Below, one piece after another: positions 1 to 64,000 of a stretch of DNA of 64,000 nucleotides (positions within the stretch are counted from its first letter, which is position 1; the number at the start of each line of letters is the position of its first letter). A model generated the notes under the pieces. That model saw nothing but the letters and a program-made list of their open reading frames with translations, ran no database searches and was not told the origin of the DNA. Source of the stretch: a virus; the IMG/VR virus record IMGVR_UViG_3300027792_000010; one strand, given 5' to 3'. The position numbers and the translations under genes were made by a program.

Positions 1-6
1 ATTTAA

Positions 7-79
7 TGGAGCTAGGCGGATTCGAACCGCCGATCTTTTGAATGCCATTCAAACGCGATCCCAGCTTCGCTATAGCCCC
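7..79 (-). tRNA. tRNA-Ala(GGC)
   Basis: Cloverleaf GGGGCTA...TAGCTCC-A, G3.U70, anticodon loop ATGGCAT; CCA not encoded. Confidence 0.95.
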
Positions 80-256
80 TTAATCCTTTAGATACGTACT
101 TATGAATACATTATTATTTTATTTCCATAGCAAAAGATGTGGCAAGTAACTCATAGGGCTCAGTTTCTATAAGTTCATAATATGTGTTCCGTGGTATATA
201 CTGTATCGTTTTTCTATTAAATACTCCTACCTTTTTTGACTTCTTATATTTATCTT

Positions 257-448
257 TTATCTTTTTAGATATACTTCATCTCTTATATCATAAAACGAAT
301 GATATGAAAAAAATCGAGTCCCTTTTATTCTTATAGCCCCTTCTTCTTTTTCTACTGAAACATCCCTCAAGGTTACTTCAACTCTATACTCACTAACAAT
401 AACAGCAGTTGATTCTTTAGTATTATACTTGATATGTAACATAGCCAT
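257..448 (-). CDS. hypothetical protein (~63 aa)
   Basis: ORF track 257..544 runs through tRNA-Ala; the more plausible start is ATG at 448 after AAGGAG. Confidence 0.55.
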   Translation of the reverse strand: MAMLHIKYNTKESTAVIVSEYRVEVTLRDVSVEKEEGAIRIKGTRFFSYHSFYDIRDEVYLKR

Positions 449-462
449 CTCCTTATTTATAG

Positions 463-535
463 TGGAGCCTGAGGGGATCGAACCCTCGACCTTTGGCTTG
501 CAAAGCCAACGCTCTCCCAATTGAGCTAAGGCCCC
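463..535 (-). tRNA. tRNA-Ala(UGC)
   Basis: Cloverleaf, anticodon arm TTGGC-TTTGCAA-GCCAA; CCA not encoded. Confidence 0.95.
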
Positions 536-543
536 ATAATCCA

Positions 544-1083
544 CTATCCTCTTTTAATATTTTTGTACGCCTTTTTTAGCTTATCTTTAAGTACCATATA
601 CTCCCCGCATGATAACTTTTCAATAAAAAGTAAACCTTCAAGATGCTCGTACTCATGCTGTATGACCCTTGCCAAGAGTCCTGCGGCTTTCTCTATTACT
701 ACTTCCTCACCGCTTTCATTAAGAGCTTTGATAGATACTGTGTCGGGTCTCTTGATCCTCAGTTGTAATCCTGGAAAACTTAGGCATCCCTCAAGGTCTT
801 CAACCAGAGTATCTGACTGATAAGTTATCTCTGGGTTAACAAATACCTGAGGACTATCGTGAGCCTCTGAAATATCTATAATGAAGAATCTGGCAGGTAT
901 GCCTATTTGAGGGGCTGCGATACCTATTCCTTTTTTGTCATACATTACTTTCAAAATCTCTGGGAGTACCTCTTTTAGGTCTTCTATATCAGTACTATTG
1001 AGAAGTCCTGCAGTTTTTCGTAAAACAGAAGAACCGTATATCTTAATAGAATAGGGCGGATCTGAAGGAAGCTCTGTTTCCAT
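544..1083 (-). CDS. def: peptide deformylase
   Basis: Motifs GIGIAAPQIG, EGCLS, QHEYEHLEG. Confidence 0.95.
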   Translation of the reverse strand: METELPSDPPYSIKIYGSSVLRKTAGLLNSTDIEDLKEVLPEILKVMYDKKGIGIAAPQIGIPARFFIIDISEAHDSPQVFVNPEITYQSDTLVEDLEGCLSFPGLQLRIKRPDTVSIKALNESGEEVVIEKAAGLLARVIQHEYEHLEGLLFIEKLSCGEYMVLKDKLKKAYKNIKRG

Positions 1084-1122
1084 ATTATCTCCTATGTATG
1101 TGTATATGTTTGTGTATATATA

Positions 1123-1203
1123 AGCCGGATGAGGGACTCGAACCCCCGATGCCTTGCGGCGCTTGATTACAAGTCAAGTGCAGTACCACTCTGCAAATCC
1201 GGC
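1123..1203 (-). tRNA. tRNA-Thr(UGU) with long variable arm
   Basis: Acceptor GCCGGAT/ATCCGGC, U73, arm CTTGA-CTTGTAA-TCAAG, 14-nt variable region containing GCC-GCAA-GGC. Confidence 0.9.
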
Positions 1204-1217
1204 GTATTATTTAATAT

Positions 1218-1457
1218 TTAATATTCTCTGCGTTTGGACTTTCTACGGATACCACTCTGCTCTTCTCTTTCCCGAGTCTCATTCATCTGTACTTTACGAA
1301 TTGCAGCTTTTGTTTTAGCTCTCTTAATAACGCTAGGTTTATCATAGCGCTGTTTGTTTCTTACTTCTGATAGGACACCGGAATCATCCATTGTCCTTGA
1401 GAACCTTTTGAGAGCTTTCTCAATGTTTTCATTGTCTCTAATCTTTACGCCATTCAT
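1218..1457 (-). CDS. rpsU: ribosomal protein bS21
   Basis: VKIRDNENIEKALKRF...EVRNKQRYDKPS pattern; AGGAG upstream of ATG at 1457. Confidence 0.92.
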   Translation of the reverse strand: MNGVKIRDNENIEKALKRFSRTMDDSGVLSEVRNKQRYDKPSVIKRAKTKAAIRKVQMNETREREEQSGIRRKSKRREY

Positions 1458-1585
1458 CTTAAACTTACTCCTGAGGGTTTTCAACCCTCTGTTGTTTTTA
1501 TAAACATATAATTGGACTCGAACAGACGGCTTGATCCTTATTACCAGAATTTTAGCCCTTAACCATAATGGAGGTCTGATCTAAC

Positions 1586-1750
1586 CTATTTTACTACTAA
1601 CCACTTAAATAATCCATAAAAAATAGTAATTACAACTGCTCCCGCCAAGGGAGACTCACTCTTCAATCTCCAGGCTATTAGGGTCGAAAGAATCCAAATG
1701 CATATTAATAGAATATGCGCCCCGGTAATTTGTGAGACGATGTGATCCAT
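1586..1750 (-). CDS. small two-TM membrane protein (54 aa, below ORF-track cutoff)
   Basis: AGGAG RBS; MDHIVSQITGAHILLICIWILSTLIAWRLKSESPLAGAVVITIFYGLFKWLVVK. Confidence 0.6.
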   Translation of the reverse strand: MDHIVSQITGAHILLICIWILSTLIAWRLKSESPLAGAVVITIFYGLFKWLVVK

Positions 1751-1849
1751 AAAGCTCCTGTTTTTAATGTACTACTTGTTCATTTATATTCATAATAAAA
1801 CCTGCATGGTTGGTTCCCATAAGCATCATCAATAGCACCTATGATAAGT

Positions 1850-2047
1850 TTATGCATTTAATACCATATTTACCTTTATATGCTTTAGAGGAGTCGATAG
1901 AGCGACATACGTATGTAACTCTACTTCTCCTGTAAAAGAATTGGCATCTATATCATAGGAAAATCCTTGATTTTTAGTCGTAAAGAACCTTCCTAGTATA
2001 TGTGCTTGTTCTATTTCTTTTTCGAATTTTTTGAGAGCTTCACCCAT
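1850..2047 (-). CDS. hypothetical protein
   Basis: ORF track, co-oriented with neighbours. Confidence 0.5.
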   Translation of the reverse strand: MGEALKKFEKEIEQAHILGRFFTTKNQGFSYDIDANSFTGEVELHTYVALSTPLKHIKVNMVLNA

Positions 2048-2288
2048 ATATCATTTCCTATTCTGATATTCAAAAGTGCATAGTGAAGACATATATAATT
2101 ATGCGTTCAAGCTTATTATGTTTCTAAGTCTATATCTCTAAAGTGTATAGATAGCTGATAAGTGCGCAGTATAAACACTCGTACAGCACTGACGTTTTTT
2201 ATGCTTGGCTTGTTGGTCGCAAGTCTCTTAGGACCCACTTGGTACTCCTATTACGGCGGCACCTACAAGTTGCCAGGGAATCGATTCT

Positions 2289-2671
2289 CCGATCTATAAA
2301 ACTTACTCAAAACCAACAGGAGTTAGTTTTGATGTTTATTTCTTGCTTCATAGAAACAGCTTTTAAGTTTTAGGTCCTTAAAAGTCTTACACTTTCTCCA
2401 CAAGCTTAAGTTCCGGTCGATCTGACCGTACCGATAACTCATATCCCCGAAGGGAAAGGAGGTATCGTTATTCGAAAGGATAAACTCTTACGGTTAAACC
2501 TATTTGATTCTAACCAGCCCTTAAAGTCTATGTCAAAGAACTAATACCTACTTGTTTTTCGTAGGCATACTTAATATACTTCTTGAATAATTAAAAATTA
2601 AATATTTTTATTAATAGCCTTGAGTAAATTTAATTATATTTTGTATAAATTTATGTGACTGTTAGATTCCC
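2289..2671 (-). mobile_element. non-autonomous IS607-like mini-element (left end plus omegaRNA/right end, no tnpB)
   Basis: Shares CTGTTAGATTCCCT (2659-2672) with the tnpB element left end (33280-33293); 2289-2430 aligns with the tnpB 3' end/right end (31931-32068). Confidence 0.75.
2531..2541 (-). promoter_or_regulatory. boxA-like antitermination motif GTTCTTTGACA (exact copies also at 2848-2858 and 10680-10690)
   Basis: Three identical intergenic 11-mers resembling the rrn boxA consensus. Confidence 0.55.
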
Positions 2672-2931
2672 TACATATCTACCTTATAACCGTTGAGGCT
2701 ATAGACTGATACTCCTCTTATGCTCTATTAGCACCACTTCTCATCCGTTTGCATTGAAGCATAGATACATTTTCATAGATGAGATTTATTGCTTCATTTC
2801 CGGGTAGTGTATACCCATGCATCACTATGCACTTTTCAATACCAGAATGTCAAAGAACAGATACTGACTACAGATTCGAACTACCCTAATTTATTAGCCA
2901 ACTTAAGGGTATTCGTATCTTTAAAACTTAA

Positions 2932-3040
2932 CGGAGGGTGAGGGATTTGAACCCCCAAACCCGTAAGGGTGACGGTTTTCGCCGGAACATCTCATGGGTG
3001 TGCCGACAAGACCGTTGACTTACCATTAGCCTAACCCTCC
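2932..3040 (-). tRNA. tRNA-Ser(UGA) with 27-nt insertion in the anticodon (2980-3006)
   Basis: GGAGGGT acceptor, G73, long V arm; removing 27 nt restores ACGGT-CTTGAAA-ACCGT. Confidence 0.85.
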
Positions 3041-3138
3041 GATTATTGAGTCGGAACCGACCACCGAGGTAAACCTCGCCACCAGGGAGTTGGTCCATTT
3101 CTGGAATGATAGCTTTTTTAACGCCCTGCCGACTCCTT

Positions 3139-3576
3139 TTAAACTTTCTCCCAACTCTCTACTACACCTTCAATAGATTTAAAGATAGGGTTTACATCAG
3201 GTACCCCTATATTTTGTATTTTTTGCAATCTATCTGGATCTCTTATCTTCAATTTACTTTTAAGATGGTCAAACTCATACAGAATTTGCCCAGTAGATAC
3301 GGTTATCACACTGCTTTCTTTCACTATCCTCTTTATAACTATTTTATCTACACTATATCTGTATCCCCTTTTTTTAGCTTCATCGTATATGGTATATAGG
3401 TAGTTACAGATAGTATACACAGGATCTGAAGTCTTTTTGAACCTCTCAAGCTGCGGGTGATTTTTATATCCCACGGTTCTACTCAGTAATACATCCTGAG
3501 CTAGAAGTCCCTCTCTCCAGCAAGCTGTTAATCCCTTAACATCCAGATACTTTGGGTGTATACTCCATAGCCTCAT
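3139..3576 (-). CDS. pyrimidine-dimer DNA glycosylase / endonuclease V family
   Basis: MRLWSIHPKYLD...WREGLLAQ...GYKNHPQLERF signature. Confidence 0.88.
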   Translation of the reverse strand: MRLWSIHPKYLDVKGLTACWREGLLAQDVLLSRTVGYKNHPQLERFKKTSDPVYTICNYLYTIYDEAKKRGYRYSVDKIVIKRIVKESSVITVSTGQILYEFDHLKSKLKIRDPDRLQKIQNIGVPDVNPIFKSIEGVVESWEKV

Positions 3577-3957
3577 TTATTTTTCAATCTCCATGCGCCA
3601 GTAAACTATTGGAAGTAATTCTTTTTCTATAGTCCCTAATTCTTTTGGCAGCTGCTCCAAGGATATATCATACATAAGATACTTTAATTTTCTATGAAAG
3701 TCCACACTTGTTTTTGTACTTACTTGTATAGTCTGACCCCTGACTATAACTTTCGAAGTTTTACCAAAGTCAGAAAAGGTTACGTTATCATCAATGACTA
3801 TTTCTGAGATATCTATTAGATATCTCTGGAAGTCCTCATTATCGAACTGCACATGCGTGAGTACTTTTACAAGATTATTCAATTTACTTTCTTCAAGTAT
3901 AGGAATAAGTTTTTTAAAATTTTCTTTAGTGTAGTAAGTAGATATAACTATTTCCAT
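3577..3957 (-). CDS. hypothetical protein
   Basis: ORF track; AGGAG RBS. Confidence 0.65.
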   Translation of the reverse strand: MEIVISTYYTKENFKKLIPILEESKLNNLVKVLTHVQFDNEDFQRYLIDISEIVIDDNVTFSDFGKTSKVIVRGQTIQVSTKTSVDFHRKLKYLMYDISLEQLPKELGTIEKELLPIVYWRMEIEK

Positions 3958-4037
3958 AACAACTCCTTCAGTGGTAACATATTATTAAGTACATAAATCT
4001 GTTGTATATAACAACTATACTGCATGCGCATTAATCT

Positions 4038-4247
4038 CTACCTTGTTACTGCCGAAGTAGCAGTCTCAGTTTTGATGTATTCTATTTCTTCAGGAACGTT
4101 AGTAGTTCCTGTTATAACTACGTTTTTGAGGCAGTTAGTACATTCAAAAACATAGGCTCGAACTCCTATTGCAGTAGGGTAACTTGCTGTTTTCTTCATA
4201 GTACCCTTTTTGCAGGTCATACATGAGTCATTGATCCTAATCGCCAT
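4038..4247 (-). CDS. small zinc-ribbon protein
   Basis: CxxC...CxxC pairs (CMTC, CTNC). Confidence 0.6.
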   Translation of the reverse strand: MAIRINDSCMTCKKGTMKKTASYPTAIGVRAYVFECTNCLKNVVITGTTNVPEEIEYIKTETATSAVTR

Positions 4248-4250
4248 TAT

Positions 4251-4706
4251 TTACCCCTTGGAAAGCTTATCTCTGACTATTTGGTTTATTGTTTTTCCGT
4301 CTGCTCTACCTTTAACAATAGATAAAATCTTACTCATCACCATACCCATTTGTTTAATAGATACGGGCTCAGATATTGATATAACCGTATCAATAATTTG
4401 AGATAGTTCTTCTTCGGTAAGAGGAGTTGGTAGGTAGGACTTATATACCTTTACCTCGTATTCATTAATATCAACCAAATCTTGTCTTGATGCTTTCTTA
4501 AACATCTCTGAAGCATCTTCTCGTTGTTTAATACACCTGGAGATAACAGTAATAGCCATATCGTCTGAAACTTCTTTTCGATTTTTGATAACTTCATTCT
4601 GGATCTCTGAATCGAGAAGACGAAGACAAGAAACTTTAGATGATTCACGGGCTTTCATTGCAGCCTTAATGTCATCCCTAATTTTGATGTAAATATCTGA
4701 AGCCAT
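4251..4706 (-). CDS. yqeY: GatB/YqeY domain protein
   Basis: IKAAMKA...KQREDASEMF...E...YLP..LTEEEL..II...MGMVM...GRADG pattern. Confidence 0.9.
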   Translation of the reverse strand: MASDIYIKIRDDIKAAMKARESSKVSCLRLLDSEIQNEVIKNRKEVSDDMAITVISRCIKQREDASEMFKKASRQDLVDINEYEVKVYKSYLPTPLTEEELSQIIDTVISISEPVSIKQMGMVMSKILSIVKGRADGKTINQIVRDKLSKG

Positions 4707-4728
4707 AAAAGTCCCTTTCTGTAATTAA

Positions 4729-4760
4729 TTATAATATACTTTTTACCAATTTAATTTTAA
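4729..4760 (-). promoter_or_regulatory. recurrent sigma70-like promoter TT(G)NNN-N17-TATATT with AAAAAG just before the -10; copies near 4735, 6405, 11618, 15219, 27785, 34341, 38047, 47093, 50475, 53590
   Basis: Motif AAAAAGTATATT repeated in intergenic gaps; TTGATA, TTGATC or TTGCTA found 17 nt upstream in the copies at 11618, 15219, 47093 and 53590. Confidence 0.8.
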
Positions 4761-4867
4761 AGAAAATTATTATGAATTACTTTTAATAATAAATATTTGA
4801 TAATCTACTAATTAAAGCGGTAAAATATGGGTAAATCTATAACTGCAACTATAGGAGTACAGGCATC

Positions 4868-5677
4868 ATGTGGGTCTTCTTAGCAAATCTCAATCCGTGG
4901 CTTTCTTACAGTCTTCTTGTCTTATGTTTAATAGCACTAGTAGTTATCTCTTTAAGAGGTAAACTTTTTGTGCAGTGGGATAAAGACAAGGTTATAGGAG
5001 TAGGTAGAGGCAGTAAAAAGGATGAAAAAGAATTAGAATCCTCGAATAAAAAGGGGGACCCTGTTAGTAGACACCCAGATACGTATATAGTCCCTAGCTG
5101 CTCTGATTGTATACTCCTTGTATTAGGGATGAGGGAGAAGGCTCAGATGGCTATGGATAAAGTAGAAAATCATATATTGAAAAATCAGATGAACTTTTGT
5201 GAACAAAAGCTTGCCGAATTAACATCTCTAATACTTAATGAATTTTCTAAAGTCATTGGTAATAAGGAGGCTATAATAAGTGAAGCTCTCCGATATGAGA
5301 TTGTTAGGGCATTACTGTCAGAGATCATAGAAAGACTTAAATCTGAGATAAGAAGGTCATTTAAAGAGAATGGCTTCTATGAGTTCGGGGATGGAGAATT
5401 CTCTAATTACGTAAATAATAGATATGACTATCTGGCTACAATCTCTGACCAGCACTATAGCAACAGGTATCTTGCCTATAGTTCTATCCTACCCTTTGAT
5501 TTGATAAGTGGAATTTTTGATAATAATAAGGACAAAATATACTCTATAGTAAGGGAAATATATACAATATCTAAGAGTATAAAAGCAAAAGCTAACGAAG
5601 ATATGGAAGAAGAAAAGAAAGCTTTTGCTGAAGAAGTTAGATCATTCGTAAAATCAAGAGGAGCACCAATATACTAA
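4868..5677 (+). CDS. membrane-anchored hypothetical protein; the only convincing plus-strand gene
   Basis: 269 aa, N-terminal hydrophobic helix, AGGAG RBS, occupies a gap free of minus-strand ORFs. Confidence 0.8.
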   Translation: MWVFLANLNPWLSYSLLVLCLIALVVISLRGKLFVQWDKDKVIGVGRGSKKDEKELESSNKKGDPVSRHPDTYIVPSCSDCILLVLGMREKAQMAMDKVENHILKNQMNFCEQKLAELTSLILNEFSKVIGNKEAIISEALRYEIVRALLSEIIERLKSEIRRSFKENGFYEFGDGEFSNYVNNRYDYLATISDQHYSNRYLAYSSILPFDLISGIFDNNKDKIYSIVREIYTISKSIKAKANEDMEEEKKAFAEEVRSFVKSRGAPIY

Positions 5678-5730
5678 GCCTATGAAAGGGTTATTTTTCC
5701 ATCTTAGATACATAATAAAAATAACCCAAT

Positions 5731-6360
5731 TTAATCTTTTCCAGCAATAAGATTTTCCCAGTTTGGAAGGCGCTCAGTAAACTTGAAGAATGTAGCCCAC
5801 TCTTCTGACTTCTGAGTCTTTCTGGCAAGGTACATACCTCGGATAGCTTGATAAGACACCATAACAGTAGCTCCTAGTAATCTACCAGAAGGCATTCTTT
5901 TTTTTATTCGACGAAGTATCTTAGTCTTTGTACTGGTATCAGCTTTTTGGTACTGACCGATAAGACTATTTAGGTCTGAGATAATATTTTGAAAACTTTC
6001 TCGGTCATCATCGTCTTCATCTACAAAATCTTTTATAGTCAAAGGTCTATCAAAAGACTCCTCATCTACAGGATCTGTTATAACCTCTACACCAGTTCTA
6101 TAGGATTTGAACTCTAACCACCAATGCCTTGGACCTATGATATCTGCATAGACCAGAATAAAACGATTGAATTTACTCTTATCAGGGCCTGCTTTCACAA
6201 AGGTCTTCATGATAGCAAGTTCATTTTTGGTGGGTTGGTATCCTTCAGCAAATGATAAAGCTTGGTTGTCATCCCCTAAATTAGAGTTATGAAATCTACG
6301 AAGACCTCTAAGCGCATGCTGAGTACCGTACACAGCTACATTTGTAATTAATAGTGACAT
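5731..6360 (-). CDS. ThyX/Thy1-like phage protein (divergent)
   Basis: NVAVYGTQHALRGLR and YADIIGPRHWWLEF resemble phage Thy1-like proteins; catalytic motif not evident. Confidence 0.5.
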   Translation of the reverse strand: MSLLITNVAVYGTQHALRGLRRFHNSNLGDDNQALSFAEGYQPTKNELAIMKTFVKAGPDKSKFNRFILVYADIIGPRHWWLEFKSYRTGVEVITDPVDEESFDRPLTIKDFVDEDDDDRESFQNIISDLNSLIGQYQKADTSTKTKILRRIKKRMPSGRLLGATVMVSYQAIRGMYLARKTQKSEEWATFFKFTERLPNWENLIAGKD

Positions 6361-6434
6361 TTCATCCTCTGGTGTATTAGTTCTTTCATGTCCCTTAATA
6401 ACTTAATATACTTTTTGGAAGATAGAATTGAAAG

Positions 6435-8456
6435 CTAATCCTTCTTTTTAGAGTAAGATTTCTTTTTGAACTCCATAGGAGTCCCGTCTATGTTGAACAT
6501 CTGGCGACAGGCCGGGAATTTTGAGCAACCTCCAAACTCTTTACCCGTCTTTGTACTTACTCGTATAGCTATCTTAGCTCCGCATTTATTACACTTTACT
6601 CCATCCAGATATCTTACTTCTTTTTTAGCTATAGGTTGTTTATCCTCACCTATCTGGAACATTGCTTTACATTGGTCTTTTCCTTTAAGGATAAAACCCG
6701 AGCATCCGTAAAATTCTCCAAATTTACTTCTTTTTATAGATAGCTTGTTTCTACCGCAGGTAGGACATACTATGTCTGTTTCAACATTATGTTTGGAACT
6801 TTTACTACTACTTGCCGTATCTAACCTCTTTTTTAGTTCCGTATAAAAGTCACCTACAGTATCGTACCATACCAATTTTCCTTCTGCTATCTCATCTAAC
6901 TTATCTTCTATACGAGCTGTGTATCCTATATCCATAAGCTCTGGAAAAGCACCAACAAGATACTCACATACTATATTACCTAGGTCTGTAGGTTTAAAAG
7001 CCTTACCTTCCCTTGTAACATATGTCCGTAGCGTAAGAGTGTCTATGATACTAGCGTAAGTAGAAGGACGACCTACTCCAGACTCTTCAAGAGTTTTCAC
7101 TAATGAAGCGTCATTAAAAGCCGCTGGAGGTTTGGTAAAGTGCTGTTCCGGGACTACCTCAGTTAGATTAGTATTCTCTTTTTCATGCATCTCCGGCAAT
7201 TCCTCATCTTTCGTATTAGCATAAGGCCATGCTTTAAGGAATCCATCAAATACTATCTTCTGACCGTTAGCCACAAAAAGATGCTTTCCGCTGTTAGATT
7301 GTACTGTTACTTTCCCTGCATCAAATATGGCATCTGCCATCTGACACGAAACAAACTTATAGTATATCGCCTCATAGAGCTTATACTGGTCAGTATCCAA
7401 AGAATTTCTATAGTTAGATAGAGGTTCATCTATATGAGATGGCCTTATACCTTCATGAGCTTCTTGGGCTGACTTATTTTTAGTTTTGTAGAATCGAGGT
7501 TGTGCAGGAAGGTACTTCTGTCCAAAAGCTGATGGGATAAAAGCCCTCACGGAGTCCATGGCTTCCTTACTGATATTTGTGGAGTCCGTTCTGTGGTATG
7601 TAATACACCCTGCCTCATAGAGACTCTGAGCCACGCTCATTGTCTTCTTCCCAGGCCATCCAAAGTTAGTAGCGCAGAATTGCTGCATTGTTGAGGTAGT
7701 AAATAAAGGAGTTGGTTTGCGTATCTTCTCATTCTTTTCGAGAGAGGCGATCTTCCATCCTGATTCTTTATTTATACTCTGTACAAGATTCTCTGATTGA
7801 GTACTATTAGTTATCTTATCTTTAGAACTATACATAGCAGTAAATGGTTTATTTCTTACTGTTTTAAATAGTCCTGTTATATCCCAGTATTCCTCTGGTA
7901 CAAAAGAATCTATTTCCTTCTGCCTATCTACTATAAGTTTCAAGCCTATAGACTGAACTCTACCAGCACTAGTACCTTTCATTACTTTACGCCATAGTAT
8001 CGGTGATACACTATACCCGACTAGTCTATCAAGTACGGCTCTAGCTTGCTGAGAGTGGTACATAGGTTCATTTAGAGTTGTGGCGTTATTGAATGCCCCT
8101 AAGACAGCCGATTTGGTAATTTCATGGAAGGTTACTCTTTTTATCGGAGCACCATTCTTAACAATAAACTTTGCAATATGCCATCCTATGGCCTCTCCCT
8201 CTCTGTCTGGGTCGGAAGCTATATATACTGTTGAACAGGATTTCACAGCATCCTTGAGTTCTTGGATTACTTTTGACTTTTTTAAAGCCGGAACATACTT
8301 AGGTTCAAAGTTATTATCGATATCGATAGAGGTACCTTTTGGGTCTATTTGGAAACAGTGCCCGAAAGAAGCTTTCACTATATAGCCAGAACCTAAAAAA
8401 CCTTGTATCTTATTTACTTTTGCTGGACTTTCGACTATTACTAGACTTTTTCCCAT
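6435..8456 (-). CDS. topA: DNA topoisomerase I (type IA) with C-terminal zinc ribbons
   Basis: LVIVESPAK, ASDPDREGE, SAGRVQS, ITYHRTDS, GVGRPSTYA. Confidence 0.97.
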   Translation of the reverse strand: MGKSLVIVESPAKVNKIQGFLGSGYIVKASFGHCFQIDPKGTSIDIDNNFEPKYVPALKKSKVIQELKDAVKSCSTVYIASDPDREGEAIGWHIAKFIVKNGAPIKRVTFHEITKSAVLGAFNNATTLNEPMYHSQQARAVLDRLVGYSVSPILWRKVMKGTSAGRVQSIGLKLIVDRQKEIDSFVPEEYWDITGLFKTVRNKPFTAMYSSKDKITNSTQSENLVQSINKESGWKIASLEKNEKIRKPTPLFTTSTMQQFCATNFGWPGKKTMSVAQSLYEAGCITYHRTDSTNISKEAMDSVRAFIPSAFGQKYLPAQPRFYKTKNKSAQEAHEGIRPSHIDEPLSNYRNSLDTDQYKLYEAIYYKFVSCQMADAIFDAGKVTVQSNSGKHLFVANGQKIVFDGFLKAWPYANTKDEELPEMHEKENTNLTEVVPEQHFTKPPAAFNDASLVKTLEESGVGRPSTYASIIDTLTLRTYVTREGKAFKPTDLGNIVCEYLVGAFPELMDIGYTARIEDKLDEIAEGKLVWYDTVGDFYTELKKRLDTASSSKSSKHNVETDIVCPTCGRNKLSIKRSKFGEFYGCSGFILKGKDQCKAMFQIGEDKQPIAKKEVRYLDGVKCNKCGAKIAIRVSTKTGKEFGGCSKFPACRQMFNIDGTPMEFKKKSYSKKKD

Positions 8457-8520
8457 ATTTCTCTTTTCTCAAAGGTGTCCTTAAATATACCTTCTGGGCA
8501 AATAAAATTAAAGAAAGAAT

Positions 8521-8595
8521 TGGGGTGAGTAGTCGGTATCGACCCGGCTCTAATGGTTTCACAGACCATCGTGCTACCTTTACACTATACTCACC
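8521..8595 (-). tRNA. tRNA-His(GUG)
   Basis: Encoded G-1:C73 pair, loop CTGTGAA, CCA encoded. Confidence 0.95.
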
Positions 8596-8806
8596 GTAAT
8601 CTGTTTTTATTACCCCATGTATCTGTTTGAGTATGGCAGTTAGGGCATAACATTATTATGTTTTCCAATTTATTATTTTTTTATTTCCATCTTTATGATG
8701 CAGCTGAATAGCTATTTCTATACCATTCCACGAAACTATATTACAATTTTCACACTTATTTGATTTGTAACCATATTCTATAAGTTTATTCTTAAATTTA
8801 TAATTA

Positions 8807-9037
8807 TTACTTATTTGAATACCTATCCGAATACCAATCTAATCTCTTAATAACTTCATCTCTATACTCTGGTCCATAAATATCTCCGACCGAGGTGCTG
8901 ACTCGTTCTCTGGTAGTTTTATATTTCCACTTATGTTTTACTGAAGCATCGTAGAAATGGGTCCAACTTACCATCATGTTATTTTTCTTCAATATCTCCA
9001 GGATATACTCAAGAGGTATACCTAAAATTGAAGACAT
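8807..9037 (-). CDS. hypothetical protein
   Basis: ORF track; GGAG RBS. Confidence 0.6.
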   Translation of the reverse strand: MSSILGIPLEYILEILKKNNMMVSWTHFYDASVKHKWKYKTTRERVSTSVGDIYGPEYRDEVIKRLDWYSDRYSNK

Positions 9038-9187
9038 AGGCTCAAAGACTCCTGATACGATCAGCTTACCATCATCAGTTTCACCTACAACTGTTAAGGT
9101 AACAGTACTCCGTTTGCTTTTAGCATGGGGGTGTCTCCTTTTCTATTTATATTACAAGTTTTTCATATGGATTACAATTATTTTAAA

Positions 9188-9271
9188 CAAGTGCGGAGGG
9201 ACTCGAACCCCCACAGACTCAAAGAGTCACGGTTTTGGAGACCGCTGAACTACCTATTATTCTACGCACTT
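9188..9271 (-). tRNA. tRNA-Trp(CCA) with long variable arm
   Basis: A1-U72, G73, loop CTCCAAA, 16-nt variable region GACTC-TTT-GAGTC. Confidence 0.9.
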
Positions 9272-9552
9272 ATGTTTATTTTCATGTATGTCATGTACAC
9301 TATAGACAATTGTGGTAATTTTTTCTGCTTGATTCAATATTGATATTAATCTTTGTTTTATCTTTTCGTCAGTGGCAGATAGAAGTAATAGTTCAGCATT
9401 TCCGATGATACAGCATAGAGCGTTACAGATATCATGATGTTCTTTCATGATTAACCCCCTCATTAGATGTTAGTAGAGTCACATAGGGGTATTATATGGG
9501 TCTGCGTATAATAGTATTAAATAAATTAATGTATTATTATAAAGTAAAGAAA

Positions 9553-9636
9553 TGGTGTCCGAGGAGGGACTCCAACCCCCATGCCATAAGCGGCAGGGCT
9601 TAAACCTGCTGTGTCTAGCAATTCCACCACTCGGAC
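9553..9636 (-). tRNA. tRNA-Leu(UAA)
   Basis: Class II cloverleaf, loop TTTAAGC, CCA encoded. Confidence 0.92.
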
Positions 9637-9643
9637 AAATATA

Positions 9644-9755
9644 TGGTGGTAGAGAGAGGATTTGAACCTCTGTACCCCGAAGGGAGCGGATTTGCTAAGT
9701 TCACCGCTCGGATGAACTTAACAGTCCGCCGCTTTTTCCACTCAGCCACTCTACC
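9644..9755 (-). tRNA. tRNA-Tyr(GUA) with 27-nt insertion in the anticodon (9694-9720)
   Basis: Tyr-type body (G1-C72, A73, V arm CCC-TTCG-GGG); removing 27 nt restores GCGGA-CTGTAAA-TCCGC. Confidence 0.85.
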
Positions 9756-9770
9756 GTTAATTTAAAAAAT

Positions 9771-9856
9771 TGGTGCGTTCGAGAGGACTTGAACCTCCAC
9801 GGGTATATGCCCAGTAGCTTTTGAGGCTACTGTGTCTACCGTTCCACCACGAACGC
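9771..9856 (-). tRNA. tRNA-Leu(CAA)
   Basis: Class II, loop CTCAAAA, CCA encoded. Confidence 0.95.
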
Positions 9857-9868
9857 AAAAAAGGTTAG

Positions 9869-9951
9869 TGCGGATGATAGGATTCGAACCTACACAGGAT
9901 GACTCCCAATAGAACCTCATTCTATCGTGGCTACCATTACACCACATCCGC
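9869..9951 (-). tRNA. tRNA-Leu(GAG)
   Basis: Class II, loop ATGAGGT. Confidence 0.92.
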
Positions 9952-9970
9952 ATATAAAATATTTTCTAAT

Positions 9971-10195
9971 TTAGAATCCTCTATTAGTTCCTTCTCCAGG
10001 AGGTACAAACATCATCCCCGGCATCCATCCAACATTCTTAGGGGTTTTATTTGTGCCTTTAGGAGCTAAGTCACTATAGGAGGAATGAATAGCTTTAGTG
10101 TTTTGAGTAGGAACTATATCGCTACTCTCAATATTATCTCTTGTTGTTATATTCTGTTTTTGAACCAAATTCATTAATTCCTGTACTTTAGACAT
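9971..10195 (-). CDS. hypothetical protein (~74 aa)
   Basis: Start moved to MSKVQ after AAGGAG; the longer track ORF overlaps tRNA-Leu. Confidence 0.6.
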   Translation of the reverse strand: MSKVQELMNLVQKQNITTRDNIESSDIVPTQNTKAIHSSYSDLAPKGTNKTPKNVGWMPGMMFVPPGEGTNRGF

Positions 10196-10210
10196 CTTAT
10201 ACTCCTTAAT

Positions 10211-10295
10211 TGCTAGTAGAGGGGCTCGAACCCACACGGGGAAAATCCCCACAAACTTCTAAGGCTTGCGCGGCTACCAGTTACGCCATACTAGC
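10211..10295 (-). tRNA. tRNA-Leu(UAG)
   Basis: Class II, loop CTTAGAA. Confidence 0.93.
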
Positions 10296-10322
10296 ATAAA
10301 AGATATTAATCGAAAATTAAGA

Positions 10323-10467
10323 GGGTCTTATACGAGTTATCAGAGCGTTAATGAAAGCTTATAGGCTTTTGCGGTTACCATTTCGCCATCCCTGCGTAAA
10401 GATGCAGGGACCAGGATTCGAACCTGGAAATTTTAATGTATGCTCGTAAAGTTAGAGTATAAAACCC
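10323..10467 (-). ncRNA. circularly permuted tRNA-like RNA (YrlA/Y-RNA-like architecture)
   Basis: Order T-arm (CCAGG-TTCGAAT-CCTGG), TCCCTGC-A, 7-nt linker, GCAGGGA, D-arm, hairpin; all closed by the 11-bp stem GGGTTTTATAC/GTATAAGACCC. Confidence 0.7.
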
Positions 10468-10487
10468 ACTTAATACTCGATTATTTT

Positions 10488-10563
10488 TGGAGGCGGTGAT
10501 GGGCCTCGAACCCACATACTCGGTTTTGCAGACCGATGCATGAACCTATTCTGCTACACCGCC
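10488..10563 (-). tRNA. tRNA-Cys(GCA)
   Basis: U73, loop CTGCAAA, CCA encoded. Confidence 0.95.
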
Positions 10564-10779
10564 CTATTTATAGATGGGCTATATTCCTGCGGAGCAATAC
10601 TGCTCGTACAGGAATGTAGCCATTTATTTAGAAACAGTTATTTCCGTTTCACAAAGTGCTTATTACATCGAACCATGACTGTCAAAGAACTTAAAAACAA
10701 CCTACCAGATCATATAGCACCTTGGCGTAACCTCGCCTACCACAACTCCGATCTGGCCCAGGGGCACTGCCGGGCTATG

Positions 10780-10965
10780 TTATTTCATAGTTTCTGGTTG
10801 TATTTTAATTACTCGTACCCTATCAAGTCTTTTACGTATCTTATCTTCAGGGAGCATAGAAACTAATCTTCGTGCCTCCGCTTTACTCAGACAAATACGT
10901 TTCTCTATAATTCCATCTATCAATTCTTTAGCTTTCTTATCTTCTATATCCATATTATCCTCCAA
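10780..10965 (-). CDS. hypothetical protein
   Basis: ORF track; GGAGG RBS; first gene after attenuator 1. Confidence 0.6.
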   Translation of the reverse strand: MEDNMDIEDKKAKELIDGIIEKRICLSKAEARRLVSMLPEDKIRKRLDRVRVIKIQPETMK

Positions 10966-10973
10966 GTACTAAA

Positions 10974-11010
10974 ACAAAAAACCCCGCTTCAGTTTCCTGG
11001 GCGGGGTTTC
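10974..11010 (-). terminator. attenuator 1 intrinsic terminator
   Basis: AAACCCCGC...GCGGGGTTT hairpin followed by TTTTTGTTTT. Confidence 0.9.
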
Positions 11011-11037
11011 GTATTTTTTCTGGTTTACCAGTTTACG

Positions 11038-11151
11038 TCAAGTTTTCCCACCCACCACTATATTATTACAGAGTAAATATGACAATAACCATGCGGCTGC
11101 TGTATGCAGCTTGGTCATTGTCGAACATAGTGTAGAATGGACTTTTTTCAT
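11038..11151 (-). CDS. attenuator leader peptide 1 (37 aa) MKKVHSTLCSTMTKLHTAAAWLLSYLLCNNIVVGGKT
   Basis: Lies between promoter 11180-11208 and terminator; contains antiterminator TGGGTGGG (11047-11054). Confidence 0.85.
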   Translation of the reverse strand: MKKVHSTLCSTMTKLHTAAAWLLSYLLCNNIVVGGKT

Positions 11152-11179
11152 TTTAAATACCTATTACCTTTCAATTTAT

Positions 11180-11208
11180 AATATACCATTTTGTAGAACC
11201 AAGATCAA
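11180..11208 (-). promoter_or_regulatory. sigma70 promoter of attenuator 1 (TTGATC-N17-TATATT, TGG before -10)
   Basis: Same architecture as the other three attenuator promoters. Confidence 0.85.
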
Positions 11209-11641
11209 GAAAATATTTCAGAATCTTTTTTGAGCCACATTTCCTTTAGGCTTTTTATGGCTTCCGTGCATATAGTGTTGTTTACTGAATTTTTCTCCAT
11301 AAGGGATATGAAATTCCAGGTTGTTTTTAATTCTTCCCTGGTTTTGCTACCAAGGACCATCCGTGCGGCTTTATCGTATAGGTCCTGTTCCATAATGGCT
11401 GTAATTACTCCTCAACTTTTAGATACTTCCTCAGCTTATTTGCTGCCAGGATGTATTGCTCTCTTAACTCATGAAATATTTTATCATTGATTTCTTCGAA
11501 TCTTGAGTAGTGTATAAAGGTATAGTCAAAACCTTCCTGGCCTACTCTCTGTGCTACTTTTTTTCTATCCTCTTCTTTCATAACAGCTCCTTTTAATTTT
11601 AAAATAGGGCTTTAATAATATACTTTTTTAAATGATAGAGA

Positions 11642-13063
11642 TCAAATTTTGTTTTTTATAGTTTCTACTAAATACTTTATCCTTTTCTCCTGAATGTCTC
11701 TAACTTTTGGGTCTGACTCCACTACCGTATTATGTATATAGCAAAACCAAAATAACTCTTCGTGGAACTTCTCCAAGTCTTTATACCACTTTTCTACTTT
11801 TGGATCAACATACTCATGATGTCTTTCCCATTTCAAATCAACATATGAAACCCAGTCATTTAACGATGAAGGCTTTGGCATCCCTCTTTTTACGCATTCA
11901 GTGTATACATCGGTATTGGGAGTAGGTATCAATTTTTTTATATTTACCTGGGCCATCCCATTCTCTAATAACAAATTAATCATTGTAATATACGTGCATT
12001 TTATGTCTTGTAAGGTTTCTTCTGGAAATCCCGCTATGAAATTGTAATTTACTATGATATCAAAATCTCTTAGTCTACGATTGATTGTAAGAACCATATC
12101 TGTTTTGTGCTTCTTACCAATTATTTTTAGCATCCTATCAGAACCAGTTTCAGCACTTATCCCTATAGTTTTTATTCCGCATTTTTGTAAAAGTTCTATA
12201 TGGATAGGTAACATATTATATAGTATCGTAACGGGAATAGATACATATACTTCAAACTTAAGATTAGATGCTATTATTGCTCTAATGTAATTCATAGCAT
12301 TTGTATTAACAAAAAAGTTATCATCAGCTATAACTAATGCTCTAAATCCTATATCCCATATATTCCTTAGATGCCTAATCATATTGTCTATACTCATGCA
12401 TCTGAATTTTGTTCTAAAGTTGTTCTGTACGCAATAGTAGCAGGAGAGGGGACATCCTCTCGTTATTTCTATGGTGGCTACTTTGTCTGAGCTAAATTTG
12501 TAAAAAGGATTTGTAGTAGGATTCTGAAATTTATCTAATGATAAGTCTTCGTAAGACAAAAGTGGTAATTCATCTAAATCAAAGTTCTCTGGATCTGCCT
12601 CTGTCTTTTGTACTTTTCCTTTTACTTTGTAGTAGATACCTGGAATTTTACTCAAATCTTCTTTATGCTGTATACTTAGTACTAACTTTGTTATCGTTCT
12701 TTCAAACTCACCAACACAAACTATATCTATATATTCATTCTCAATAGTTTGTTCTGGGGTGAGTGTCGGATGTATTCCTCCCCAGATTATAGTAATTCCT
12801 GGGTGCTTTTCTCTTATTTGTTTTGAAAGAGTGAGGGCCTCAGATATTTGAGGCCCTGTCATAACGCTAAACCCGCAACATACCGTATCATCTTTTATAT
12901 GGTCCTCAATATCATCTACAAGATCGATATTTGCGAAACCACTTGAAGTACAGTAAATCTCTGAAGATATGTTGCTCTTCTTAAGTATCGAGCTTAGGTG
13001 TAGTAATCCTAATGGAGGAGAACTTAGAGGATTATCTTTACAGGGGTAAATAAATAGTACCAT
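11642..13063 (-). CDS. cobalamin-binding radical SAM protein (class B methyltransferase-like)
   Basis: PLGLLHL and GGIHPTL B12-binding region; TRGCPLSCYYC; DDNF. Confidence 0.9.
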   Translation of the reverse strand: MVLFIYPCKDNPLSSPPLGLLHLSSILKKSNISSEIYCTSSGFANIDLVDDIEDHIKDDTVCCGFSVMTGPQISEALTLSKQIREKHPGITIIWGGIHPTLTPEQTIENEYIDIVCVGEFERTITKLVLSIQHKEDLSKIPGIYYKVKGKVQKTEADPENFDLDELPLLSYEDLSLDKFQNPTTNPFYKFSSDKVATIEITRGCPLSCYYCVQNNFRTKFRCMSIDNMIRHLRNIWDIGFRALVIADDNFFVNTNAMNYIRAIIASNLKFEVYVSIPVTILYNMLPIHIELLQKCGIKTIGISAETGSDRMLKIIGKKHKTDMVLTINRRLRDFDIIVNYNFIAGFPEETLQDIKCTYITMINLLLENGMAQVNIKKLIPTPNTDVYTECVKRGMPKPSSLNDWVSYVDLKWERHHEYVDPKVEKWYKDLEKFHEELFWFCYIHNTVVESDPKVRDIQEKRIKYLVETIKNKI

Positions 13064-13066
13064 TAA

Positions 13067-13510
13067 CTATCTCCACCAAGTTAATAAAATAGGCCCTATA
13101 TGGATGCCCTCACACCATTTGTACACTGTGCCTATATTTTTTCCATCTATAGGGCGTGTTACTATATGACAGCCGAATCCCCAATCAAACGGGGTGAAAT
13201 GGATTCCAACATCATTTATCTTATCATATACCTTATACCACCACTTTTTTTCTTTCTCTTTCCTCTTATTCTCAAACTCTGTATACTTTTTGTCTTCTAC
13301 ATATACATCGGGCTCTGCAGCTTTCATCTTGTCTAGTAACTTAATGATGTCCTCAAGATGGCTGTCAGAGAAGTCAAAACAAATCCCAGTACCCTCATCA
13401 TCCGCATTTCCCTCATCTACTTTAAAAGGCTCCCAGATTGTATATCCAATTCCATCAGGATACTTAACTTTCTCTCCACGCATTTTTCCAGATTTATGTA
13501 TATTTCTCAT
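13067..13510 (-). CDS. hypothetical protein
   Basis: ORF track; coupled to neighbours. Confidence 0.65.
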   Translation of the reverse strand: MRNIHKSGKMRGEKVKYPDGIGYTIWEPFKVDEGNADDEGTGICFDFSDSHLEDIIKLLDKMKAAEPDVYVEDKKYTEFENKRKEKEKKWWYKVYDKINDVGIHFTPFDWGFGCHIVTRPIDGKNIGTVYKWCEGIHIGPILLTWWR

Positions 13511-13734
13511 TTCATCCTAGCTTTATAATAAGGCCAAAAACTCTCATCAGAGGGATTCCACAATCCTTTGTAGTCGCTGATATTCCAGGATTCAAAATAC
13601 TTCCTGTAGGTTTTTCCGTTTGGAATATCGTGAGTATGACGAATAATACGGTTGGCATAGTTTTTAATAAAACGCTTGTAGGAACTCCCTTCATTGCAGG
13701 ATTCCCAGAGATGCTTTTTGTATGAACGAGACAT
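13507..13734 (-). CDS. hypothetical phage protein
   Basis: ORF track; AAGGAG RBS. Confidence 0.65.
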   Translation of the reverse strand: MSRSYKKHLWESCNEGSSYKRFIKNYANRIIRHTHDIPNGKTYRKYFESWNISDYKGLWNPSDESFWPYYKARMK

Positions 13735-13772
13735 ATGAAACTCCTTGTTAAGGTGCTACATATAGTCCTCCT

Positions 13773-14054
13773 TTAGTCAGTTAATGATGTATCTACTTCA
13801 ACACTATGAATAAACCAATTCATATATATATTTAATTCATAAATCATTCTTTCTGTTACCGACGGTACCTTCTCCCGTATTTTGTTAAAGCACTGTTCTT
13901 TATTAATCTTTAACTCCAAATAAGAAAAATGGACCTCGGTATTCGGGTCCTTACATTTAATACAAAATAATTGATTTCTTCTTCTTAGAGAATTATCGAC
14001 GCTTCTATCGTAGTAGGTAAACCAAAAACTTCTATCCCACCGACTGTAGGCCAT
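13773..14054 (-). CDS. hypothetical phage protein
   Basis: ORF track; AAGGA RBS. Confidence 0.65.
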   Translation of the reverse strand: MAYSRWDRSFWFTYYDRSVDNSLRRRNQLFCIKCKDPNTEVHFSYLELKINKEQCFNKIREKVPSVTERMIYELNIYMNWFIHSVEVDTSLTD

Positions 14055-14324
14055 GTCAATCCTTTTTGTATTTTATCTTGATAATATTCATTATGTAGTC
14101 ATATCCGTCTTCTGTATGAGGCAAATTACATTCCGAACAATATTTTATTCCATTATCCAAGGTCTTGTAATTTCCTCCACAATCTGAAAACGGATAACAT
14201 GGACAAAAACAAAATAAACAATTGATTTCTTTAAACTTATGACATGGGTAGTATCCGCATCCCAGATTAGTGAAAAACTAGTAACTACTCATAGTCCTGA
14301 TTCATAGTCCATATGAATAGATCA

Positions 14325-15191
14325 TTAAAATAGAATACTCCCCTCATTATCCCATCTTGTGTATAGTTTACAGTTCGGTCTAAGGACCAGATATTTGACG
14401 GGTCCTACTGCCAACCCTGTACTCATACTATTTGAGTCTATTACCGTTGAGATACCTTTATAGCTATATCTAACAGCCCCAAAAGGCAACTTCTCCAGGG
14501 GTTCACCATTTCTTAGAATAAAGTCATCCAATTCTTTTTTATTTTTATACTGGTGCTCATTGATCCATATATTCTGAGGAAGAGTCTCATCTCCCGAAGT
14601 ATATAGACATCGGAAAGTTATTTGATCTGCTCCTAATCTTTTTGCCCTGTTAAAGAATTCTTCGAAACCCACATAATCATAGACACTACTCATGTTCAGA
14701 GATAGTCTGAGCATAAATCCGTTAGTCTTAATTATGCGACATAAATCTTCCATATCGAATCTAAACGATTGCAGTGTGCCCTCAATCTCGGCATTGCTGT
14801 AACTATCAAATAGGTCAGCTACACTCAAACTGATCGTAGAAACTCCTATATCTTTAAGAAACATGAGCTTTTTTTCATCAAGACCCACACCACTGGTTTG
14901 CAGTTCTATCAAGCGGAAGGGAGATGTAAGCTTATTATTCAGTTGAGAAAACTTATTAAGAAAAGCGGCATTCAAAGCGGCTTCACCCTCTCCTGTGAGT
15001 ATTGCACAGTTACAATGATTGTCACGGGCAAAAGCTAACCTGTACATATACGCTTGTTCATATCTTGCTTGTTCAAGGTGGTGTCCGGTAAGAAGATTAG
15101 TATAAGGACTATCGTGCATCTGACTCACACAGAATTTGCATTTGTTGGGACATTTACCAGGGACACAGATCGACAGACTTTGAATTTCCAT
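14325..15191 (-). CDS. radical SAM protein
   Basis: CPNKCKFC motif; LTGEGEA. Confidence 0.88.
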   Translation of the reverse strand: MEIQSLSICVPGKCPNKCKFCVSQMHDSPYTNLLTGHHLEQARYEQAYMYRLAFARDNHCNCAILTGEGEAALNAAFLNKFSQLNNKLTSPFRLIELQTSGVGLDEKKLMFLKDIGVSTISLSVADLFDSYSNAEIEGTLQSFRFDMEDLCRIIKTNGFMLRLSLNMSSVYDYVGFEEFFNRAKRLGADQITFRCLYTSGDETLPQNIWINEHQYKNKKELDDFILRNGEPLEKLPFGAVRYSYKGISTVIDSNSMSTGLAVGPVKYLVLRPNCKLYTRWDNEGSILF

Positions 15192-15254
15192 TAAGTACTC
15201 CTTAGTTTAATTCCCAGTAATATACTTTTTTGGAATAGGGATATCAAATTTTTG

Positions 15255-17303
15255 TTAAATTTTGTAAGAAGTATAACTGTTCTTCTCTGTTACCACTATG
15301 TGGTCTGTTTTTCCAGCTATCTTCAAGAACTTCTTCCTGCACCTCTCACAAGTGTTGAATCTCACAAAAATTGCGGGTTGATCATCACATCGGATGTTGT
15401 ACCCACTCCAGGCATCCTCTGAATTCAGAAGCTCAGGATCATGTTTTTTTGCAGTCCACCAAGGGTTTACTACCATCTTTAAAGGATCTACATCATTAAG
15501 TATAGAATTTCCATGATATAATGTCCTGTTCTGATTAAGATAGAGTAGCATCTGTTTAGGTATCTCTTTATCTGATACCCCAAAGAAAGCCATAAACTGC
15601 ATAGCATCTATAAATTGCAAATAGTATTTATTCTTAGACTTGAATGGGCACCATCCGCATGTGTCATAGTTTACAGCATAGTTAATTATACGTATATCAT
15701 TATATCTATTACTTAGACCATTAACTTTTCCTATTCTTGTACACTTAGTCCCGCTGGGAAATTTATCAGTAGCCCAAAATAAAATGTTTTCTTCACTGGA
15801 TGGACTTTCATCCTCGCAAAATCCTCCACCTTTTACACCATAGTTTCCCAGAGGGTAGGCAAGGTCTTCAAAAGCTTTTACTATGAATTTGTCTTTATCT
15901 GGTGCCCTATCTCTTACAATCTCTTCTATCCTTTTTATCACACTCGGAAAGTTCTTACCAAAATCCTCCCACAACTCTTTCTCTAAATTTTTCGATTCTT
16001 GTTTCCTCTTCTGATATACCAGATGACCTTGGGCCTGCTTTAGAGAGGAAAGACTTTCTACAGGGAAAACAGTAAGGTCAAGCTTCTCAATGGGTAGCTT
16101 TTGAACGAGAGTCGCTAAGTAGGCTCCAGACCCTTCTGTATAGCTATCATAAGAATCGATAAAGTTTGGACTCCAGGATAGGTCCAAACTGTGAACTGAA
16201 GGTATATGAGGTTTATACTCTGCAGGAAGATTATCATTCACATGTTCAGATAGCTGCGGCAGCAGAAAACCCAAAGATACTGCGGGGGATACTTCATCAA
16301 GTACCCCATCATCTCTGAACTGTCGTATACACTCATCAGCAAAATACTGACTCCATAGTTTTACTATATCTTTTTCATCATCGAACTTCGCTATTACTCT
16401 GAAAGGAAATTCTTTATCCTTAACAGCCACGTCTTTATCTTCTGACTCTTTATTGAAAAACTCTAATACAGTTTCCGCAGGAAGAAAAATGTTCTCAATG
16501 GACATCCACAACCACCTGGCTCTTCCTTCTTCTCCTTTTGAGGAATTACGATATATCTGTTCACGATAGCTGTGTTTACCAAAATCTATCAGGTATCCAT
16601 CTTCTTCTGTTCTAAAAAGAAGATACATGGATAGCTCTTCCATTTTTCCATAGGGGACATTCGCTACGAAATAAACTCCAGGCTTTGCTACATGTGCCAT
16701 CTGTATGATCTTGTCAGGGGAGTTTGTATAGATGATGCGGTTATCAAAGCTCAAAGTCTGCATACGGAAGGGTTTATTCTGTATCGGTATCTTTGAGACT
16801 ATGAAAGCATTTTCCCCAAAATGCTGTAGCTCATAACTCTTAGTATGAGACAGTATCTTAAGGACTTCTAATAAATCTTTATCATCTTCTATAAACTTTG
16901 TATCCTTAACACCTATACTTTCAAGCAATGACTTTGCATGTCCTTTGAGTACATCTCCTGCTTGATACAGTTTATAGAGTTGATCTACTGTTTCTTTCAA
17001 AGCATGGTCATCACTGCCTTTGTAGGTTCTGATGTCTATTTCATATTTAACAGTTTGTGAGAAATGAAGGAGAAAGAGGGATAGGAACAAATCCTCGAAG
17101 ACTTCAGTACAGAATCCCTTATTTAGAAACTCTGATAACTTTTTATAATCATACTCATAGGAACCAATATGAGTAGAAAAAGAGCCAGTAATTTTACTAT
17201 TTTCAATCTTCTTAAGTAGATCTTTGTAGGAGTTTTGAAAATCCTCTTGCACTATTCTTTTTGCTTCCTCAAGGTTCATAACTAATTTATTTATAACTTT
17301 CAT
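15255..17303 (-). CDS. large hypothetical protein (682 aa)
   Basis: Long ORF; no family recognised. Confidence 0.85.
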   Translation of the reverse strand: MKVINKLVMNLEEAKRIVQEDFQNSYKDLLKKIENSKITGSFSTHIGSYEYDYKKLSEFLNKGFCTEVFEDLFLSLFLLHFSQTVKYEIDIRTYKGSDDHALKETVDQLYKLYQAGDVLKGHAKSLLESIGVKDTKFIEDDKDLLEVLKILSHTKSYELQHFGENAFIVSKIPIQNKPFRMQTLSFDNRIIYTNSPDKIIQMAHVAKPGVYFVANVPYGKMEELSMYLLFRTEEDGYLIDFGKHSYREQIYRNSSKGEEGRARWLWMSIENIFLPAETVLEFFNKESEDKDVAVKDKEFPFRVIAKFDDEKDIVKLWSQYFADECIRQFRDDGVLDEVSPAVSLGFLLPQLSEHVNDNLPAEYKPHIPSVHSLDLSWSPNFIDSYDSYTEGSGAYLATLVQKLPIEKLDLTVFPVESLSSLKQAQGHLVYQKRKQESKNLEKELWEDFGKNFPSVIKRIEEIVRDRAPDKDKFIVKAFEDLAYPLGNYGVKGGGFCEDESPSSEENILFWATDKFPSGTKCTRIGKVNGLSNRYNDIRIINYAVNYDTCGWCPFKSKNKYYLQFIDAMQFMAFFGVSDKEIPKQMLLYLNQNRTLYHGNSILNDVDPLKMVVNPWWTAKKHDPELLNSEDAWSGYNIRCDDQPAIFVRFNTCERCRKKFLKIAGKTDHIVVTEKNSYTSYKI

Positions 17304-17472
17304 TGTATCTCTTTAATCTCCTAAAATATAAGTATAATTATCCAAGACCTCATTTACTTCTTCTATGCTCATGCATACATAGTGAGATATCTCAGCTACT
17401 GAAGCACTCTGTAAGTACATAGTAAGTATTTCCTCTATACGCTCTCTGGTATAGAAAGTGCCATAATATATC

Positions 17473-17661
17473 TCACTCATTGTTGCTCACAACTATTCTG
17501 TTTGGTCCATCGAAACACGACCGTTGTAGTAGCACGTTAATATGCGAGTGCTTAAATCCGCGCTCTTGTTCGATAGCTCGTTTTAGCTCATCCAAGTCTA
17601 ATACAACGCGATCTTGGTTGGCATCAACAGAAAGCTTAATAGAAATTGTTTTGTCACTCAT
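17473..17661 (-). CDS. hypothetical protein
   Basis: ORF track; overlaps the upstream stop. Confidence 0.5.
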   Translation of the reverse strand: MSDKTISIKLSVDANQDRVVLDLDELKRAIEQERGFKHSHINVLLQRSCFDGPNRIVVSNNE

Positions 17662-18631
17662 CTTTTTCCATCATGCTGTAAAAGTTATAAATGCCCTCCG
17701 CTGTCGGATATTCGTCTTCTTCCAGTTCGCGATCTTCACTCACTTCTTTTATAACCTCTTCAGTTTTCTTTAATATACCTTTTGCTAGTATAGCGTGTAA
17801 ATCATATTCTCCAAACTGGGAACCTTTACCGCATTGAGGAGCGTACATTACCCGCATAAGGCGAAGTGCCGTGTTAAAAGCGAAAAGGTCTATTACATCT
17901 TTGATAAGCACCACATTACTCATATCTTTCAGTACTGCTTCAAGATACAATATCCCGTCTAAGAACTGATTATTTCTCACTCCTGCTTCTCCGTTAAAGA
18001 AGCTGAATACCTCGTTGTCTTTGGATTCTATCTCTATACTTCTCATTGTCCTTTTTCTGATTATTTCTTCTTCTGTTGAATCAGACCTATCTATTTTATA
18101 GATCACTTCTAATATATCCTTATTTTTCTTAGCCTTTTTAAGGCACTCCTCAATTTCATTTTTAAAAGTGTTATTGTTAGGGATCAGCTTTCTTTTCAGT
18201 ATCCTGTCAGTAATCGCATCATAAAATTCCTCGTGCATAGCCATAAATCCTATGGCTCTTTTACCACCATAAAAAAGCCTTTCGCGCTCTATTAGTTCCT
18301 GCAGACTATATATATCTTTTATCTCAGTGGGACCATCGCTGTCCTTCCAATCTTCTATAGTAAGCTTTTTATCTTCTAATAGCTTTTGAAAGCACTTAAC
18401 AGTCAGGGCCATACTTGAAGTATCATCAACTTTTTCCAGGGTGCCATAGTCATTATAGGTTCCTCGAATGGGAAGCCCTGAGACCTGGAACATATCACTA
18501 GGGTAGTAATAACATATTGGAATTTTGTAATTGCCATAGTGAGCTACTTCTGCAATAGGTAAGTATACGGCTCTATCACCATAAGTAATTGGTAGATGAG
18601 TAAGAGCACAAGTTTCATTCCAGCACCCCAT
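17654..18631 (-). CDS. hypothetical phage protein
   Basis: 325 aa, MGCWNETC start, GGAGG RBS. Confidence 0.8.
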   Translation of the reverse strand: MGCWNETCALTHLPITYGDRAVYLPIAEVAHYGNYKIPICYYYPSDMFQVSGLPIRGTYNDYGTLEKVDDTSSMALTVKCFQKLLEDKKLTIEDWKDSDGPTEIKDIYSLQELIERERLFYGGKRAIGFMAMHEEFYDAITDRILKRKLIPNNNTFKNEIEECLKKAKKNKDILEVIYKIDRSDSTEEEIIRKRTMRSIEIESKDNEVFSFFNGEAGVRNNQFLDGILYLEAVLKDMSNVVLIKDVIDLFAFNTALRLMRVMYAPQCGKGSQFGEYDLHAILAKGILKKTEEVIKEVSEDRELEEDEYPTAEGIYNFYSMMEKDE

Positions 18632-18641
18632 ACGATCCTCC

Positions 18642-19400
18642 TTAAATAGATTTCATTCTTTTGAAACTAAAAGTATCCAATAATTCTTGCCACTTATTTT
18701 TGTACTTTAAACTATATCCTTCATAGAATTTGAAAGGTACACTTTTGTCAGGATCAATTGGTATACCAGAAGCTGCATCTATCCTATATGAATCTTTTGG
18801 TATGTGAGTGTTAAAACCAATGGGACTTCCATGAATGGTATATTTCTGATTGTATTTATACAAAGGGACTATCTCTGCATTAATATCAGGAGTCTGACTT
18901 TGTAAGTGTTGCTCTAATGGGGTATCTCTTAAATCCCCAAAAGGAGCAGGATATAAAATATCTTTTCTATAATAGGCTGTATCTGCAAATCCTTGATCTA
19001 TCTCCGATATGAAGTATTCAAATGGAGATATTAATGTTATATTGCTATGGACACAATTAGCTTTAATAGCATAGTATTGTAAAAAGGGTTTAGTATATAA
19101 CCAGTAACTATATCCTTCAGCCCAAAGAAGATGTTTTCTACTATTTGTGTACCAACATAACTTCTTTATCAAAGAAAGAATTTTATCAGTATATTTATAG
19201 TAATTATTACTATAATCGATAAGAACATAGTGTCGAATAACTAGATTACCTGGGACTAACCTACTGGCTAACTTAACCCAAAGATTATCTTTTAATCTTC
19301 TAATCTCAGATTTTTCGAAAGGTTTCCCTTTCAAAACTTTATTTTCAAATAATTCCTGCTGAAAGCCCGCAAGAGAGTCTCCAGTTTCGAAGTTAATCAT
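18642..19400 (-). CDS. hypothetical protein
   Basis: 252-aa ORF. Confidence 0.75.
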   Translation of the reverse strand: MINFETGDSLAGFQQELFENKVLKGKPFEKSEIRRLKDNLWVKLASRLVPGNLVIRHYVLIDYSNNYYKYTDKILSLIKKLCWYTNSRKHLLWAEGYSYWLYTKPFLQYYAIKANCVHSNITLISPFEYFISEIDQGFADTAYYRKDILYPAPFGDLRDTPLEQHLQSQTPDINAEIVPLYKYNQKYTIHGSPIGFNTHIPKDSYRIDAASGIPIDPDKSVPFKFYEGYSLKYKNKWQELLDTFSFKRMKSI

Positions 19401-19410
19401 CTTTTTTCCC

Positions 19411-19767
19411 CTACACTTTCCAGCTAAATATTTTTTCGGGCTCTCCTAAGAACTCTGTCTCATATTCCCATTCAGAACCTTCATAACTATGACTCAACCA
19501 ACTTCTGCAGTATATTTTACACTTATAGATCCCATGCTCAAATTTGAAGTCGTCATATTCAAAAAAGTATATCAACTCATCCTTCCAAAAAGACATATCT
19601 ACTTGGTCTTTATTTAAGATATCAAGTAGAAAGCACTCACATTCTCCGTTGCACCCGAACACAACAAAAGGGTCTTCATAACTGGGATGATTTTCTTCTT
19701 TAGCATTATCCATAGCTAATATCCCATCTAAATTTAATATGTCACTCATTTTTGATAATCCTCCCAT
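19411..19767 (-). CDS. hypothetical protein
   Basis: Acidic 118-aa ORF. Confidence 0.65.
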   Translation of the reverse strand: MGGLSKMSDILNLDGILAMDNAKEENHPSYEDPFVVFGCNGECECFLLDILNKDQVDMSFWKDELIYFFEYDDFKFEHGIYKCKIYCRSWLSHSYEGSEWEYETEFLGEPEKIFSWKV

Positions 19768-20573
19768 TCTTTAATGGCTAACCTATTAGCTGTTTCTACT
19801 ATAGGTACCAAATCAAGTGCATAGAGCCCACCACAGCTAAAACTATTAATCTCCATGAGGTAGTAGCTACCCCTGCTGAGGCATATATCAACTATGTACA
19901 TAGGATCAGGTTTGTACTCTTCCGCAGCTATTACATCAGCAAGCTCTTTAGCTTTAGGATCATAGCCTTCTTGAAAAGATAGTTTTCCATCCCTTTCATA
20001 CTGACACCCAGTTATTACTTTACCTTCAGCGCAGACGAATCTCCATTCCCCATCGATAATCTTAGGAGTAGAGATAATAACCATACTGTCGGGATCAGAG
20101 AACTCTTCTACCCAACGCCACAAGGAAGGCACATTATATTTGCTATATACTCCAGCTGTCCATGGTTTTAGTCCTGAACTCGGTCTAAAGAAAAGCTCTT
20201 CACGAACGAAACATTTGTCATAAAGCCAATCAAGTCTTCTTAGAACATCGGCTCTTGGGAGCATGACATACTCCCAGTTGAAGAGATATTTCCCGAAGTG
20301 AGCATAGTATCTGGTACATTCATAGTTTTTTGCTGTGAGCCAGGGTCCAGGAATCCATTGTTTTTCACGCTGAAGCTGCTGTGCAAGATTGATTGATCCT
20401 TGGAAGAGAACGCAATCGTTTCCCCCGAATATATCATAGGAGCCAGCCTGGAATGGAGTGTAGGTGATAACTTCAACATCACATCCTTGCCGTCTACATT
20501 CATCGGCAAGAGGACCGAATTTGTTGTCCGGTTCGAAATCTTCGATGACCCATTTTGGTCGTATACTAGACAT
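19746..20573 (-). CDS. ATP-grasp domain protein (DUF4343/R2K-like)
   Basis: FFRPSSGLKPW, EWRFV, YIVDI, MEINSFSCGGLY. Confidence 0.8.
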   Translation of the reverse strand: MSSIRPKWVIEDFEPDNKFGPLADECRRQGCDVEVITYTPFQAGSYDIFGGNDCVLFQGSINLAQQLQREKQWIPGPWLTAKNYECTRYYAHFGKYLFNWEYVMLPRADVLRRLDWLYDKCFVREELFFRPSSGLKPWTAGVYSKYNVPSLWRWVEEFSDPDSMVIISTPKIIDGEWRFVCAEGKVITGCQYERDGKLSFQEGYDPKAKELADVIAAEEYKPDPMYIVDICLSRGSYYLMEINSFSCGGLYALDLVPIVETANRLAIKEWEDYQK

Positions 20574-20705
20574 CCTATGCTCCTACAGTTAAATGATTTT
20601 CTTAGATAATGAGTTTGATATACAGGTTGTACACCACTTGATAAAAAACGGATAATAGGTTTTTCCCAGGGGTCATCTGCTAACCACAGATTACTTCTCG
20701 GAGTT

Positions 20706-20918
20706 TCAAAAAAGTCTTTTATCATTACTTTGTTCATGTAATTTTTTATCCTCTAAAGATTTTAAATACTCCAGATATAGAAAGGATTTCCCAATGATCG
20801 GTGATCCATAAATAGCGTTAAAAGGTGGTACATACCAAGGATCATCTGAACGCCAGGAACGAGCACTCTCTCGATCCATTATAACTAATTGCCTACCTTC
20901 AGTATCTACATAGACCAT
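20706..20918 (-). CDS. small protein with WxSDDPW motif
   Basis: SWRSDDPWY; AGGAG RBS. Confidence 0.65.
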   Translation of the reverse strand: MVYVDTEGRQLVIMDRESARSWRSDDPWYVPPFNAIYGSPIIGKSFLYLEYLKSLEDKKLHEQSNDKRLF

Positions 20919-21001
20919 TCGTAATCTCCTATATGATGGATATTTTCGTAGTGTTCCATTAATTCTTCTATTGTTTTTTTATATCATAGGAATCTATTAT
21001 C

Positions 21002-21061
21002 CTATTCAAAATCTTTCCTATCCCCCCAAGGATCATCGCTGTCCCAGGTTTCTTGAAGCAT
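21002..21061 (-). CDS. 19-aa micro-ORF MLQETWDSDDPWGDRKDFE
   Basis: GGAGG upstream; carries the repeated motif; overlaps the end of 21033..21329. Confidence 0.5.
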   Translation of the reverse strand: MLQETWDSDDPWGDRKDFE

Positions 21062-21329
21062 CTCTCCAGCCTCCTAAAGCCTCTACTAACTTTTTGGCTT
21101 CTTGATTTGATACTGACATCTCAAAAGTACTTGTATGCCCCCCATGAAAGTATCTAAAATCTACCAAGAACCAAGGATCGTCAGAGTACCACGGGGTCGA
21201 TAAATTGACAGTCATCGGAAAGGTGCTGAACCCATGATACTTCGAAAAATGAGGGACCTGTGCCACACCTGTGCCACAATCTACTCTTATAATCAACCAG
21301 GGGTCATCTGCTAACCACACTTGATCCAT
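21033..21329 (-). CDS. small protein with two Wx[AS]DDPW motifs
   Basis: VWLADDPWL and PWYSDDPWF. Confidence 0.7.
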   Translation of the reverse strand: MDQVWLADDPWLIIRVDCGTGVAQVPHFSKYHGFSTFPMTVNLSTPWYSDDPWFLVDFRYFHGGHTSTFEMSVSNQEAKKLVEALGGWRDASRNLGQR

Positions 21330-21507
21330 ACTTACTCTCTAATATTAAGGGATCTTTCCTTAACTCCTCCATAGTAACATTTATTTCTTCCATCGAAGGC
21401 ATAGGAGGAACAATAATTGGCTTAAACCATCCCCAAGGATCATCAGAAAACCAAATATCGTGATTATAAACACATAAGGTTGGTTTAGATAACTTAATAG
21501 AACTCAT
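21304..21507 (-). CDS. small protein with WxSDDPW motif
   Basis: IWFSDDPWG. Confidence 0.65.
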   Translation of the reverse strand: MSSIKLSKPTLCVYNHDIWFSDDPWGWFKPIIVPPMPSMEEINVTMEELRKDPLILESKYGSSVVSR

Positions 21508-21558
21508 AAAACTAATATACTATTTGGAAAACTCAAATTAAATAAGTTTCCAAAAGTC

Positions 21559-21852
21559 TTAGTTAGGGATACGAAATTTAGGAGGGCAATCTTGCTGGGA
21601 GGCACATAACTTTTTTTCAAACTCTTCTGCTTCTTTATCCCAATCTCTACCATCATATTGATGAAGTTTATCATAGGCACATGAAGCACAATAATATTCG
21701 AACTCATCCTCTCCTGTTGGAGAAGCCCATATCGGCTCCCCAATTACTGCTTCCTTGCACATACAATCGTAAGGATCTTCTACCTTGAAATTACACCTTA
21801 GAAAGTGCTCATCTAATTCTTCTTCCCTCGTGGTCATAATCCTTTCCTCCAC
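21559..21852 (-). CDS. hypothetical protein, Cys-containing
   Basis: CMCKE and YYCASC. Confidence 0.6.
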   Translation of the reverse strand: MEERIMTTREEELDEHFLRCNFKVEDPYDCMCKEAVIGEPIWASPTGEDEFEYYCASCAYDKLHQYDGRDWDKEAEEFEKKLCASQQDCPPKFRIPN

Positions 21853-21860
21853 ATCTTTGC

Positions 21861-22073
21861 TCAGCCTCCTGAAGTCTCAAAGTACATAGCTAACATAGCT
21901 TCTTCAGTTATCCAAGGATCGTCAGAAATCCAGATAACTTTAGTACTACCTAATAGATCTATAACTTTTGCTACCGCAGGATCTACTGAGCTATACATTT
22001 TTCTATAGTACCTTCTCTTCTTTAGCTCCTCTGATATCAAAGAATCGTCAGAATCCTGTAGTTTCATTAGCAA
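21861..22073 (-). CDS. small protein with WxSDDPW motif
   Basis: IWISDDPWI. Confidence 0.65.
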   Translation of the reverse strand: MLMKLQDSDDSLISEELKKRRYYRKMYSSVDPAVAKVIDLLGSTKVIWISDDPWITEEAMLAMYFETSGG

Positions 22074-22389
22074 AAGCCTTTATATCATTATATGTTTCTT
22101 CATCTAAATATATAGTATTAGGTACTAAAGGAAAATTAGTAATACGATCAAAAGCTTCCATAATGTCGTTTATAACCCAAGGGTCATCTGAGTACCATAT
22201 CTTACCACATAGCGTATCTACTTTTATCAAATCACGATCTTTTAATAGGTCGTGATAAGAACCGTCATTAGACTTTGCTGTATCTAAGTTCCAATCAGCA
22301 TTTACGCCATATACAGAATAATCGCTAGGGCAGTTTCGCTTTGCTTCCTCATAGTTGTCCCACACTGTCCCTCCAGCATAATCTTTCAT
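22048..22389 (-). CDS. small protein with WxSDDPW motif
   Basis: IWYSDDPWV. Confidence 0.7.
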   Translation of the reverse strand: MKDYAGGTVWDNYEEAKRNCPSDYSVYGVNADWNLDTAKSNDGSYHDLLKDRDLIKVDTLCGKIWYSDDPWVINDIMEAFDRITNFPLVPNTIYLDEETYNDIKAFANETTGF

Positions 22390-22516
22390 GCGTCATGCGC
22401 CCCTTTTTCTTTGGTGTGCCTTGCTCTTTAAAGTAGGTTTCATAGTTTGTAGTGTGACCGATAGTGTAAATCATAGCAATAATATACTAATTAGGAAGGA
22501 AGTTTTAAATATAAAA

Positions 22517-22605
22517 CGGAAGGTACAGGATTTGAACCTGTGAAGGTATTTAAACTCCCTGACGGTTTAGCAAACCGTTGCAATAGGCCGCTCTGCCAAC
22601 CTTCC
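22517..22605 (-). tRNA. tRNA-Ser(GCU)
   Basis: Class II, G73, loop TTGCTAA. Confidence 0.95.
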
Positions 22606-22645
22606 ATTATTTTTTCTTTATGTTTCTTTTGTCCATAATCGAAAA

Positions 22646-22722
22646 TGGTGGGAGTATCACGAATTGAACGTGAGACCTTTCGGTTATCAGCCGAACGCTC
22701 TAACCATCTGAGCTATACTCCC
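22646..22722 (-). tRNA. tRNA-Ile(GAU)
   Basis: Loop CTGATAA, CCA encoded. Confidence 0.95.
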
Positions 22723-22737
22723 TATAAGCTATTAGGT

Positions 22738-22813
22738 TGGTAGCGGAATGTTGGAGTTGAACCAACTTAACCAAGTTTATGAGACTCGGTGAGATGCCGA
22801 CCTCCCACCCGCG
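22738..22813 (-). tRNA. tRNA-Met(CAU), initiator-like
   Basis: C1 mismatch, CGCGGG start, loop CTCATAA; acceptor stem imperfect. Confidence 0.8.
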
Positions 22814-22825
22814 ATGTATTTAAAA

Positions 22826-22896
22826 TAGTGAGAATCAGAATCGAACTGATCTAAACAGGATATGAGCCTGTTGAGGGGCCACTCCTCAATCTCACT
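22826..22896 (-). tRNA. tRNA-Met/Ile2(CAU), identity uncertain
   Basis: AGTGAGA/TCTCACT acceptor, loop CTCATAT. Confidence 0.8.
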
Positions 22897-22905
22897 GTAT
22901 GTTTA

Positions 22906-22981
22906 TGGCGGGGACGACGGGTTACGATCCCGCTCTCTTTGGCTTGACAAGCCAATGCTTTCCCGATTAAGCTACGTCCCC
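22906..22981 (-). tRNA. tRNA-Asp(GUC)
   Basis: G73, loop TTGTCAA, CCA encoded. Confidence 0.93.
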
Positions 22982-22991
22982 TAATATTTAA

Positions 22992-23474
22992 TTAATCCTC
23001 ACCTTCATAATCTATGATAGGTACTATTCTTACGTTCCTATCCTTATTGCCCCTAAGTATACGCTCAGCCTCTTTGTAACTATCGAATACTGTACTATCT
23101 ACAGTTCCTATTAAGGGGTCCAAAAATACATACCCTACTTTAAGACCTTGTTTCTTTAGATTCTCCAAAGCTGTATCTAAGTATTCTATCTTCTGCTTCT
23201 GTAATACAAATCCTATATTCAAATCAAAGACACGAACTAATTCATCATACTCTTTGTCTGGTAGGAATCCCTTCAAAAGGCATAAAGAACCTACGCAGCT
23301 TTCTAAGTATTTTCCGATTTTCAGAGAATGAAGTACATAGTAATAGCCATCCTCGTCTTCATCGAATCCTACTAATCTCACAACTTCGTGGAAGTCTATA
23401 AGTAGTTCTCCTTTATGTTTCTCTATAAACTCTAAAATCTCTGGCTTAGGATCTTTAAACTCTGATATGTCCAC
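22992..23474 (-). CDS. hypothetical protein
   Basis: 160-aa ORF between tRNAs, AGGAG RBS. Confidence 0.7.
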   Translation of the reverse strand: MDISEFKDPKPEILEFIEKHKGELLIDFHEVVRLVGFDEDEDGYYYVLHSLKIGKYLESCVGSLCLLKGFLPDKEYDELVRVFDLNIGFVLQKQKIEYLDTALENLKKQGLKVGYVFLDPLIGTVDSTVFDSYKEAERILRGNKDRNVRIVPIIDYEGED

Positions 23475-23495
23475 TATATACTCCTAAGAAAAATA

Positions 23496-23571
23496 TGGTG
23501 CCGCCTTTCGGAGTTGAACCGAATTCTTTAGCTCTTCAGGCTAACGCAATCACCGGACTTGCTCAAGCGGC
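23496..23571 (-). tRNA. tRNA-Phe(GAA)
   Basis: Loop CTGAAGA, CCA encoded. Confidence 0.95.
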
Positions 23572-23621
23572 ATATAATTTGCCTTTGTAATTCTCTTACA
23601 TCAGATAGGCTATATTAAAAT

Positions 23622-23657
23622 AAAAAAGCCCCCGAACTTCTCAGTCCGGGGGCTTTT
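23622..23657 (-). terminator. attenuator 2 intrinsic terminator
   Basis: AAAAGCCCCCGGAC...GTTCGGGGGCTTTTTT. Confidence 0.92.
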
Positions 23658-23680
23658 ATAAGCTACTTGTTTACCCGGAC

Positions 23681-23758
23681 CTATACAATACTATCAAACA
23701 TACTATCAAAACTGATAGTATCGCTGTTGATGATAATGCTGAAAGTAGAGGTACACAT
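23681..23758 (-). CDS. attenuator leader peptide 2 (25 aa) MCTSTFSIIINSDTISFDSMFDSIV
   Basis: AAGGA RBS; antiterminator GTCCGGG (23674-23680) directly after the TAG. Confidence 0.88.
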   Translation of the reverse strand: MCTSTFSIIINSDTISFDSMFDSIV

Positions 23759-23798
23759 TGAAAATAGTTTTCCTTGAAAAAGTTTTTGTTCTGTCTTT

Positions 23799-23827
23799 AA
23801 TATACCACTTTGTAATACAAAGATCAA
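23799..23827 (-). promoter_or_regulatory. sigma70 promoter of attenuator 2
   Basis: TTGATC-N17-TATATT with AAGTGG before -10. Confidence 0.85.
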
Positions 23828-23834
23828 ATAAATT

Positions 23835-24110
23835 TTAAGAATACATCAAAGTATCTGAAAGAGACTTAGGCATAGACATACTCCTCAGGTACCCACCACC
23901 ACCTGTCCCCTGGTGCTGAGTAGGCTTAATCGGGGCGTGAGTGCTATCACCCTGCACAACTGGATTGTAGTTCTGAGAGTTGTCTACAACGTTACCGCTA
24001 GTATTACCCATCTTTTGATCTCTTGGACTAGTTGTCCCCCGTCCTGTATTATTCTGCGTAAAACTTGCCATACCAGCAAAGACTACATCTACTGATTTAT
24101 CTGCTGCCAT
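23835..24110 (-). CDS. hypothetical low-complexity protein
   Basis: AAGGAG RBS; G/T/N/S-rich. Confidence 0.65.
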   Translation of the reverse strand: MAADKSVDVVFAGMASFTQNNTGRGTTSPRDQKMGNTSGNVVDNSQNYNPVVQGDSTHAPIKPTQHQGTGGGGYLRSMSMPKSLSDTLMYS

Positions 24111-24279
24111 AATTATACTCCTTTACTAAACAAAAATTCAATACAATCACTTATATAATATATATTAAAAGATTATATGATTCAATTTATTTTGCTATAT
24201 CTAAAACTTTATTAACATCCTCATATGGAGTATCTTGACCTTATATTTCATCAGAGAACAAATTATTAGATAGGTCTTA

Positions 24280-24474
24280 TTAAACTAAAGGTTGAGGCTT
24301 GTTAATAGGCTCAATTAAAACGTAGGTACTATCCTCTTCAGTATTGTACCAAAAAATGAGTTTGCCATGATGCTCCGTAAAACAATCTAAAAGAGATGCC
24401 TTATTTCCACAAGGTTTTATCTTCTGATGCTTTTTTAAAGCCCTTTCAATTAACTCTTGTTTCAATTTATCCAT
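24280..24474 (-). CDS. hypothetical protein
   Basis: ORF track. Confidence 0.55.
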   Translation of the reverse strand: MDKLKQELIERALKKHQKIKPCGNKASLLDCFTEHHGKLIFWYNTEEDSTYVLIEPINKPQPLV

Positions 24475-24566
24475 CTTGGTATCCTTACATAGTATACTTA
24501 AAAATTATCTGTATAAGTAGATAATTATAGTATTAGTCTAATTCTACCATTATCATCTCTAATATC

Positions 24567-25088
24567 TTATTGCCAACATTTTTCATAGTCTTTATTTATA
24601 CCAGAGATATATGCAAGTATATCATAAATATAGCTGTTAGGATTAATATATCTATTTACTTTTCTAAACTCTTTTTCGTCTAATCCTAAAAGTCTATTTA
24701 TGAATAAACCAACGGCACCACTTCTTGAAGTACCTGCGTCACAATGTACTACTAGTACACCTACATGTTCATCATTAAGTAACTTTACGAAATCTAGTAT
24801 CTTATGAGCATCTGTTTCATCAAACAAACGTAACCCAGAATCTAATTTTTTTGGGGTAATAGATTTTATTCTTTCAAACTGTTCTTTAGATATATCACCA
24901 AAACAAAGATTTAAAATGCTTTTGCAATTCATCCTATGCATGAGTTCTACTTTATCATCTGTAATTAGTTTCTCTGCAGGGGTGCTATATATAGAGATGA
25001 GCGCCCAACTTAGAGATGATATAGTCTCCTGATTCGTTATCACATCCGTAATAACTTTCCTCGGAAAAACACGTATATGCCTTATCAT
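24567..25088 (-). CDS. protein-tyrosine/dual-specificity phosphatase-like protein
   Basis: VVHCDAGTSRS (CX5R). Confidence 0.85.
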   Translation of the reverse strand: MIRHIRVFPRKVITDVITNQETISSLSWALISIYSTPAEKLITDDKVELMHRMNCKSILNLCFGDISKEQFERIKSITPKKLDSGLRLFDETDAHKILDFVKLLNDEHVGVLVVHCDAGTSRSGAVGLFINRLLGLDEKEFRKVNRYINPNSYIYDILAYISGINKDYEKCWQ

Positions 25089-25870
25089 ACTGTTTTTACT
25101 TTCACTTTATAGGTTTTGTAGAAATCTCTGGTGATATTATGAAACTCTTCCGGTAGTAATTCTACAGTTTTTTGAGCAATATCTTTAGGGATTTCTTTAT
25201 AGAAAGCCTGAGCTATACCTCCGGCAATACATGCCATAGTATCCGCATCGCCATTAAGTCTTATAGCTTTTTTGATCGCGTCTATAAAGGAATCGGACTC
25301 AAGAAAACAAATGATAGATTCAGGTACTGACCCCTGACACGTCGCATCGAATTTGTAGGTCGGTGCGATATCTACCAGAGTACGATTAAGGTCATATCCA
25401 AAACTTTTTGATATGACTCTCTTAATCTCTTCTTTGGATTTCCCAATGCGTGCCATATAAACTGCTAAAGCTGTAGCTTGAGCACCTTTGATACCTTCTG
25501 GATGACTATGAGTACACTCTGCGCTTTTTTTAGCCTCTTCTAAGACCTTCCTAGGGTTATCAAAAGCATACCCTATAGGACTTACCCTCATGGCAGAACC
25601 ATTGCCAAAACTATTAAAAGGGGCATTAGAAGAAGAATCTAACCAATCTTGAAACATCCCGCCATATCCCCGACCTGGGTATCTATTACCGAAGTCTTTG
25701 TAACACTCACCATAGCTCTTCCCCGTTAGGATGGCTGAGCAGGTAGCGAAAGACATTACAGAGTCATCCGTGTAATCAGTCCCATCTGCAAACAATTCAA
25801 AATCATATACTTCTGTTTTCTTCCATTCATATGCACTCCCGATCACGTCACCTATGCAGGCACCCAGCAT
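25085..25870 (-). CDS. ADP-ribosylglycohydrolase (DraG/ARH family)
   Basis: GACIGDVIG, YTDDS, GNGSAMRVSP, NGDADT; start moved to MLGAC. Confidence 0.92.
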   Translation of the reverse strand: MLGACIGDVIGSAYEWKKTEVYDFELFADGTDYTDDSVMSFATCSAILTGKSYGECYKDFGNRYPGRGYGGMFQDWLDSSSNAPFNSFGNGSAMRVSPIGYAFDNPRKVLEEAKKSAECTHSHPEGIKGAQATALAVYMARIGKSKEEIKRVISKSFGYDLNRTLVDIAPTYKFDATCQGSVPESIICFLESDSFIDAIKKAIRLNGDADTMACIAGGIAQAFYKEIPKDIAQKTVELLPEEFHNITRDFYKTYKVKVKTV

Positions 25871-26802
25871 GATATACCGCCTTTCACTCTTTCTTTTTCG
25901 TATCCCAACCATTCTTTCCACGATATCCAACCTTTATTTAGATATGTACGGCTAGGAAAAGAAGGTATAGTGATTGGTCTACTACCACTTTTACAAAAAC
26001 ATTCCCATTCGGTTTTACTTTGTATATTAAATTTTTTAATATATTCTTTAGCTTCTGAATAGGGCATAAAACCTGTTTTTAAGACTATTATACCTTTTAT
26101 TTTATAAAATTTATTATATTTTCTTAACAATTTTAAGCTACTATCTCTATACATGAAATCTCTTAATAGTATTGAATTATTGTTAGAAAACCTTGTGCTA
26201 TAATAAATGCTGTCTTTAGGTCTTGTATAGTCAAATAACTTTTCACCCTTTTTTCTAACTTTTATGTAAATAATACCGTGTATACCTTTTATGCTACTTT
26301 CTATTGCTTCTAATAATTTATATGCTAACTCTTTGCTCCCTGAAGTGAAATCTGTTTCAAGATTATTATTATCTTTTAGAATGCTCACGCTCCCATCTCC
26401 GTCAAAGTACCCTCTAATAAAGTCTGGTAAATATTCCTGAGGGACTGTTGGAAATCCAATATCTAAACTTTTTCTTTCTTTTCCTCCAAGATTTTTTATA
26501 TCTTCAATTATTTCTTTTGAGTAAATACATATAAAATAATTATTTTTACAAGTTTTCTTTATAGGATGATTAGATTCCATAACTTTTAAAATATTTTCTA
26601 ATATATATTTGTCATTTTTATGCTGGCTTATTCCAAAGCATTCTTTATCTATAAATCCATCGGCCCACCAAAATCCTAAAACATAGGCCATATCTTTAGT
26701 CCAAATTTTAAAAAAATCTTGATTAACGTTATATCTTCTTGCCCCCTGATTCCACTTATTTTTCCAACGTTCCAATTTTTCTGATTGTGCTTCTTTGCTC
26801 AT
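25852..26802 (-). CDS. LAGLIDADG homing-endonuclease-like protein with extra C-terminal domain
   Basis: YVLGFWWADG and FIRGYFDGDG motifs. Confidence 0.85.
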   Translation of the reverse strand: MSKEAQSEKLERWKNKWNQGARRYNVNQDFFKIWTKDMAYVLGFWWADGFIDKECFGISQHKNDKYILENILKVMESNHPIKKTCKNNYFICIYSKEIIEDIKNLGGKERKSLDIGFPTVPQEYLPDFIRGYFDGDGSVSILKDNNNLETDFTSGSKELAYKLLEAIESSIKGIHGIIYIKVRKKGEKLFDYTRPKDSIYYSTRFSNNNSILLRDFMYRDSSLKLLRKYNKFYKIKGIIVLKTGFMPYSEAKEYIKKFNIQSKTEWECFCKSGSRPITIPSFPSRTYLNKGWISWKEWLGYEKERVKGGISCWVPA

Positions 26803-26947
26803 CTTTCCCTCTATTTTCTTCCTCTATATAGCTATCAATTATCCTTCTTAAAAATTCTGCTTTAGAGATTCCCATCTCTTCAGATTTGTTTTTAAGAAAC
26901 TCTTGCTCTTTATCTGATAGACATATTTGAGTCCTGTTAAGTTTCAT
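26756..26947 (-). CDS. ribbon-helix-helix (CopG-like) DNA-binding protein
   Basis: RTQICLSDKEQEFL...GISKAEFLRRII. Confidence 0.75.
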   Translation of the reverse strand: MKLNRTQICLSDKEQEFLKNKSEEMGISKAEFLRRIIDSYIEEENRGKDEQRSTIRKIGTLEK

Positions 26948-26989
26948 CTTACATCTCCATTACATCAAGTAGATGTTATTAATAGGTTA

Positions 26990-27691
26990 TTAAAGTTTAA
27001 CTATATTTTCATATAACATGTGGTATTTTCCAAAATCTATATTATCGTGCCAATGCCCACACCACAGGCTATTGAATGTAGTGTTTTGACAGACATGTTC
27101 TAAATATTTCTCGGTAGGATCAACCCTACCAATTTCACGACATAATCCTATAGACTTCAGGTATGTTTCGGCTATACTTGATGGAGCGGTATGAGCCAAA
27201 ATATAATCTACAGAATATTGGTGCTGCTCCAGATTCTGTAGCCCTAAATCCATCTCAGACCAACTTGGTATTTCTTCAGGCCACCATGACTTTCCTTCTG
27301 TCCTTGTAGCTTTATCTATACTTTGCGCGCCACCCATAACAAAGAATTTTTTACCCTCTATGGTATAGATGTGCCCTCTTTTAAGGTGAAAGATACTATC
27401 TGAGACCTTACCTACTTTACTCCCAAACATATCTATTTGTTCGAGGGCATATAGTCTGGGATGGTTCTCATGGTTACCACAAACAAATAATGTTGTAAAA
27501 GGTTTATTAGATAGCCACCAAGTCCAATAACTCTCTGTAGGGCTAGGGGTATTATCCCACACCAGCCCAAAGTCACCGAGAATGATTAGATAATCATTCT
27601 TGGTGAGCTTTACTCCTTCAGGCCACCTCTTTGCTGATAGCTTATGTATGTCGGTGTCACCGTGAGTGTCACCAGTTAAAAACGTCGCCAT
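26990..27691 (-). CDS. calcineurin-like metallophosphoesterase
   Basis: GDTHG, LGDFG, GNHEN, GHWH. Confidence 0.92.
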   Translation of the reverse strand: MATFLTGDTHGDTDIHKLSAKRWPEGVKLTKNDYLIILGDFGLVWDNTPSPTESYWTWWLSNKPFTTLFVCGNHENHPRLYALEQIDMFGSKVGKVSDSIFHLKRGHIYTIEGKKFFVMGGAQSIDKATRTEGKSWWPEEIPSWSEMDLGLQNLEQHQYSVDYILAHTAPSSIAETYLKSIGLCREIGRVDPTEKYLEHVCQNTTFNSLWCGHWHDNIDFGKYHMLYENIVKL

Positions 27692-27794
27692 TTTTATATA
27701 CCGCCTTAAGTATCATAGGATAAGGAGAACTTATTTTAATCACGTCACGCCAGGGGTCGTCTGCTTCCCTCACATCATCAGATAATATACTTTT

Positions 27795-27992
27795 TTACAA
27801 ATTAGTTCTACAAAGATTATAAGAGCGCTGGATAAAGTCAAAACGTCTTTCCTTAACCTGAGTCAAAGGGATCATTGGATTTTTACAGATTTCAAACAAA
27901 GGAGGTTTAAATCTATACAGCCTATTACCAAATAAATCATATATCCCATCAAACCAAGGGTCATCTACTTCCCAGACTTTATTATCTTTCAT
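27795..27992 (-). CDS. small protein with WxVDDPW motif
   Basis: VWEVDDPWF. Confidence 0.65.
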   Translation of the reverse strand: MKDNKVWEVDDPWFDGIYDLFGNRLYRFKPPLFEICKNPMIPLTQVKERRFDFIQRSYNLCRTNL

Positions 27993-28150
27993 TTATACTT
28001 TAACTCTAATGAGAATATACTACTATGTTCTATACGCATAGGTACACACTACATCACCTATAATAAATAAAGGAACTTTATCTCGTATAAAACCATGATC
28101 ACTACACCAGGGGTCATCTGCTAACCATACTTTATTCGCTAATAGTTCAT

Positions 28151-28357
28151 CTATTGTTTTGATATATGACTCCTAGTAGTATTATCTTTATTATACATAG
28201 GTATCATTCCTTCAGGCAACTGTTGCACTAAAAAACATTTTCTGGCTATGGAACTATAGTCCATACGATTCATGAGAGGGGCTACCATTGCTTGTGCCAA
28301 CTTTGAAAAGTCTGGCATAGCCCAGGGATCATCAGCAAACCACAAATTTGTTTTCAT
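28151..28357 (-). CDS. small protein with WxADDPW motif
   Basis: LWFADDPWA; GAGG RBS. Confidence 0.65.
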   Translation of the reverse strand: MKTNLWFADDPWAMPDFSKLAQAMVAPLMNRMDYSSIARKCFLVQQLPEGMIPMYNKDNTTRSHISKQ

Positions 28358-28630
28358 ACATCCTCTTTATTATCTTTACAATTATCCGGCTTAGCAACAC
28401 TAGCTAACGCGATTAGATATCGATACAATTCATCGGGTGTTCGATTTGGTAAAGATTCTTGCAATCGAGTTAATTCTTTTGTAAAGTAGGCGACATCGAC
28501 ACCGAATCGATTTTTCATTGCTCAAGCTCCCGCAGCCGTTGCTGCATTTCCCGATATTTTCGTAGTTTTCGTTTTAGTATTATCAATCGAATAACTGAGA
28601 TAATGGATCTGATCATATGATACCTTCGAA

Positions 28631-29119
28631 TTATTTTGTTAGAAAAATAGCAGTTTTACAATCTTTTGTTATCGATTTTATGGTATCCAGCACATCACTA
28701 GGACAGTGTAAGAAGATTGCTGTATTTATTGAACCTGATGTTAACCATTCTTCTGCTTTATCTAAGGTAGCTGTTTGCAACGCAATAGTTTCGGATTCTT
28801 TGATAGGAACAATACATTGTTCAAAATCCCTTATAGAAAACCAATGAATATCTGAAGGGGAGATATCCAAACAAATACCGATGAGTCTATCTGCAAAATG
28901 CTCTACAATTCTTCCCCGTTCCCATAAAGGTGCGTTTGCAGGTACACCATTAACGATGCATGCTATAGGCTGGATAATTTTAACAGCGGTTCCTATTGGA
29001 TACTGTAAGGGAGCTACTCGAATATTAGGTTTGGATATTTTGATTTTGATATAGACTATACAGACAAGAATACTAATAATACCTAAGCTTACTACCAATG
29101 GATACGAAAAACTCAGCAT
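28631..29119 (-). CDS. membrane-anchored hypothetical protein
   Basis: N-terminal TM helix; AAGGAG RBS. Confidence 0.7.
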   Translation of the reverse strand: MLSFSYPLVVSLGIISILVCIVYIKIKISKPNIRVAPLQYPIGTAVKIIQPIACIVNGVPANAPLWERGRIVEHFADRLIGICLDISPSDIHWFSIRDFEQCIVPIKESETIALQTATLDKAEEWLTSGSINTAIFLHCPSDVLDTIKSITKDCKTAIFLTK

Positions 29120-29128
29120 ACGATCTCC

Positions 29129-29641
29129 TTATTTATAACTATTTACATTTTCAGACACGTAAGTAACAGGAATACCTGCTTGTTTGAGCATTTCTTCGCT
29201 TTCTTGTGCGCATTGGTATTTCGATTCACAATGTACTGCAACTATACCAACAGAGATAATAAACATTGTGCATACCCGACAAGGTGTCATGCTGCAATAT
29301 AATGTACTGCCTGCTAAGCTAATACCAAGTTTGGCTGCTTGTAATATTGCGTTCTGTTCTGCATGAATTGTTCGGATACAATGCACAGTATATTCATCCG
29401 GCTCTAGCCGCAAAGAAACTTTTTGCTTAGTTAAAGGTGTAAGGTCGCCGTGAAATCTACCTTCATATCGATGACCTACCTCATCGCAATGACTTAATCC
29501 AGGAGGAGCACCAGCATATCCCGTTACTAAAATACGATTATCCCGAATGATTACACATCCTACTTTCCCTCGATCACATGATGACCTATCAGATATTGCT
29601 CGCATTACGGAAAAGAAATATTCATGCCATGTCGGTCGCAT
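29129..29641 (-). CDS. dCMP deaminase family protein
   Basis: SSCDRGKVG, HAEQNA, PCRVC. Confidence 0.92.
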   Translation of the reverse strand: MRPTWHEYFFSVMRAISDRSSCDRGKVGCVIIRDNRILVTGYAGAPPGLSHCDEVGHRYEGRFHGDLTPLTKQKVSLRLEPDEYTVHCIRTIHAEQNAILQAAKLGISLAGSTLYCSMTPCRVCTMFIISVGIVAVHCESKYQCAQESEEMLKQAGIPVTYVSENVNSYK

Positions 29642-29695
29642 ACATACTCCTGGAGGTTAACCAAGGTAGCTAGCAGATGCCAGCTACCCATTTTG

Positions 29696-31546
29696 TTACG
29701 GTAAATAGACAATTGATTCTTTAACAGTAAATCGATTATTTAGATTTTCCGTCCAAACTACTTTAGCATAATCAGAGTACCTACCAACTTTAGGGTACTG
29801 ATAAGCAAAACCTGGGGACGTACCTAATGTTTGGGTAACCCAGCCACTTGTTTTATAGTATCCGAATTTAATACTGATGCTAGAATCTGGGTTCATCTTT
29901 TCCCAAGTAGCATTAAGGGATACACCAAAATTATTAATCGCATTAATAGAGCATGATTCTGTATCGATAGTATCCCGAAAGGATTTCCAGGAATTATTTA
30001 CATATTTTCTATGCACTAAGTACCCACGCTCGTCACCCACACCCATATTTTCCTTACCAGTCCAATATAAAAGATGAAGGGTATCAGATACCCGATTAAC
30101 GCTTACACCCATTACCCGAGTATTAGCATCTAGGGTTGTCACTGCTCCCCACGAAGTACCATTAAATATTCGATATCTAATAGGTTGCTTCCACTCACTG
30201 CAATCTTGGTTTATATACACCAACATCAGACTCTTTGTTGCAGGAGTTTGGCATACACTGAAAATGTATTGATTAGTTTTTCGAATATTATCGTATGCAG
30301 GATCTAATGTAATGTTGTCACCCGCTTGCTGTAATTCTAAGACTGGGCTAAATACACCATTCTTGTAAAACGTAGTCTGTATTTTAACTCCTACTTGTGA
30401 CTGAGATGCCCAAAAAACATGTGGAATACCCGAGGTCAAAATAACTTGACCTTGTTTTATGGAAGTATTTGGGGTGTTATATTCATAGACAAGAAGTCGG
30501 TTAGTCACAGTTAAAGAAAGAGAATCAATAGTAGTTAAATATAACTGTATGTTAGGAGGTGCATCAGTTTTCCAGAGCACATAAACAGTCGATGCCACTT
30601 TTATTGAATGTAAAAAAGTACTAGCCTTACCTGAATCGTAGCATAACGGACCATACCATAAAGAATTGTACCCATCTACTGACTTCCCTCGGTAGGAGTA
30701 GAATGTTAAGTCTGTTCGATTAGTTACAGAAGGATCATAGGTATTGGTAAAATTACAAACAGGGGTAGTTGGGGTGGGAGGTTTAATTAAGTCCAGCCTT
30801 TCAATTGATTGAATGGATGGAACACAATTATTTACTGCAAATGTTACAAGGGGGCCTGCTTGGTTTGTGGCATACCCACCAAATATAATTCTGCCTATGT
30901 TTGATAGCATTAGAGTGGAATTACAAGGTATAGACCAATGCATACCTATGATGATAATACTATTCGATTGGGGCTCAATAAAAATCCAATTATTTACGAG
31001 CGTAGGGTCGTCCCCAACAAGAATGGCATTTATACTATGATAAAATCCTTGTGAAGCCAAAGACACGGGATAAACAGGTAAATTAAATCGATTTGTTCCG
31101 TAATATGGCTCTGATAGGTCATTATAGTATCCGGTAAAATTGACATAAAACTGAATAGCAAAATTCCCACAAACATAATAAGGAAGATAAGGGTGATACT
31201 GTGTAAGGGATAGACATTTACTGACCCAAGATATCTTTTGCGCCTTGGTTAAATTATCCCAATCTCCTGGTAAATTACCTGATTGTAGTATTTGAATATC
31301 GGTTGAGGTAAGATAGTTATCAGCATCTACATCACCAAACCGATTAAACATCCCAAGATTAATTAATGATACGGCGGAATCAATGTCTAACTGATTAACT
31401 GACCCATCTTGATTAACATCACCCGATCCCCAATATGCTGTAGTTGGGTAAGGTCGATGAAAGGGATCATTTCCTTGCCATAAATCGTAGGCAATCGAAT
31501 AGCTCATTACTGGTAACAGGCATAAAAAGATAAGCACATTTTTCAT
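29696..31546 (-). CDS. secreted protein with dockerin/EF-hand-like repeats
   Basis: Signal peptide; GDVNQDGSVNQLD and GDVDADNYLTSTD. Confidence 0.75.
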   Translation of the reverse strand: MKNVLIFLCLLPVMSYSIAYDLWQGNDPFHRPYPTTAYWGSGDVNQDGSVNQLDIDSAVSLINLGMFNRFGDVDADNYLTSTDIQILQSGNLPGDWDNLTKAQKISWVSKCLSLTQYHPYLPYYVCGNFAIQFYVNFTGYYNDLSEPYYGTNRFNLPVYPVSLASQGFYHSINAILVGDDPTLVNNWIFIEPQSNSIIIIGMHWSIPCNSTLMLSNIGRIIFGGYATNQAGPLVTFAVNNCVPSIQSIERLDLIKPPTPTTPVCNFTNTYDPSVTNRTDLTFYSYRGKSVDGYNSLWYGPLCYDSGKASTFLHSIKVASTVYVLWKTDAPPNIQLYLTTIDSLSLTVTNRLLVYEYNTPNTSIKQGQVILTSGIPHVFWASQSQVGVKIQTTFYKNGVFSPVLELQQAGDNITLDPAYDNIRKTNQYIFSVCQTPATKSLMLVYINQDCSEWKQPIRYRIFNGTSWGAVTTLDANTRVMGVSVNRVSDTLHLLYWTGKENMGVGDERGYLVHRKYVNNSWKSFRDTIDTESCSINAINNFGVSLNATWEKMNPDSSISIKFGYYKTSGWVTQTLGTSPGFAYQYPKVGRYSDYAKVVWTENLNNRFTVKESIVYLP

Positions 31547-31686
31547 TGTTGGCTCCTTGATTGTGGTTTAGAGGTGTTATCTTGCGCTCATAATTGAAAA
31601 TTTTTAGTCATTTGTCGGTCTCCTTTTTAATAGTATTTCGTATGCCCTTTATTACTATCAGCATAAAAATTATATGGTTTCTAATA

Positions 31687-31800
31687 TTATAACCTTATTG
31701 TTTTTATAATAGCTAAGGGATTAACTATACCAATACCTATGTTATCTCTAATAACAAATCCAATCGGTCTACCCCAAGGATCATCAGCTTGCCATATCAT
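31687..31800 (-). CDS. 37-aa protein MIWQADDPWGRPIGF...
   Basis: Motif-bearing; ATGA-coupled to the upstream 43-aa ORF (31797..31928). Confidence 0.55.
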   Translation of the reverse strand: MIWQADDPWGRPIGFVIRDNIGIGIVNPLAIIKTIRL

Positions 31801-31930
31801 GAACGTAGTTGCCTTTTTTTGAAGAAGCCCTCAAAAGAAGTATCTTTTTCTTCTAATAAACGAACATATCGGCTAGTATAGTTGTTATTTATTTTGAAAG
31901 GTTCGTTGTTTATATTAGTCACTATCATCT

Positions 31931-33292
31931 CCGTTCTGAAAAACTTATAAAATCTTTGCAAGACTCATGTTTTCTTCCTGCTTCATAGAAACAGCTTCTT
32001 GACCTATACAAGCATCTTGAAGTCTTATACTTTCTCCACAGGCTTTAATTCCCGACGAACTATCGGTATTTTTAAGTTTAATTAATACATACTTTTCAAG
32101 ATTAATAGATGCATTTAAGTCTCTATCTATGACATTTCCACAATCACATATATAAATCCTATCTTCTAAAGTAAGGTCTTCTTTCAAACAACCACAAACA
32201 GAACACGTCTTACTTGAAGGAAAGAACCTATCTACTTTAATTATGGAACCTCCATACCAAGAGGTCTTATAGGTTAGTTGCCTTTTAATTTCATTAAAAG
32301 AAGCATCTCCTATAGCACCTGCAAGTTTATGATTTTTCATCATACCAGAGACGTTTAAATCTTCTAAAACGATGTATCTTGGTTTGGTTTTCGCCAAAAT
32401 ACTTGTCATCTTATGAAGAGTATCTTTTCTTTGACTACTAATTCTTTTATATATCTTTTGTACTTTTAATTTACTCTTTAATCTATTATTACTTGATCTT
32501 TTAGTTTCTTTATCAAACTTTTTACGAGCTAAATCCTTTTGAGCATGAGCTAACTTTTTCTTTGATTTTTTAAGATACTTAGGATTTTCAAATATTTGAC
32601 AATTAGAACATGTAGCTAATGTTTTAATGCCTACATCAACACCTAAAACAGATTCTATTTGGTTTACTGGTTCTGGTATATCTTGTTCTACTTGAACAGA
32701 TATATACCATCTATCAGCTTCTTTGGAGACTGTCATAGAGTTTATTTTAACATCTTTAGTTGTTATATAACCTTTTTCTTTAAGTTTTACATAACCGACT
32801 TTAGGAATATTGATTGTTGAATTAGTTATATAGAACCCAAAGGAAATCCTAAAAGAATCTTTGTCTTTATGTTTTGACTTGAACTTAGGGAAACCTACTT
32901 TTTTACCTTGTTTCAAACCTCTAAAAAAGTTTTTGAAAGCTGTATCTAAATCCCTTAATGCTTCTTGAGGAGCCATTTTGGATATATCATACATCCAATG
33001 ATAATCAGTTTTCTTCTTACTACATAAAATTTTATGTTGATCTATAGCAGTTAAGGTTTTCTTTTCTGACTTATAAAGTTCTATACGTTCATTTAATCCC
33101 CAATTATAAGCAAAACGAGCACATCCAACACTCTTTTCTAAAAGAGTACGTTGTTTATTATTAGGATTAAGTTCTACTTTATATGCTCTATTTATCTTCA
33201 TTTTCTTTATTCTTCTTAGTCATATGACTTCTTCTACCATAAATTTTAGCTGAATAACAAGACATAATAGTTAAGATATCTGTTAGATTCCC
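31931..33292 (-). mobile_element. IS607-family element carrying only tnpB (no tnpA)
   Basis: Left end GGGAATCTAACAG, right end TAAGTTTTTCAGAACGG, GG at both junctions. Confidence 0.75.
31945..33201 (-). CDS. tnpB: RNA-guided endonuclease TnpB
   Basis: RAYKVELNP HTH; RuvC D (GVDVG), E (VLEDL), D (DRDLNA) intact; zinc finger CSVC...CDC. Confidence 0.95.
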   Translation of the reverse strand: MKINRAYKVELNPNNKQRTLLEKSVGCARFAYNWGLNERIELYKSEKKTLTAIDQHKILCSKKKTDYHWMYDISKMAPQEALRDLDTAFKNFFRGLKQGKKVGFPKFKSKHKDKDSFRISFGFYITNSTINIPKVGYVKLKEKGYITTKDVKINSMTVSKEADRWYISVQVEQDIPEPVNQIESVLGVDVGIKTLATCSNCQIFENPKYLKKSKKKLAHAQKDLARKKFDKETKRSSNNRLKSKLKVQKIYKRISSQRKDTLHKMTSILAKTKPRYIVLEDLNVSGMMKNHKLAGAIGDASFNEIKRQLTYKTSWYGGSIIKVDRFFPSSKTCSVCGCLKEDLTLEDRIYICDCGNVIDRDLNASINLEKYVLIKLKNTDSSSGIKACGESIRLQDACIGQEAVSMKQEENMSLAKIL

Positions 33293-33296
33293 TTAA

Positions 33297-34118
33297 TCAA
33301 ATACCTATTTTTAACCCATAGTATTTGAGCTTTAAAGAAGGTTCGTATATATTAATCTTATTATACAATTTTATATGCTCAAGAAATCTTTTATGTTCAA
33401 GTTTCCAGGCTTCCAAAGATTTATGGTTGAAGGTTAATTCTTTTTCTAGCTTTTTGATAGTTAACTCATTCCATTTAAAATGATGAATTTCTATACCAAA
33501 AGAATGAGGGGATAGCTCCTCAAAGTAGGGTTCTGTGTTGCAACCTTTAAAATAGACTCCACCTCTATTTATAAATACGTGACGACCTCCCCCAATATCT
33601 CTACTCATCTTAGCGCATACTATCTTTTTATCCCAACCTTTTAATATTTCTTTTGTTATATATCCACCTATTGGGTACTGGACTTCCAAAGGTATATCTT
33701 TGATTATAGGCGTTAATTCACCAGTAATACATATTCTATCTATCAGCCTGCCCTCAAGGTAATCAAATCCAAGGCGTTTTGCGTTTTTAATGGATGACCT
33801 AATATCTTTAGGATAAAATTGAAATTCATCTATATCCGCATATATAGCCCAGTCGCTATCTTTACGGTAATGGCTACTTATAAGTTTTTCCTGAGCTACC
33901 TTTTCGTCCTCAGAAAATTCTCCTGGCCATTCTTGGAGGACACACAGATTTCTATACTTTTTAACTTTTTCTTTTACAGTATTGTAGGTCTCAGAGTCCT
34001 TTGATGCATTCACTACAATAAGTATCTTTTTAGGTCTAAACTTTTCATAGTGCTGTAAAAACATATCTAATAAGGGAGTATCGAAACAACTTATTGTAGT
34101 TATTACATAGATTCTCAT
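33297..34118 (-). CDS. GT-A fold glycosyltransferase (GT2/GT92-like)
   Basis: YADIDEF DxD motif; IHHFKW. Confidence 0.75.
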   Translation of the reverse strand: MRIYVITTISCFDTPLLDMFLQHYEKFRPKKILIVVNASKDSETYNTVKEKVKKYRNLCVLQEWPGEFSEDEKVAQEKLISSHYRKDSDWAIYADIDEFQFYPKDIRSSIKNAKRLGFDYLEGRLIDRICITGELTPIIKDIPLEVQYPIGGYITKEILKGWDKKIVCAKMSRDIGGGRHVFINRGGVYFKGCNTEPYFEELSPHSFGIEIHHFKWNELTIKKLEKELTFNHKSLEAWKLEHKRFLEHIKLYNKINIYEPSLKLKYYGLKIGI

Positions 34119-34153
34119 ATTGTTCCTATCTATGTGTAGCCTATAAAGACTTA

Positions 34154-34330
34154 TTATAGTCGAACATTAAAAACCTCTAATTTAGAGATATCTATTCTTA
34201 AACCTAAATATTGCATACGCTGTACTAGCTTCCCCAAGCACATATCTATATCTATATCTACCCATGGGTCGTCAGCTTTCCATAGATAGGTTGAAGCAGT
34301 CTGGGTTAAAGTTAAAGTTAAATCTTCCAT
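34154..34330 (-). CDS. 58-aa WxADDPW protein, paralog of 37776..38036
   Basis: MEDLTLTLTQTASTYLWKADDPWVD. Confidence 0.65.
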   Translation of the reverse strand: MEDLTLTLTQTASTYLWKADDPWVDIDIDMCLGKLVQRMQYLGLRIDISKLEVFNVRL

Positions 34331-34376
34331 CATAAAAATAATATACTTTTTGGAAGTATGAGTTTAAAGTGTAAAA

Positions 34377-34452
34377 TGGCTGGGACACAGGGACTTGAAC
34401 CCCGAACACCCAGAGTCAGAGTCTGGTGCTCTACCAATTGAGCTATGTCCCA
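34377..34452 (-). tRNA. tRNA-Gln(CUG)
   Basis: U1-A72, G73, loop CTCTGAC, CCA encoded. Confidence 0.95.
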
Positions 34453-34537
34453 CTATATGTCTGTTTATTACTCTTAGCTAATCCTTAAAACTATATAATA
34501 ATAAACTTCTTATTGAGAGTTCTATATTAATAAGTTA

Positions 34538-34608
34538 TGCCCCTAATTGGTCTCGAACCAATGACTCCTGTTTTAGAGACAGTTGTTTTACCACTAAACT
34601 ATAAGGGC
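34538..34608 (-). tRNA. amber-suppressor tRNA (anticodon CUA)
   Basis: GCCCTTA/TAGGGGC acceptor, A73, arm (A)CTGT-CTCTAAA-ACAG(G). Confidence 0.85.
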
Positions 34609-34614
34609 ACATAA

Positions 34615-34884
34615 TCACTCTATCACATAGATACCAGTTACGTTGGTTATCCAGTTCTTAGGGTCCTGAATAACTTCAATAGTCCACTGGTCTTCCTTCT
34701 GAATATGATCTCTCTGCCACTCGTAAAACATCTTCTGAGCCATTTTCAGGTCATACGAAGTTTTTACAAGATATGTATGCTCTGAACTTTCTGGTGATAC
34801 GAATTGATATAGCTTGCTAACCATACCATCTCCTTTTGTTATACTAAATGTAGATCTTTGAATATAACTCCTAAATCGAAACAT
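34615..34884 (-). CDS. hypothetical protein
   Basis: ORF track; true start may be MVSKL. Confidence 0.55.
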   Translation of the reverse strand: MFRFRSYIQRSTFSITKGDGMVSKLYQFVSPESSEHTYLVKTSYDLKMAQKMFYEWQRDHIQKEDQWTIEVIQDPKNWITNVTGIYVIE

Positions 34885-35150
34885 GCTATCGCTGTCTCTT
34901 GACCATCTAAGTCTGGTTCACGGAATACAGAAAAATACTTGCCTACTGTGGTAAGCTTTTCGTTCCAGGCTCTGAGAGCCAGTAGATTACTGACTCCCAG
35001 AAATACAATCGTCTGATTGCCCCAAATACTGAAAAGACCAGAGTGTTCTAAGGCAAACTGAGAAACCGCATGACACCCTTGGACACAGCGATAAGTTTCT
35101 GCCAGGTCCTTACGGACAAGGACATACATTCGCGGTGTTCGCGTACTCAT
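34839..35150 (-). CDS. PTH2-like (peptidyl-tRNA hydrolase fold) protein
   Basis: MYVLVRKDL...QGCHA...FREPDL...TAIA pattern; start moved to MSTRTP. Confidence 0.65.
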   Translation of the reverse strand: MSTRTPRMYVLVRKDLAETYRCVQGCHAVSQFALEHSGLFSIWGNQTIVFLGVSNLLALRAWNEKLTTVGKYFSVFREPDLDGQETAIACFDLGVIFKDLHLV

Positions 35151-35409
35151 TTTGGATCTCCTGAACAAGTTTGAAATTAGGATAGTTACCTTCCCTTGTA
35201 TATCTTTCAATTTTATCATAACTTCTACCTCTCATTAGACAGTAAGCTATATGCTTATGTCTGGTTATCCAACTTGTACGCCCAATTTCATTATCCAGGT
35301 CTTCTATTTTCCAGGTACCTCTATTACCCTGAGGTCTGTGAGACTTAAGTTCTCTAATCGTTACAGATAACGCTTTCAATTCATTCTTTAATTCACTTAA
35401 TGGTTTCAT
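35110..35409 (-). CDS. hypothetical phage protein
   Basis: AGGAG RBS; RHKHIAYCLMRGR. Confidence 0.7.
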   Translation of the reverse strand: MKPLSELKNELKALSVTIRELKSHRPQGNRGTWKIEDLDNEIGRTSWITRHKHIAYCLMRGRSYDKIERYTREGNYPNFKLVQEIQNEYANTANVCPCP

Positions 35410-35670
35410 TTCAATCTCCTTAAATTTAGTTGTTATTGTCTTCTTATAGAATAATAGAAAGGCAATAACTTTTAAGGGGGCTTGAAAACCTATGGGAAAT
35501 TAAGAACCTACAGCATACCTACTCCTTAGTCTGTTTTTGAAGGAACTAAAATATATTTACACAATTTCCTCTATACATTTTTAAGTATCCAATTATTTTA
35601 ACACCACGATCTAACTAAAGCTATATTTGCACTAATAATAATTATTTCTAAGTCAGAAAATTAAGTTCCT

Positions 35671-36087
35671 TTACTTAGTTATCCATATTACAGTAAAATC
35701 GGTATCTAATTTAAAGGGCTCTTGACTTACAATGTTTAACTTTGTAGCTCTGACAAGCTTGCTTGTAAAATTGAATAAAAATGCGTATAAATTACCAGCA
35801 TCGGATTTAGCTAAAACTTCCATAAATCCTGAATCGGGAACCATTTTTAAAGTACTTTGCACTAAATAATATTTACTCGCTATTTCAGGCGTTTGATGTA
35901 AAAAGTACCAAGAATCAGACGTATCATTGGTTATATAAAAAGTGTATGTCGAACTCTCCATTACAGTACCCACATACTTCGAATCCTTATCAATAACTAC
36001 CCGGTGGGTAGTAGTAATAGGAGAAATATTTCCTCCAGCAAATAAGAAAGAAAAACCTAACGCAATCAACATCAGAAACTTACTCAT
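35671..36087 (-). CDS. secreted hypothetical protein
   Basis: Signal-peptide-like N-terminus. Confidence 0.65.
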   Translation of the reverse strand: MSKFLMLIALGFSFLFAGGNISPITTTHRVVIDKDSKYVGTVMESSTYTFYITNDTSDSWYFLHQTPEIASKYYLVQSTLKMVPDSGFMEVLAKSDAGNLYAFLFNFTSKLVRATKLNIVSQEPFKLDTDFTVIWITK

Positions 36088-36162
36088 ACCATTCTCCTTG
36101 ATTAGATTAATATTATACCTATACCCAACAAATCATAAAAAATTACTACTCAATAGCTACCT

Positions 36163-36396
36163 CTAAATATCTATAATATTCTTTTTCCATACATAACCCA
36201 CCCTCGGATTCCAAGGATCATCACTGAATATCCTTCTATCTTTATATAAGGGATCGATACATAGTGTGAAAATCCAGGCGCTGATATATAGTTTATGATT
36301 TCCAAAGATCATTCTTAATCTCAGTTTGAAAAACAAGTCCAGAGAGATATAAAAATATGATTCTCTACTTTTGTTAAAAGTTATTCCAAATACCAT
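36163..36396 (-). CDS. small protein with FSDDPW motif
   Basis: RIFSDDPWN; start moved downstream of tRNA-Pro. Confidence 0.6.
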   Translation of the reverse strand: MVFGITFNKSRESYFYISLDLFFKLRLRMIFGNHKLYISAWIFTLCIDPLYKDRRIFSDDPWNPRVGYVWKKNIIDI

Positions 36397-36422
36397 AGTC
36401 AATTTATCCCCAACAAAAAAAT

Positions 36423-36499
36423 TGGTCGGCAATACTGGATTTGAACCAGTGATCCCTTGCTCCCAAAGCAAGTGCGTTACCAGACTACGCTAATTGCCG
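36423..36499 (-). tRNA. tRNA-Pro(UGG)
   Basis: C1-G72, A73, loop TTTGGGA, CCA encoded. Confidence 0.95.
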
Positions 36500-36509
36500 A
36501 TAGATAAAC

Positions 36510-36643
36510 AGTAAACCGAACCCAGCCCACATTCAACACCATCTTTTCATTTAAAGGTTACAATTTCCTGCCACCCCGCGAGTAACCACAGGTGGTTGAG
36601 CGATTGCTGGCTGGGTCTTGTTTCTTCGTCAGGTCCGGTTTAC
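36510..36643 (-). ncRNA. unidentified structured RNA (long irregular hairpin)
   Basis: GTAAACCG/CGGTTTAC, GACCCAGCC/GGCTGGGTT, TCAAC-CACC/GGTG-TTGA; G.U pairs favour the minus strand. Confidence 0.5.
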
Positions 36644-36651
36644 TTTTTATT

Positions 36652-37638
36652 TTATAAGTTATTATCCAAATAGCTCATCCAAAATATTCTAGCTTTATTG
36701 GATATAAACGATCCCATCTTTTTAGGATCTATACCATTTTTAATAATGGTATCCTGTTCTTCCTTCATTACATCACTATATACCCACCTTATGTATTCTC
36801 CGGTGGTAGATTTATCCAGAGGATTCCCAAGTTCTTTCATTTTGTCGATGCCTTGCTGCATCCTATTTTCAGTTACAGCATATTCAACAAACTCTTTTAC
36901 ATTTTCTACCTCTTCGGTGTCGATAGAGGCAAGTTTCTTAACTTTACTATTCTGATGCTTCTCACCTTTCACCTTAAAGATATATCTTTTGGTATCATCT
37001 ATATATTCCCAAACTATTCCTTCCCCCAAACCACCTATCCCAAAGTATTTACCCACAGGGCATTCTTCTTCTACTTTTATAGTAAGCTCTACTAGTTTAT
37101 TCTGAGCTATTTCTGGCTTATTGAAGTCTATATCCAGTTCATAGTTCTCAAACTGAAGAATATTGAATATCTTTTTATCCTCATTCTTAAGATGCTTGAA
37201 TTGCTCTATAGGCTTATAGACATCATCTATTCTAATTGCAAAAATTACCCACATGACAGGTAGTTTACTTATAGCTACACATTTTTGTATGCCAGAACCA
37301 CACCACTCTCCATAGATAGCACAACTGTCATTAAATTCTATACCTTCAAAAATCTTGTCTATGTCTCTATTCGTCATGGTAAGCATAAAACGGTAATTAT
37401 CAGATTCTATGCTCAACAACCTATCTTTACTTTGATATTCATAATGTCCATCTTTATATTTAACAATGGCTGAGTTTGTGCCGTGAAGTTTTATGGTCCC
37501 ACGGAACTTTAGAATAGGATAATCAGTCTCATGCCTATAGACAGGAGCACCTGTTTTATCCTCACCTTTATAATCATGGTGAGATTTAACTGCTCTGATA
37601 ACTTCTCTGAATTGTCCTATATCGGTAAATTTTTTCAT
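36652..37638 (-). CDS. ATP-dependent RNA ligase (Rnl2-like)
   Basis: TIKLHGTN (motif I), YGEW, GEGIVW, FKVKGEKH. Confidence 0.85.
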   Translation of the reverse strand: MKKFTDIGQFREVIRAVKSHHDYKGEDKTGAPVYRHETDYPILKFRGTIKLHGTNSAIVKYKDGHYEYQSKDRLLSIESDNYRFMLTMTNRDIDKIFEGIEFNDSCAIYGEWCGSGIQKCVAISKLPVMWVIFAIRIDDVYKPIEQFKHLKNEDKKIFNILQFENYELDIDFNKPEIAQNKLVELTIKVEEECPVGKYFGIGGLGEGIVWEYIDDTKRYIFKVKGEKHQNSKVKKLASIDTEEVENVKEFVEYAVTENRMQQGIDKMKELGNPLDKSTTGEYIRWVYSDVMKEEQDTIIKNGIDPKKMGSFISNKARIFWMSYLDNNL

Positions 37639-37775
37639 ATCATATACTCACATTCTGTTTCGTCTTTGAATCTGGTTTTTTAACATTATCTTTTACGAGC
37701 CCGTAGTTAGCATTATTAAACTCACCCATCATTTCAGATAAGATTTCATCAGATACCACAAAAAATCTTTACCTG

Positions 37776-38036
37776 TCATAGGTATCCTCCAAAATGTATA
37801 GGTTTTTGTACATTCATTACACTAACTCCAGATGGATATACTAGCAGGTTTCGGAATATTTTATCTTCTTCTTCTTCCTGTATTTGTTGTACGTGCATGG
37901 ATATTATTTGATCGCTAGCTTCCATCATTTTTTGCCCATATAAAAACCAATCACGCCACGGGTCATCAGCTTCCCACAGGTATTCAGCTTCCCACAGGTA
38001 TGTTGATGTGGTCTGAGTTAAAGTTAAATTTTCCAT
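37776..38036 (-). CDS. WxADDPW protein, paralog of 34154..34330
   Basis: MENLTLTQTTSTYLWEAEYLWEADDPWRD. Confidence 0.7.
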   Translation of the reverse strand: MENLTLTQTTSTYLWEAEYLWEADDPWRDWFLYGQKMMEASDQIISMHVQQIQEEEEDKIFRNLLVYPSGVSVMNVQKPIHFGGYL

Positions 38037-38084
38037 CGTAATGATAATATACTTTTTGGAAGTATGAGTTTAAAGTAAAAAGAG

Positions 38085-38156
38085 CTGGAGTGCAGGGATT
38101 TGAACCCCGATACTTAGATCCAAAATCTAAGATCCTAACCGTTGGATGACACCCCA
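38085..38156 (-). tRNA. tRNA-Gln(UUG)
   Basis: U1-A72, G73, loop TTTTGGA. Confidence 0.95.
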
Positions 38157-38207
38157 GTAAAGTTGATGGCGACTGCGCTCATGATTGGTATCGCCACCGC
38201 TGAAGAT

Positions 38208-38285
38208 TGGTCTAGATGGAGGGATTCGAACCCACGACCCTCGCGCCCCAAACGCGATGCTCTAGCCGGACTGAGCTACATCTAG
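38208..38285 (-). tRNA. tRNA-Pro(UGG), second copy
   Basis: C1-G72, A73, loop TTTGGGG, CCA encoded. Confidence 0.93.
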
Positions 38286-38296
38286 AGTTATTAAGG

Positions 38297-38380
38297 CTGA
38301 CACGGAGGGACTTGAACCCCCAAGCTCCTTACGGAGCGAACGGTTAACAGCCGTTTTCCTTGCCATTAGGATACGTGTCA
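38297..38380 (-). tRNA. tRNA-Asn(GUU) with long variable arm
   Basis: U1-A72, G73, loop CTGTTAA, 17-nt variable region GCTCC-GTAA-GGAGC. Confidence 0.9.
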
Positions 38381-38430
38381 GTAAAAACAAATGTTCTGCA
38401 TTCATCTGTTATATTTAAAAGAACAAAAAT

Positions 38431-38475
38431 AAAAAAGCCTCAGCGATCCTTGGTTCGGTTCGCTGAGGCTCTTTT
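38431..38475 (-). terminator. attenuator 3 intrinsic terminator
   Basis: AGAGCCTCAGCGA...TCGCTGAGGCTTTTTT. Confidence 0.92.
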
Positions 38476-38494
38476 CAGAGATTTTGGCTGTTAC

Positions 38495-38581
38495 CTAATG
38501 CAAAACAACCACCTTCAGCGAAACCTTATTAGGTTGCTGTGGATTAGGGTTCGGGTTATTTTGATTAGTAACAATAAACAT
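38495..38581 (-). CDS. attenuator leader peptide 3 (28 aa) MFIVTNQNNPNPNPQQPNKVSLKVVVLH
   Basis: AAGGA RBS; antiterminator TTCGCTGAAGG (38512-38522). Confidence 0.88.
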   Translation of the reverse strand: MFIVTNQNNPNPNPQQPNKVSLKVVVLH

Positions 38582-38610
38582 AATTTTTAATCCTTTTAAT
38601 GCTTAACTTT

Positions 38611-38639
38611 AATATACCACTTTGGTATAAGAAGATCAA
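38611..38639 (-). promoter_or_regulatory. sigma70 promoter of attenuator 3
   Basis: TTGATC-N17-TATATT with AAGTGG before -10. Confidence 0.85.
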
Positions 38640-38653
38640 GAAAAATTATAGTT

Positions 38654-39046
38654 TTATTTTAATTCTTGATATTTAACAATTTTCATTTCCTCTTTTGAGA
38701 CCACTAAAGATTTTTCCAGTAGAAGATTTGACTTCTGTATAACTGTTCCTGCTCCAAGCCAAGGAGCTATTAATTTATATTTCGTTCCTTTTGAGTTCTC
38801 AAAAACAGCCATACAAAAAATTGAATCTATACTAAATCTTATTTCGTCTCTATATATAAACTTCATTACACTACATGTATCATTTACTGGTATGCTGCTT
38901 TTTAATCTCCATCCGTTATTATCTAACTGAGTATTATTCTTATATACCATCATTTGAGGGGTACTATATTGTTTTTCAAAACCCTTATTATTACCACAAG
39001 ACGCTATTACAATAATAGTTGATAATATTAATGCTTTGTATTTCAT
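38654..39046 (-). CDS. putative lipoprotein
   Basis: Signal peptide ending IASC. Confidence 0.7.
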   Translation of the reverse strand: MKYKALILSTIIVIASCGNNKGFEKQYSTPQMMVYKNNTQLDNNGWRLKSSIPVNDTCSVMKFIYRDEIRFSIDSIFCMAVFENSKGTKYKLIAPWLGAGTVIQKSNLLLEKSLVVSKEEMKIVKYQELK

Positions 39047-39975
39047 ATGCCCATTTCCTTTACTTCTTTTTTACCATCTTCAGTAAATTTCTCTACATCT
39101 TTATCATATTTTTTTAGTAATTCTTCTAATTCTGAAACATGTATTTTTTCTTCATTAGCTATGTCCTGTAATACTTTTTTAACCTTACTGTCATCAGTTG
39201 AGTCTACAATTATCTCATACAGATGTATTGCATCCAACTCAGCAGCTATAGATTGTCTAATAACTCTTGTTATCTCTCTTGGATCTAGTTTATTTTCTGG
39301 AGTAAGCGTTGGGGCTATAGTCGAGAAATCCATAGCTTTCTTTTCAATACCCTTTTCCATCTTATCTAATCTATCATAGTAATCAGGTAACTCTTTTAGA
39401 TGCGCTTTTGCTATAACTTTATAAAAATTTTCTTTCGTGATTGGCATCTTTATCTCCAACTTTTTAAAGAACTTACAAAAGAGTTCATATAAATCCTTAT
39501 GCTCTTTTTCTACATTTATCCCTTCTTGAATTTGAGAAGATGCTGAAAGATACATATGTGCTACCTTAAGAGCCATACCAGACTTTTTAATTGAGTTTTT
39601 GTCGGCTGTGTCCATTTGTTGTACCACCTTTCTTGCCCAGGTAAACCCAGGGTCACCTCCCCAAATTAACCAAGCTACGTAACCCCTATCTTTCCAGGGC
39701 TCGTCTTTATGTTTAGGGTCTATGCTTTTGTTCTTTTCGTGTCTTGAAAAGAAACTGAACATTCTTTTGATAGTATCTGGGGAAATCTTATCACGGTTCT
39801 TTAAATTTACAGCTCGTTGAACACCGGAACCTATGCCTTCTTTAGCAGCTTGTTGGGTATTTAGCCCCCCTTTACCTCCAGCTTTTTGACGGTATTCTAA
39901 TCCCTTGTTTGCTGCAGAAGCAACTTCTTTAGGAGGGACAAAATCAATATGTTTGTACTTCTCAAGAATAGACAT
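39043..39975 (-). CDS. multidomain protein: phage head-associated-type N-terminal domain plus C-terminal ferritin-like domain
   Basis: FVPPKEV...WLIWGGDPG N-terminus; GINVEKEH...HLKELPDYY middle; AELDAIHLY...IANEEKIH di-iron motifs. Confidence 0.6.
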   Translation of the reverse strand: MSILEKYKHIDFVPPKEVASAANKGLEYRQKAGGKGGLNTQQAAKEGIGSGVQRAVNLKNRDKISPDTIKRMFSFFSRHEKNKSIDPKHKDEPWKDRGYVAWLIWGGDPGFTWARKVVQQMDTADKNSIKKSGMALKVAHMYLSASSQIQEGINVEKEHKDLYELFCKFFKKLEIKMPITKENFYKVIAKAHLKELPDYYDRLDKMEKGIEKKAMDFSTIAPTLTPENKLDPREITRVIRQSIAAELDAIHLYEIIVDSTDDSKVKKVLQDIANEEKIHVSELEELLKKYDKDVEKFTEDGKKEVKEMGI

Positions 39976-40030
39976 AGAAACTCCCTTAATACTTTTAGTA
40001 AGTATTAAGGGATTCTATATTGAAAGATTA

Positions 40031-40318
40031 TTAAGAGGAAGGTTCTATCGCTGTTTTTAGTTTGAGAGGAGGGCCGGAGAGAATGGAGTCTACAACCTCA
40101 CAACGTTCCCTATGCCCAGTAAAAGCTATGGTTTTTCCTTTTGTATGAGCCTTCAAAGTAATATCCATAGCTTTTTCGGGGGTACATCTTGTGGCCTTCA
40201 TTACTTGAGCTACAACAGCATCGAATGGGTTTACATCGTCATTGAACAAAATGACATTATAAGGCTTACCAAGGATATTAGCAACTTTACTTAAATCTTT
40301 GTTTACTGTTAATTCCAT
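40031..40318 (-). CDS. clpS: ClpS-like N-degron adaptor
   Basis: YNVILFNDDVNPFDAV...AHTKGK. Confidence 0.85.
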   Translation of the reverse strand: MELTVNKDLSKVANILGKPYNVILFNDDVNPFDAVVAQVMKATRCTPEKAMDITLKAHTKGKTIAFTGHRERCEVVDSILSGPPLKLKTAIEPSS

Positions 40319-40482
40319 AACTACTAAACCTTGTCCATCGTTACTTCTGGTTTATCCTCTGGAATTTTTTCAGACTTCTTTTTCTCTGCCTCTTCCATCT
40401 TTCTCACAAGGAAATTATAGATCACTTTTATAGTGATAACTACAGCAACAACAATTGTAATCTTTTTCCACATACTTACTCC

Positions 40483-41424
40483 TTATTCAAAGTGAATACG
40501 TTTGATTGCATCTACAAACATACTTGATACATCGATTGTTTGAATGAACTCCTCTGAGTAATCTATTCCTGGTCTCCAAACTGTATTTGTAACATGTACT
40601 TTATTTATTGGGGATCTCTTCATATCCCATATAGCATCCTTAGTTAGTATTCCGTGTATAGCACAAGCATGAATTTCTATCGCTCCATTTGACTTAAGAA
40701 CTTCTGCAGCCTTTATCATGGACTTACCCGAGGCTATCTCGTCATCAATAATAATGCATATTCTACCTTTAACATTTCCAACTAGACTTGTAATTTGAGG
40801 ATTCTCCGTATCATCAACACGAATTTTACTCATGTATGCTACGGGAAGCTGACATAGCTCAGCGTACTCTGTAACCATTTTAGAGCTACCAGAGTCCAGG
40901 GCAACTAAAGTGGTCTTGTTGAAGGATACCTCTTTCTTAAGGTATTGATAGATTATCTCTTTCGGTACAAGATGATCTGTAGGAATCCTAAAAAATCCCT
41001 GAGTTTGCGGAGAATGTAAATTCATGAACATTGCACGGCTGGCACCTGCGGTTTGAAGAAGATCCGCCAGAAGACGAGCAGTGATAGATGTTCTGGACTC
41101 CCCCCGTTTGTCTGACCTGCAGTACGGATAATAAGGAAGAACGACTGTGATACGTCCGGCGCTTGCGTGCTTGAGAGTATCGATCATTATGAGCAGTTCC
41201 ATTATTCGTTCATTCTGATTAGGATAATTAGGCTGTATGATAAAGATATCATCACCGCGAACAGACTCTTCCACCTTAAATTTGATGTTGTCATTAGAAA
41301 ATATCAAAGAAGTTGTTTTCAATCTGGGAAGATAACTTTCTGTCACCAAATATTCTAACAATTTCGATTCAATCATATTATATAAGGGAAGTTGCTCACA
41401 TCCTGTCATGATGCGAAGTCTCAT
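40483..41424 (-). CDS. prs: ribose-phosphate pyrophosphokinase
   Basis: MELLIMIDTLKHASA, PYYPYCRSD, IIIDDEIASGKSM. Confidence 0.93.
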   Translation of the reverse strand: MRLRIMTGCEQLPLYNMIESKLLEYLVTESYLPRLKTTSLIFSNDNIKFKVEESVRGDDIFIIQPNYPNQNERIMELLIMIDTLKHASAGRITVVLPYYPYCRSDKRGESRTSITARLLADLLQTAGASRAMFMNLHSPQTQGFFRIPTDHLVPKEIIYQYLKKEVSFNKTTLVALDSGSSKMVTEYAELCQLPVAYMSKIRVDDTENPQITSLVGNVKGRICIIIDDEIASGKSMIKAAEVLKSNGAIEIHACAIHGILTKDAIWDMKRSPINKVHVTNTVWRPGIDYSEEFIQTIDVSSMFVDAIKRIHFE

Positions 41425-41438
41425 GCCTACCTCCTATT

Positions 41439-42410
41439 TCAATTAACTCTAAAAAGGTTGTCTCCTGATCCAGGCGAAACTTCACATCCTGAATTTTTTT
41501 CACTTGCACTATTAGACCGATTATTTGTTACATCAGTAAGCTTTTCTTCTGGTTTATTAGATTCAGTTTTCTTTTCATCATCTACATGGTTCTGTATACT
41601 GATCAGAATATCTTCTACTTCATAGACTATATTTTGAAACTTTGGAGTTCTTTTCAATTCCGCACTTCTATCACAGGGCAAATCAACGGTCATCTTTTGT
41701 ACAATCTTTCCTGGATTTGCCCTCATAAAGAATATTTCATCCCCGAGGTATACAGCCTCTGAAATGTCGTGCGTAACAAATATAATCGTTGTGCGTATCT
41801 TTGACCAAATTTCACATAACAAATCTTGCATTTTTAAGCGAGTATTCACATCTAGAGCGCCGAAAGGTTCATCCATCAGAAGTATCTCAGGTGCTGAAAC
41901 TAAGCTACGGGCAATAGCTACACGCTGAAGCTGACCACCAGACAATGTGGGGTATTTAGCATATTTACTTTCATGTCCCTCCAGACCTACTAACTTAATC
42001 ATCTCCATAGCTTTTTCATGACGTTCTTTTTTTGGTACCCCTTTGAACTTAAGCCCAAGGGCTACGTTGTCGAGCACACTAAGCCAGGGAAATGAACTAT
42101 ACTGCTGGAACACCATTCCTACTTTGATGCTCTTTTCGATAGTTTTTCCACTAATGAGCACTTCTCCCGACGTAGGTTTTTGCAATCCTGATATATATCT
42201 GAGTAGAGTAGATTTACCAGATCCTGATACGCCTAATATAACTACGAACTTGCCTTTTTCGGAGTTATCCTCTATAAGCAGGTTGAGATCTTGTATAATG
42301 CTGGCACTGCTACCATTATACCTCTGAGATATATCCTTAAGTTCTATAATATCGTGGGCATTTGTATTCGTAAAAATAACATTATCATTGTACATACTAT
42401 ACCTCTTCAT
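41439..42410 (-). CDS. ABC transporter ATP-binding protein (NitT/TauT type)
   Basis: GVSGSGKS, LSGGQLQR, LMDEPF, VTHD. Confidence 0.93.
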   Translation of the reverse strand: MKRYSMYNDNVIFTNTNAHDIIELKDISQRYNGSSASIIQDLNLLIEDNSEKGKFVVILGVSGSGKSTLLRYISGLQKPTSGEVLISGKTIEKSIKVGMVFQQYSSFPWLSVLDNVALGLKFKGVPKKERHEKAMEMIKLVGLEGHESKYAKYPTLSGGQLQRVAIARSLVSAPEILLMDEPFGALDVNTRLKMQDLLCEIWSKIRTTIIFVTHDISEAVYLGDEIFFMRANPGKIVQKMTVDLPCDRSAELKRTPKFQNIVYEVEDILISIQNHVDDEKKTESNKPEEKLTDVTNNRSNSASEKNSGCEVSPGSGDNLFRVN

Positions 42411-42648
42411 CGGTAGGGTATAAAAGTGTAAAAGTTTTAGCAGTTTTTTTAGCAGTTTTTAAAGCTATAAGAATTTTATCTACAGACTCTATTACTTGAA
42501 TTGTATCTCTATTTGTTAATATTGTCGTATACCCATGCCCCTCTGATATGTAGTCTATTTTATCTATAGGTATAATAACCCTTAATCCTTTATCTATTTT
42601 ACCTGTAATAAGTCTTGAGCAAATAAGAAAACCAGAATTTTTACCCAC
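42397..42648 (-). CDS. hypothetical protein (FlbD/LytTR-like fold possible)
   Basis: IPIDKIDYI...TTI...IQVIES pattern. Confidence 0.5.
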   Translation of the reverse strand: MGKNSGFLICSRLITGKIDKGLRVIIPIDKIDYISEGHGYTTILTNRDTIQVIESVDKILIALKTAKKTAKTFTLLYPTDEEV

Positions 42649-42659
42649 TTAGTCACCTC

Positions 42660-43469
42660 TCAAATATATTTGTAAGGGAATAGTTTTTTGTCCAACCACA
42701 TAAAGATCCTATCCTGCACAAACCCAATCAAAACTATCATGATCAGGACAGCAAACACTTTGTCGATACGACTCTGACGGGCAGCTGTATAGGCTAATGC
42801 CCCGATACCACCTGACCTATTTACTAGTTCAGCTACAATGATGTATGTCCAGGAAATCGCTACAAGCACTCTAATGTCATCTGATATTTTGGCGAATACT
42901 GAGGGAAAGAAAACACTGAAAATCATCTGCCACCTATTAGCTCCGAGAGTTTTAGCAGTTTGTTGATGAACAACTTCTACTTCATCTATCCTTTGAACAA
43001 CTACTGGAAGCATATAGACTATGATACCGAAAGCCAAGAACTGAACCTTCATATTAGTATCGATACCGAACCATGCAATAAAAACACCAACCACAGCGGT
43101 AAGCGGTATGAATCTGGAAGCACTGATATATCTACTGAAGAGACTACGGAAGAAAGGAAACAATCCGATAGGAAAACCTATCAGGACGGCTATTATTACT
43201 GCTTCTACATATCCTAAGATATTAAGTTTGATAGAAAACAGAGTATTTGTGAATATACTATCTTTAATATACAATTCTTTGAAAGAAGTTATTACCATCC
43301 ACGGCGAAGGAAGCAAGGACTCAGGTATGAGCTTGAGGGATGTTATGATACCCCATATACCCAACAGAACTACAAATCCTGCTATTTCGATAATAAGCAT
43401 TGTTTTCTTGGGGAGTGCTCCACGAATTTCAAACAGATTATCAAGATCTTTCATATAAGTATTCTCCAA
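42660..43469 (-). CDS. ABC transporter permease (NitT/TauT type)
   Basis: Multiple TM helices; AKTLGA EAA-like loop; IVAEL...GIG. Confidence 0.9.
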   Translation of the reverse strand: MENTYMKDLDNLFEIRGALPKKTMLIIEIAGFVVLLGIWGIITSLKLIPESLLPSPWMVITSFKELYIKDSIFTNTLFSIKLNILGYVEAVIIAVLIGFPIGLFPFFRSLFSRYISASRFIPLTAVVGVFIAWFGIDTNMKVQFLAFGIIVYMLPVVVQRIDEVEVVHQQTAKTLGANRWQMIFSVFFPSVFAKISDDIRVLVAISWTYIIVAELVNRSGGIGALAYTAARQSRIDKVFAVLIMIVLIGFVQDRIFMWLDKKLFPYKYI

Positions 43470-43758
43470 GGGCTCAAATTTTGTCTGATAAAGTAATTAC
43501 AGTTACCTCTGAACCTTTTTCTACCTCAGAAGAAACAGCCTGTCCATAATTATAATATTGAGTACCATACTTAGTAATTAAATTTCTCTTATGTTCTATT
43601 GTAGCAGAAGCATAAGATTCTTTTATAACTTCTTCCCCATCTATTGTGATTGAAACTTGTACTACTGACATTATTTACCTCAATTTTTTATAAGATATAC
43701 GGTGAGCTAAAGAAAAGCTCCCCAAGCAAAAGTGCATGGGGAGTTTCCAAGGTGGGAC

Positions 43759-45324
43759 TTACTCCCCGAGCAACTCAAACGCTGTATTACGATTCTGCGC
43801 TCGTCCATCCTCAGTATCATTGGTGGCAACAGGCTTATCAGGGCCATTACCTACAACAATGAACCTATTTTTGTCGAAACCCCATCGACTAGTGAGATAC
43901 CCTACAACTGATTTGGCACGGTTCAGGGAAAGAGTTTTATTCATGGTATAGTCACCTGTGTTATCTGTATTGCCTTCCACACGGATACGACACTTTGCAA
44001 AGCTCTTGGCTATATCTGCAAATTCCTTATCAATTTTGTAACGGCACTCATCACATAGTACGTAGGCACCAGTTTCGAAGTTTACGGTAACACGCTTAGT
44101 TGCAAATGCTTCCTTACTTGCTATTGCCGCAGTGGGCTTGGTGAAAGTAGCCGACGCTTCTGCAACTTGTTCTGGCCCGGTTAAGTTAAGGATACTTTTT
44201 AGAATTATTGTGCTAGACACGGTGCGCCATGATGGAACAGTAGACTGGTCGGGCAGTGATTCCTTGAATACTAAGGAAATCTGCGGGATGGCAGTCGCTG
44301 TTTTTTCGTATAAGTCTTCGCCCTTGATGCCATTATAATCACCATTGAGGTTGAAGAACTGAACATTGTCTCCGTAGGTGCAGAGACGGGCATTCAAGAT
44401 ATTCATGACTTCCTCTGGCTGATTAAATGCTGTAGACATTAGTTTCTGAGCAGAAGCGCGTACTGCATCAGAGCTATTGATTTCGGCAGCTGCTTTGAAC
44501 CAACCTTCGGCAAATTTTCTCAAATCATCCTGTCTAGTCAGAAGGACGGAATTTTTGACATAGAAAATATCAGCAATGGTATTGGACGCATCTTTTGTGC
44601 TTCGAAGGATTTTTGAACCTGCGACACTTTTGATACAATCCTGGTCATCAGGTGACCATACAACAGCGGCATCCACTTTACCTGCCTTGAAATAGGAGGC
44701 GGCATCCAAAGCTGTAGGCGCTTTGATTACTTCGATGTCACTATACTTCAGACCGCCTGCAGAGAGTACCCACAAGAGGAGTGTCTGAGAGGGAGTACCA
44801 AAAGCAACAGCAATGCGCTTACCCTTAAGGTCTTGAACATTATTGATACCAGAGGCTACGACGATGACATCACCACCACGGGACCAGTCGATCTGCATGA
44901 AGACTTTTGGTTCTAAATTAACTATGTTCGGGAAGAATGTTGATAGCACATCAGCGGTATTGCATACCACATCGTACTGATCGGCTTTCCAACCGTCGAG
45001 AATGTTCTGGAAGTCGTCATTAATACTGAACTCTACTTCCACACCATCCTGAGTGAATCGGGATGTCGAAGAGGGTTTCAGACCTCCATTGTAGTATACG
45101 CCAGGGGCGAATCCTACCCAGGTATTCAAGCATACCCGGAGTGCTTTGGACTTGCTGCCGCCAAACAGACCTTTGGACGGGGTTTCCGAAGCTGCTTTTG
45201 GTGCAGGTTTTGGAATCCAACCTTGTTTGTTAGCGAACTGGTAGCCGAAGAAACCACCGCCTATTACAAGGGCAATAATGAGAATCTTCGCAAACGGGGT
45301 AAGTTGAGGGGCTTTGTTAGCCAT
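43759..45324 (-). CDS. ABC substrate-binding protein (NMT1/THI5-like) fused to an OmpA/Pal-like C-terminal domain
   Basis: N-terminal TM; DWSRGGD; IRVEGNTD...LSLNRAKSV...GNGPDKP...NRNT. Confidence 0.85.
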   Translation of the reverse strand: MANKAPQLTPFAKILIIALVIGGGFFGYQFANKQGWIPKPAPKAASETPSKGLFGGSKSKALRVCLNTWVGFAPGVYYNGGLKPSSTSRFTQDGVEVEFSINDDFQNILDGWKADQYDVVCNTADVLSTFFPNIVNLEPKVFMQIDWSRGGDVIVVASGINNVQDLKGKRIAVAFGTPSQTLLLWVLSAGGLKYSDIEVIKAPTALDAASYFKAGKVDAAVVWSPDDQDCIKSVAGSKILRSTKDASNTIADIFYVKNSVLLTRQDDLRKFAEGWFKAAAEINSSDAVRASAQKLMSTAFNQPEEVMNILNARLCTYGDNVQFFNLNGDYNGIKGEDLYEKTATAIPQISLVFKESLPDQSTVPSWRTVSSTIILKSILNLTGPEQVAEASATFTKPTAAIASKEAFATKRVTVNFETGAYVLCDECRYKIDKEFADIAKSFAKCRIRVEGNTDNTGDYTMNKTLSLNRAKSVVGYLTSRWGFDKNRFIVVGNGPDKPVATNDTEDGRAQNRNTAFELLGE

Positions 45325-45354
45325 AAGTAAAACTCCTTAATAGATTGTGATTAG

Positions 45355-46380
45355 TTATTTGAATAATGTATTATACTGATTTATATGATCTGTATAGCTT
45401 CCAGCTTGTGCCTCTGTATCAAGATTAATAACTTCTTTATCGTCATTGGCCTTATTGATGAGATTGCTCTTATCATCCCCTAGGATAAAGGAATCAGCAT
45501 TCTTTTCCCATTCCTCAAGCATTTTAAGACCCTTCTCCTCAAATACACCATTCTGTAGGTCAATACCTTCCATGAAGTTCTTTGAGACATCCATAAATCT
45601 TTCCATCTCACCAATCTTATTGCTGAGATCAGTTGCCATGAATTCTAAAGCTTGCTCAAATATAGCTCTCTGGTCAGCATTACCATTGACTACGCTCATT
45701 GCAGACTTGATAGCCTTGTGGCTCTGTCGTATGACATTCCACTCGACCTCTTTTTGTTTGATCTGGTCTTCGGTGTCCTCATAGAGGATACCACAGTTTT
45801 CGTACATTTTACTCAACACTCGATAGATGACTTCCATCTTCGTATATAGCTTTTTGTACGTTACGTTGGAGTCACTCATACGACCAGCTTTTCGAGTCTT
45901 AAGAACCATGACGTTCTTCTGACCTCCCTTTTGCGCACGAGCTGCCAGATCAAGATTGTCTTTGATTTCCTTCTCGTTTGCTTCTATAATACTTTGAAGC
46001 TTTCGCATCTGCCCTTTTAGTAGTCCGATCTGCTCATTCATATTCTGAAGATTATCGTATAGCTGTCGAAGATAAGTCTTCAGGATAGAGATAGGATCTA
46101 GTTCAATGATCATCCCAGTCATCTTTCGAATGATTGTCTTGTAGAGATACGAGACAGCGGTACGGAACTTTGGGTCCATAACCAGAACTGCGATACCACC
46201 AATAACTCCAAGAAGTAGCAATAGGTGGAGAGTATTCTGCGCCAAGATGAGAAGAAACGGGAGTGCTTTTGCAAAAGCGTACACACCGCCGACGGCTAGT
46301 AGGGCAGCGATTACTGCACCTACCTTACCTTCTGGCTTTTGCCAAAATGATTTTAGATTCTGAGCATTAACCGGGTCCAT
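45355..46380 (-). CDS. membrane-anchored coiled-coil protein (PspA/IM30-like)
   Basis: Two N-terminal TM helices then a long heptad region. Confidence 0.65.
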   Translation of the reverse strand: MDPVNAQNLKSFWQKPEGKVGAVIAALLAVGGVYAFAKALPFLLILAQNTLHLLLLLGVIGGIAVLVMDPKFRTAVSYLYKTIIRKMTGMIIELDPISILKTYLRQLYDNLQNMNEQIGLLKGQMRKLQSIIEANEKEIKDNLDLAARAQKGGQKNVMVLKTRKAGRMSDSNVTYKKLYTKMEVIYRVLSKMYENCGILYEDTEDQIKQKEVEWNVIRQSHKAIKSAMSVVNGNADQRAIFEQALEFMATDLSNKIGEMERFMDVSKNFMEGIDLQNGVFEEKGLKMLEEWEKNADSFILGDDKSNLINKANDDKEVINLDTEAQAGSYTDHINQYNTLFK

Positions 46381-46389
46381 CCCTACCTC

Positions 46390-47064
46390 CTATTTTGTCC
46401 CTTGTGGGGTTAGATATGTTTTAATTTTGTCAATATCTGTGGTGATTTTATCTCTGAATGCTTTAAGCATGTTACTGAAGTTCACAGCTGTTCTTTCTAT
46501 TTTGGCTTTGTTATCATTAATTTCAGAAGAGAGCTTAGTCTTATTTTGCTGTAACGTATTAATCTGATTAGAGAGAGCCTGGATCTGACTGGCTACTTTT
46601 GCGATCTCACCATCAATACCATTAAGCTCAGTTTCTTTATCAGTTACATTATATTTCAACTGTTGGGCGGCAGCATCAGAAAACTTCTTATCCTCCTCAT
46701 CTAATACCTTAAGATATGCCTTGGCACTATTTATCAAGGTACCTACTGTAACACCCATTACAGCTGCCGTACTGCCTACGACTTGAAATCGAACACCCTC
46801 TGCTGGAACAGCTACCTTCTGTGCCTCTACTGCATTGATGAACTTCAGATAATCAAACCCAGGGGCGCTCGCACTTTCCATTGCGGTAGCCAGATGGATT
46901 CGAATACTCTCACTATCTTTATCACTCACCATAACAGGGGCTGAAGGTACCGCTGAGACTTGTGATAGTTGTGACGGTTGTACCGCTTTGACAGGCTCTG
47001 CTACTTGGGGACCTTTTTCCTCATCCCCACCTGTCACAAATAGCCCTTTCAGATTGAAAGCCAT
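46390..47064 (-). CDS. coiled-coil hypothetical protein, first gene of the transporter operon
   Basis: AAGGAG RBS at MAFNL; promoter at ~47093. Confidence 0.75.
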   Translation of the reverse strand: MAFNLKGLFVTGGDEEKGPQVAEPVKAVQPSQLSQVSAVPSAPVMVSDKDSESIRIHLATAMESASAPGFDYLKFINAVEAQKVAVPAEGVRFQVVGSTAAVMGVTVGTLINSAKAYLKVLDEEDKKFSDAAAQQLKYNVTDKETELNGIDGEIAKVASQIQALSNQINTLQQNKTKLSSEINDNKAKIERTAVNFSNMLKAFRDKITTDIDKIKTYLTPQGTK

Positions 47065-47116
47065 AAGTATCTCCTTTTTAATATTCAAAATAATATACTT
47101 TTTTGAAAATCTATTA

Positions 47117-47479
47117 TCAAATATTTTTGTTATCATCAGCAGGCATAGTCAGGTCAAGCATATCCAATATACGAAAAAGGGATTCTTTTTCCTGTTCTTT
47201 CTCTTTTGAGGTCTTTATATCAAAAGCTGGAGGAACATAGGACGTAGTAGTATTTGCTTCTGATACCCCAAACATTTCTGTAAGGGCTTCTCTACCCCGA
47301 ATAATGGTTGGATGCTGGTTGGCCTCTTTAATTTCAGAAAGAAGCTCTTCTTTGGTGACCATACCTTTTTGTAGAAGTATCTTCTGAATTGCATAATTAG
47401 TAGCCATTACAGAAGTAACTCTTTTGATCGTGGCTTCCATAAATTTCAAAAGAACATTACTTTCAGAACTGGAGAGCAT
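47117..47479 (-). CDS. hypothetical protein
   Basis: ORF track; GAGG RBS. Confidence 0.65.
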   Translation of the reverse strand: MLSSSESNVLLKFMEATIKRVTSVMATNYAIQKILLQKGMVTKEELLSEIKEANQHPTIIRGREALTEMFGVSEANTTTSYVPPAFDIKTSKEKEQEKESLFRILDMLDLTMPADDNKNI

Positions 47480-47702
47480 AATTACCTCAACATTTTTTTA
47501 TAATTGTTATTCAATAGTGGCTCTTTAGCATAGAAGATTTTGTACTCTAAGATGCCACCGCCAACTACTAACCGAGTCGTGTGAAACTGCTTCGACTCAA
47601 CTTCATTTATAGCGTAGTACTGCATTGCAAAATATCCTTATAATAAGGTTCTCGAAGACTCTCGCAAAAACTGGTATATAACTTTTGACAAATGTGAGCC
47701 GT

Positions 47703-48014
47703 CTACACCAGCACTTCACCGCATTTTGGGCAGTGATTATAACTCGAAGGCCACTCAACCCCACAGCACTCTGGTATAAATGAGGCAATAGGCTTATTAG
47801 ATGCTATAACCGAATCTTTGCCATTTAAGGTAGATAAAGAGTATCCATCTTTTTTACCTTGCTCGCCCCTTGTTAAATGCCATAAAACTCGCTGAGCAGT
47901 AATATCTAATAAAACAGTCATGTGATAGTCAAAATCGTCAGAAACATTATCTTTTGCGAGCAAAACAAATTCGTTAATTGTTTTTATCGCTTTAAAAAGC
48001 TTATTAAAATTCAT
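47703..48014 (-). CDS. cassette-like hypothetical protein with C-terminal CxxC
   Basis: ORF track; ends in a degenerate attC-like fold. Confidence 0.6.
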   Translation of the reverse strand: MNFNKLFKAIKTINEFVLLAKDNVSDDFDYHMTVLLDITAQRVLWHLTRGEQGKKDGYSLSTLNGKDSVIASNKPIASFIPECCGVEWPSSYNHCPKCGEVLV

Positions 48015-48498
48015 AAATCCCCAATTTAAAAGTGGTTATTTCGTGGCTGTTATGGATGGTGCTCACTATTTCCCTTGCTTTTTATTAATGCAATCTTCTC
48101 TTTAAATGCGTCATAGGTATGTCCTGATACACCACCGTGTAATGATAGATAACCTGCTAAAAGTTCAAAGTTAGATATCTCTGATAAAGTCCAGCCCCTA
48201 ACTTTTATATATTTAAACAACATAGAAAAGAAATATCTATAATCTTTTTTAATTTCACGTACCCACCACGGTATCTTATTTTTTCTTAATGCAGACTTCT
48301 ATAGCACGAGGCTGTTGTGCATTGTTTGGATGAATTTCCGTAATTTTAGAGATGCAAGATGATTTATAGCACCATACGTTGTCTGGACATTTTATACCAT
48401 GCTGCTCCCCACAATAACTATAACGAAATGGACACTCTTTCATAAGCACCTCCTATTAAATAAAAACTCAAAAAATTATGTCATGTACTGATAATTAC

Positions 48499-48678
48499 TT
48501 AAGAATAAGTACAAAATACATAATCCTTAATGTAAAGCCGTTCCGAGCTGCGGCTGTTGTGCTCGGCCTGTTGTTCGGTGTGGAGCACAGGTTCTGCCAG
48601 TTTAACGCATCCCGGCTCCTTTAGGCACCGATGCCCTGGACTATAAAGTTTGCCACAATAAATACATGGATGCTGCAT
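48499..48678 (-). CDS. cassette-like small protein MQHPCIYC...
   Basis: AGGAGG RBS; follows an attC-like site. Confidence 0.6.
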   Translation of the reverse strand: MQHPCIYCGKLYSPGHRCLKEPGCVKLAEPVLHTEQQAEHNSRSSERLYIKDYVFCTYS

Positions 48679-48724
48679 TTTACCTCCTGCCGCGCCTATC
48701 TGTAAAGACTCAGCGCAGCATTTC

Positions 48725-48816
48725 TTACAACGTCTCTGCAACTGGTGCTGGAAACGCCTATAATAGAAATCAATCCTTAGTGTCTTGCGTTTCTGGCATC
48801 CCTTGCTGTGTTGGCT
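48725..48816 (-). repeat. attC-like site
   Basis: GCCAAC...AAACGC/GCGTTT...GTTGTAA. Confidence 0.6.
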
Positions 48817-48841
48817 GCTGTCTGCCGGTTCTCCGCAATTT

Positions 48842-49222
48842 TCAGGCGCGGCATCTTCCGTAATCCACATGATGTATTGATTTCTCTTTAGTTGGGCCTA
48901 CGTCATACGTACATGATACGCACCCAAATAAAAAATTACCAGATTTTCCGTGAAGAGCGTCTTCAAGAGTTAACATTTTAGATGGTGGAAACTTTTTATC
49001 TATGGAACTATCACTCCACGAGAGTCCCACTTCTATAAGTTCCCTTATAGGGCAATCCTGTAAAGCCTGACGTGCTTTTCCAAATCCATTAGTTTTTGAT
49101 TTATTAATATTTAGTGTTACGCATAAAAGATTGGGCCATCTCCTCATAATATGAGAATCCTCTATAGAATACCCAGCATCCTTGATAATCTTTAATACTG
49201 TATGTCTGGATTTTAATTTCAT
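48842..49222 (-). CDS. cassette-like hypothetical protein
   Basis: Start moved to MKLKSRH after AAGGA. Confidence 0.6.
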   Translation of the reverse strand: MKLKSRHTVLKIIKDAGYSIEDSHIMRRWPNLLCVTLNINKSKTNGFGKARQALQDCPIRELIEVGLSWSDSSIDKKFPPSKMLTLEDALHGKSGNFLFGCVSCTYDVGPTKEKSIHHVDYGRCRA

Positions 49223-49271
49223 GGTTTCCTTTCTTGCCGCGCCCCACCAGTTCCAAAAACAGGCAGATTTC

Positions 49272-49332
49272 AGCCAACGTGTTTCCGCATTGTGCAGTGA
49301 GCTTTGGCATTGCATAATGCGGCTGTTGTAAG
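49272..49332 (-). repeat. attC-like site
   Basis: TTACAAC-AG-CCGCATT...AATGCGG-AAACAC-GTTGGCT. Confidence 0.7.
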
Positions 49333-49342
49333 ATGTAAATTT

Positions 49343-49597
49343 TTATTCATTAGTGCCTTGCGGCGCGTCTTCGTCTGTAATAATCATATGCACCTTTGGT
49401 TCTCCAATAACGGTTATTTTCCTCTGGTGGTGCTTAATTCCACCAATAACGCTTTCTGCATTGATAAATCGCATCTCTGTTTTGAAATCATCCAACGCTT
49501 GCTTGTGTACCTGAGATACCGACGTGCTACCATCCCACACAGAATCGCCGGGAATTTCTAATTCAACAGTTACTGTTGCACGGACTCTTGTTTTCAT
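49343..49597 (-). CDS. cassette-like hypothetical protein
   Basis: ORF track; bounded by attC-like sites. Confidence 0.65.
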   Translation of the reverse strand: MKTRVRATVTVELEIPGDSVWDGSTSVSQVHKQALDDFKTEMRFINAESVIGGIKHHQRKITVIGEPKVHMIITDEDAPQGTNE

Positions 49598-49637
49598 CTT
49601 AGCGCCGCCTATAATTTAAGGTTTAAAAATTTATTTC

Positions 49638-49776
49638 TTACAACGTTTACTAAACGGCTGATAGTTTTGCGTCGATCTGCTCCAAAAGCCCCTTGACACT
49701 ACCCATATCATCAGCACACGCACACTGTTTGGTACGCTGAATAAGCAGCAAAATTTCAGCCTTTAGCTGTTGTAGG
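49638..49776 (-). repeat. attC-like site overlapping an ORF C-terminus
   Basis: CTACAAC-AG-CTAAA-GGCTGA...TCAGCC-G-TTTAG-TAAAC-GTTGTAA with an extrahelical G. Confidence 0.7.
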
Positions 49777-49895
49777 CTGTTACCGTTTTCTTCCACTGAT
49801 TTTATGGCGGCATCCCATATATTTTGAGACCCCGGTTGAAAACTGTGTTTTGCGTACCATTCGCTACGGAACTCATCCAATGTTTTGGCCGCCAT
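49650..49895 (-). CDS. cassette-like hypothetical protein
   Basis: GGAGG RBS at MAAKT. Confidence 0.65.
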   Translation of the reverse strand: MAAKTLDEFRSEWYAKHSFQPGSQNIWDAAIKSVEENGNSLQQLKAEILLLIQRTKQCACADDMGSVKGLLEQIDAKLSAV

Positions 49896-49924
49896 GTTAT
49901 ACCTCCAGAAAAAACGGTAATTGA

Positions 49925-50061
49925 CTACAACGGTTGACAAATGGCAGTAGTTTGCCCTACCACCAAAAATCGCAATACTCACAATGTTTAGACCCATTAC
50001 GCATATCCTTACCTTCACCAGAGCAATTAGGGCAAATTATTGCCTTTGTTTGTTGTTGGCT
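49925..50061 (-). repeat. attC-like site overlapping an ORF C-terminus
   Basis: GCCAAC...GGCA..TTTGCCCTA/TAGGGCAAA..TGCC...GTTGTAG. Confidence 0.65.
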
Positions 50062-50187
50062 GTTAAAATTTTCTTCCAATGGTTTTAAAGGCGAAGGCTT
50101 ACAATTCCTTTCCTCTTCAAAATCTGGCATTGGCGAATTTCTAAATGTTTCTTTAAGACGCTTTTTTATCTCTTCTGAGCCTGACAT
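49957..50187 (-). CDS. cassette-like small protein with CxxC pairs
   Basis: CPNC...CEYC; AAGGA RBS. Confidence 0.6.
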   Translation of the reverse strand: MSGSEEIKKRLKETFRNSPMPDFEEERNCKPSPLKPLEENFNSQQQTKAIICPNCSGEGKDMRNGSKHCEYCDFWW

Positions 50188-50227
50188 ATAATATCCTTTC
50201 AAAATTTTAATGGCCTACAACTATCTA

Positions 50228-50467
50228 TTATACGACAGTACCTTGTGTAACTCTTTGATTTTCTTTTAGATAAAATTTTTGAAATTTTCCTGTTATTCTA
50301 CTTAAAGGATAGCCGTCTTGTATTAAAGCTCTAATTACAGCATATCTAATATATTTAGAACGTGAAATTTTTAATTTTCTGCCTTGATGCTCACACCCAT
50401 AAGCTAAAATAGGCTCCAGATAAATCTTATAATCACACCGTATTTTATCAGATAATTTTGCTATCAT
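50228..50467 (-). CDS. ribbon-helix-helix-like protein
   Basis: ISRSKYIRYAV pattern; promoter upstream. Confidence 0.55.
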   Translation of the reverse strand: MIAKLSDKIRCDYKIYLEPILAYGCEHQGRKLKISRSKYIRYAVIRALIQDGYPLSRITGKFQKFYLKENQRVTQGTVV

Positions 50468-50508
50468 ACATATAATATACTTTTTTGAAAGACTTTTATA
50501 AAAAATTA

Positions 50509-50877
50509 TTATTCAAAAATCTTAAAGAGTTGTGGGGATGCTGTAGCTATATGCTTAGGAAGGTCTGTAAATTCTATAGGAGTAATTGTATATAGATTCA
50601 TGTTAACATAATCCAATCTGAAATACTCTATTTCCTCACCAAACCATTTATTCAGAGGAACATATTGTCTTCGCATTCTTTTTTTATGAAAAGTCTTTAG
50701 TATAGATTTTCTGTTTGGATTAGATAGCACTTTAAATCTGATATGATCCTTATAGAAATGAGTAAGCTGTACGGGTATACCAGAAATCTCACTATCATTC
50801 TTTCTAAACATATAAAAGGATTCTCTTTTAAGACCATGAATCTCTGGGTGTAAAATAAGGGCAATATTGTACTTCAT
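50509..50877 (-). CDS. hypothetical protein
   Basis: AAGGAG RBS. Confidence 0.65.
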   Translation of the reverse strand: MKYNIALILHPEIHGLKRESFYMFRKNDSEISGIPVQLTHFYKDHIRFKVLSNPNRKSILKTFHKKRMRRQYVPLNKWFGEEIEYFRLDYVNMNLYTITPIEFTDLPKHIATASPQLFKIFE

Positions 50878-51049
50878 AAGCTCTCCTTAAAATAAGAGCC
50901 GGACTAATCCGGCTTCATATACCTTTGTTGCACTATTAATTTATAACTCAGTTTGAGTATTTTGCCACCCTACCCCTCGATTAGTCTATAAAGGCCGAAG
51001 GACATATCTACAGTAGAGCAATTGGCTACACGCTACATACCCTCCTCCT

Positions 51050-52336
51050 TTATTTAGTGAATGGAAATATAGAAGATAGTGCCGATCTCCTGTTCAAGGA
51101 GGACGGACTATGGTTATTATCGTCAAGATCGTAGTGATCATCACTTGGAATTGTTATCTTTTTGCCCCACGGAACAGAACAGTATTTATTATCAATCAGT
51201 ATCCAAATAACTTCTTTTACACCTATAGGATACTCTACAGTATCCCCCTGACCATCTGTAAGCATAATCAAAGCATTGTATCTACCTTTCACAGCCACAT
51301 CCATAGTAGGTTTGAAAGAAGTCCCACCTCTTCCATGCATCTCAAATTTGATAGCTTTATGCTCAAAAGGTTCAGGCCCGTATGATAAGGCAGCATCATG
51401 CATAACAAGATCTACGGCATAGTGCTCTCTGATAGCATTTACCTCTGCAAGTATTTGAGAAAGCTGTACGTCACTTACCGAGGCTGAGGTATCTACACTT
51501 ACTAGTACCCTATCCATATATTGAGGGCGCATGCCTGGAAAAGGCCATCCATACCGTCTATCAAAAGTCTTTAGATATGGGGTGTTTTTTGCAGATACCA
51601 TCATACCAAGGTACTGTCTTAGTTGATTCTGCCATTGTACTTTAGACCTCTGAGCAGCTCTTATGATAGACTGGCAGTTAGAGGGGACTTTTCCCCATAC
51701 TGCTTCATCCTTCATTAGCTTCTGTACAAGAGACCTTATCTCTGCTTGCGCAGCAGGGCATTCATCCCAATTATCGTGGGTATCAAAACTACCACCCTTT
51801 CCATCTCCGTACCCTATACCAATCTGTGGAAACTGATCATCTTTCAATAGCTTGAAATAGTACTCTAATGGCATATTTTCAGGGAATGGCTTCTTTTTTC
51901 CTAAAGAATCAACTTCATCTAAGTGATAATCGGAAGGTCGTATCCCTTTAAACTTACCCTCAGGCATTTTTCTATAGGTACCATCTGTGAGAATGGAGTT
52001 GATAGCGAGATCCCCCGCTATGTTATGCTTACGTCTACGTGTGACCTCTTCTGACTTTCTATGGGTGCAATGCCCCAGTACAACATGGTAGGTTTCATGT
52101 GTTAGGATATAGCGTACATAAGCGTCATTAAGATTGGAAAGTTCCTTTATAAATTCTGGGTTATAGGTAAGGACGATCTTATTACTGCCCTTTTCTACAT
52201 ATACCCCCATAGTATCTATTTTCGTTGACGGTACTTTCTCTAACCGAAGAAGTATCCGATGTACGAAAGGATCTGATGTAACGAGGAACTGGAGGTTGTA
52301 ATCCAGTATGTCTTCTCCTGTTATACCCTTCTTCAT
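51050..52336 (-). CDS. metallopeptidase-like (HExxH) plus VWA-like domain protein (DUF2201 type)
   Basis: HETYH, AGDLAINS, VDTSASV MIDAS, GRGGTSF, LTDG. Confidence 0.88.
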   Translation of the reverse strand: MKKGITGEDILDYNLQFLVTSDPFVHRILLRLEKVPSTKIDTMGVYVEKGSNKIVLTYNPEFIKELSNLNDAYVRYILTHETYHVVLGHCTHRKSEEVTRRRKHNIAGDLAINSILTDGTYRKMPEGKFKGIRPSDYHLDEVDSLGKKKPFPENMPLEYYFKLLKDDQFPQIGIGYGDGKGGSFDTHDNWDECPAAQAEIRSLVQKLMKDEAVWGKVPSNCQSIIRAAQRSKVQWQNQLRQYLGMMVSAKNTPYLKTFDRRYGWPFPGMRPQYMDRVLVSVDTSASVSDVQLSQILAEVNAIREHYAVDLVMHDAALSYGPEPFEHKAIKFEMHGRGGTSFKPTMDVAVKGRYNALIMLTDGQGDTVEYPIGVKEVIWILIDNKYCSVPWGKKITIPSDDHYDLDDNNHSPSSLNRRSALSSIFPFTK

Positions 52337-53547
52337 TTCACTTCCTTCGGCTTCATCATTGTATTTATGATCATAGCCACTACTTTGTCGTCACCATCAT
52401 ACCAAGCATCAGCAACATCTCTATTTTTGCTGTTAAAGTTGGTCCAAAAATTCATTAGTATCTCTCTAGGAAGAAGAGTACAAAACTTAAAAAGATTGTC
52501 CGATTGTTTCTTATCAAGTTTTTTCTTTGTTTTTAGAGTCAATTCTATAATTTTATCGTTATAATAGGATAACTCTACTGCCCTTCCACCATCATTAACA
52601 AGAGATTTGATTTGTTCTTCTACCTTATTATCCCATCCATTAATAATCATCTCTGCTGTGAGAGCCTTATATTCTGTGACCACATAGTTCCTCCAAACTT
52701 CCCCGGCATCATCCCCGACGTGGGCGCAAGCAACTTTCAATATAGCAGTTTCTGAAACCTTATCAGACTTATCAATGGGATGTCTTGGCCTTCTTCCCTG
52801 AAGAAAGTCCTGTTCCAACTTTTTGATCGTCATTGAGAGTTTTTCCCAGGCACGTCTGTCATGGACCTTTTTACCTAAGTGCGCCTTAAGAAAGTCATCG
52901 GTAGGGTCCAACCATTCATAATCATTAGCTTTGTGAAATTCTATGATTGAATCATGCACTCCTGCTTCTTTGTAGTACGCCATAGCCTCCTCATGAGAAG
53001 GAGCAAAGTCTAAGTATGCAAAACGGGACATAATAGCAGATTCCATGACCTGTGCTCTATATATCTCCATGTTTGAGTTAATGGCTGAAATCACTCTCCA
53101 ACCATCTGGCATCCTAAAACCGTTCAGAGTCTTCTCTTCGATAAGCTGCATACCCATCTGTTGGATTTCCATGATGGCCCTGTTCCACTCATCAAGAAAC
53201 AGATACCCGTTTTCTCCGAACTCCCCGATAGAAATTTTCTTTGTTACATTGCCGAATAGGATGCGGAGTCTTTCATTATCATCTGACCTGAGAGGAAACC
53301 AATCGGGCGGAGCAAATACAGTTCTACCATCGACTTGATAGGGCATCCCTATGATATCACCAGCCATCTTTTGACTGAGCCGGAGAACTATAACGGGACA
53401 AGGTTCTCCGATAATTTGGCTGCGGACTTTACCTGCCTTGTAACAGCATGAGGTTTTACCCAAACCTTGGTTGCCTCCAAGCATGATACTGATATCAAGG
53501 GGCCAATTGACTATGGCATCGAGACTTTCTTCAAATGTCATTTCCAT
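52333..53547 (-). CDS. MoxR-like AAA+ ATPase
   Basis: GNQGLGKT, FLDEWNRA; adjacent to the VWA partner. Confidence 0.88.
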   Translation of the reverse strand: MEMTFEESLDAIVNWPLDISIMLGGNQGLGKTSCCYKAGKVRSQIIGEPCPVIVLRLSQKMAGDIIGMPYQVDGRTVFAPPDWFPLRSDDNERLRILFGNVTKKISIGEFGENGYLFLDEWNRAIMEIQQMGMQLIEEKTLNGFRMPDGWRVISAINSNMEIYRAQVMESAIMSRFAYLDFAPSHEEAMAYYKEAGVHDSIIEFHKANDYEWLDPTDDFLKAHLGKKVHDRRAWEKLSMTIKKLEQDFLQGRRPRHPIDKSDKVSETAILKVACAHVGDDAGEVWRNYVVTEYKALTAEMIINGWDNKVEEQIKSLVNDGGRAVELSYYNDKIIELTLKTKKKLDKKQSDNLFKFCTLLPREILMNFWTNFNSKNRDVADAWYDGDDKVVAMIINTMMKPKEVK

Positions 53548-53625
53548 GCTAACGTTTCTCCTTCTACGGTGATATTCCCTTCTGCAGTAATATACTTTTT
53601 TAGAAAAAGATTAGCAAGTAAAAAG

Positions 53626-54813
53626 TTAATTAAAAAATGAGCCCACCCAATCAGAGGATTCTTTTTTATACGCCTGAGTAGATAGTGCTTGAAAAATCAT
53701 ACCTAAGTTAGACCAATCAACAAGATTATCCGATAATATTTCTTTTAGTGTTTTTACTTCTACATATGTTCTTTCTGTATCCTCTTCTACACCGTGAATA
53801 TTTTTATCATTTTTCATCTCATTAATTTCTTTATCAGTAAGTTCTACTTTATATAGAAAAGACTTGTGACTGCTTAGAGTTGCTACTAATTGTCTACTTT
53901 CTAGTTTTTCTAACCTATTTTTATTTATTTTTAATCCTGTCTCTTCTTCTAATTCATGTACTATAACTTCTGACATAGATTCTGTACTATCTTTTGATGA
54001 TCCGCCAGGTATCTCATATACATAACCTTCTTTATTAGACACAGTGGTTCTAAATTCTTTAATAAGTAATATTTCTGTACTAAAAATATCATAACTAGGT
54101 TTGTAGGCTACTAAAGAAGATATATTTGTTCTTGAAAAAACAAACTCATTTGTTTTTTGTCTTTTTTCTTTAGTAATATAGATGTCTGCGTGTAATATGT
54201 AGCTAAGTAGTAATTCCTTATTTTTGCCTACTTTAAAAACCCACTCTAAGTAAGCACTTTCAAGTCTGTTTCCTCCTGCTTTAAGGTCACTATACCAGCT
54301 TTTAAATTGATTAGATTTCCATACTTGTATAGGTATAAACCTTTCTCCATCTTTCCTATAACTACCATCACCTATATAGTTTAAAACAGAATTTATAGTT
54401 TCTTCTAAAGTATTTTCTATTGGTACCTTGTATTTTTTAGCCTTATAGTCTAGGTACCTCATTTTATAAGCATCTTTAGGATAACCTAAAATAACCTTAC
54501 CAGATTTCATCCACTCTCCAAATTCTACATTAGTAGTAAAACCTGGAAGTTTTTCATTACGAGGTACCCAAAATAGTATACAATCAGCCATGTTAAGACA
54601 AGTCTGCTCCCATTCTATTTGGTCTTTATAATCTCCTTTAAAAGGTTCTGGTATAAAAACTACTCCATCATAGCCTTTTCTATTTAATATATTACAGGTT
54701 TCTTTTCTCCAATCCGTAATATCTTCTATACTGTCTCTGCTTGAGGGGCCTGCTAAAAAAATTGACTTGCTCCAGCTTTCTGGTATTTTGTCTTTTGTTG
54801 TTATTATTTTCAT
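53626..54813 (-). CDS. nucleoside 2-deoxyribosyltransferase-like / NUDIX hydrolase fusion
   Basis: SIFLAGPS...QIEWE...TNVEFG; EIPGG...HELEEETG. Confidence 0.8.
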   Translation of the reverse strand: MKIITTKDKIPESWSKSIFLAGPSSRDSIEDITDWRKETCNILNRKGYDGVVFIPEPFKGDYKDQIEWEQTCLNMADCILFWVPRNEKLPGFTTNVEFGEWMKSGKVILGYPKDAYKMRYLDYKAKKYKVPIENTLEETINSVLNYIGDGSYRKDGERFIPIQVWKSNQFKSWYSDLKAGGNRLESAYLEWVFKVGKNKELLLSYILHADIYITKEKRQKTNEFVFSRTNISSLVAYKPSYDIFSTEILLIKEFRTTVSNKEGYVYEIPGGSSKDSTESMSEVIVHELEEETGLKINKNRLEKLESRQLVATLSSHKSFLYKVELTDKEINEMKNDKNIHGVEEDTERTYVEVKTLKEILSDNLVDWSNLGMIFQALSTQAYKKESSDWVGSFFN

Positions 54814-54823
54814 ACTATCTCCT

Positions 54824-55438
54824 TTATAATAGTTTCTGATAAAGAACTTCATTATCTTTACAATAATTTTTTAGTTTATCTAACCATGCCTGAGTTTTGC
54901 ATTTAAACATTCTCGGCATCTCAAACTTCTTTTCTTTCTTTATTTTACATACCAACCCTTCAAAGGTGATCCCAGGCAACTCACTCTTACGGACCTGCTG
55001 CTCTATCTCACGATTAAAGTTACCCCGGAATAGCAGCTTAGCTATATCCAAATGCCCGAACAGCCTAAGGAAATCATCAGGGCCTAGTATCCCTTGTTTA
55101 TAGGGGCTTACATCTATTAAATTCATTATGTGGGGCTCGTTAACATGCTGACCTGCAAAAGAGTTCGGTCCCCAAAATTCAAAGAAAGCCACAGCACTTT
55201 CATATCTCTGCTTAGTGAAGATATCGCTGAGATCTTTTTCCCAGTTACCTTTTATCAAAGGTATAGCTTCGCCCAGATGAGGATGATCCTCACCGAGGAG
55301 TTGGTGACGAGTCCCGAACTTGTAGAATGCTTTTTTCTTGGACCACTCTACACGGATATTGGACCCATCCAACTTATCAAAACCATAAACCAAGGTACCG
55401 TGCTGTTGGTCACGACTTAGCGATGGATATTCCTTCAT
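54824..55438 (-). CDS. RNA ligase-like nucleotidyltransferase
   Basis: FDKLDGSNIR (KxDG), FFEF, FEGLV, FKCK. Confidence 0.72.
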   Translation of the reverse strand: MKEYPSLSRDQQHGTLVYGFDKLDGSNIRVEWSKKKAFYKFGTRHQLLGEDHPHLGEAIPLIKGNWEKDLSDIFTKQRYESAVAFFEFWGPNSFAGQHVNEPHIMNLIDVSPYKQGILGPDDFLRLFGHLDIAKLLFRGNFNREIEQQVRKSELPGITFEGLVCKIKKEKKFEMPRMFKCKTQAWLDKLKNYCKDNEVLYQKLL

Positions 55439-55444
55439 GTACTC

Positions 55445-55597
55445 TTAAATCCTATCTTGGGGTGAATATACTTCATAATACCTGTCCCAATCAAAGGTAC
55501 ATGGTTTTGTACTTCCTAAGGGATCATCTGCAAACCATTCATATCTTAACAGATCACATAGTCCCCTAGTATTATCATCTTCTATGCTTTCATACAT
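55445..55597 (-). CDS. 50-aa protein with WFADDPL variant motif
   Basis: MYESIEDDNTRGLCDLLRYEWFADDPLG... Confidence 0.5.
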   Translation of the reverse strand: MYESIEDDNTRGLCDLLRYEWFADDPLGSTKPCTFDWDRYYEVYSPQDRI

Positions 55598-55608
55598 ACA
55601 TAATCCGG

Positions 55609-56238
55609 TCATGCACATACTATAATCTTTTTGTCTATCTTTTGAAATACCCAGAAGTAGCTATGAAATTTTCGTGCATGTTTCTGACTACGTAACTGCC
55701 AGTCCGCTACTATTCGATTTTTTGCCAATAGTATGAAAAGGTCTTTAGCATACCAACCCTTCTCTATGGCTTTATCATGTATGAAGCAGTGACAGAAATA
55801 TTGCTTCCCACTACTTACTTTATCCTGACATTTGAATATTAATATTCCATCTTTTTTACAAACCCTATACAACTCAGATAGAGCTTTGTTGTAGAACTCG
55901 TGGAGTGCCTTCTCATTAGGGTACACCCCGAATCTTTTGTTTATCTTATTGCTATCATTATCTTTTTTCAAAGACCCCCCTGTAGTAGCCAAGAATGGAG
56001 GATCAAACATAATTACTTCTACAGATTCATCCGGTAGAGGAAGACTCTCGGCATTAGCTTGTCTGACTCCCTCAATCTGTGGGTCTATATCAAACTTGAA
56101 CTTTGGAGGATTGAGACCTTGCTTATAGAAGTTTCCTTTGCTATAAGTAGGGTCTAGCTCTATGTCCTTCCCACCGCAGTGAAGGCTAAGTAGTGCGCGT
56201 AATAATAGTTGTTCATTATTGTATGTACTTTTAACCAT
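55609..56238 (-). CDS. putative N6-adenine/N4-cytosine DNA methyltransferase
   Basis: LDPTYSKG SAM-binding-like motif and FDPPF catalytic motif. Confidence 0.75.
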   Translation of the reverse strand: MVKSTYNNEQLLLRALLSLHCGGKDIELDPTYSKGNFYKQGLNPPKFKFDIDPQIEGVRQANAESLPLPDESVEVIMFDPPFLATTGGSLKKDNDSNKINKRFGVYPNEKALHEFYNKALSELYRVCKKDGILIFKCQDKVSSGKQYFCHCFIHDKAIEKGWYAKDLFILLAKNRIVADWQLRSQKHARKFHSYFWVFQKIDKKIIVCA

Positions 56239-56239
56239 A

Positions 56240-56473
56240 TTAGTATTTTCCTGTCTTTTCCGTTATCGTATCTAAATTAATAGGGAAAGATACCTCTTCT
56301 TCTTCTGGGCCATCAGGAACCTCGCATCCTATGTAAAAGGTACCGAAGGGATCATCAGCTTCCCATATCCCTTTTGCTGCCAAGTATGCCCATTTGCGAG
56401 AATGAGGATGTAAGCATTCTCCTACACTATCTCCAGAGCTAACTTCCCACCTGCATCTACCTGTATAGCACAT
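56240..56473 (-). CDS. small Cys protein with WEADDPF variant motif
   Basis: MCYTGRC...IWEADDPFG. Confidence 0.6.
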   Translation of the reverse strand: MCYTGRCRWEVSSGDSVGECLHPHSRKWAYLAAKGIWEADDPFGTFYIGCEVPDGPEEEEVSFPINLDTITEKTGKY

Positions 56474-56477
56474 CTTG

Positions 56478-56729
56478 TTATCTATTTTTAAAATCAGGGC
56501 ATAAATCTGCTACTGTATAACCTAATTCCATAAATTCATTTTCTCCATCTCCTGACCATATATGAATATCAGAATATATCTTACATCTTCTGTTTGGCAT
56601 TGAACCAAATTGCATATAATAACAATTAAACATGCAGCTTTTGTGCTCTAAAGTTGGATTTTTAAAATCTACCGGGGCATTATGCCAGTAAGTATTATAA
56701 GGATCTTCTGATCGTATTATTTTAAACAT
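56478..56729 (-). CDS. hypothetical protein
   Basis: ORF track. Confidence 0.55.
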   Translation of the reverse strand: MFKIIRSEDPYNTYWHNAPVDFKNPTLEHKSCMFNCYYMQFGSMPNRRCKIYSDIHIWSGDGENEFMELGYTVADLCPDFKNR

Positions 56730-57258
56730 AATCTGGATATTTTTTCTTCATCTCAATATCTTCCCAGTTCACAGGAGTACCTTTTTCGTATATAGGTAAA
56801 ACGCTCAAATCTATATAGCACCCCTCACCTAACTGAATAGCCCAAGCCCATCTCCCATGAGGTTTTGGACCTGGATAATCTTTTTCTATCGTACCATTAC
56901 AAGCACCTATAAAAGATTTAACAAATGTTAAAGTATCTGAAGCCTTTTCTGTCCAGGGTACTGCTATCAGGTCAAAATCTCTCTTCATACTACCGTGGAT
57001 CGCCAGGGCATACCCGTGTTCTTTCGATACCTGAGATAGCCATGGATACATCTGAGCATAAAACCAGGGTAGTACCTTTGTATTGTTGACTATTTTAGGC
57101 TGTCCTCTAAGTTGATCTGCCCAAGCTATAGCATCAGACGCATCTTCATGACATTTTTTACAATCCTGTTTTACTGCTTCATATCCTCTATCTCGGCATC
57201 TTTTAAAACCACCACAGACATTGCCTTCGGACGGAGAAACATCTTTTTCACCTACCAT
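56722..57258 (-). CDS. hypothetical phage protein
   Basis: GYALAIHGSMKRDFDLIAVPW; nucleotidyltransferase-like DxD. Confidence 0.7.
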   Translation of the reverse strand: MVGEKDVSPSEGNVCGGFKRCRDRGYEAVKQDCKKCHEDASDAIAWADQLRGQPKIVNNTKVLPWFYAQMYPWLSQVSKEHGYALAIHGSMKRDFDLIAVPWTEKASDTLTFVKSFIGACNGTIEKDYPGPKPHGRWAWAIQLGEGCYIDLSVLPIYEKGTPVNWEDIEMKKKYPDYV

Positions 57259-57267
57259 CTTTACTCC

Positions 57268-58608
57268 TCAGTTGATACTGTAGTTTGCCCTAATATACAA
57301 CAATGCTTGTTCTTTTGTTGTAACAGTACCTTCCAATTGTTCAGTGTCTACTGCTTCAAGAATCTCTTTGAATTTAGGTCCGGGTTTGAAACCCATAGCA
57401 ATAAGGTCATTACCATCTACCAATCTATCTGGAAGGATGACCTTACCTCCTGGTTCCTCTGCAAAAGAATCCATAGCTTCTTTAACAAACTGCAAATTAT
57501 CTAATCCTCCATGAGAAGACAAACAATCAGCCTTGTGAAGTTGCAAGTGCTCTTCAAATCTATCCATAGCTATAAATCTCTTAAGCGTGGACTTCCTCAT
57601 GTCCCGTATTACACAGAACTTCATATGGTTCTCAATTAGGGAACAAACCCTATCTATAAAATAATTTGAAAACTTCAACCTGGTTAATAGCTCTCTGGCT
57701 ATATGAGAGCCTTTAATATCATGTCCATTGAACACTAACCGACCTTTCCTATCATCCCAAGCTTTAGTAGTGGGCTTTCCCACATCATGCAACAAAGTAG
57801 CCCACAAAAGCTCTGGGGAGGCTTCTTTTGGGAGGTAATTCAAGGTGAGACAGGTGTGTTTACCGACGCACCCTTCTGGATGAAAGTCCACAGGCTGCTC
57901 ACACCCAAACATATCTTGAATTTCTGGCAGGATATGCTTTAGTATACCAAAATGTTCCAAATCCTTAAGAGCTTCTCCTCTGACTTTACTTTGTTCCAAT
58001 ATTTTTGTCAACTCATCTGCTATTCTCTCTACAGATATTTTCTTGATAAGGATACTATTATCCATTATAGCTTTCTCTGTATCGGAGTCCATAGAGAACC
58101 CCAAACGGTGTTTGAACCTTATGGCCCTCATTAATCTTAAGTGGTCTTCCAATATTCTCTCTTCAGGATCACCTATGAACCTAATTAATTTATCTTCTAT
58201 ATCTTTTCTACCGCCTACGTAATCATAGTACTCCTCAAGGGTAGGGTCATAAAAGATACCATTGATAGTGAGGTCTCTCCTGTTAGCATCCTCTTCCATA
58301 GTAGAAAACTCAACACTTGAAGGATGTCTACCATCCAAGTAAATACCTGCGTCTCTTCTAAAAGTAGCGACCTCAAATTGAATCCCATCAAGTATAACAA
58401 TTATTACGCCAAAAGCTTTCCCTACTTCTATATTATTAGGGAACAGTTCCTGAACTTGGTGAGGAAAAGCAGAGGTAGCTATATCATAATCATGCGGCAT
58501 AACACCCATAATTTGGTCACGATTGCAACCGCCAGCAAATACCGCTTGATATCCTGCGCTCTGTAGAATTTTAATAATACCTACAGCAAGTTCTTTTTGC
58601 TTATCCAT
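57268..58608 (-). CDS. cca: CCA tRNA nucleotidyltransferase with HD domain
   Basis: AGGCNRD, HDYDIAT, RRDLTING, DHLRLMRAIRF, LLHDVGK. Confidence 0.93.
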   Translation of the reverse strand: MDKQKELAVGIIKILQSAGYQAVFAGGCNRDQIMGVMPHDYDIATSAFPHQVQELFPNNIEVGKAFGVIIVILDGIQFEVATFRRDAGIYLDGRHPSSVEFSTMEEDANRRDLTINGIFYDPTLEEYYDYVGGRKDIEDKLIRFIGDPEERILEDHLRLMRAIRFKHRLGFSMDSDTEKAIMDNSILIKKISVERIADELTKILEQSKVRGEALKDLEHFGILKHILPEIQDMFGCEQPVDFHPEGCVGKHTCLTLNYLPKEASPELLWATLLHDVGKPTTKAWDDRKGRLVFNGHDIKGSHIARELLTRLKFSNYFIDRVCSLIENHMKFCVIRDMRKSTLKRFIAMDRFEEHLQLHKADCLSSHGGLDNLQFVKEAMDSFAEEPGGKVILPDRLVDGNDLIAMGFKPGPKFKEILEAVDTEQLEGTVTTKEQALLYIRANYSIN

Positions 58609-59165
58609 TAGTTAAGTCCTATTGTACTTTTCAAATATTGTTTAGAGGGTATCCACTCTTTAATATCCATAGAGAATACCTCATCTACATTCCGTATGAT
58701 CTGATATGAATGCGTCGTTAATACTATCTGACAGTTTCGCTCTATAACCTCCTCAAATATTTTAAGCACTTTGACCTGATTAGTCAAAGACAACCCAGCT
58801 TCCGGTTCATCTATAATAAGAATAAGGTCTTTAAACTCTATTGCGGCCTTTAATAATGGCAATATAGCTTCACCATGAGACATAAAATGAGAAGTCACGG
58901 TAAAACGTGCGTTTTTAGAGGACGCCACACTCTGAAACCGAGGATTCATTTTCTCGGTATCCAGGAATCTGGTTTGGACTTTATCTGCCTCTATTCTCTT
59001 TAGCTTCTTATCTGGTTCAGAATTCAACAAGTGTAAAAGGGATGATTTACCTGAGCCATTCTCTCCTACAATTACATTCATCCCAGGATGGAATTTTACC
59101 TCGAATGGAGAAATACCCCGGTAAGGAACCTCTAGGGTAAATGACTTTAAAAAATGGGCGTACAT
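58608..59165 (-). CDS. ABC/AAA-type ATPase (cytoplasmic, single domain)
   Basis: GENGSGKS, MSHGE, IDEPE, TTHS. Confidence 0.85.
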   Translation of the reverse strand: MYAHFLKSFTLEVPYRGISPFEVKFHPGMNVIVGENGSGKSSLLHLLNSEPDKKLKRIEADKVQTRFLDTEKMNPRFQSVASSKNARFTVTSHFMSHGEAILPLLKAAIEFKDLILIIDEPEAGLSLTNQVKVLKIFEEVIERNCQIVLTTHSYQIIRNVDEVFSMDIKEWIPSKQYLKSTIGLN

Positions 59166-59306
59166 AAAAAATCCTCCCTTATTAGGAAGTAATATACTAT
59201 TTGGGAATTAAAATTGAAAGTAGGATAAAGATACAGGTCTCTGTAGTTTATATAATCTGCTATGTTTGCTGCAGCTCCGCCTACATAAAGGTATTACAGA
59301 AATAAA

Positions 59307-59380
59307 TACGCTAGGCAAGATTCGAACTTGCGTTGTAGCTTTCGTAGAGCTATGCCTTTAATCCAATAGGCTACTAGCGC
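59307..59380 (-). tRNA. tRNA-Arg(ACG)
   Basis: Loop CTACGAA. Confidence 0.92.
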
Positions 59381-59386
59381 ATATTT

Positions 59387-59875
59387 TCAATACCCTAATA
59401 ATAGTAAAGCTTTATCTATGTCTAAATCAGAAAGCCCTATTAAGCTATCTGTTAGTACTAAATGATCTTTTAAATCTCCCAAATCATGATCCTCATCATC
59501 TATTATTATGTACTTACCCTTAAACTTGTTAGACCTTAACCAACTTTTTATTTCATCACTTCTATTATGGCTTATACGATTAGTATTTTTTAGTCTTACA
59601 CCGCAAGGGATCATTCCTATTATTTTATCTATGGGTACTGTTATAGCATCTACTGCAAAAGGATTGACACCATGTATAGCTCCATTTATCCTAAATATAT
59701 CTTTTAGCTTTTCCAATCCTGTTACATCTGACATCCAGCTACTTGTTATTACTAAGTTAGCATCTGTTATATCAATAAGTCTATTTAGTCTTTTTATAGT
59801 ATCTAAATCAAAATATAAATAGTCAGTATTTGCGGTACACAGCACCCCATCAATGTCTAAAAAGATAATATTCAT
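59387..59875 (-). CDS. HAD-family phosphatase (RNA-repair 'Swiss army knife' type)
   Basis: IFLDIDGVL, VITSSW, IIIDDE; start moved off tRNA-Val. Confidence 0.85.
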   Translation of the reverse strand: MNIIFLDIDGVLCTANTDYLYFDLDTIKRLNRLIDITDANLVITSSWMSDVTGLEKLKDIFRINGAIHGVNPFAVDAITVPIDKIIGMIPCGVRLKNTNRISHNRSDEIKSWLRSNKFKGKYIIIDDEDHDLGDLKDHLVLTDSLIGLSDLDIDKALLLLGY

Positions 59876-59895
59876 GTTATCACTTTCTATTTTAA

Positions 59896-59968
59896 TAGGC
59901 TTATTCGGATTCGAACTGAAGACCTCCTGCACGTCGAGCAGGCGCTCTTCCAATTGAGCTATAAGCCC
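59896..59968 (-). tRNA. tRNA-Val(GAC)
   Basis: Loop TCGACGT; one T-stem mismatch. Confidence 0.88.
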
Positions 59969-60244
59969 AACTAATCTATTTTTTCATGTCTAGATTGTTT
60001 TACTATTTTATAATGACTCCTCGAAGGGTCATAGCTACTTCTAGCCTCTCCGGGCTTACCGACCTCAGCAGCGTAAGACCGTTCAAGTCTATCATACCCA
60101 CGTTTAACAATCTCATCAATTTTCTGGCTACTCATAAATACCTCTACTAAGATTAAAGGTTACTGTTTACTCTTCATATTGTCCTATAAGGTCTTTTGGA
60201 AGGTTTAGTTATCTATAACATCAAAATTCAGTATACTTAAAGAA

Positions 60245-60820
60245 CTAAAGCCCACTATTATTACCCCATAAATAATAACTAAGCATATCGGCGCTATTTA
60301 AAATAACAGATAGTGTAGTCATACTAGTACCTTTGCTATACACTGAGGATAAATCAAAACTATACCCTCCATGATGGTGATCTATAGCCTCAATATGTTT
60401 ATCTGTAAGCTGTATCCCATTCCTAAAGCACTCTGCTACTGCCTTACTATTCTCCGCGTAGGGAGGAATATCTTTTCTATACTCGAATAGTTGATTACTC
60501 TTAGGCTCTTTAAGAAGTTCGTATCGCCATAGTTTATCCAGGTCATGCACAAAGGACACTAAAACTACATCGTCTATGTTAAAATCCTTTATTTCTTCAT
60601 AAGAGGAAGCTGTCTTGTATAAAGAGATGCCTAATTCCATTACTTGTGCTGTATGGTCACCCCACCCAGCTCTCCACCAGTGGTGATACTTTCTGGCTGA
60701 AGGATAGAAATCTATCTTATCCTTCAGGGTATAGTACGCACCTATCAAACTATCAAGGAGCGTACTACTCGTAATGTTATCTTCAAAGATCTTAGGTATG
60801 TCTGTTCCGCGTGGAATCAT
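60245..60820 (-). CDS. HD-domain phosphohydrolase
   Basis: HT...FVHDLDK...HHGG...AD. Confidence 0.82.
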   Translation of the reverse strand: MIPRGTDIPKIFEDNITSSTLLDSLIGAYYTLKDKIDFYPSARKYHHWWRAGWGDHTAQVMELGISLYKTASSYEEIKDFNIDDVVLVSFVHDLDKLWRYELLKEPKSNQLFEYRKDIPPYAENSKAVAECFRNGIQLTDKHIEAIDHHHGGYSFDLSSVYSKGTSMTTLSVILNSADMLSYYLWGNNSGL

Positions 60821-60847
60821 TGTTATCCCTACCTTTCAAAAATGTAA

Positions 60848-60920
60848 TAGACGTTGAGGGATTCGAACCCCCGACATCCGCGATGTAAACACGGCACTCT
60901 ACCAACTGAGTTAAACGTCC
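60848..60920 (-). tRNA. tRNA-Val(UAC)
   Basis: Loop TTTACAT. Confidence 0.93.
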
Positions 60921-61120
60921 ATCAGTTTCTTATTTATTTCTGCGATTTCTTCCTCTTTTTTTCTTTTCTCCCTAACACACTCTCTTCTGGTATGAGTAAG
61001 CCATTCCGGGGCATCTGTAAAAGAATCATCCCAGGTATACCCCTCAATAGAATGATTCAGACTTAGTATTTCATCATATAGCTCACTCTTACGCTCTAAT
61101 AGCTGCTTTCTTTTTTTCAT
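60911..61120 (-). CDS. hypothetical coiled-coil protein
   Basis: AAGGA RBS; 3' end overlaps the tRNA-Val 5' end by 10 nt. Confidence 0.55.
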   Translation of the reverse strand: MKKRKQLLERKSELYDEILSLNHSIEGYTWDDSFTDAPEWLTHTRRECVREKRKKEEEIAEINKKLMDV

Positions 61121-61144
61121 TACAATTTTTCCTTAATTATATTG

Positions 61145-61216
61145 TGGGACCGGAGAGATTCGAACTCTCGGTACCCGTATTAAAAGTACGGGGCCTTACC
61201 ACTTGGCTACGATCCC
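61145..61216 (-). tRNA. tRNA-Lys(UUU)
   Basis: Loop CTTTTAA. Confidence 0.95.
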
Positions 61217-61331
61217 AGAATTTAATCCTGAGTTCGTATAATGGTAACTACAAACTCAGGCTATCGTTTATACCTTTTTAGACGTTTCATAAACAAAACT
61301 ACTTTCATATATAGTTAAATTTTTAAATTAA

Positions 61332-61404
61332 TACCCCTGGAAGGACTCGAACCTTCAACTCCTTGCTTAAGAGGCAAGTACTCTAACCATTGAGTTACAG
61401 AGGC
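61332..61404 (-). tRNA. tRNA-Lys(CUU)
   Basis: Loop CTCTTAA. Confidence 0.93.
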
Positions 61405-61455
61405 GATTTTAGACGTTTCTTATTTTTACTACTTTTCCACACGACCCCATAAAAC

Positions 61456-61490
61456 AAAAAAGCCCCAGAGAAAAATCTCCTGGGGCCTTT
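61456..61490 (-). terminator. attenuator 4 intrinsic terminator
   Basis: GGCCCCAGGAGA...TCTCTGGGGCTTTTTTG. Confidence 0.92.
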
Positions 61491-61514
61491 ATCTAAAGCT
61501 ATTTAGCTTCATGT

Positions 61515-61595
61515 TCAGATAAAAGAACCCCAGGGGCTACCTTTATGGCGCTTTGCTACGACTTTTACCTTTACCACAAACAAACTCATAAACAT
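61515..61595 (-). CDS. attenuator leader peptide 4 (26 aa) MFMSLFVVKVKVVAKRHKGSPWGSFI
   Basis: AAGGAG RBS; antiterminator CCTGGGGT (61527-61534). Confidence 0.9.
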   Translation of the reverse strand: MFMSLFVVKVKVVAKRHKGSPWGSFI

Positions 61596-61614
61596 AATAT
61601 ACTCCTTGTATCAT

Positions 61615-61643
61615 AATATACCACTTTGCCGGGTAAAGATCAA
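61615..61643 (-). promoter_or_regulatory. sigma70 promoter of attenuator 4
   Basis: TTGATC-N17-TATATT with AAGTGG before -10. Confidence 0.85.
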
Positions 61644-61652
61644 AATATTTTT

Positions 61653-62126
61653 TCACTTTTTATATCGCTCAGGTATATTCAAACTTTTAGTACTCTTGGT
61701 AAGCTTTACTTTTGCATCATCATAAGCACGAGCGGCATCGATCTCATCAGGAAATACTCCCAATTCATAATTTTTACCTTTGAAGTGTAAACGGGCTCTC
61801 CACTTAGTCCCATCCTGTTTGGTGACACCACGAAATTTAGATACTGAGGATGTGTGCTTTTTATGGCCTATACCCTGTTTTTTAAGGATAGGTTGTTTTG
61901 TTACAAGATTAAAAGGTTGGGGAGTATCCCCGCTGACGCTATTTAGTATTCCATCAGGAACTACCTCTTCTTTTATATCTGTTTCTAAAGCGTTTCTTAC
62001 TATACAGTCCCCATCATACCCCAACCCATCCAGATAGTCCTGTATACTTTTAATCTCAGTCACACATGCAACTAATCTGCTTTCCAAGGCCGTTTTTACT
62101 ACATCTTTCACGTTTTGCGGTATCAT
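61653..62126 (-). CDS. AP2 DNA-binding domain protein
   Basis: SKFRGV...KWRARL...LGVFPDEIDAARAYD. Confidence 0.85.
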   Translation of the reverse strand: MIPQNVKDVVKTALESRLVACVTEIKSIQDYLDGLGYDGDCIVRNALETDIKEEVVPDGILNSVSGDTPQPFNLVTKQPILKKQGIGHKKHTSSVSKFRGVTKQDGTKWRARLHFKGKNYELGVFPDEIDAARAYDDAKVKLTKSTKSLNIPERYKK

Positions 62127-62146
62127 ACGCCATCCTTATTGTTAAT

Positions 62147-62758
62147 TTATCCTATAAATACGTAGAACTCATCTTCTGATCGTACCAAAGCCTCTTTCTG
62201 GGACATAGAATAATAACTTCCACGATCTACAAGGATTATCCCAGGTTTTACGCTCCCGCTATCTTCGGAATTGAAGATGTTACTTAGAAGTCTATCCTTA
62301 AGGGGGGAAGAAGCTACCTCACTATCGATTATCGTCTTTATATCGGAAAATAATGCACTACTATTGCACAGAATCCTTGCATTCTGATAATACTTCGCAA
62401 GGTGCAAAAGAAGGCTTGTATTACATGTCCTTCTCGGGAGAGATAAAGAAATACAGCAGAATTCTTTAATATAAGATAGTTTTCCCTTATAACTCTCAAA
62501 CTCTGCCCTACGAGGGCTTGTCAATACTGCCCCGATAGTGGTAGTTATGAGGTCAAAAGCAGATTCATGCATCCCATCTAAGATACTGGATGAGATCCAT
62601 GAGTCAGAGTCATCCTCATTTATTTTATCCATAGTCTTCTCTAAGATACCTATAGTACCCTTGATTAAATTTCTTGCAGCGGTCAAACCTGACTTTGTTA
62701 AATCTGGTATTATTTCGTCTGTAATTTTATTAAGTATCTTATCAGAATTAACTCCCAT
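62147..62758 (-). CDS. hypothetical protein
   Basis: AAGGAG RBS; 203 aa. Confidence 0.7.
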   Translation of the reverse strand: MGVNSDKILNKITDEIIPDLTKSGLTAARNLIKGTIGILEKTMDKINEDDSDSWISSSILDGMHESAFDLITTTIGAVLTSPRRAEFESYKGKLSYIKEFCCISLSLPRRTCNTSLLLHLAKYYQNARILCNSSALFSDIKTIIDSEVASSPLKDRLLSNIFNSEDSGSVKPGIILVDRGSYYSMSQKEALVRSEDEFYVFIG

Positions 62759-62763
62759 ACCGA

Positions 62764-63297
62764 TTACTCCTTGTTATAAAATTTTTCCCATAGTTCTTTT
62801 ATGGCTATGATATGTAGACTTATAGCTTGAGGGGTCATACCTAACGCCTCTGCTATCTCTACACCACTCATACCTTTTGCCGTAAGATCTAATATCTTCT
62901 TTCTTTTACCTGAGACACCACCTGACCTTTGAATTTTATTATAAAAGACTTTCCAATCTATCTCTATATCGGATAGCTCAGAGATAAGATCTTCCTCCCC
63001 GTGAAGAATTTCATCATACTCTATTTTAGTTATGTTATAACCACTCTTATCGCTAGTTTCTCTCTTATGCTCATTCTGCATGAATCTAAACATACAAGTA
63101 GATATGTAGGTTTTAAAGGTTCCCTGTTTCTTGTCAAACCTCGTAAGGACATCATTCTCCAGCATATGAATAATAAGTTTACTAATAAAGTCTTCAATGA
63201 AATCTTGGTTTTTGATGCCAGTCTTCCATATTAACATCTTTCTAAGATCGCCTACGTTCTCTCGGAAGAAAATTTCGTAGTTAGTTGTTTCTTTCAT
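62764..63297 (-). CDS. sigma70-family (ECF-like) sigma factor
   Basis: Region-2-like FDKKQGTFKTYI; C-terminal HTH GMSGVEIAEALGMTPQAI. Confidence 0.7.
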   Translation of the reverse strand: MKETTNYEIFFRENVGDLRKMLIWKTGIKNQDFIEDFISKLIIHMLENDVLTRFDKKQGTFKTYISTCMFRFMQNEHKRETSDKSGYNITKIEYDEILHGEEDLISELSDIEIDWKVFYNKIQRSGGVSGKRKKILDLTAKGMSGVEIAEALGMTPQAISLHIIAIKELWEKFYNKE

Positions 63298-63344
63298 TAA
63301 GGTACTCCGAGAGAATATATAATTAGTATCTTCACTATATTAGT

Positions 63345-63995
63345 TTAGAACTTATTTTTTTTCATAGGTGCTGATAACTTATACTCATCTATAAATCTAT
63401 CATATACCATATTGTATATCTGACCATTCTTCGGGTTACGAAGAAGTTCAAACTCTTCTACAGTCCAATGAAACCACCTCATCAAAAATACTCTAATAGC
63501 AATCCCATGAGATACTATAATTACATTATTTGGAAAGTCTCTTTTCTCAAAGTCTCTATGTAAGGTTCCAAAGAATGAAGAGATACGATCAAATACGTCT
63601 GCTCCTGATTCTCCATTTTTTATTCTATAGAAAAAGGTACCATATGAGTCTCTCTCCTTATCTATTTCTCTTAATTCGCTAATATTTCCATAATTACCCC
63701 ATCCCTGTTCTCTTAATCTAGGGTCTTCGTGATATTTTGAAATAATAACTTTTTTATCTTCAAGAGTATCTCTTATAATTTTTGAAGTCTGCTGCGCTCT
63801 GAGCCAGGGAGATATATAAAAAGCAACAGAGATACCGTGAAGGTCAGAATAAAGTTTTTCTGCGGCAGCCTGAGCTTGCGTTATCCCTTTTTCAGTGAGG
63901 GGGACTTTCCAATCAGGTGTGGTCTCATAGATATTTTTATCTACATTGCCTACTGATTCACCATGACGTACTAAAAAAATGTTATAAGGCTTCAT
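63345..63995 (-). CDS. histidine phosphatase (phosphoglycerate mutase family)
   Basis: LVRHGES, SPWLRAQQT, LREQ, VSHG. Confidence 0.92.
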   Translation of the reverse strand: MKPYNIFLVRHGESVGNVDKNIYETTPDWKVPLTEKGITQAQAAAEKLYSDLHGISVAFYISPWLRAQQTSKIIRDTLEDKKVIISKYHEDPRLREQGWGNYGNISELREIDKERDSYGTFFYRIKNGESGADVFDRISSFFGTLHRDFEKRDFPNNVIIVSHGIAIRVFLMRWFHWTVEEFELLRNPKNGQIYNMVYDRFIDEYKLSAPMKKNKF

Positions 63996-64000
63996 TTATA

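Follow-up and report, generated by a model that had tools for sequence, protein, structure and literature searches.

We find that two transfer RNA genes of a large uncultured bacteriophage, tRNA-Ser(UGA) and tRNA-Tyr(GUA), are each interrupted in the middle of the anticodon by a 27-nt hairpin. Related phages either lack the insert or, in one Ser gene, carry it with compensating mutations. We analyzed a 64,000-nt stretch (hereafter the window) of the 202-kb phage genome, IMG/VR record IMGVR_UViG_3300027792_000010. The original prediction, that two tRNA genes carry unrelated hairpin insertions of equal length inside the anticodon, is confirmed by our analysis and extended to a relative. Its interpretation, an unknown protein-dependent splicing route, is only partly supported: the tRNA identities and the excision register are now backed by uninterrupted orthologs, while splicing itself, the cutting enzyme, joining by the phage ligases and protection from anticodon nucleases remain inferences.

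Two interrupted class II tRNA genes

Both genes are on the minus strand, and each matches the Rfam tRNA model RF00005 over its full length (model positions 1-71), well above the threshold of 29 bits. Their parts are as follows.

2932..3040 (-): interrupted tRNA-Ser(UGA) gene, 109 nt, class II, G73, no encoded CCA (44.9 bits)
3007..3040 (-): Ser 5' exon (tRNA bases 1-35, ending CUUG)
2980..3006 (-): 27-nt Ser insert; a 7-bp helix (including U33-A36, U34.G and G35-C), a 1x1 mismatch, then a 3-bp helix and a loop
2932..2979 (-): Ser 3' exon (starts AAA)
9647..9755 (-): interrupted tRNA-Tyr(GUA) gene, 109 nt, class II, A73, followed by an encoded CCA at 9644-9646 (52.6 bits)
9721..9755 (-): Tyr 5' exon (ends CUGU)
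9694..9720 (-): 27-nt Tyr insert; a 13-bp continuous helix that starts at U33-A36 and closes on a 5-nt loop
9647..9693 (-): Tyr 3' exon (starts AAA)

Both matches include a long variable arm and about 30 unaligned bases inside the anticodon loop. The loops are 34 nt, that is, 7 nt plus a 27-nt insert: CUUG + 27 nt + AAA in the Ser gene and CUGU + 27 nt + AAA in the Tyr gene, as originally described. The two inserts are unrelated in sequence and each is single-copy in the window. Default ARAGORN misses both genes; in intron mode it reads the second as Asn(GUU) with a 27-nt intron at 37/38 and mis-models the first. The alternative registers that the original prediction listed for the Tyr gene, Asn at 37/38 and Cys at 33/34, are correct, and only 35/36 gives GUA. 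We make one correction: in the Ser gene the excision site is ambiguous between 34/35 and 35/36, because a G stands at both junctions.

To examine the structure of the precursors, we folded the two window genes and an interrupted Ser gene from a relative (see below). In MFE folds, all three form a cloverleaf with an extended anticodon arm, in which the 5-bp stem is followed by a small internal loop (C32 opposite A37 and A38), U33 pairs with A36, and anticodon bases 34 and 35 pair with the last two bases of the insert. The helix then runs on into the insert, so that the anticodon is hidden. The Tyr anticodon arm folds at -23.2 kcal/mol (z = -6.6), with 0 of 200 shuffles folding as well; support is weaker for Ser (z = -1.6 for the arm and z = -2.8 for the whole precursor). 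A DNA variant in sequencing run X3, 9714 G>A, turns a C-G pair of the Tyr insert into U.G and keeps the pair. However, the antisense strand folds about as well as the sense strand, so that folding energy does not tell RNA-level from DNA-level structure and a DNA-level role for the palindromes is not excluded.

Interrupted and uninterrupted orthologs in related phages

We next used related phage contigs to establish the identity of the two tRNAs. The relative L182, whose topoisomerase is 78% identical, has Cys, Leu, Leu-CAA, Tyr-GUA, Leu-UAA, Trp where the window has Cys, Leu, Leu, Leu-CAA, the interrupted gene, Leu-UAA, Trp. The L182 tRNA-Tyr(GUA) is uninterrupted and has an identical anticodon arm. 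Two other relatives, L179 and L178, carry an uninterrupted tRNA-Ser(UGA) with the loop CUUGAAA downstream of the same DenV-like gene, and L179 also shares the 5' leader. The discriminator bases, A73 for Tyr and G73 for Ser, agree with these assignments.

L182 also carries the Ser gene in interrupted form (L182:15691-15799), with a 27-nt insert at the same place. Between the window and L182 Ser genes all 35 pairs hold in both. Four pairs show double compensatory changes (acceptor 1:72, one in the variable arm and two in the insert helix), and two further pairs of the insert helix show one-sided changes. The insert differs at 11 of 27 bases and the tRNA body at only 8 of 82, and slid-register controls give 0 compensatory pairs. 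Although this covariation rests on only two sequences, it indicates purifying selection on both the tRNA body and the hairpin. The three inserts, which belong to two unrelated families, are all 27 nt. Two other relatives, G001 (258 kb, 38 tRNAs) and L625 (25 tRNAs), have no inserts; G001, which is only about 55% complete, also gave no hit for the Rnl2-like ligase or RNase III.

We also searched more widely. A blastn search of GenBank phages with both regions found no relative, only generic tRNA matches, and IMG/VR scans with the exact anticodon-stem flanks of both genes gave only chance matches. A scan with the topoisomerase protein alone found nothing, and a generic Tyr pattern in IMG/VR returned mainly tRNA-Leu genes whose acceptor stem contains GACTGT. 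A metagenome scan with a pattern that also accepted an absent insert returned at least 119 ordinary bacterial tRNA-Ser(UGA) genes. In genome contigs the Ser pattern found nothing, while the generic Tyr pattern gave 40 hits, none a full-length interrupted tRNA: these were displaced tRNA-Tyr 3' halves beside GIY-YIG cassettes, other partial tRNA-Tyr copies, and chance GACTGT motifs just upstream of ordinary tRNA genes.

Proposed excision of the inserts and alternative explanations

To make a decoding tRNA from either precursor, exactly 27 nt must be removed between positions 35 and 36 and the halves rejoined. Bacteria have no tRNA splicing endonuclease and 27 nt cannot self-splice. Of the six registers that leave a 7-nt loop, the only one with a 2-nt 3' stagger is the one that restores UGA or GUA; this holds in both unrelated insert families, and L182 has the same pairs. 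The helix of 13 bp (Tyr) or 7+3 bp (Ser), stacked on the 5-bp anticodon stem, fits the geometry of an RNase III substrate, that is, about one turn or more of double helix cut on both strands to leave 2-nt 3' overhangs. The hairpins have no T-loop or acceptor-like features, and their 2-nt overhang does not fit the products of RNase P and RNase Z. Based on these data, we propose that the most likely route is a protein endonuclease of RNase III type, from host or phage, that cuts both strands of the helix, followed by sealing of the anticodon loop by one of the phage RNA ligases. We consider this explanation about as likely as not. Our analysis demonstrates the inserts, the tRNA identities, the excision register, the conserved structure and the purifying selection, whereas the occurrence of excision and ligation, the enzymes that would act (cleavage by RNase III among them) and the chemistry of the ends are inferred.

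No other Tyr or Ser(UGA) tRNA lies in the window, and the following features may be relevant.

11038..11151 (-): 37-codon leader ORF ahead of the tRNA block, containing the run Trp-Leu-Leu-Ser(UCA)-Tyr(UAU)-Leu-Leu-Cys, whose codons are read by tRNAs of this block, including the two interrupted ones; a role as an attenuator is inferred
36652..37638 (-): Rnl2-like RNA ligase, a candidate sealing enzyme by inference (PF09414, E 5e-10; phrog_548 RNA ligase over its full length, E 4e-55)
54824..55438 (-): second, shorter ligase-like protein, role inferred (PF09414, E 8.5e-5, below the curated cut-off; phrog_548, E 2.5e-12)
57268..58608 (-): CCA-adding enzyme with an HD domain, needed by the Ser gene, which encodes no CCA (PF01743, PF12627, PF01966)
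59387..59953 (-): HAD phosphatase of the "Swiss Army Knife" RNA-repair type, an inferred candidate end-healing enzyme (PF18143, E 3.7e-22)

The presence of RNA ligases at 36652 and 54824 had been part of the original prediction and is confirmed. However, the ligases are of the Rnl2 type, which prefers nicks in duplex RNA rather than anticodon loops, as established for T4 Rnl2, and a PDB sequence search gave no significant match for either ligase. No RNase III or other RNA endonuclease, including an EndA/Sen-type enzyme, was found by Pfam searches of nearly all ORFs of 90 aa or more in the window. We also looked for spliced RNA in contigs from two metatranscriptome runs, which cover only small parts of the window. 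The one contig over the Ser gene (run X11, 2974-3175) carries the insert and could be precursor or contaminating DNA, none covers the Tyr gene, and no joint across either insert was seen; the 10 odd letters at the end of the X11 contig match nothing in the window. In addition, the inserts come and go between close relatives, as selfish DNA also does.

A first alternative, which we consider possible but unlikely, is that the inserts are spliced by a heal-and-seal route, as in T4 tRNA repair and fungal tRNA splicing. Here a metal-independent endoribonuclease (anticodon-nuclease-like or an unknown phage enzyme) would leave 2',3'-cyclic phosphate and 5'-OH ends, Pnkp-type kinase-phosphatases of the phage would heal them and a ligase would seal. 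The window holds repair-type phosphatases (HAD_SAK_2, a histidine phosphatase, a weak PTP match and the HD domain of the CCA enzyme) and L182 has a Pnkp-like gene. However, no candidate endonuclease was identified, and the exact 2-nt stagger in the functional register of both insert families has no explanation under this route.

A second and more doubtful alternative is that the RNAs are never spliced and serve as non-decoding tRNA-like RNAs, for example as decoys or sponges for host anticodon nucleases or tRNA-binding defence proteins, or as regulators of the tRNA operon. The masked anticodon, the conservation of both body and hairpin and the unspliced sequence in the RNA library are in its favor. 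Conversely, the loop halves flanking the inserts are exactly those of the uninterrupted orthologs, the length and register are exact in two unrelated families, and the operon leader carries UCA and UAU codons although no other Tyr or Ser(UGA) tRNA is in the window.

A third alternative, of nearly the same low likelihood, is that the hairpins are DNA-level objects, either solo remnants or miniature derivatives of selfish elements that insert into tRNA anticodon-loop DNA, or palindromes that break a homing-nuclease site. The interrupted genes would then be casualties or immune alleles, with RNA removal secondary or absent. Besides the sporadic presence of the inserts and the stable antisense fold, we find that in PVC-group bacterial MAGs GIY-YIG nuclease cassettes end with a 29-30-nt double hairpin placed exactly between the GACTGT and AAATC of tRNA-Tyr, that is, at 35/36. 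The full layout of these elements, a small GIY-YIG nuclease gene plus terminal DNA hairpins and a duplicated tRNA part, is present in L592, L598, L619 and other sequences, and LAGLIDADG and TnpB genes are in the window. However, the window has no GIY-YIG gene, no duplicated tRNA part, no hairpin similar in sequence to those of the cassettes and no second copy of either insert. Moreover, the pairs to the fixed anticodon bases use G.U wobbles, which only make sense in RNA, and the interrupted Ser gene has stayed intact, with compensatory changes in its acceptor stem and variable arm, across phages as diverged as the window and L182.

Lastly, conventional introns are contradicted by our tests and very unlikely: although the inserts lie in the anticodon loop and ARAGORN can model the Tyr gene with an intron at 37/38, the resulting Asn(GUU) is contradicted by the Tyr ortholog and A73, the helix is continuous from U33-A36 into the insert in all three precursors with no bulge-helix-bulge (or relaxed hBH) motif of two 3-nt bulges 4 bp apart, no group I (RF00028) or other Rfam match to the inserts was found at the gathering threshold or at E <= 1, 27 nt is far below any known ribozyme core, and the phage is of bacterial type (peptide deformylase, S21 and OmpA domains, a sigma-70 gene in L182 and a class II tRNA-Tyr). 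A hammerhead-like core sought by eye in the Ser insert was not found.

Relation to known tRNA introns and RNA processing

Bacteria are thought to have only self-splicing (group I) tRNA introns and no protein-based tRNA splicing. The tRNA genes described here are of bacterial type, cannot decode unless exactly 27 nt are removed from inside the anticodon, and are kept by selection in diverged phages. If excision is confirmed, it would add a third mechanistic class of tRNA intron, would give phage RNA ligases and repair enzymes a housekeeping role beyond damage repair, and would explain why standard tRNA finders under-count phage tRNAs. Given that the precursors are small and the candidate enzymes are known, the hypothesis is directly testable in vitro. 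A more far-reaching view, which is possible but which we hold only tentatively, is a previously undescribed tRNA splicing pathway in bacteria and their phages, in which anticodon-masking hairpins of about 27-29 nt are measured and excised by a double-strand-specific (RNase III-type) nuclease and the loop is resealed by a phage RNA ligase. This would make phage tRNAs inert until processed and would let the phage time or protect its decoding capacity, for instance against anticodon nucleases or homing nucleases that recognize the uninterrupted sequence.

The closest described case is the "enigmatic" tRNA introns of Lak megaphages (Devoto et al. 2019, PMC6784885), which also interrupt tRNA genes, tRNA-Tyr(GTA) among them, in very large phages of bacteria, have no known splicing route and vary in presence between related genomes. 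However, the Lak Tyr insert in their Table S6 is about 93 nt and was placed just after the anticodon (bases 37-129 by their tRNAscan numbering), and one Lak insert is itself tRNA-like, whereas the inserts here are plain 27-nt hairpins between anticodon bases 35 and 36 that pair with the anticodon. Archaeal and eukaryal tRNA introns, cut at a bulge-helix-bulge motif by the EndA/Sen endonuclease and sealed by RtcB or Trl1, are likewise short, protein-spliced, non-coding inserts in or near the anticodon loop that pair with loop bases and require a ligase; here the position is not 37/38 and the cut would be a 2-nt stagger in a continuous helix. Group I introns in bacterial tRNA genes, for example cyanobacterial tRNA-Leu(UAA), where the anticodon is split, are also sporadically distributed, but they are self-splicing ribozymes of 200 nt or more with a catalytic core (P3-P9). 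The intervening sequences of bacterial 23S/16S rRNA that are removed by RNase III are similarly extra hairpins grafted onto the loop of a stable-RNA helix and excised by a double-strand-specific nuclease, but the rRNA fragments are not rejoined, whereas a tRNA anticodon loop would have to be religated. Finally, in the T4 anticodon-loop repair system (PrrC cut, Pnkp healing, Rnl1 sealing) a phage-encoded RNA ligase and end-healing enzymes act on a broken tRNA anticodon loop. This phage has comparable enzymes, but the T4 system repairs host-inflicted damage and removes nothing, while here 27 nt would be excised as a programmed maturation step.

Two interrupted tRNA genes and their identities

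We first asked whether the two tRNA genes are as the original prediction described them. The window is a tRNA-rich part of a large uncultured phage, on a contig of about 202 kb, in which genes run almost entirely on the minus strand and GC content is about 37%. Default ARAGORN finds 27 tRNAs here and misses both genes. In contrast, Rfam's tRNA model (RF00005) finds each of them as a 109-nt gene with a full-length match, a long variable arm and about 30 unaligned bases in the anticodon loop. Read on the minus strand, both anticodon loops are 34 nt:

2932-3040, minus strand: interrupted tRNA-Ser(UGA), with loop CUUG, a 27-nt insert (3006..2980), then AAA
9647-9755, minus strand: interrupted tRNA-Tyr(GUA), with loop CUGU, a 27-nt insert (9720..9694), then AAA

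The two inserts are unrelated in sequence and each occurs once in the window. The observation of two equal-length inserts within the anticodons is therefore correct as it was made.

Body type alone is a weak guide to the identity of these genes, because this phage also has tRNA-Thr(UGU) (1123-1203), tRNA-Trp(CCA) (9187-9272) and tRNA-Asn(GUU) (38295-38380), all on the minus strand and 81-86 nt long, with base-paired long variable arms that bacteria normally reserve for Leu, Ser and Tyr. In addition, ARAGORN's intron mode reads the second gene as Asn(GUU) with a canonical intron at 37/38. To settle the identities, we turned to related contigs. In the first example, a contig whose topoisomerase is 78% identical (L182) carries the same array order, Cys, Leu, Leu-CAA, Tyr-GUA, Leu-UAA, Trp (its Trp gene is also 86 nt). 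The Tyr gene of L182 is uninterrupted, and its anticodon arm is identical to the exon halves in the window. The second gene is therefore Tyr(GUA), and only excision between positions 35 and 36 restores it. In a second example, two contigs whose DenV-like gene is 82-84% identical carry an uninterrupted tRNA-Ser(UGA) with loop CUUGAAA downstream of that gene, and one of them (L179) shares the 5' leader with the window. For Ser the site is either 34/35 or 35/36, because a G stands at both junctions; by analogy with Tyr we take 35/36.

Conservation and geometry of the hairpins

L182 also carries the ortholog of the Ser gene (L182:15691-15799; RF00005 at 42 bits), with an insert of exactly 27 nt at the same place. 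Relative to the window copy, 11 of 27 insert bases differ but only 8 of 82 body bases. All 35 base pairs of the extended cloverleaf hold in both genes. Four pairs changed on both sides (acceptor 1:72, one variable-arm pair and two pairs of the insert helix) and two more changed on one side and stayed paired, while control registers slid by 1-3 columns give no compensatory pair. For the Tyr insert, a DNA variant in another sample turns a C-G pair into U.G. Although the sample is small, with two sequences for Ser and one polymorphism for Tyr, these data indicate that both the tRNA body and the hairpin are under purifying selection, which argues against decaying pseudogenes.

All three precursors fold at minimum free energy into a cloverleaf with a lengthened anticodon arm. 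This arm consists of the 5-bp stem, an internal loop (C32 opposite A37 and A38) and a helix that begins with U33-A36 and continues with bases 34 and 35 paired to the last two insert bases, one of these two pairs being a G.U wobble in each family. The helix then runs into the insert. In Tyr it is 13 continuous pairs with a 5-nt loop (z = -6.6), and in Ser it is 7 pairs, a conserved C x U mismatch and then 3-4 pairs. Of the six registers that would leave a 7-nt loop, exactly one places the two cuts with a 2-nt 3' stagger across the helix, and in both unrelated families this is the register that restores the anticodon of the orthologs (L182 has the same pairs). This is the product geometry of RNase III-family enzymes, but it is a geometric fit only and not evidence of cleavage.

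To look for direct evidence of splicing, we examined two metatranscriptome runs that cover small parts of the stretch, and found none. One contig covers 2974-3175 with the Ser insert in place, and no contig joins across either insert; however, contigs cannot show rare forms, and DNA may be present in such libraries. The RNA-library contig that covers the unspliced Ser precursor (run X11) leaves the genome sequence at 2974, inside the 3' strand of the anticodon stem, and continues with 10 letters found nowhere in the window, which could reflect a chimera, a variant or an aberrant RNA.

Candidate functions and competing explanations

Gene content offers candidate enzymes for healing and joining, although their roles here are inferred from sequence alone. 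The relevant features of the window are:

11038-11151, minus strand: 37-codon leader ORF ahead of the tRNA block
36652-37638: full-length Rnl2-like RNA ligase
54824-55438: shorter ligase-like protein
elsewhere in the window: a CCA-adding enzyme, a HAD phosphatase of the RNA-repair type and a histidine phosphatase

In addition, L182 encodes a Pnkp-like protein. Conversely, no RNase III or other RNA endonuclease was found among nearly all ORFs of 90 aa or more in the window. The window holds no other Tyr or Ser(UGA) tRNA, and the 37-codon ORF contains the run Trp-Leu-Leu-Ser(UCA)-Tyr(UAU)-Leu-Leu-Cys, in which every codon is read by a tRNA of the block, the two interrupted ones included. This ORF also has two Asn codons, so on its own it does not discriminate Tyr from Asn. 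A second small leader ORF, also rich in codons read by the downstream tRNAs, lies ahead of another tRNA block (23620-23742, minus strand), and this place gives sub-threshold matches to the His and Thr operon leader families.

Based on this data, the inserts are real, conserved in structure and length, and placed where a decoding tRNA can arise only by exact excision at 35/36 and religation; that such excision and religation take place, which enzymes act and any cleavage by RNase III are inferences. The original prediction is partly supported, in its tRNA identities, its 35/36 register and the presence of the RNA ligases, while splicing by an unknown protein-dependent route and joining by the phage ligases are not shown. 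We consider it likely that these are introns spliced by some protein route. Taken by itself, a direct cut-and-seal route is about as likely as not, its specific form, an RNase III-type cut followed by sealing with a phage ligase, remains tentative, and a heal-and-seal route is less probable. An unspliced, tRNA-like role is unlikely.

A mainly DNA-level selfish or immunity element is, in our view, similarly unlikely but worth keeping. While scanning bacterial genomes we found GIY-YIG nuclease cassettes in Kiritimatiellia and Verrucomicrobia MAGs (contigs L592:2039-2400, L598, L619 with three tandem copies, L620, L622, L624 and L587). In these, an 89-aa GIY-YIG nuclease gene ends at GACTGT and is followed by a 29-30-nt double hairpin and then by the displaced 3' half of tRNA-Tyr from A36 on, such that the hairpin sits exactly between the GACTGT and AAATC of tRNA-Tyr, the same 35/36 junction. 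This is a selfish element that targets the anticodon loop. A deletion between repeats in such an element could leave a solo hairpin in a full-length gene, and a hairpin there would also destroy a nuclease recognition site. The phage inserts could therefore have a DNA-level origin or benefit. Against a purely DNA-level reading, there is no sequence similarity to these hairpins, no such nuclease gene and no duplicated tRNA part in the window, the pairs to the fixed anticodon bases use G.U wobbles, and the interrupted Ser gene has been kept intact across diverged phages. Fold energies do not separate the two strands.

Conventional introns are the weakest alternative, given that there are no 3-nt bulges and hence no bulge-helix-bulge motif, that no Rfam family other than tRNA matches either place even at E <= 1, that 27 nt is far too small for a group I core, and that a host splicing endonuclease of the archaeal kind is not expected for a phage of bacterial type (peptide deformylase, ribosomal protein S21 and OmpA domains, a sigma-70 gene in L182 and a class II tRNA-Tyr).

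Distribution of anticodon-loop inserts and neighboring elements

We next examined how general these inserts are. Relatives at 64% topoisomerase identity (a 258-kb IMG/VR record with 38 tRNAs) and at 73% ligase identity (25 tRNAs) have no interrupted tRNA, and the inserts are therefore sporadic. Full-text literature searches found no description of short hairpin inserts inside the anticodon of bacterial-type tRNAs. The nearest are the “enigmatic” introns of Lak megaphages, of which the one examined is about 93 nt and lies after the anticodon.

An IMG/VR contig with no similarity to the window (L426) has, in an 11-tRNA array, a class II tRNA (L426:1845-1955, minus strand) with a Tyr-like anticodon arm and a 34-nt anticodon loop, again 7 + 27 nt. 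It gives Tyr(GUA) if cut at 35/36 or Leu(CAA) if cut at 33/34. Its insert contains a copy of the 5' strand of the anticodon stem and folds differently, such that the anticodon is not buried in the same way. Other IMG/VR phage tRNAs also carry anticodon-loop inserts, with the following lengths according to ARAGORN:

L453:11177-11284: 32 nt
L453:7169-7279: 37 nt
L572:2184-2295, minus strand: 35 nt, a CUA suppressor
L665:18754-18861: 34 nt
L627:9268-9398: 48 nt
L655:3644-3780: 49 nt

None of these showed the 2-nt-stagger geometry in a plausible register, though the L572 result is not meaningful because the stem search took a wrong anchor there (47 nt).

Lastly, the tRNA arrays and their surroundings contain other elements. 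The window has a tRNA with anticodon CUA (amber suppressor; 34537-34609, minus strand) next to tRNA-Gln(CUG), which hints at TAG recoding in part of the genome. A free-standing LAGLIDADG endonuclease-like ORF (25852-26802, minus strand) overlaps the end of an ADP-ribosylglycohydrolase gene. The window also encodes a TnpB-like (OrfB_IS605) gene (31945-33201, minus strand), and the tRNA array of L182 contains a HEARO RNA followed by an RRXRR protein (L182:9339-9566).

Follow-up and report, generated by a model that had tools for sequence, protein, structure and literature searches.

The closest described systems are the enterobacterial leader-peptide attenuators, including multivalent ones (thrL for Thr and Ile; the ilvGMEDA leader for Ile, Leu and Val; the ilvBN leader; further hisL, trpL, leuL and pheL). 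Like the phage units described here, they have a promoter and a short ORF in which regulatory codons form a run, followed by an intrinsic terminator and an overlapping antiterminator set by the position of the ribosome; the multivalent leaders also share the sensing of several amino acids by a single leader. In E. coli, a component of translation is likewise subject to leader-peptide attenuation by charged-tRNA supply, i.e. the phenylalanyl-tRNA synthetase (pheST, with the pheM leader). T-box riboswitches perform the same task as that proposed for the phage units, a tRNA-status-dependent antitermination with codon-like specificity. The tRNA clusters of large phages (T4, T5, vibriophages, huge phages) are likewise arrays of tRNA genes mixed with small ORFs and adjoin RNA-repair genes (Rnl2-type ligase, polynucleotide kinase-phosphatase); to our knowledge, no attenuator has been assigned to them, and full-text literature searches retrieved no published attenuation control of tRNA genes or of large-phage tRNA clusters.

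The DNA analysed is a stretch of 64,000 nt (the window) from the IMG/VR record IMGVR_UViG_3300027792_000010 of an uncultured large phage; all features described (promoters, leader ORFs, terminators and tRNA blocks) are located on its minus strand. Four units of one design had been reported in a first-pass annotation, and their coordinates (10974-11208, 23622-23827, 38431-38639 and 61456-61643) were verified: in each, the order is promoter, ORF of 25-37 codons, intrinsic terminator and tRNA genes (n = 4). The count of four is valid for the window only, the genome possessing at least five units (the fifth lies beyond the window end). The position of the unit as the first element before its tRNA block held for leaders 2-4, which end only 43-52 nt ahead of a tRNA gene, but not for leader 1, where ~410 nt including an ORF of 57-61 codons intervene before the first tRNA gene. 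Based on the consensus match, and without a mapped start site, a leader transcript of 150-200 nt with its own promoter is predicted directly upstream of the regulated genes; the first genes downstream of the leaders are tRNA genes, not genes of amino-acid biosynthesis or synthetases.

The promoter pattern searched (TTGATC, 14 nt, TGN, TATATT; extended sigma-70-like, with a 17-nt spacer carrying the TG extension) was matched without any mismatch at only four sites of the 64 kb, 11208-11180, 23827-23799, 38639-38611 and 61643-61615 (promoters of leaders 1, 2, 3 and 4, respectively); when up to two mismatches were allowed, six matches were obtained versus 1.7 expected, a number reached by no shuffle. 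Strong terminators, defined as hairpins of -14 kcal/mol or lower abutting a run of at least five T, were limited on the minus strand of the window to the four of the leaders (-18.9 to -29.3 kcal/mol), no others being found there. Within the window, perfect promoters and strong coding-strand terminators (four each) occurred only as these pairs. Because there is no other strong terminator on this strand, each unit may also gate 10-20 kb of protein genes; the tRNAs are perhaps neither the sole nor the main target.

The ORF of leader 1 (11038-11151; 37 codons and TGA) carries its His/Ser(UCN)/Thr/Leu/Cys/Ala/Trp/Tyr run at codons 5-28; the putative antiterminator 5' strand (region 2; 11047-11054) lies 7-14 nt upstream of the stop codon and, in truncated folds, engages 8 nt of the terminator 5' arm unless a ribosome is placed at the stop. 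The terminator with its U tract (10974-11009; -18.9 kcal/mol) precedes block 1 (7-10563), which is composed of tRNA and protein genes: Cys, Leu-UAG, Leu-GAG, Leu-CAA, Tyr-GUA (intron), Leu-UAA, Trp and His are followed by protein genes (topoisomerase, YqeY-like, others), Ser-UGA (intron), an S21-like gene, Thr-UGU, peptide deformylase, Ala-UGC and Ala-GGC, and Leu-CAG extends the block beyond the window start. The genes of Tyr-GUA (9647-9755) and Ser-UGA (2932-3040) contain insertions of ~27 nt in the anticodon loop; they were detected by Rfam and missed by default ARAGORN. In leader 2, the ORF (23681-23758; 25 codons and TAG) harbors the Phe/Ser(AGY)/Ile(AUY)/Asp/Met run at codons 6-24, and the antiterminator 5' strand predicted from truncated folds (23674-23681) begins with the final base of the TAG codon, the remainder following directly; the terminator (23622-23657 including the U tract; 15 pairs, -25.7 kcal/mol) is followed by block 2 (22516-23571) with Phe-GAA, an ORF of 160 codons, Asp-GUC, two CAU tRNAs, Ile-GAU and Ser-GCU.

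Leader 3 (ORF 38495-38581; 28 codons and TAG) exhibits 13 unbroken Asn/Gln/Pro codons at positions 6-18; its antiterminator 5' strand, again assigned by truncated folds, is positioned within the ORF tail (38509-38525), the terminator with U tract at 38431-38475 (-29.3 kcal/mol). Block 3 (34377-38380) comprises Asn-GUU, Pro-UGG, Gln-UUG, an ORF of 86 codons, an Rnl2-type RNA ligase, a further Pro-UGG, small ORFs, a suppressor tRNA-CUA and Gln-CUG. The ORF of leader 4 (61515-61595; 26 codons and TGA) contains the Val/Lys/Arg run at codons 7-18; the folds place its antiterminator 5' strand (61514-61534) across the last ORF codons and the stop, ahead of the terminator with U tract (61456-61490; -22.4 kcal/mol). 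Block 4 (59306-61404) consists of Lys-CUU, Lys-UUU, Val-UAC, an HD-like ORF of 191 codons, Val-GAC, a HAD-like ORF and Arg-ACG, and is followed by an ATPase-like ORF and a CCA-adding enzyme (57268-59165). Leader 4 has a good Shine-Dalgarno sequence; the Shine-Dalgarno spacing is good in leaders 3-5 and poor or weaker in leaders 1-2, the latter being a point against the attenuator reading.

The first-pass annotation had predicted that the Gly, Glu and other Arg and Thr tRNAs missing from the window would be found behind a fifth leader. Indeed, a 22-codon ORF ending in TGA with Gly, Glu, Arg(AGR) and Ile(AUA) codons is present ~4 kb past the window end, in front of a block with the same classes (Glu-UUC, a CAU tRNA, Gly-GCC, Gly-UCC and an intron-bearing Arg-UCU), so that the prediction was borne out for the leader and tRNAs of Gly, Glu and AGR-Arg; an extra Thr tRNA was sought behind the fifth leader and not found. 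The positional counterpart of the CAU tRNA of this block in a relative is Ile-UAU. Also counting against this reading, non-cognate codons inside the codon runs amount to two per leader, except in leaders 3 and 5.

At the amino-acid level, the codon counts given earlier for leaders 1-4 (22/24, 17/19, 13/13 and 10/12) were reproduced; under strict wobble rules, leader 1 drops to 21/24, because Thr-UGU does not read ACC. The best-window binomial p values of leaders 1-5 against their own blocks were 1e-8, 2e-10, 4e-13, 6e-7 and 8e-7, while all off-diagonal pairings of leaders and blocks were at 4e-4 or weaker; enrichment was thus confined to the own block in all five leaders, and none of the 347-613 equal-length segments from the phage's own long ORFs matched as well. 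For all tRNA genes detected in the five blocks, the leader of the respective block contains a cognate codon. The serine split by isoacceptor, part of the original claim, proved exact (TCT, TCG and TCA in leader 1 with Ser-UGA; five AGY in the run of leader 2 with Ser-GCU), and comparable splits were observed for Arg (CGC in leader 4 with Arg-ACG, AGA/AGG in leader 5 with Arg-UCU) and Ile (AUY in leader 2 with Ile-GAU, AUA in leader 5 with the CAU tRNA). The CTA, CTG, CTC, TTA and TTG codons of leader 1 correspond to Leu-UAG, -CAG, -GAG, -UAA and -CAA, all five by Watson-Crick pairing. Apart from the 1:2 anti-antiterminator helix, for which the folds gave a mixed picture, each testable sequence-level requirement of the ribosome-stalling attenuation layout was fulfilled at 4/4 units of the window, the mechanism itself being inferred. 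Our favored reading, which we consider likely, is that the units are ribosome-mediated transcription attenuators that report the decoding speed of the codons served by the downstream tRNAs.

No close relative exists among GenBank phages, nor is there a cultured relative, and the comparative sample was small (six leaders from four other phages). Within this limit, the comparison with related phages suggested in the first-pass annotation had a positive outcome, and the amino-acid classes of the blocks were kept in leaders of different sequence: Val/Lys/Arg, Asn/Pro/Gln and Gly/Glu/Arg/Ile leaders are conserved in relatives of 40-74% protein identity. In the Val/Lys/Arg leader of the 74% relative, all three non-cognate positions are replaced by Val/Arg, resulting in 13/13; in the 40-46% relatives, the order of the codons in the Val/Lys/Arg leaders is different. 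The distant relatives possess CGG in their three leaders and Arg-CCG in both blocks that are readable, whereas the window has neither CGG in the Val/Lys/Arg leader nor Arg-CCG in the block. These codon data bear on the alternative that the same attenuator hardware signals amino-acid starvation of the host or general translation stress, as in hisL and ilvL, the tRNAs being merely part of a stress-induced early operon. Stalling reports charged tRNA, and therefore amino-acid limitation would also give readthrough; moreover, the operons contain other translation genes (S21-like, peptide deformylase, YqeY-like, CCA-adding enzyme). However, an amino-acid sensor requires neither the partition of Ser, Arg and Ile codons among leaders by isoacceptor nor the sampling of all five Leu anticodons or the joint gain of CGG and Arg-CCG, and extra tRNA does not relieve amino-acid starvation; this explanation is accordingly regarded as unlikely.

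Each leader folds far better than shuffled sequences (z of -5.3 to -6.7 for leaders 1-3). For analysis of the switch, the leaders were folded truncated before the terminator 3' arm, with a ribosome footprint masked at chosen positions. In these models, the segment predicted to pair with the terminator 5' arm lies at the stop codon or a little upstream of it in 5/5 leaders, and the pairing forms both without a ribosome and with one stalled in the run, the antiterminator using 8-16 nt of the arm; a footprint on the stop codon abolished this pairing in 5/5 leaders (a model result, not an experiment). In leader 3, pairing under a stalled ribosome was limited to stalls at codons 6-15, where it spanned 13-16 nt of the arm, and absent with the ribosome at codon 18 or at the stop. 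In folds of three leaders of relatives, the outcome likewise depended on whether the ribosome was stalled in the run or had reached the stop. At full length, the minimum-energy fold includes the terminator in leaders 1-3 and 5, and the switch therefore depends on a kinetic, co-transcriptional argument; in leader 4 it includes the antiterminator. Two relatives (L008, L017) showed a 1:2 anti-antiterminator helix when folded without a ribosome; in leaders 1-3 it is only weak in full-length folds. The truncated folds of the window leaders without ribosome still go to the antiterminator, and untranslated transcripts would therefore be expected to read through.

The opposite polarity, i.e. active leader translation promoting readthrough (by a ribosome pushing the polymerase, or a suppressor-tRNA-driven ribosome melting the terminator at TAG leaders) with the tRNA operons switched on when translation is good, might be supported by the TAG stops of leaders 2 and 3, by the suppressor tRNA-CUA in block 3 and by the Asn/Pro/Gln leader of the 40% relative, which is located before tRNA-Asn and likewise TAG-ended; readthrough of TAG would take the ribosome across the terminator. 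In contrast, the stop codon precedes the terminator 5' arm by 24-34 nt in 5/5 leaders and either lies at the antiterminator strand or follows it by up to ~28 nt, an arrangement in which a terminating ribosome favors the terminator; leaders 1, 4 and 5 end in TGA, and no sign of TAG recoding was seen in the ORFs of the window. This inverse logic appears very improbable. That the ORFs encode small functional peptides, or that the units are ordinary promoter/terminator punctuation with a codon match of no regulatory meaning, is scarcely credible: the ORFs are unannotated and lack expression data, and the terminators could end upstream transcripts, but at these p values, five correct leader-block pairings have a negligible joint probability, the relatives conserve amino-acid classes rather than peptide sequence or order, and all units show an overlap of antiterminator and terminator.

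What the analysis demonstrates is the anatomy, the codon-anticodon match, the alternative pairings and the conservation in relatives; in the absence of RNA or ribosome data, leader translation, ribosome-polymerase timing, the in vivo direction of regulation and the physiological trigger are inferred. According to the favored attenuation model, a host-type promoter would initiate the 150-200 nt leader RNA, and a ribosome would translate the short ORF as RNA polymerase proceeds. With ample cognate charged tRNAs, the ribosome would reach the stop codon and cover the antiterminator 5' strand, with the result that the GC-rich terminator forms and transcription stops ahead of the tRNA genes. Shortage of any one cognate tRNA would stall the ribosome in the codon run and leave this strand free to pair with the terminator 5' arm, allowing the polymerase to proceed into the tRNA block and its downstream genes. 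Since the products would relieve the stall, each unit would represent a negative-feedback loop on one tRNA subset, and the loops, at least five, would jointly cover the tRNAs for all 20 amino acids.

A more far-reaching proposal is made only tentatively, and we would not yet affirm it: that the phage runs an isoacceptor-resolved tRNA homeostat, in which five or more codon barcodes, read by ribosomes and jointly covering all 20 amino acids, would each activate one tRNA operon, together with RNA-repair and translation genes, once its subset is depleted; the depletion could stem from host anticodon nucleases, phage-induced host tRNA loss or codon demand. Under this proposal, the TAG-terminated Asn/Pro/Gln leader may in addition tie the supply of suppressor tRNA-CUA to the circuit. 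The response of readthrough to tRNA supply, and anticodon-nuclease defence as the trigger rather than codon demand or host shut-off, are likewise inferences. If true, these would be the first known tRNA genes under attenuation control and a natural multi-channel sensor of decoding speed.

Compared with the known systems, the phage units regulate tRNA and translation/RNA-repair genes, whereas the enterobacterial attenuators regulate biosynthetic enzymes; one phage leader samples up to eight amino acids and up to 13 tRNA species with isoacceptor-specific codons, and at least five leaders share out the whole tRNA set. The 1:2 anti-antiterminator is weak or absent in several phage units, and the window leaders differ from trpL in its superattenuation, as untranslated transcripts are here predicted to read through. 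No T-box riboswitch was detected, an Rfam scan of the entire window at the gathering threshold giving tRNA hits only; T-box elements bind uncharged tRNA directly via the specifier loop and T-box motif without an ORF, whereas in the phage units the ribosome reads codons. Unlike the phage units, pheST senses one amino acid and the synthetase, not the tRNA itself, is controlled. What is new here is the placement of the leader-peptide attenuation layout before tRNA genes instead of biosynthesis or synthetase genes.

Every gene of the window is carried by the minus strand, as are 29/29 tRNA genes (27 called by ARAGORN, two added by Rfam). The tRNAs form four blocks, and just upstream of each lies one unit of constant design: a promoter (TTGATC, a 17-nt spacer with TG extension, TATATT), a short ORF (leaders 1–4, preceding blocks 1–4) and a GC-rich hairpin with a U tract. 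The promoters were assigned as consensus matches only; the 64 kb contain exactly four perfect matches to the pattern, all within the units. An energy-based terminator scan covering every run of at least five T revealed, on the coding strand, only four distinct hairpins at or below −14 kcal/mol, all of them the leader terminators (a simple scanner was replaced, as bulges and loop size had caused it to miss three of the four attenuator terminators). Since the four promoter matches and the four hairpins all fall at the units, promoter, ORF and terminator are found only together.

Codons were assigned to each block from its anticodons by standard wobble rules and then tallied in every leader. Own-block codons made up 21/24 in leader 1 (p = 1e-8), 17/19 in leader 2 (p = 2e-10), 13/13 in leader 3 (p = 4e-13) and 10/12 in leader 4 (p = 6e-7); no leader was enriched for a foreign block (best off-diagonal p = 4e-4), and none of several hundred equal-length windows taken from the phage's own long ORFs came near the leader scores. 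The match resolves tRNA species, beyond amino acids. Serine is encoded in leader 1 by UCN only, block 1 having Ser-UGA, and in the run of leader 2 (the run being the codon stretch that matches the downstream tRNAs) by AGY, block 2 having Ser-GCU; AUU/AUC in leader 2 pairs with Ile-GAU, and CGC in leader 4 with Arg-ACG. Leader 1 includes all of the Leu codons CTA, CTC, TTA, TTG and CTG; the Leu tRNAs of block 1 are UAG, GAG, UAA and CAA, with Leu-CAG located just beyond the window start. For Ala, Lys, Val and Gln, each of the two isoacceptors is represented by a codon of its own in the corresponding leader. The first-pass annotation had described four identically designed units, one upstream of each block, and a serine split by isoacceptor, both of which were recovered; its run counts stand for leaders 2, 3 and 4, whereas the 22/24 given for leader 1 is lowered by one under the wobble rules.

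The window is part of a metagenome contig of 190,913 bp, the flanks of which were reached through identical proteins; a contig of 202,460 bp likewise carries this phage. In the flank past the window end (L001), about 4 kb away, a fifth unit with the same promoter, a 22-codon ORF, an antiterminator (the leader segment pairing with the terminator 5' arm) that includes the TGA stop, and a terminator is located at L001:4410–4660. The run of this leader comprises 11 consecutive codons of the types AUA, GGN, GAR and AGR, and the tRNAs behind it are Glu-UUC, a CAU tRNA, Gly-GCC, Gly-UCC and an intron-bearing Arg-UCU. Because the positional counterpart of the CAU tRNA in a relative of 74% protein identity is Ile-UAU, its reading as a putative AUA decoder is supported. 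A fifth leader rich in Gly, Glu, Arg and Thr codons had been predicted from the first four; the Gly, Glu and Arg codons are thus present together with their tRNAs, but no Thr tRNA was found there. Counting the fifth block, Arg and Ile too are divided by isoacceptor between leaders, and all 20 amino acids have tRNAs behind a leader.

Leaders 1–3 fold far more stably than their shuffles (z −5.3 to −6.7). The terminator was mostly retained in full-length minimum-energy folds, as expected for a kinetic switch; with a masked ribosome it was always retained, so that such folds cannot reveal the switch. Leaders cut off immediately before the terminator 3' arm were folded instead, and a 29-nt ribosome footprint was moved between codons; these folds are thermodynamic and stand in for what is a kinetic process. 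In the truncated folds, the partner of the terminator 5' arm was a segment located at the leader stop or shortly before it if the ribosome was stalled in the run or absent, whereas a ribosome on the stop codon covered this segment and left the 5' arm free for the terminator. Such a ribosome-position switch was obtained in 5/5 leaders, and the difference between run-stalled and stop-positioned ribosomes also in three leaders of relatives; in leader 3, antiterminator pairing was seen for stalls at codons 6–15 and was lost at codon 18. As the stop codon lies 24–34 nt upstream of the terminator arm, the terminating ribosome would itself be unable to melt the terminator. A clear anti-antiterminator helix was confined to some units (those on L008 and L017, two sequences of relatives) and was weak in the full-length folds of leaders 1–3; in consequence, several window leaders would read through if untranslated.

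Neither megablast nor tblastn revealed a close relative among GenBank phages, the IMG/VR viral contigs gave no match to the promoter pattern or to two protein queries, and the genome contigs none to the promoter pattern. Relatives identified by the RNA ligase (63–74% identity) were non-syntenic and had no leader near that gene. The useful marker was an HD-like ORF inside block 4, through which contigs of 74, 46, 45 and 40% protein identity were recovered. The 74% relative keeps both leaders 4 and 5; the non-cognate Phe, Ala and His of leader 4 in the window are Val, Val and Arg there (two of these three changes need two nucleotide substitutions each), giving Val/Lys/Arg at 13/13 positions. The nucleotide differences between the window and this relative in the leader 4 stems are not clearly compensatory, two sequences being too few for a test. 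The 45%, 46% and 40% relatives possess Val/Lys/Arg leaders of other order and sequence, and each leader comes with a promoter, a stop-proximal antiterminator and a terminator of its own. CGG occurs in these leaders, and Arg-CCG in their blocks wherever the contig is long enough to show it; CGG in leader 4 and Arg-CCG in the block are both absent from the window and from the 74% relative. The 40% relative additionally has an Asn/Pro/Gln leader (L026:13924–14004) with 10 consecutive such codons in front of tRNA-Asn, and its stop is TAG, as in leaders 2 and 3 of the window. Judged from this small sample of sequences, amino-acid classes and architecture are conserved and the sequence is not, the outcome predicted by selection on codon identity; the check proposed for related phages, that leader codons correspond to downstream tRNAs, gave a positive result here, the leaders keeping the amino-acid classes of their blocks.

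Two further features were observed in relatives. On the contig of an RNA-ligase relative (74%), three spaced repeats of a 13-nt motif lie between a near-consensus promoter and a 469-codon ORF (L007:5427–5660, plus strand); no attenuators were found near the tRNAs of this contig. The conserved core motif of RNase P RNA (GAGGAAAGTCCGG) occurs in the 45% relative within an intergenic, structured-looking stretch (L011:2135–2400, plus strand). The stretch may represent a reduced RNase P RNA of the phage; Rfam gave no match at gathering score, and the motif is absent from the window.

Because no other strong terminator is present on the minus strand, each unit may also gate the protein genes behind it, in some cases over 10–20 kb. 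Block 3 encloses an Rnl2-type RNA ligase, and block 4 is followed by a CCA-adding enzyme. Among or behind the block 1 tRNAs lie translation and chaperone genes: within the block, genes for a ribosomal protein S21-like protein (1218–1457), a peptide deformylase (544–1083) and a YqeY-like protein (4251–4706; all minus strand); on the flank past the window start (L018), those for an HPr-like protein (L018:9104–9370) and, downstream of block 1, Cpn10 (L018:10462–10755) and a polynucleotide kinase-phosphatase (L018:14843–15727). A type IA topoisomerase is encoded at 6435–8456 (minus strand). Such a set of genes is consistent with a response to a translation apparatus that is damaged or in short supply. 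IS605/TnpB-family genes lie between the tRNA operons (31945–33201, minus strand; L001:6715–7830; L018:10842–12086), and at other positions in relatives.

Several tRNAs are unusual. Tyr-GUA (9647–9755) and Ser-UGA (2932–3040), both on the minus strand and detected by Rfam, carry insertions of about 27 nt in the anticodon loop, as do Arg-UCU and, in a relative, Val-UAC; the loci outside the window are L001:5577–5679, L008:4288–4389 and, putatively, L015:1695–1798 (a 104-nt match). The insertions fold as a long helix pairing with the anticodon, and two of them have common sequence at both ends. At about 27 nt they fall far below the length of group I introns; together with the Rnl2-type ligase and the polynucleotide kinase-phosphatase they suggest protein-dependent tRNA splicing in the phage. 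As default ARAGORN and its intron mode disagreed on the anticodons, these were assigned by class II variable arm, discriminator base and alignment to intron-less homologues, and rest on structure and homology. At about 10375–10470 (minus strand), a T arm and acceptor 3' strand are joined by a 7-nt linker to the acceptor 5' strand that matches the latter, after which come a D arm and an anticodon-like stem; the element, detected by neither ARAGORN nor Rfam, has the appearance of a permuted tRNA gene with its 3' half placed first, or else of a rearranged pseudogene. Two 71-nt CAU tRNAs (22742–22812 and 22826–22896, minus strand) have unusual D arms and were missed by the Rfam tRNA model at gathering score; two more CAU tRNAs lie past the window end (L001:4788–4864 and 9203–9281). 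Over-long for class I are tRNA-Trp (9187–9272, 86 nt), tRNA-Asn (38295–38380, 86 nt) and tRNA-Thr (1123–1203, 81 nt; all minus strand). A suppressor tRNA with anticodon CUA (34537–34609, minus strand; called Pyl by ARAGORN) is located among the Gln/Pro tRNAs of block 3. There was no evidence for TAG recoding in the window ORFs: coding coverage barely rises if TAG is read as a sense codon, and TAG terminates 10 of the 65 long ORFs.

To our knowledge, little has been established about how phages regulate the tRNA genes they carry; for tRNA genes in general, control is thought to act at the promoter (growth rate, stringent response) and not through attenuation. In the absence of transcript or ribosome data, the best reading is ribosome-mediated attenuation that would gauge decoding speed at the codons of the downstream tRNAs and so place each tRNA subset under negative feedback. 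We argue that the signal is tRNA supply and not amino-acid supply, since isoacceptor splits are needless for an amino-acid sensor and extra tRNA is no cure for starvation. Anticodon nucleases, host shut-off and codon demand are all possible triggers. If this reading is true, tRNA supply is under direct feedback from decoding speed, the grouping of giant-phage tRNA genes into particular sets is explained, and the leaders represent compact natural sensors of the availability of single tRNA isoacceptors, of use in studies of anticodon-nuclease defence, phage–host codon-usage conflict and genetic-code switching.

No account of tRNA genes controlled by leader-peptide attenuation, whether in phages or in other organisms, emerged from a full-text literature search. 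The mechanism class itself is classical: the trp, his, thr and ilv attenuators follow the same ribosome-position logic as that inferred from the folds of the phage leaders. New are the tRNA target, the many-codon, isoacceptor-resolved barcodes and the division of an entire tRNA complement between parallel attenuators, a design shared by relatives of as little as 40% protein identity.

Follow-up and report, generated by a model that had tools for sequence, protein, structure and literature searches.

The window analyzed here, a 64,000-nucleotide stretch of DNA, is part of a phage-like contig of ~202 kb that carries at least 29 tRNA genes, all on the same strand, together with genes for ribosomal protein S21, peptide deformylase, a YqeY-like protein, a CCA-adding enzyme, topoisomerase I, and TnpB. 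On the minus strand of the window, positions 11208–10971 contain, in this order, a promoter, a 37-codon open reading frame (ORF), a G-rich antiterminator segment, and a strong intrinsic terminator (Table 1). We refer to this element as attenuator 1; the coordinates and codons assigned to it in an initial annotation were found correct to the base when checked on the minus strand. The predicted transcription start was deduced from the position of the −10 element. As in leader-peptide attenuators, a short ORF with a start codon and a weak Shine–Dalgarno (SD) sequence lies right behind the promoter, and both a run of regulatory codons and an intrinsic terminator precede the genes that would be controlled. 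The small hairpin between the stop codon and the terminator may represent an RNA polymerase pause element.

The first gene past the terminator encodes a 57-residue product with no match in Pfam or PHROG. This gene and a 217-nt spacer separate the terminator from the first tRNA gene; in the three other units of this kind in the window (see below), the corresponding distance is 50–55 nt. The very stable hairpin directly upstream of tRNA-Cys could be a processing site or a terminator of plus-strand transcription. The presence of 12 downstream tRNA genes at 10563–7, as initially annotated, was confirmed: ARAGORN detected 10, and Rfam added two that have 27-nt inserts in their anticodon loops. We read the insert-bearing tRNA of the proximal block as Tyr-GUA, by synteny with an insert-free tRNA-Tyr in related phages; the insert-bearing tRNA at 3041–2931 was assigned, less certainly and on indirect grounds, to Ser-UGA. 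The genes for S21 and peptide deformylase lie among the distal tRNA genes, and the annotation of the 1.2 kb past the window start contains no further tRNA genes.

Table 1. Features of attenuator 1 and of the region downstream of it (window coordinates).
Feature	Position	Strand	Description
Promoter	~11208–11179	minus	TTGATC, 17-nt spacer, TG-extended TATATT
5′ UTR	11172–11152	minus	21 nt; AGG core at 11162–11160, 8 nt 5′ of the ATG; weak SD sequence
Leader ORF	11151–11038	minus	ATG, 37 codons, then TGA
Control run (codons 5–28)	11139–11068	minus	22/24 codons for His, Ser, Thr, Leu, Cys, Ala, Trp, or Tyr
Region 1	11140–11124	minus	5′ strand of a long hairpin; partner of region 2 in the absence of a ribosome (predicted fold)
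Region 2	11064–11047	minus	Codons 30–35; pairs with region 1 or, via 11054–11047, with the terminator 5′ arm
Small hairpin	11031–11020	minus	4 bp, between stop codon and terminator; stem invariant and loop variable in three variants
Intrinsic terminator	11009–10971	minus	GC-rich stem 11009–10979, about −18 kcal/mol, plus T tract to 10971
57-aa gene	10953–10780	minus	First gene past the terminator; GGAGG ribosome-binding site
Very stable hairpin	10622–10577	minus	Directly 5′ of tRNA-Cys; −29 kcal/mol; T run on the plus strand only
Proximal tRNA block	10563–8521	minus	Cys-GCA, Leu-UAG, Leu-GAG, Leu-CAA, Tyr-GUA (27-nt insert), Leu-UAA, Trp-CCA, His-GUG
Promoter-like site before topA	8522–8481 (8490)	minus	19.4 bits; homologous site of a relative, 18.4 bits
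topA	8456–6435	minus	Between proximal and distal tRNAs
Distal tRNAs	3041–7	minus	Ser-UGA (3041–2931, 27-nt insert), Thr-UGU, Ala-UGC, Ala-GGC

Codon content of the leader and recurrence of the unit

The leader ORF is rich in codons read by the tRNAs encoded behind it. Codons 21–28 (11091–11068) are TGG TTA TTG TCA TAT TTA CTC TGT, and CAT (twice), CTA, ACA (three times), and GCA GCC GCA occur earlier in the ORF, in agreement with the initial annotation; each of the 12 downstream tRNAs has at least one cognate codon within the control run. The significance of this match was assessed against random codons drawn according to the window's own codon usage, the model to which the p values below refer (a null of natural ORF segments is limited by its background of 12.8 thousand codons). 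For all 12 downstream tRNAs, the best cognate run scored 14 under strict wobble rules (p ≤ 5e-7), every tRNA was represented (12/12, p = 4e-4), and cognate codons totaled 20/36 (p = 3e-4). When the eight proximal tRNAs were considered alone, the match was modest, with p = 0.005 for the best run, p = 0.007 for the representation of all eight, and p = 0.018 for the total count. The four distal tRNAs alone (Ser-UGA, Thr-UGU, Ala-UGC, and Ala-GGC) gave p = 0.002 for the run and p = 0.015 for the count, and their representation was not significant (p = 0.09). The strong statistics depend on the distal Ser, Thr, and Ala tRNAs, whose transcriptional link to the leader is doubtful.

Attenuator 1 is one of several such units. 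The 30-nt promoter motif is present exactly four times in the 64-kb window (at 11208, 23827, 38639, and 61643), with none expected in shuffled sequences, and downstream of each copy lie, in turn, a 25–37-codon ORF that has an SD-like sequence and a strong intrinsic terminator on the minus strand. Four of the five minus-strand terminators in the window with a strength of at least −18 kcal/mol lie behind these leader ORFs; the fifth is at 43772–43732 (−18.7 kcal/mol). When each leader was scored against each tRNA set under wobble rules, the diagonal of the matrix was the top value in all rows and columns (20–23/36, 17/24, 11–13/27, and 10/25 for the four units), and the true assignment of leaders to tRNA sets ranked first among the 24 permutations.

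Alternative RNA pairings and conservation in related phages

The 251-nt stretch of attenuator 1 folds much more stably than its shuffled versions (z = −4.6). Within region 2, the segment TGGGTGGG (11054–11047) starts 13 nt past the last control codon and can, as the initial annotation had proposed, pair with CCCGCCCA (11005–10998), which lies in the 5′ arm of the terminator; the duplex has 8 bp, including one G–U pair. The calculated energies of the competing pairings in the window are −18.1 kcal/mol for region 1 with region 2 (1:2), −16.9 kcal/mol for region 2 with the terminator arm (2:3), and −17.4 kcal/mol for the terminator. The region 2 segment is the best partner of the terminator arm across the whole upstream RNA. 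In all four units of the window, the best partner of the terminator arm was found at the 3′ end of the leader ORF, with an equally good partner arising in only 25 (attenuator 1), 8, 7, and 10 of 1000 dinucleotide shuffles.

Folding with a masking ribosome, one of the checks suggested in the initial annotation, was informative in one of two forms. With the full-length leader at equilibrium it did not discriminate, as the terminator won at every ribosome position. Because the complete terminator always wins at equilibrium, the switch would have to be kinetic, and kinetic switching was assumed for attenuator 1; known leader-peptide attenuators switch in this way. We therefore cut the RNA before the 3′ arm of the terminator and masked it with an assumed ribosome footprint that reached 15 nt upstream and 11 nt downstream of the A-site codon. 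In this truncated RNA, region 2 engaged the terminator arm while the A site was at codons 2–29 and was released from codon 30 onward. In the other three units, the antiterminator was lost at A-site codons 24, 17, and 18, which are the ends of their control runs. The antiterminator of attenuator 1 was the weakest of the four, with an arm-paired probability of 0.57–0.65 versus a background of 0.36. An antiterminator that is masked by the ribosome and a 1:2 anti-antiterminator, both typical of leader attenuators, were thus present in silico.

When JGI metagenome contigs were scanned with the promoter motif, homologues of each of the four units came up, including two variants of attenuator 1, represented by L024/L026 (also L030–L036) and by L016. 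They share ~89% nucleotide identity with the window at attenuator 1, and the neighboring radical-SAM protein is 63% identical at the amino acid level. The start, stop, and length of the leader ORF are identical in L024/L026 and L016, with indels located only outside the ORF, and the 5′ UTR with its AGG core is kept in both. The relatives also retain the three pairings, the small hairpin, the 57-aa gene at the same place, and tRNA-Cys, and a consensus fold is common to the three variants. The 1:2 duplex ranges from −18 to −20 kcal/mol across the variants; the 2:3 duplex is −22.1 and −22.0 kcal/mol in the relatives versus −16.9 kcal/mol in the window, and the terminator of the relatives is −20.9 and −22.5 kcal/mol. 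Because the relatives are close, the alignment is without double compensatory changes.

The codons of the control run are retained as well, with cognate positions numbering 24/24 in L024, 23/24 in L016, and 22/24 in the window. Most of the substitutions (Met12 to Thr, Lys14 to Thr or Ala, Leu22 to Ser, Ser10 to Leu, and Thr13 to Asn) end within the cognate set, and one leaves it. Such exchanges are poor ones for a functional peptide and neutral ones for a codon barcode. In relatives of units 2 and 4, too, exchanges lead toward each unit's own set (Thr to Ile and Asn to Asp; Phe to Val, Ala to Val, and His to Arg). Synonymous divergence, albeit calculated from small numbers, was 0.16 in the leader versus 0.24 and 0.35 in the flanking genes; a low value in the leader is expected if its codons and structure are constrained. 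Behind the leader, a relative carries Cys, Leu-CAG, Leu-AAG, Leu-CAA, Tyr, Leu-UAA, Trp, and His tRNAs and then topA, in a block broken up by TnpB and HNH insertions. The longer contigs of the relatives break off behind a cluster with the YqeY-like gene, before the Ser/Thr/Ala tRNA region, and peptide deformylase homologues were found only on short contigs.

Other searches were less productive. IMG/VR yielded no useful close relatives with the promoter motif, the 682-aa protein, the radical-SAM protein, or topA as the query; L001, the sole promoter-motif match there, was rejected as a chance match. Phage GenBank records gave only a tRNA-Leu match. No homologous leader was present on those contigs of the radical-SAM homologues P0002, P0004, and P0005 that gave DNA, and nothing similar to attenuator 1 was seen in L005 or in the second gap of the distant contig L002.

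A candidate transcription attenuator for phage tRNA genes

Taking together the anatomy, the match between leader codons and tRNAs, the alternative pairings and where they lie relative to the ribosome footprint, and the conservation, all of which were observed in silico, we favor the interpretation that attenuator 1 is a ribosome-mediated transcription attenuator of the trp/his/thr type that controls phage tRNA genes rather than biosynthetic genes, and we give it a probability of roughly 0.7. With respect to the attenuator interpretation of the initial annotation, all the sequence features, the codon match, the four-fold recurrence of the unit, and its retention in relatives speak for it; the readthrough over 8–11 kb that it included was not established. 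Under this interpretation, the phage would probably make the downstream tRNAs only when the leader codons are decoded slowly.

The proposed sequence of events is as follows. Transcription would begin at the promoter (11208–11180), and a ribosome would initiate on the 37-codon leader. If codons 5–28 are read fast, the ribosome would arrive at codons 30–38 and mask region 2 before the terminator is made, so that the hairpin at 11009–10979 forms and the transcript stops at ~10975. Slow reading of any one control codon, for want of its charged tRNA, would leave region 2 free to pair with the 5′ arm of the terminator, and the antiterminated polymerase would continue through the 57-aa gene to the tRNA genes (Cys, four Leu, Tyr, Trp, and His). 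When the leader is not translated, regions 1 and 2 would pair with each other, leading to termination. Because accumulated phage tRNAs would speed up the reading of the leader again, the loop would amount to negative feedback on tRNA supply. For these steps we infer that the leader is translated, that ribosome and polymerase are coupled in the host, and that the response itself takes place. Such an attenuator could plausibly serve to provide tRNAs that are missing from the host or are lost during infection.

The genes governed by attenuator 1 can be delimited from the distribution of promoter-like sites. The −10 motif of this phage is nearly strand specific (exact 8-mer, 23 on the minus versus 1 on the plus strand; weight matrix, 21 versus 0). 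A position-weight scan found no promoter-like site in the 2.4 kb between the attenuator 1 terminator and tRNA-His, and none was present in the corresponding interval of a relative, despite insertions that stretch it to 6.8 kb. Since there is no promoter-like site between the attenuator 1 promoter at 11186 and 8490, the 57-aa gene and the eight proximal tRNA genes appear to stand behind the attenuator alone, and the link between attenuator 1 and these tRNAs, Cys to His, is well supported by the sequence. Sole dependence on the attenuator probably ends at the site at 8490, before topA.

Whether control extends to the distal genes for Ser-UGA, Thr-UGU, Ala-UGC, and Ala-GGC, so that the 12 tRNAs form one set reached by 8–11 kb of readthrough, is a separate matter, and we regard this extension as tentative and less likely than not. 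The statistics for the sets of 12, 8, and 4 tRNAs argue for it, since they suggest that the leader was written for the whole downstream set, beyond the adjacent block: the run is highly significant only when the distal tRNAs are included, and Ser (TCN), Thr, and Ala account for 10 of the 24 run codons, an enrichment seen in both count and run (p = 0.015 and p = 0.002). These codons are kept or more numerous in the relatives and are covered by no other attenuator of the phage. Ser, Thr, and Ala are not clearly enriched where the other leaders depart from their own sets (8/35 non-cognate positions, counted by hand), although these codons may still be neutral filler used in all leaders. Strong internal terminators before the distal tRNAs, which the initial annotation had named as the finding that would break the link, are not there: the minus strand from 10975 to 1 has no strong intrinsic terminator. 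A separate attenuator ahead of the distal tRNAs was considered and rejected, as no leader/terminator unit was found at that place. Against the extension, further promoter-like sites at 6411, 4739, and 2579 follow that at 8490 in the position-weight scan, the first three of the four being kept in a relative, so that the distal tRNAs have promoter-like sites of their own ahead of them, and a conserved convergent plus-strand gene (4868–5677) lies in the path. Moreover, many of the Ser, Thr, and Ala codons fall in helices of the leader RNA, where structure alone could keep them, and codons 12–14 vary among Met, Lys, Asn, Thr, and Ala. Of the Thr/Ala/Ser link claimed initially, therefore, the codon enrichment, its retention, and a path free of strong terminators stand, and the readthrough itself is possible and unproven.

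At the level of the whole phage, the four to five attenuators could together form a distributed, codon-barcoded sensor of the tRNA pool, dividing the tRNA complement by isoacceptor, with each unit inducing its own block on need. We consider this a speculative and rather doubtful generalization. Were it true, host anticodon nucleases or infection-induced tRNA loss would be examples of the trigger, and the phage tRNAs would be an inducible counter-measure with feedback, not a constitutive supplement; in its widest form, attenuator 1 would coordinate 12 tRNAs and topA over 11 kb.

The nature of the signal bears on a further alternative, namely that the element is a true leader-peptide attenuator that responds to general translation speed or amino-acid starvation, its codon choice being a by-product. 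The structure alone would fit scarce tRNA, uncharged tRNA, and a slow ribosome alike, and the classical relatives of the element sense charging with the same anatomy. Such a sensor would have no need of a barcode, yet four leaders (five with the unit read in a relative) use the codons of their own block and avoid those of the others. Furthermore, the Ser, Ile, and Arg codons are split along isoacceptors. The Ser codons of the attenuator 1 run are all TCN, with Ser-UGA downstream, and those of the unit 2 run are all AGY, with Ser-GCU downstream; the fifth unit has a run with ATA, AGA, and AGG before Ile-UAU and Arg-UCU, and units 2 and 4 have ATY and CGY before Ile-GAU and Arg-ACG. Because the codons match at the isoacceptor level, the sensed quantity would be decoding by particular tRNAs, not amino-acid pools, and extra tRNA does not relieve amino-acid starvation. 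These considerations make a general sensor improbable, and the attenuators most likely sense particular tRNAs.

It is very unlikely that the element is no regulator at all, but a small gene or RNA whose terminator ends the upstream unit, with the tRNAs transcribed from unrecognized promoters and the codon match due to chance or composition: the peptide does include a hydrophobic stretch, its RNA is highly structured, the match to the proximal tRNAs alone is modest, and motif-based promoter prediction can miss sites (an exact-motif scan overlooked that at 8490), but the four units that share this promoter are each matched to a tRNA set of their own, the antiterminator lies at the 3′ end of the ORF in 4/4 units, the substitutions in relatives are non-conservative for the peptide while staying within the cognate set, the leader peptide belongs to no Pfam or PHROG family, and nothing in Rfam exceeds the threshold for it.

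Relation to known attenuators and wider occurrence

The design read here as a tRNA-gene attenuator has clear counterparts in enterobacteria, where the leaders trpL, hisL, leuL, and pheL, and the multivalent thrL (Thr, Ile) and ilvGMEDA (Ile, Leu, Val) leaders, operate by attenuation. Attenuator 1 shares with them a promoter-proximal short ORF with regulatory codons, the 1:2, 2:3, and 3:4 pairings, a terminator ahead of the genes under control, an antiterminator that a ribosome at the stop codon would block, and the naming of more than one amino acid in a leader. Unlike them, it would control tRNA genes and not enzymes: behind its terminator are the 57-aa gene and tRNA genes, and none that makes or charges an amino acid named by the leader. 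It also differs in naming eight amino acids and 12 isoacceptors in one leader, and in being a phage element from a set of four to five, among which the tRNA complement is divided. At the gathering level, Rfam reported only tRNAs in this region and no member of the leader families (Trp_leader, His_leader, Thr_leader, Leu_leader, and others); the best sub-threshold match was to Trp_leader, with 20.9 bits versus a cut-off of 41 bits (E = 0.12).

Two other systems are comparable in what they control. The E. coli pheST attenuator, with its pheM leader, controls a gene of the translation apparatus, and there, too, leader codons gate a gene that serves the decoding of the same amino acid; in contrast to attenuator 1, pheST attenuation controls a synthetase and not a tRNA, concerns a single amino acid, and is cellular, not viral. 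T-box riboswitches likewise report on a particular tRNA by transcription attenuation and control the same decoding pathway, but they bind uncharged tRNA directly, without translation, whereas attenuator 1 has an ORF; the T-box model had no match here at the gathering level or at E ≤ 1.

The purpose of phage tRNA genes has been debated for decades, with codon compensation, host tRNA loss, and escape from anticodon nucleases as the proposals. If the attenuators work as read, the leaders themselves give the answer, as each tRNA block would be made when its codons are slow. Phage tRNA clusters have been discussed as a means of codon compensation or of replacing host tRNAs cleaved by defense nucleases (PMC10264068); these clusters have the same cargo as the units described here, blocks of phage tRNAs, and a loss or scarcity of host tRNAs could plausibly be why the supply would be sensed. 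That paper does not mention attenuators, leaders, or terminators, and all the leader-peptide attenuators found in a full-text literature search act on biosynthetic, synthetase, resistance, and similar genes, with no tRNA gene among their targets. The mechanism is of a known kind; relative to the literature searched, the tRNA target and the barcode logic are new. If attenuator 1 works as read, a textbook mechanism would be extended to a new target class, tRNA genes, and the question of their purpose would become testable with simple reporter assays and experiments in vitro.

The succession of promoter, barcoded mini-ORF, terminator, and tRNA block provides a signature for surveys of phage genomes. 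A possible distant instance of the same design was found in L002, a 264-kb contig whose radical-SAM gene is 49% identical to that of the window phage and which has 45 tRNAs in 21 kb. It contains a 44-codon ORF (4801–4935) followed by a terminator (4962–4991), with an antiterminator of 11–13 bp that overlaps the stop codon. Thirteen residues at the end of this ORF name the first seven tRNAs past the terminator (p ~0.003), which, for one hand-picked example, is only suggestive.

Promoter classes and leader units in relatives

The phage promoter motif in the window carried a -10 element of the GTATATTA type, and weight-matrix matching detected it 21 times on the minus strand and not once on the plus strand of the window. 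The motif fell into two classes. Promoters with an A tract ahead of the -10 element were found before protein genes, and those with TTGATCTT, 8 nt and then AAAGTGG ahead of the -10 element stood before leader units (promoter, short leader ORF and terminator) only.

In a relative, the counterpart of the phage's fifth unit occupied positions 4136-4400 of the metagenome contig L020. Its promoter belonged to the same class as those of the other leader units, with a longer 5' UTR, and in its 22-codon leader a run of 11 codons specified Ile(ATA), Gly, Glu and Arg(AGR). The leader was followed by a terminator and then by tRNAs Glu, Glu, Ile-UAU, Gly, Gly and Arg-UCU.

A distant phage (L002, JGI contig Ga0180433_10000018, 264 kb; region 4429-5000) contained 45 tRNA genes within 21 kb. 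Its leader ORF and terminator preceded tRNAs for Tyr, Trp, Phe, Gln, Asn, Gly and His, and the antiterminator of this unit spanned the leader stop codon. Just upstream (4429-4700), we observed two more promoter/mini-ORF/hairpin units.

Coordinates of features in the window and in related contigs
Feature	Location	Strand
Promoter-motif sites, upper part	window 61621, 59197, 53595, 50480, 47098, 38617, 38052, 34346, 27790, 23805	minus
Promoter-motif sites, lower part	window 22487, 21520, 17778, 15225, 11623, 11186, 8490, 6411, 4739, 2579	minus
Leader ORF	L002 4801-4935	
Terminator	L002 4962-4991	
Insert-bearing tRNA-Tyr	window 9644-9755	minus
Insert-bearing tRNA-Ser	window 2931-3041	minus
Insert-bearing tRNA-Val-UAC	L014 (relative) 4169-4273	
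Insert-bearing tRNA-Arg-UCU	L020 (relative) 5337-5442	
Peptide deformylase	window 544-1083	minus
Ribosomal protein S21	window 1218-1484	minus
YqeY-like (tRNA amidotransferase-type) protein	window 4251-4706	minus
CCA-adding enzyme with HD domain	window 57268-58611	minus
HPr-like gene	L008, just past window start	
TnpB gene	window 31945-33219	

Anticodon-loop inserts and other features of the tRNA blocks

Four tRNA genes, two in the window and two in relatives, carried an insert of 27-28 nt in the anticodon loop. In all four, the predicted pairing joined the insert to the loop's 5' half, anticodon included, as a continuous helix of ~13 bp, and the predicted folds contained no bulge-helix-bulge. 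ARAGORN placed the intron differently, calling the window's insert-bearing Tyr and Ser genes Asn and Asp. The tRNA-Tyr at the equivalent position in a relative had no insert.

A tRNA with the TAG-reading anticodon CUA (34537-34609) adjoined tRNA-Gln-CUG in the extended block downstream of unit 3. TAG was the leader stop codon in units 2 and 3 (23683-23681 and 38497-38495), and the standard code suited the window's long ORFs well.

Directly 5' of tRNA-Cys lay a very stable hairpin (10577-10622, -29 kcal/mol). Since its T run is on the plus strand only, this hairpin could stop antisense transcription; alternatively, it could be a processing site.

Genes, insertions and repeats among the tRNAs

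Translation-related phage genes were interspersed with the window's tRNA genes. Downstream of tRNA-Ser, 860 nt (2070-2930) were structured and free of ORFs, and a 49-nt repeat (2382-2430 and 32020-32068) was common to this stretch and the flank of the TnpB gene. In a relative, another TnpB gene and an HNH gene interrupted the tRNA block downstream of the attenuator (L030 6818-7960). Two overlapping repeat families, D2 and D5 (29-30 nt, 7-8 copies, 70-93% alike), were spread across 17 kb (20665-37984, plus-strand coordinates) and are probably the trace of a peptide motif conserved among paralogous genes.
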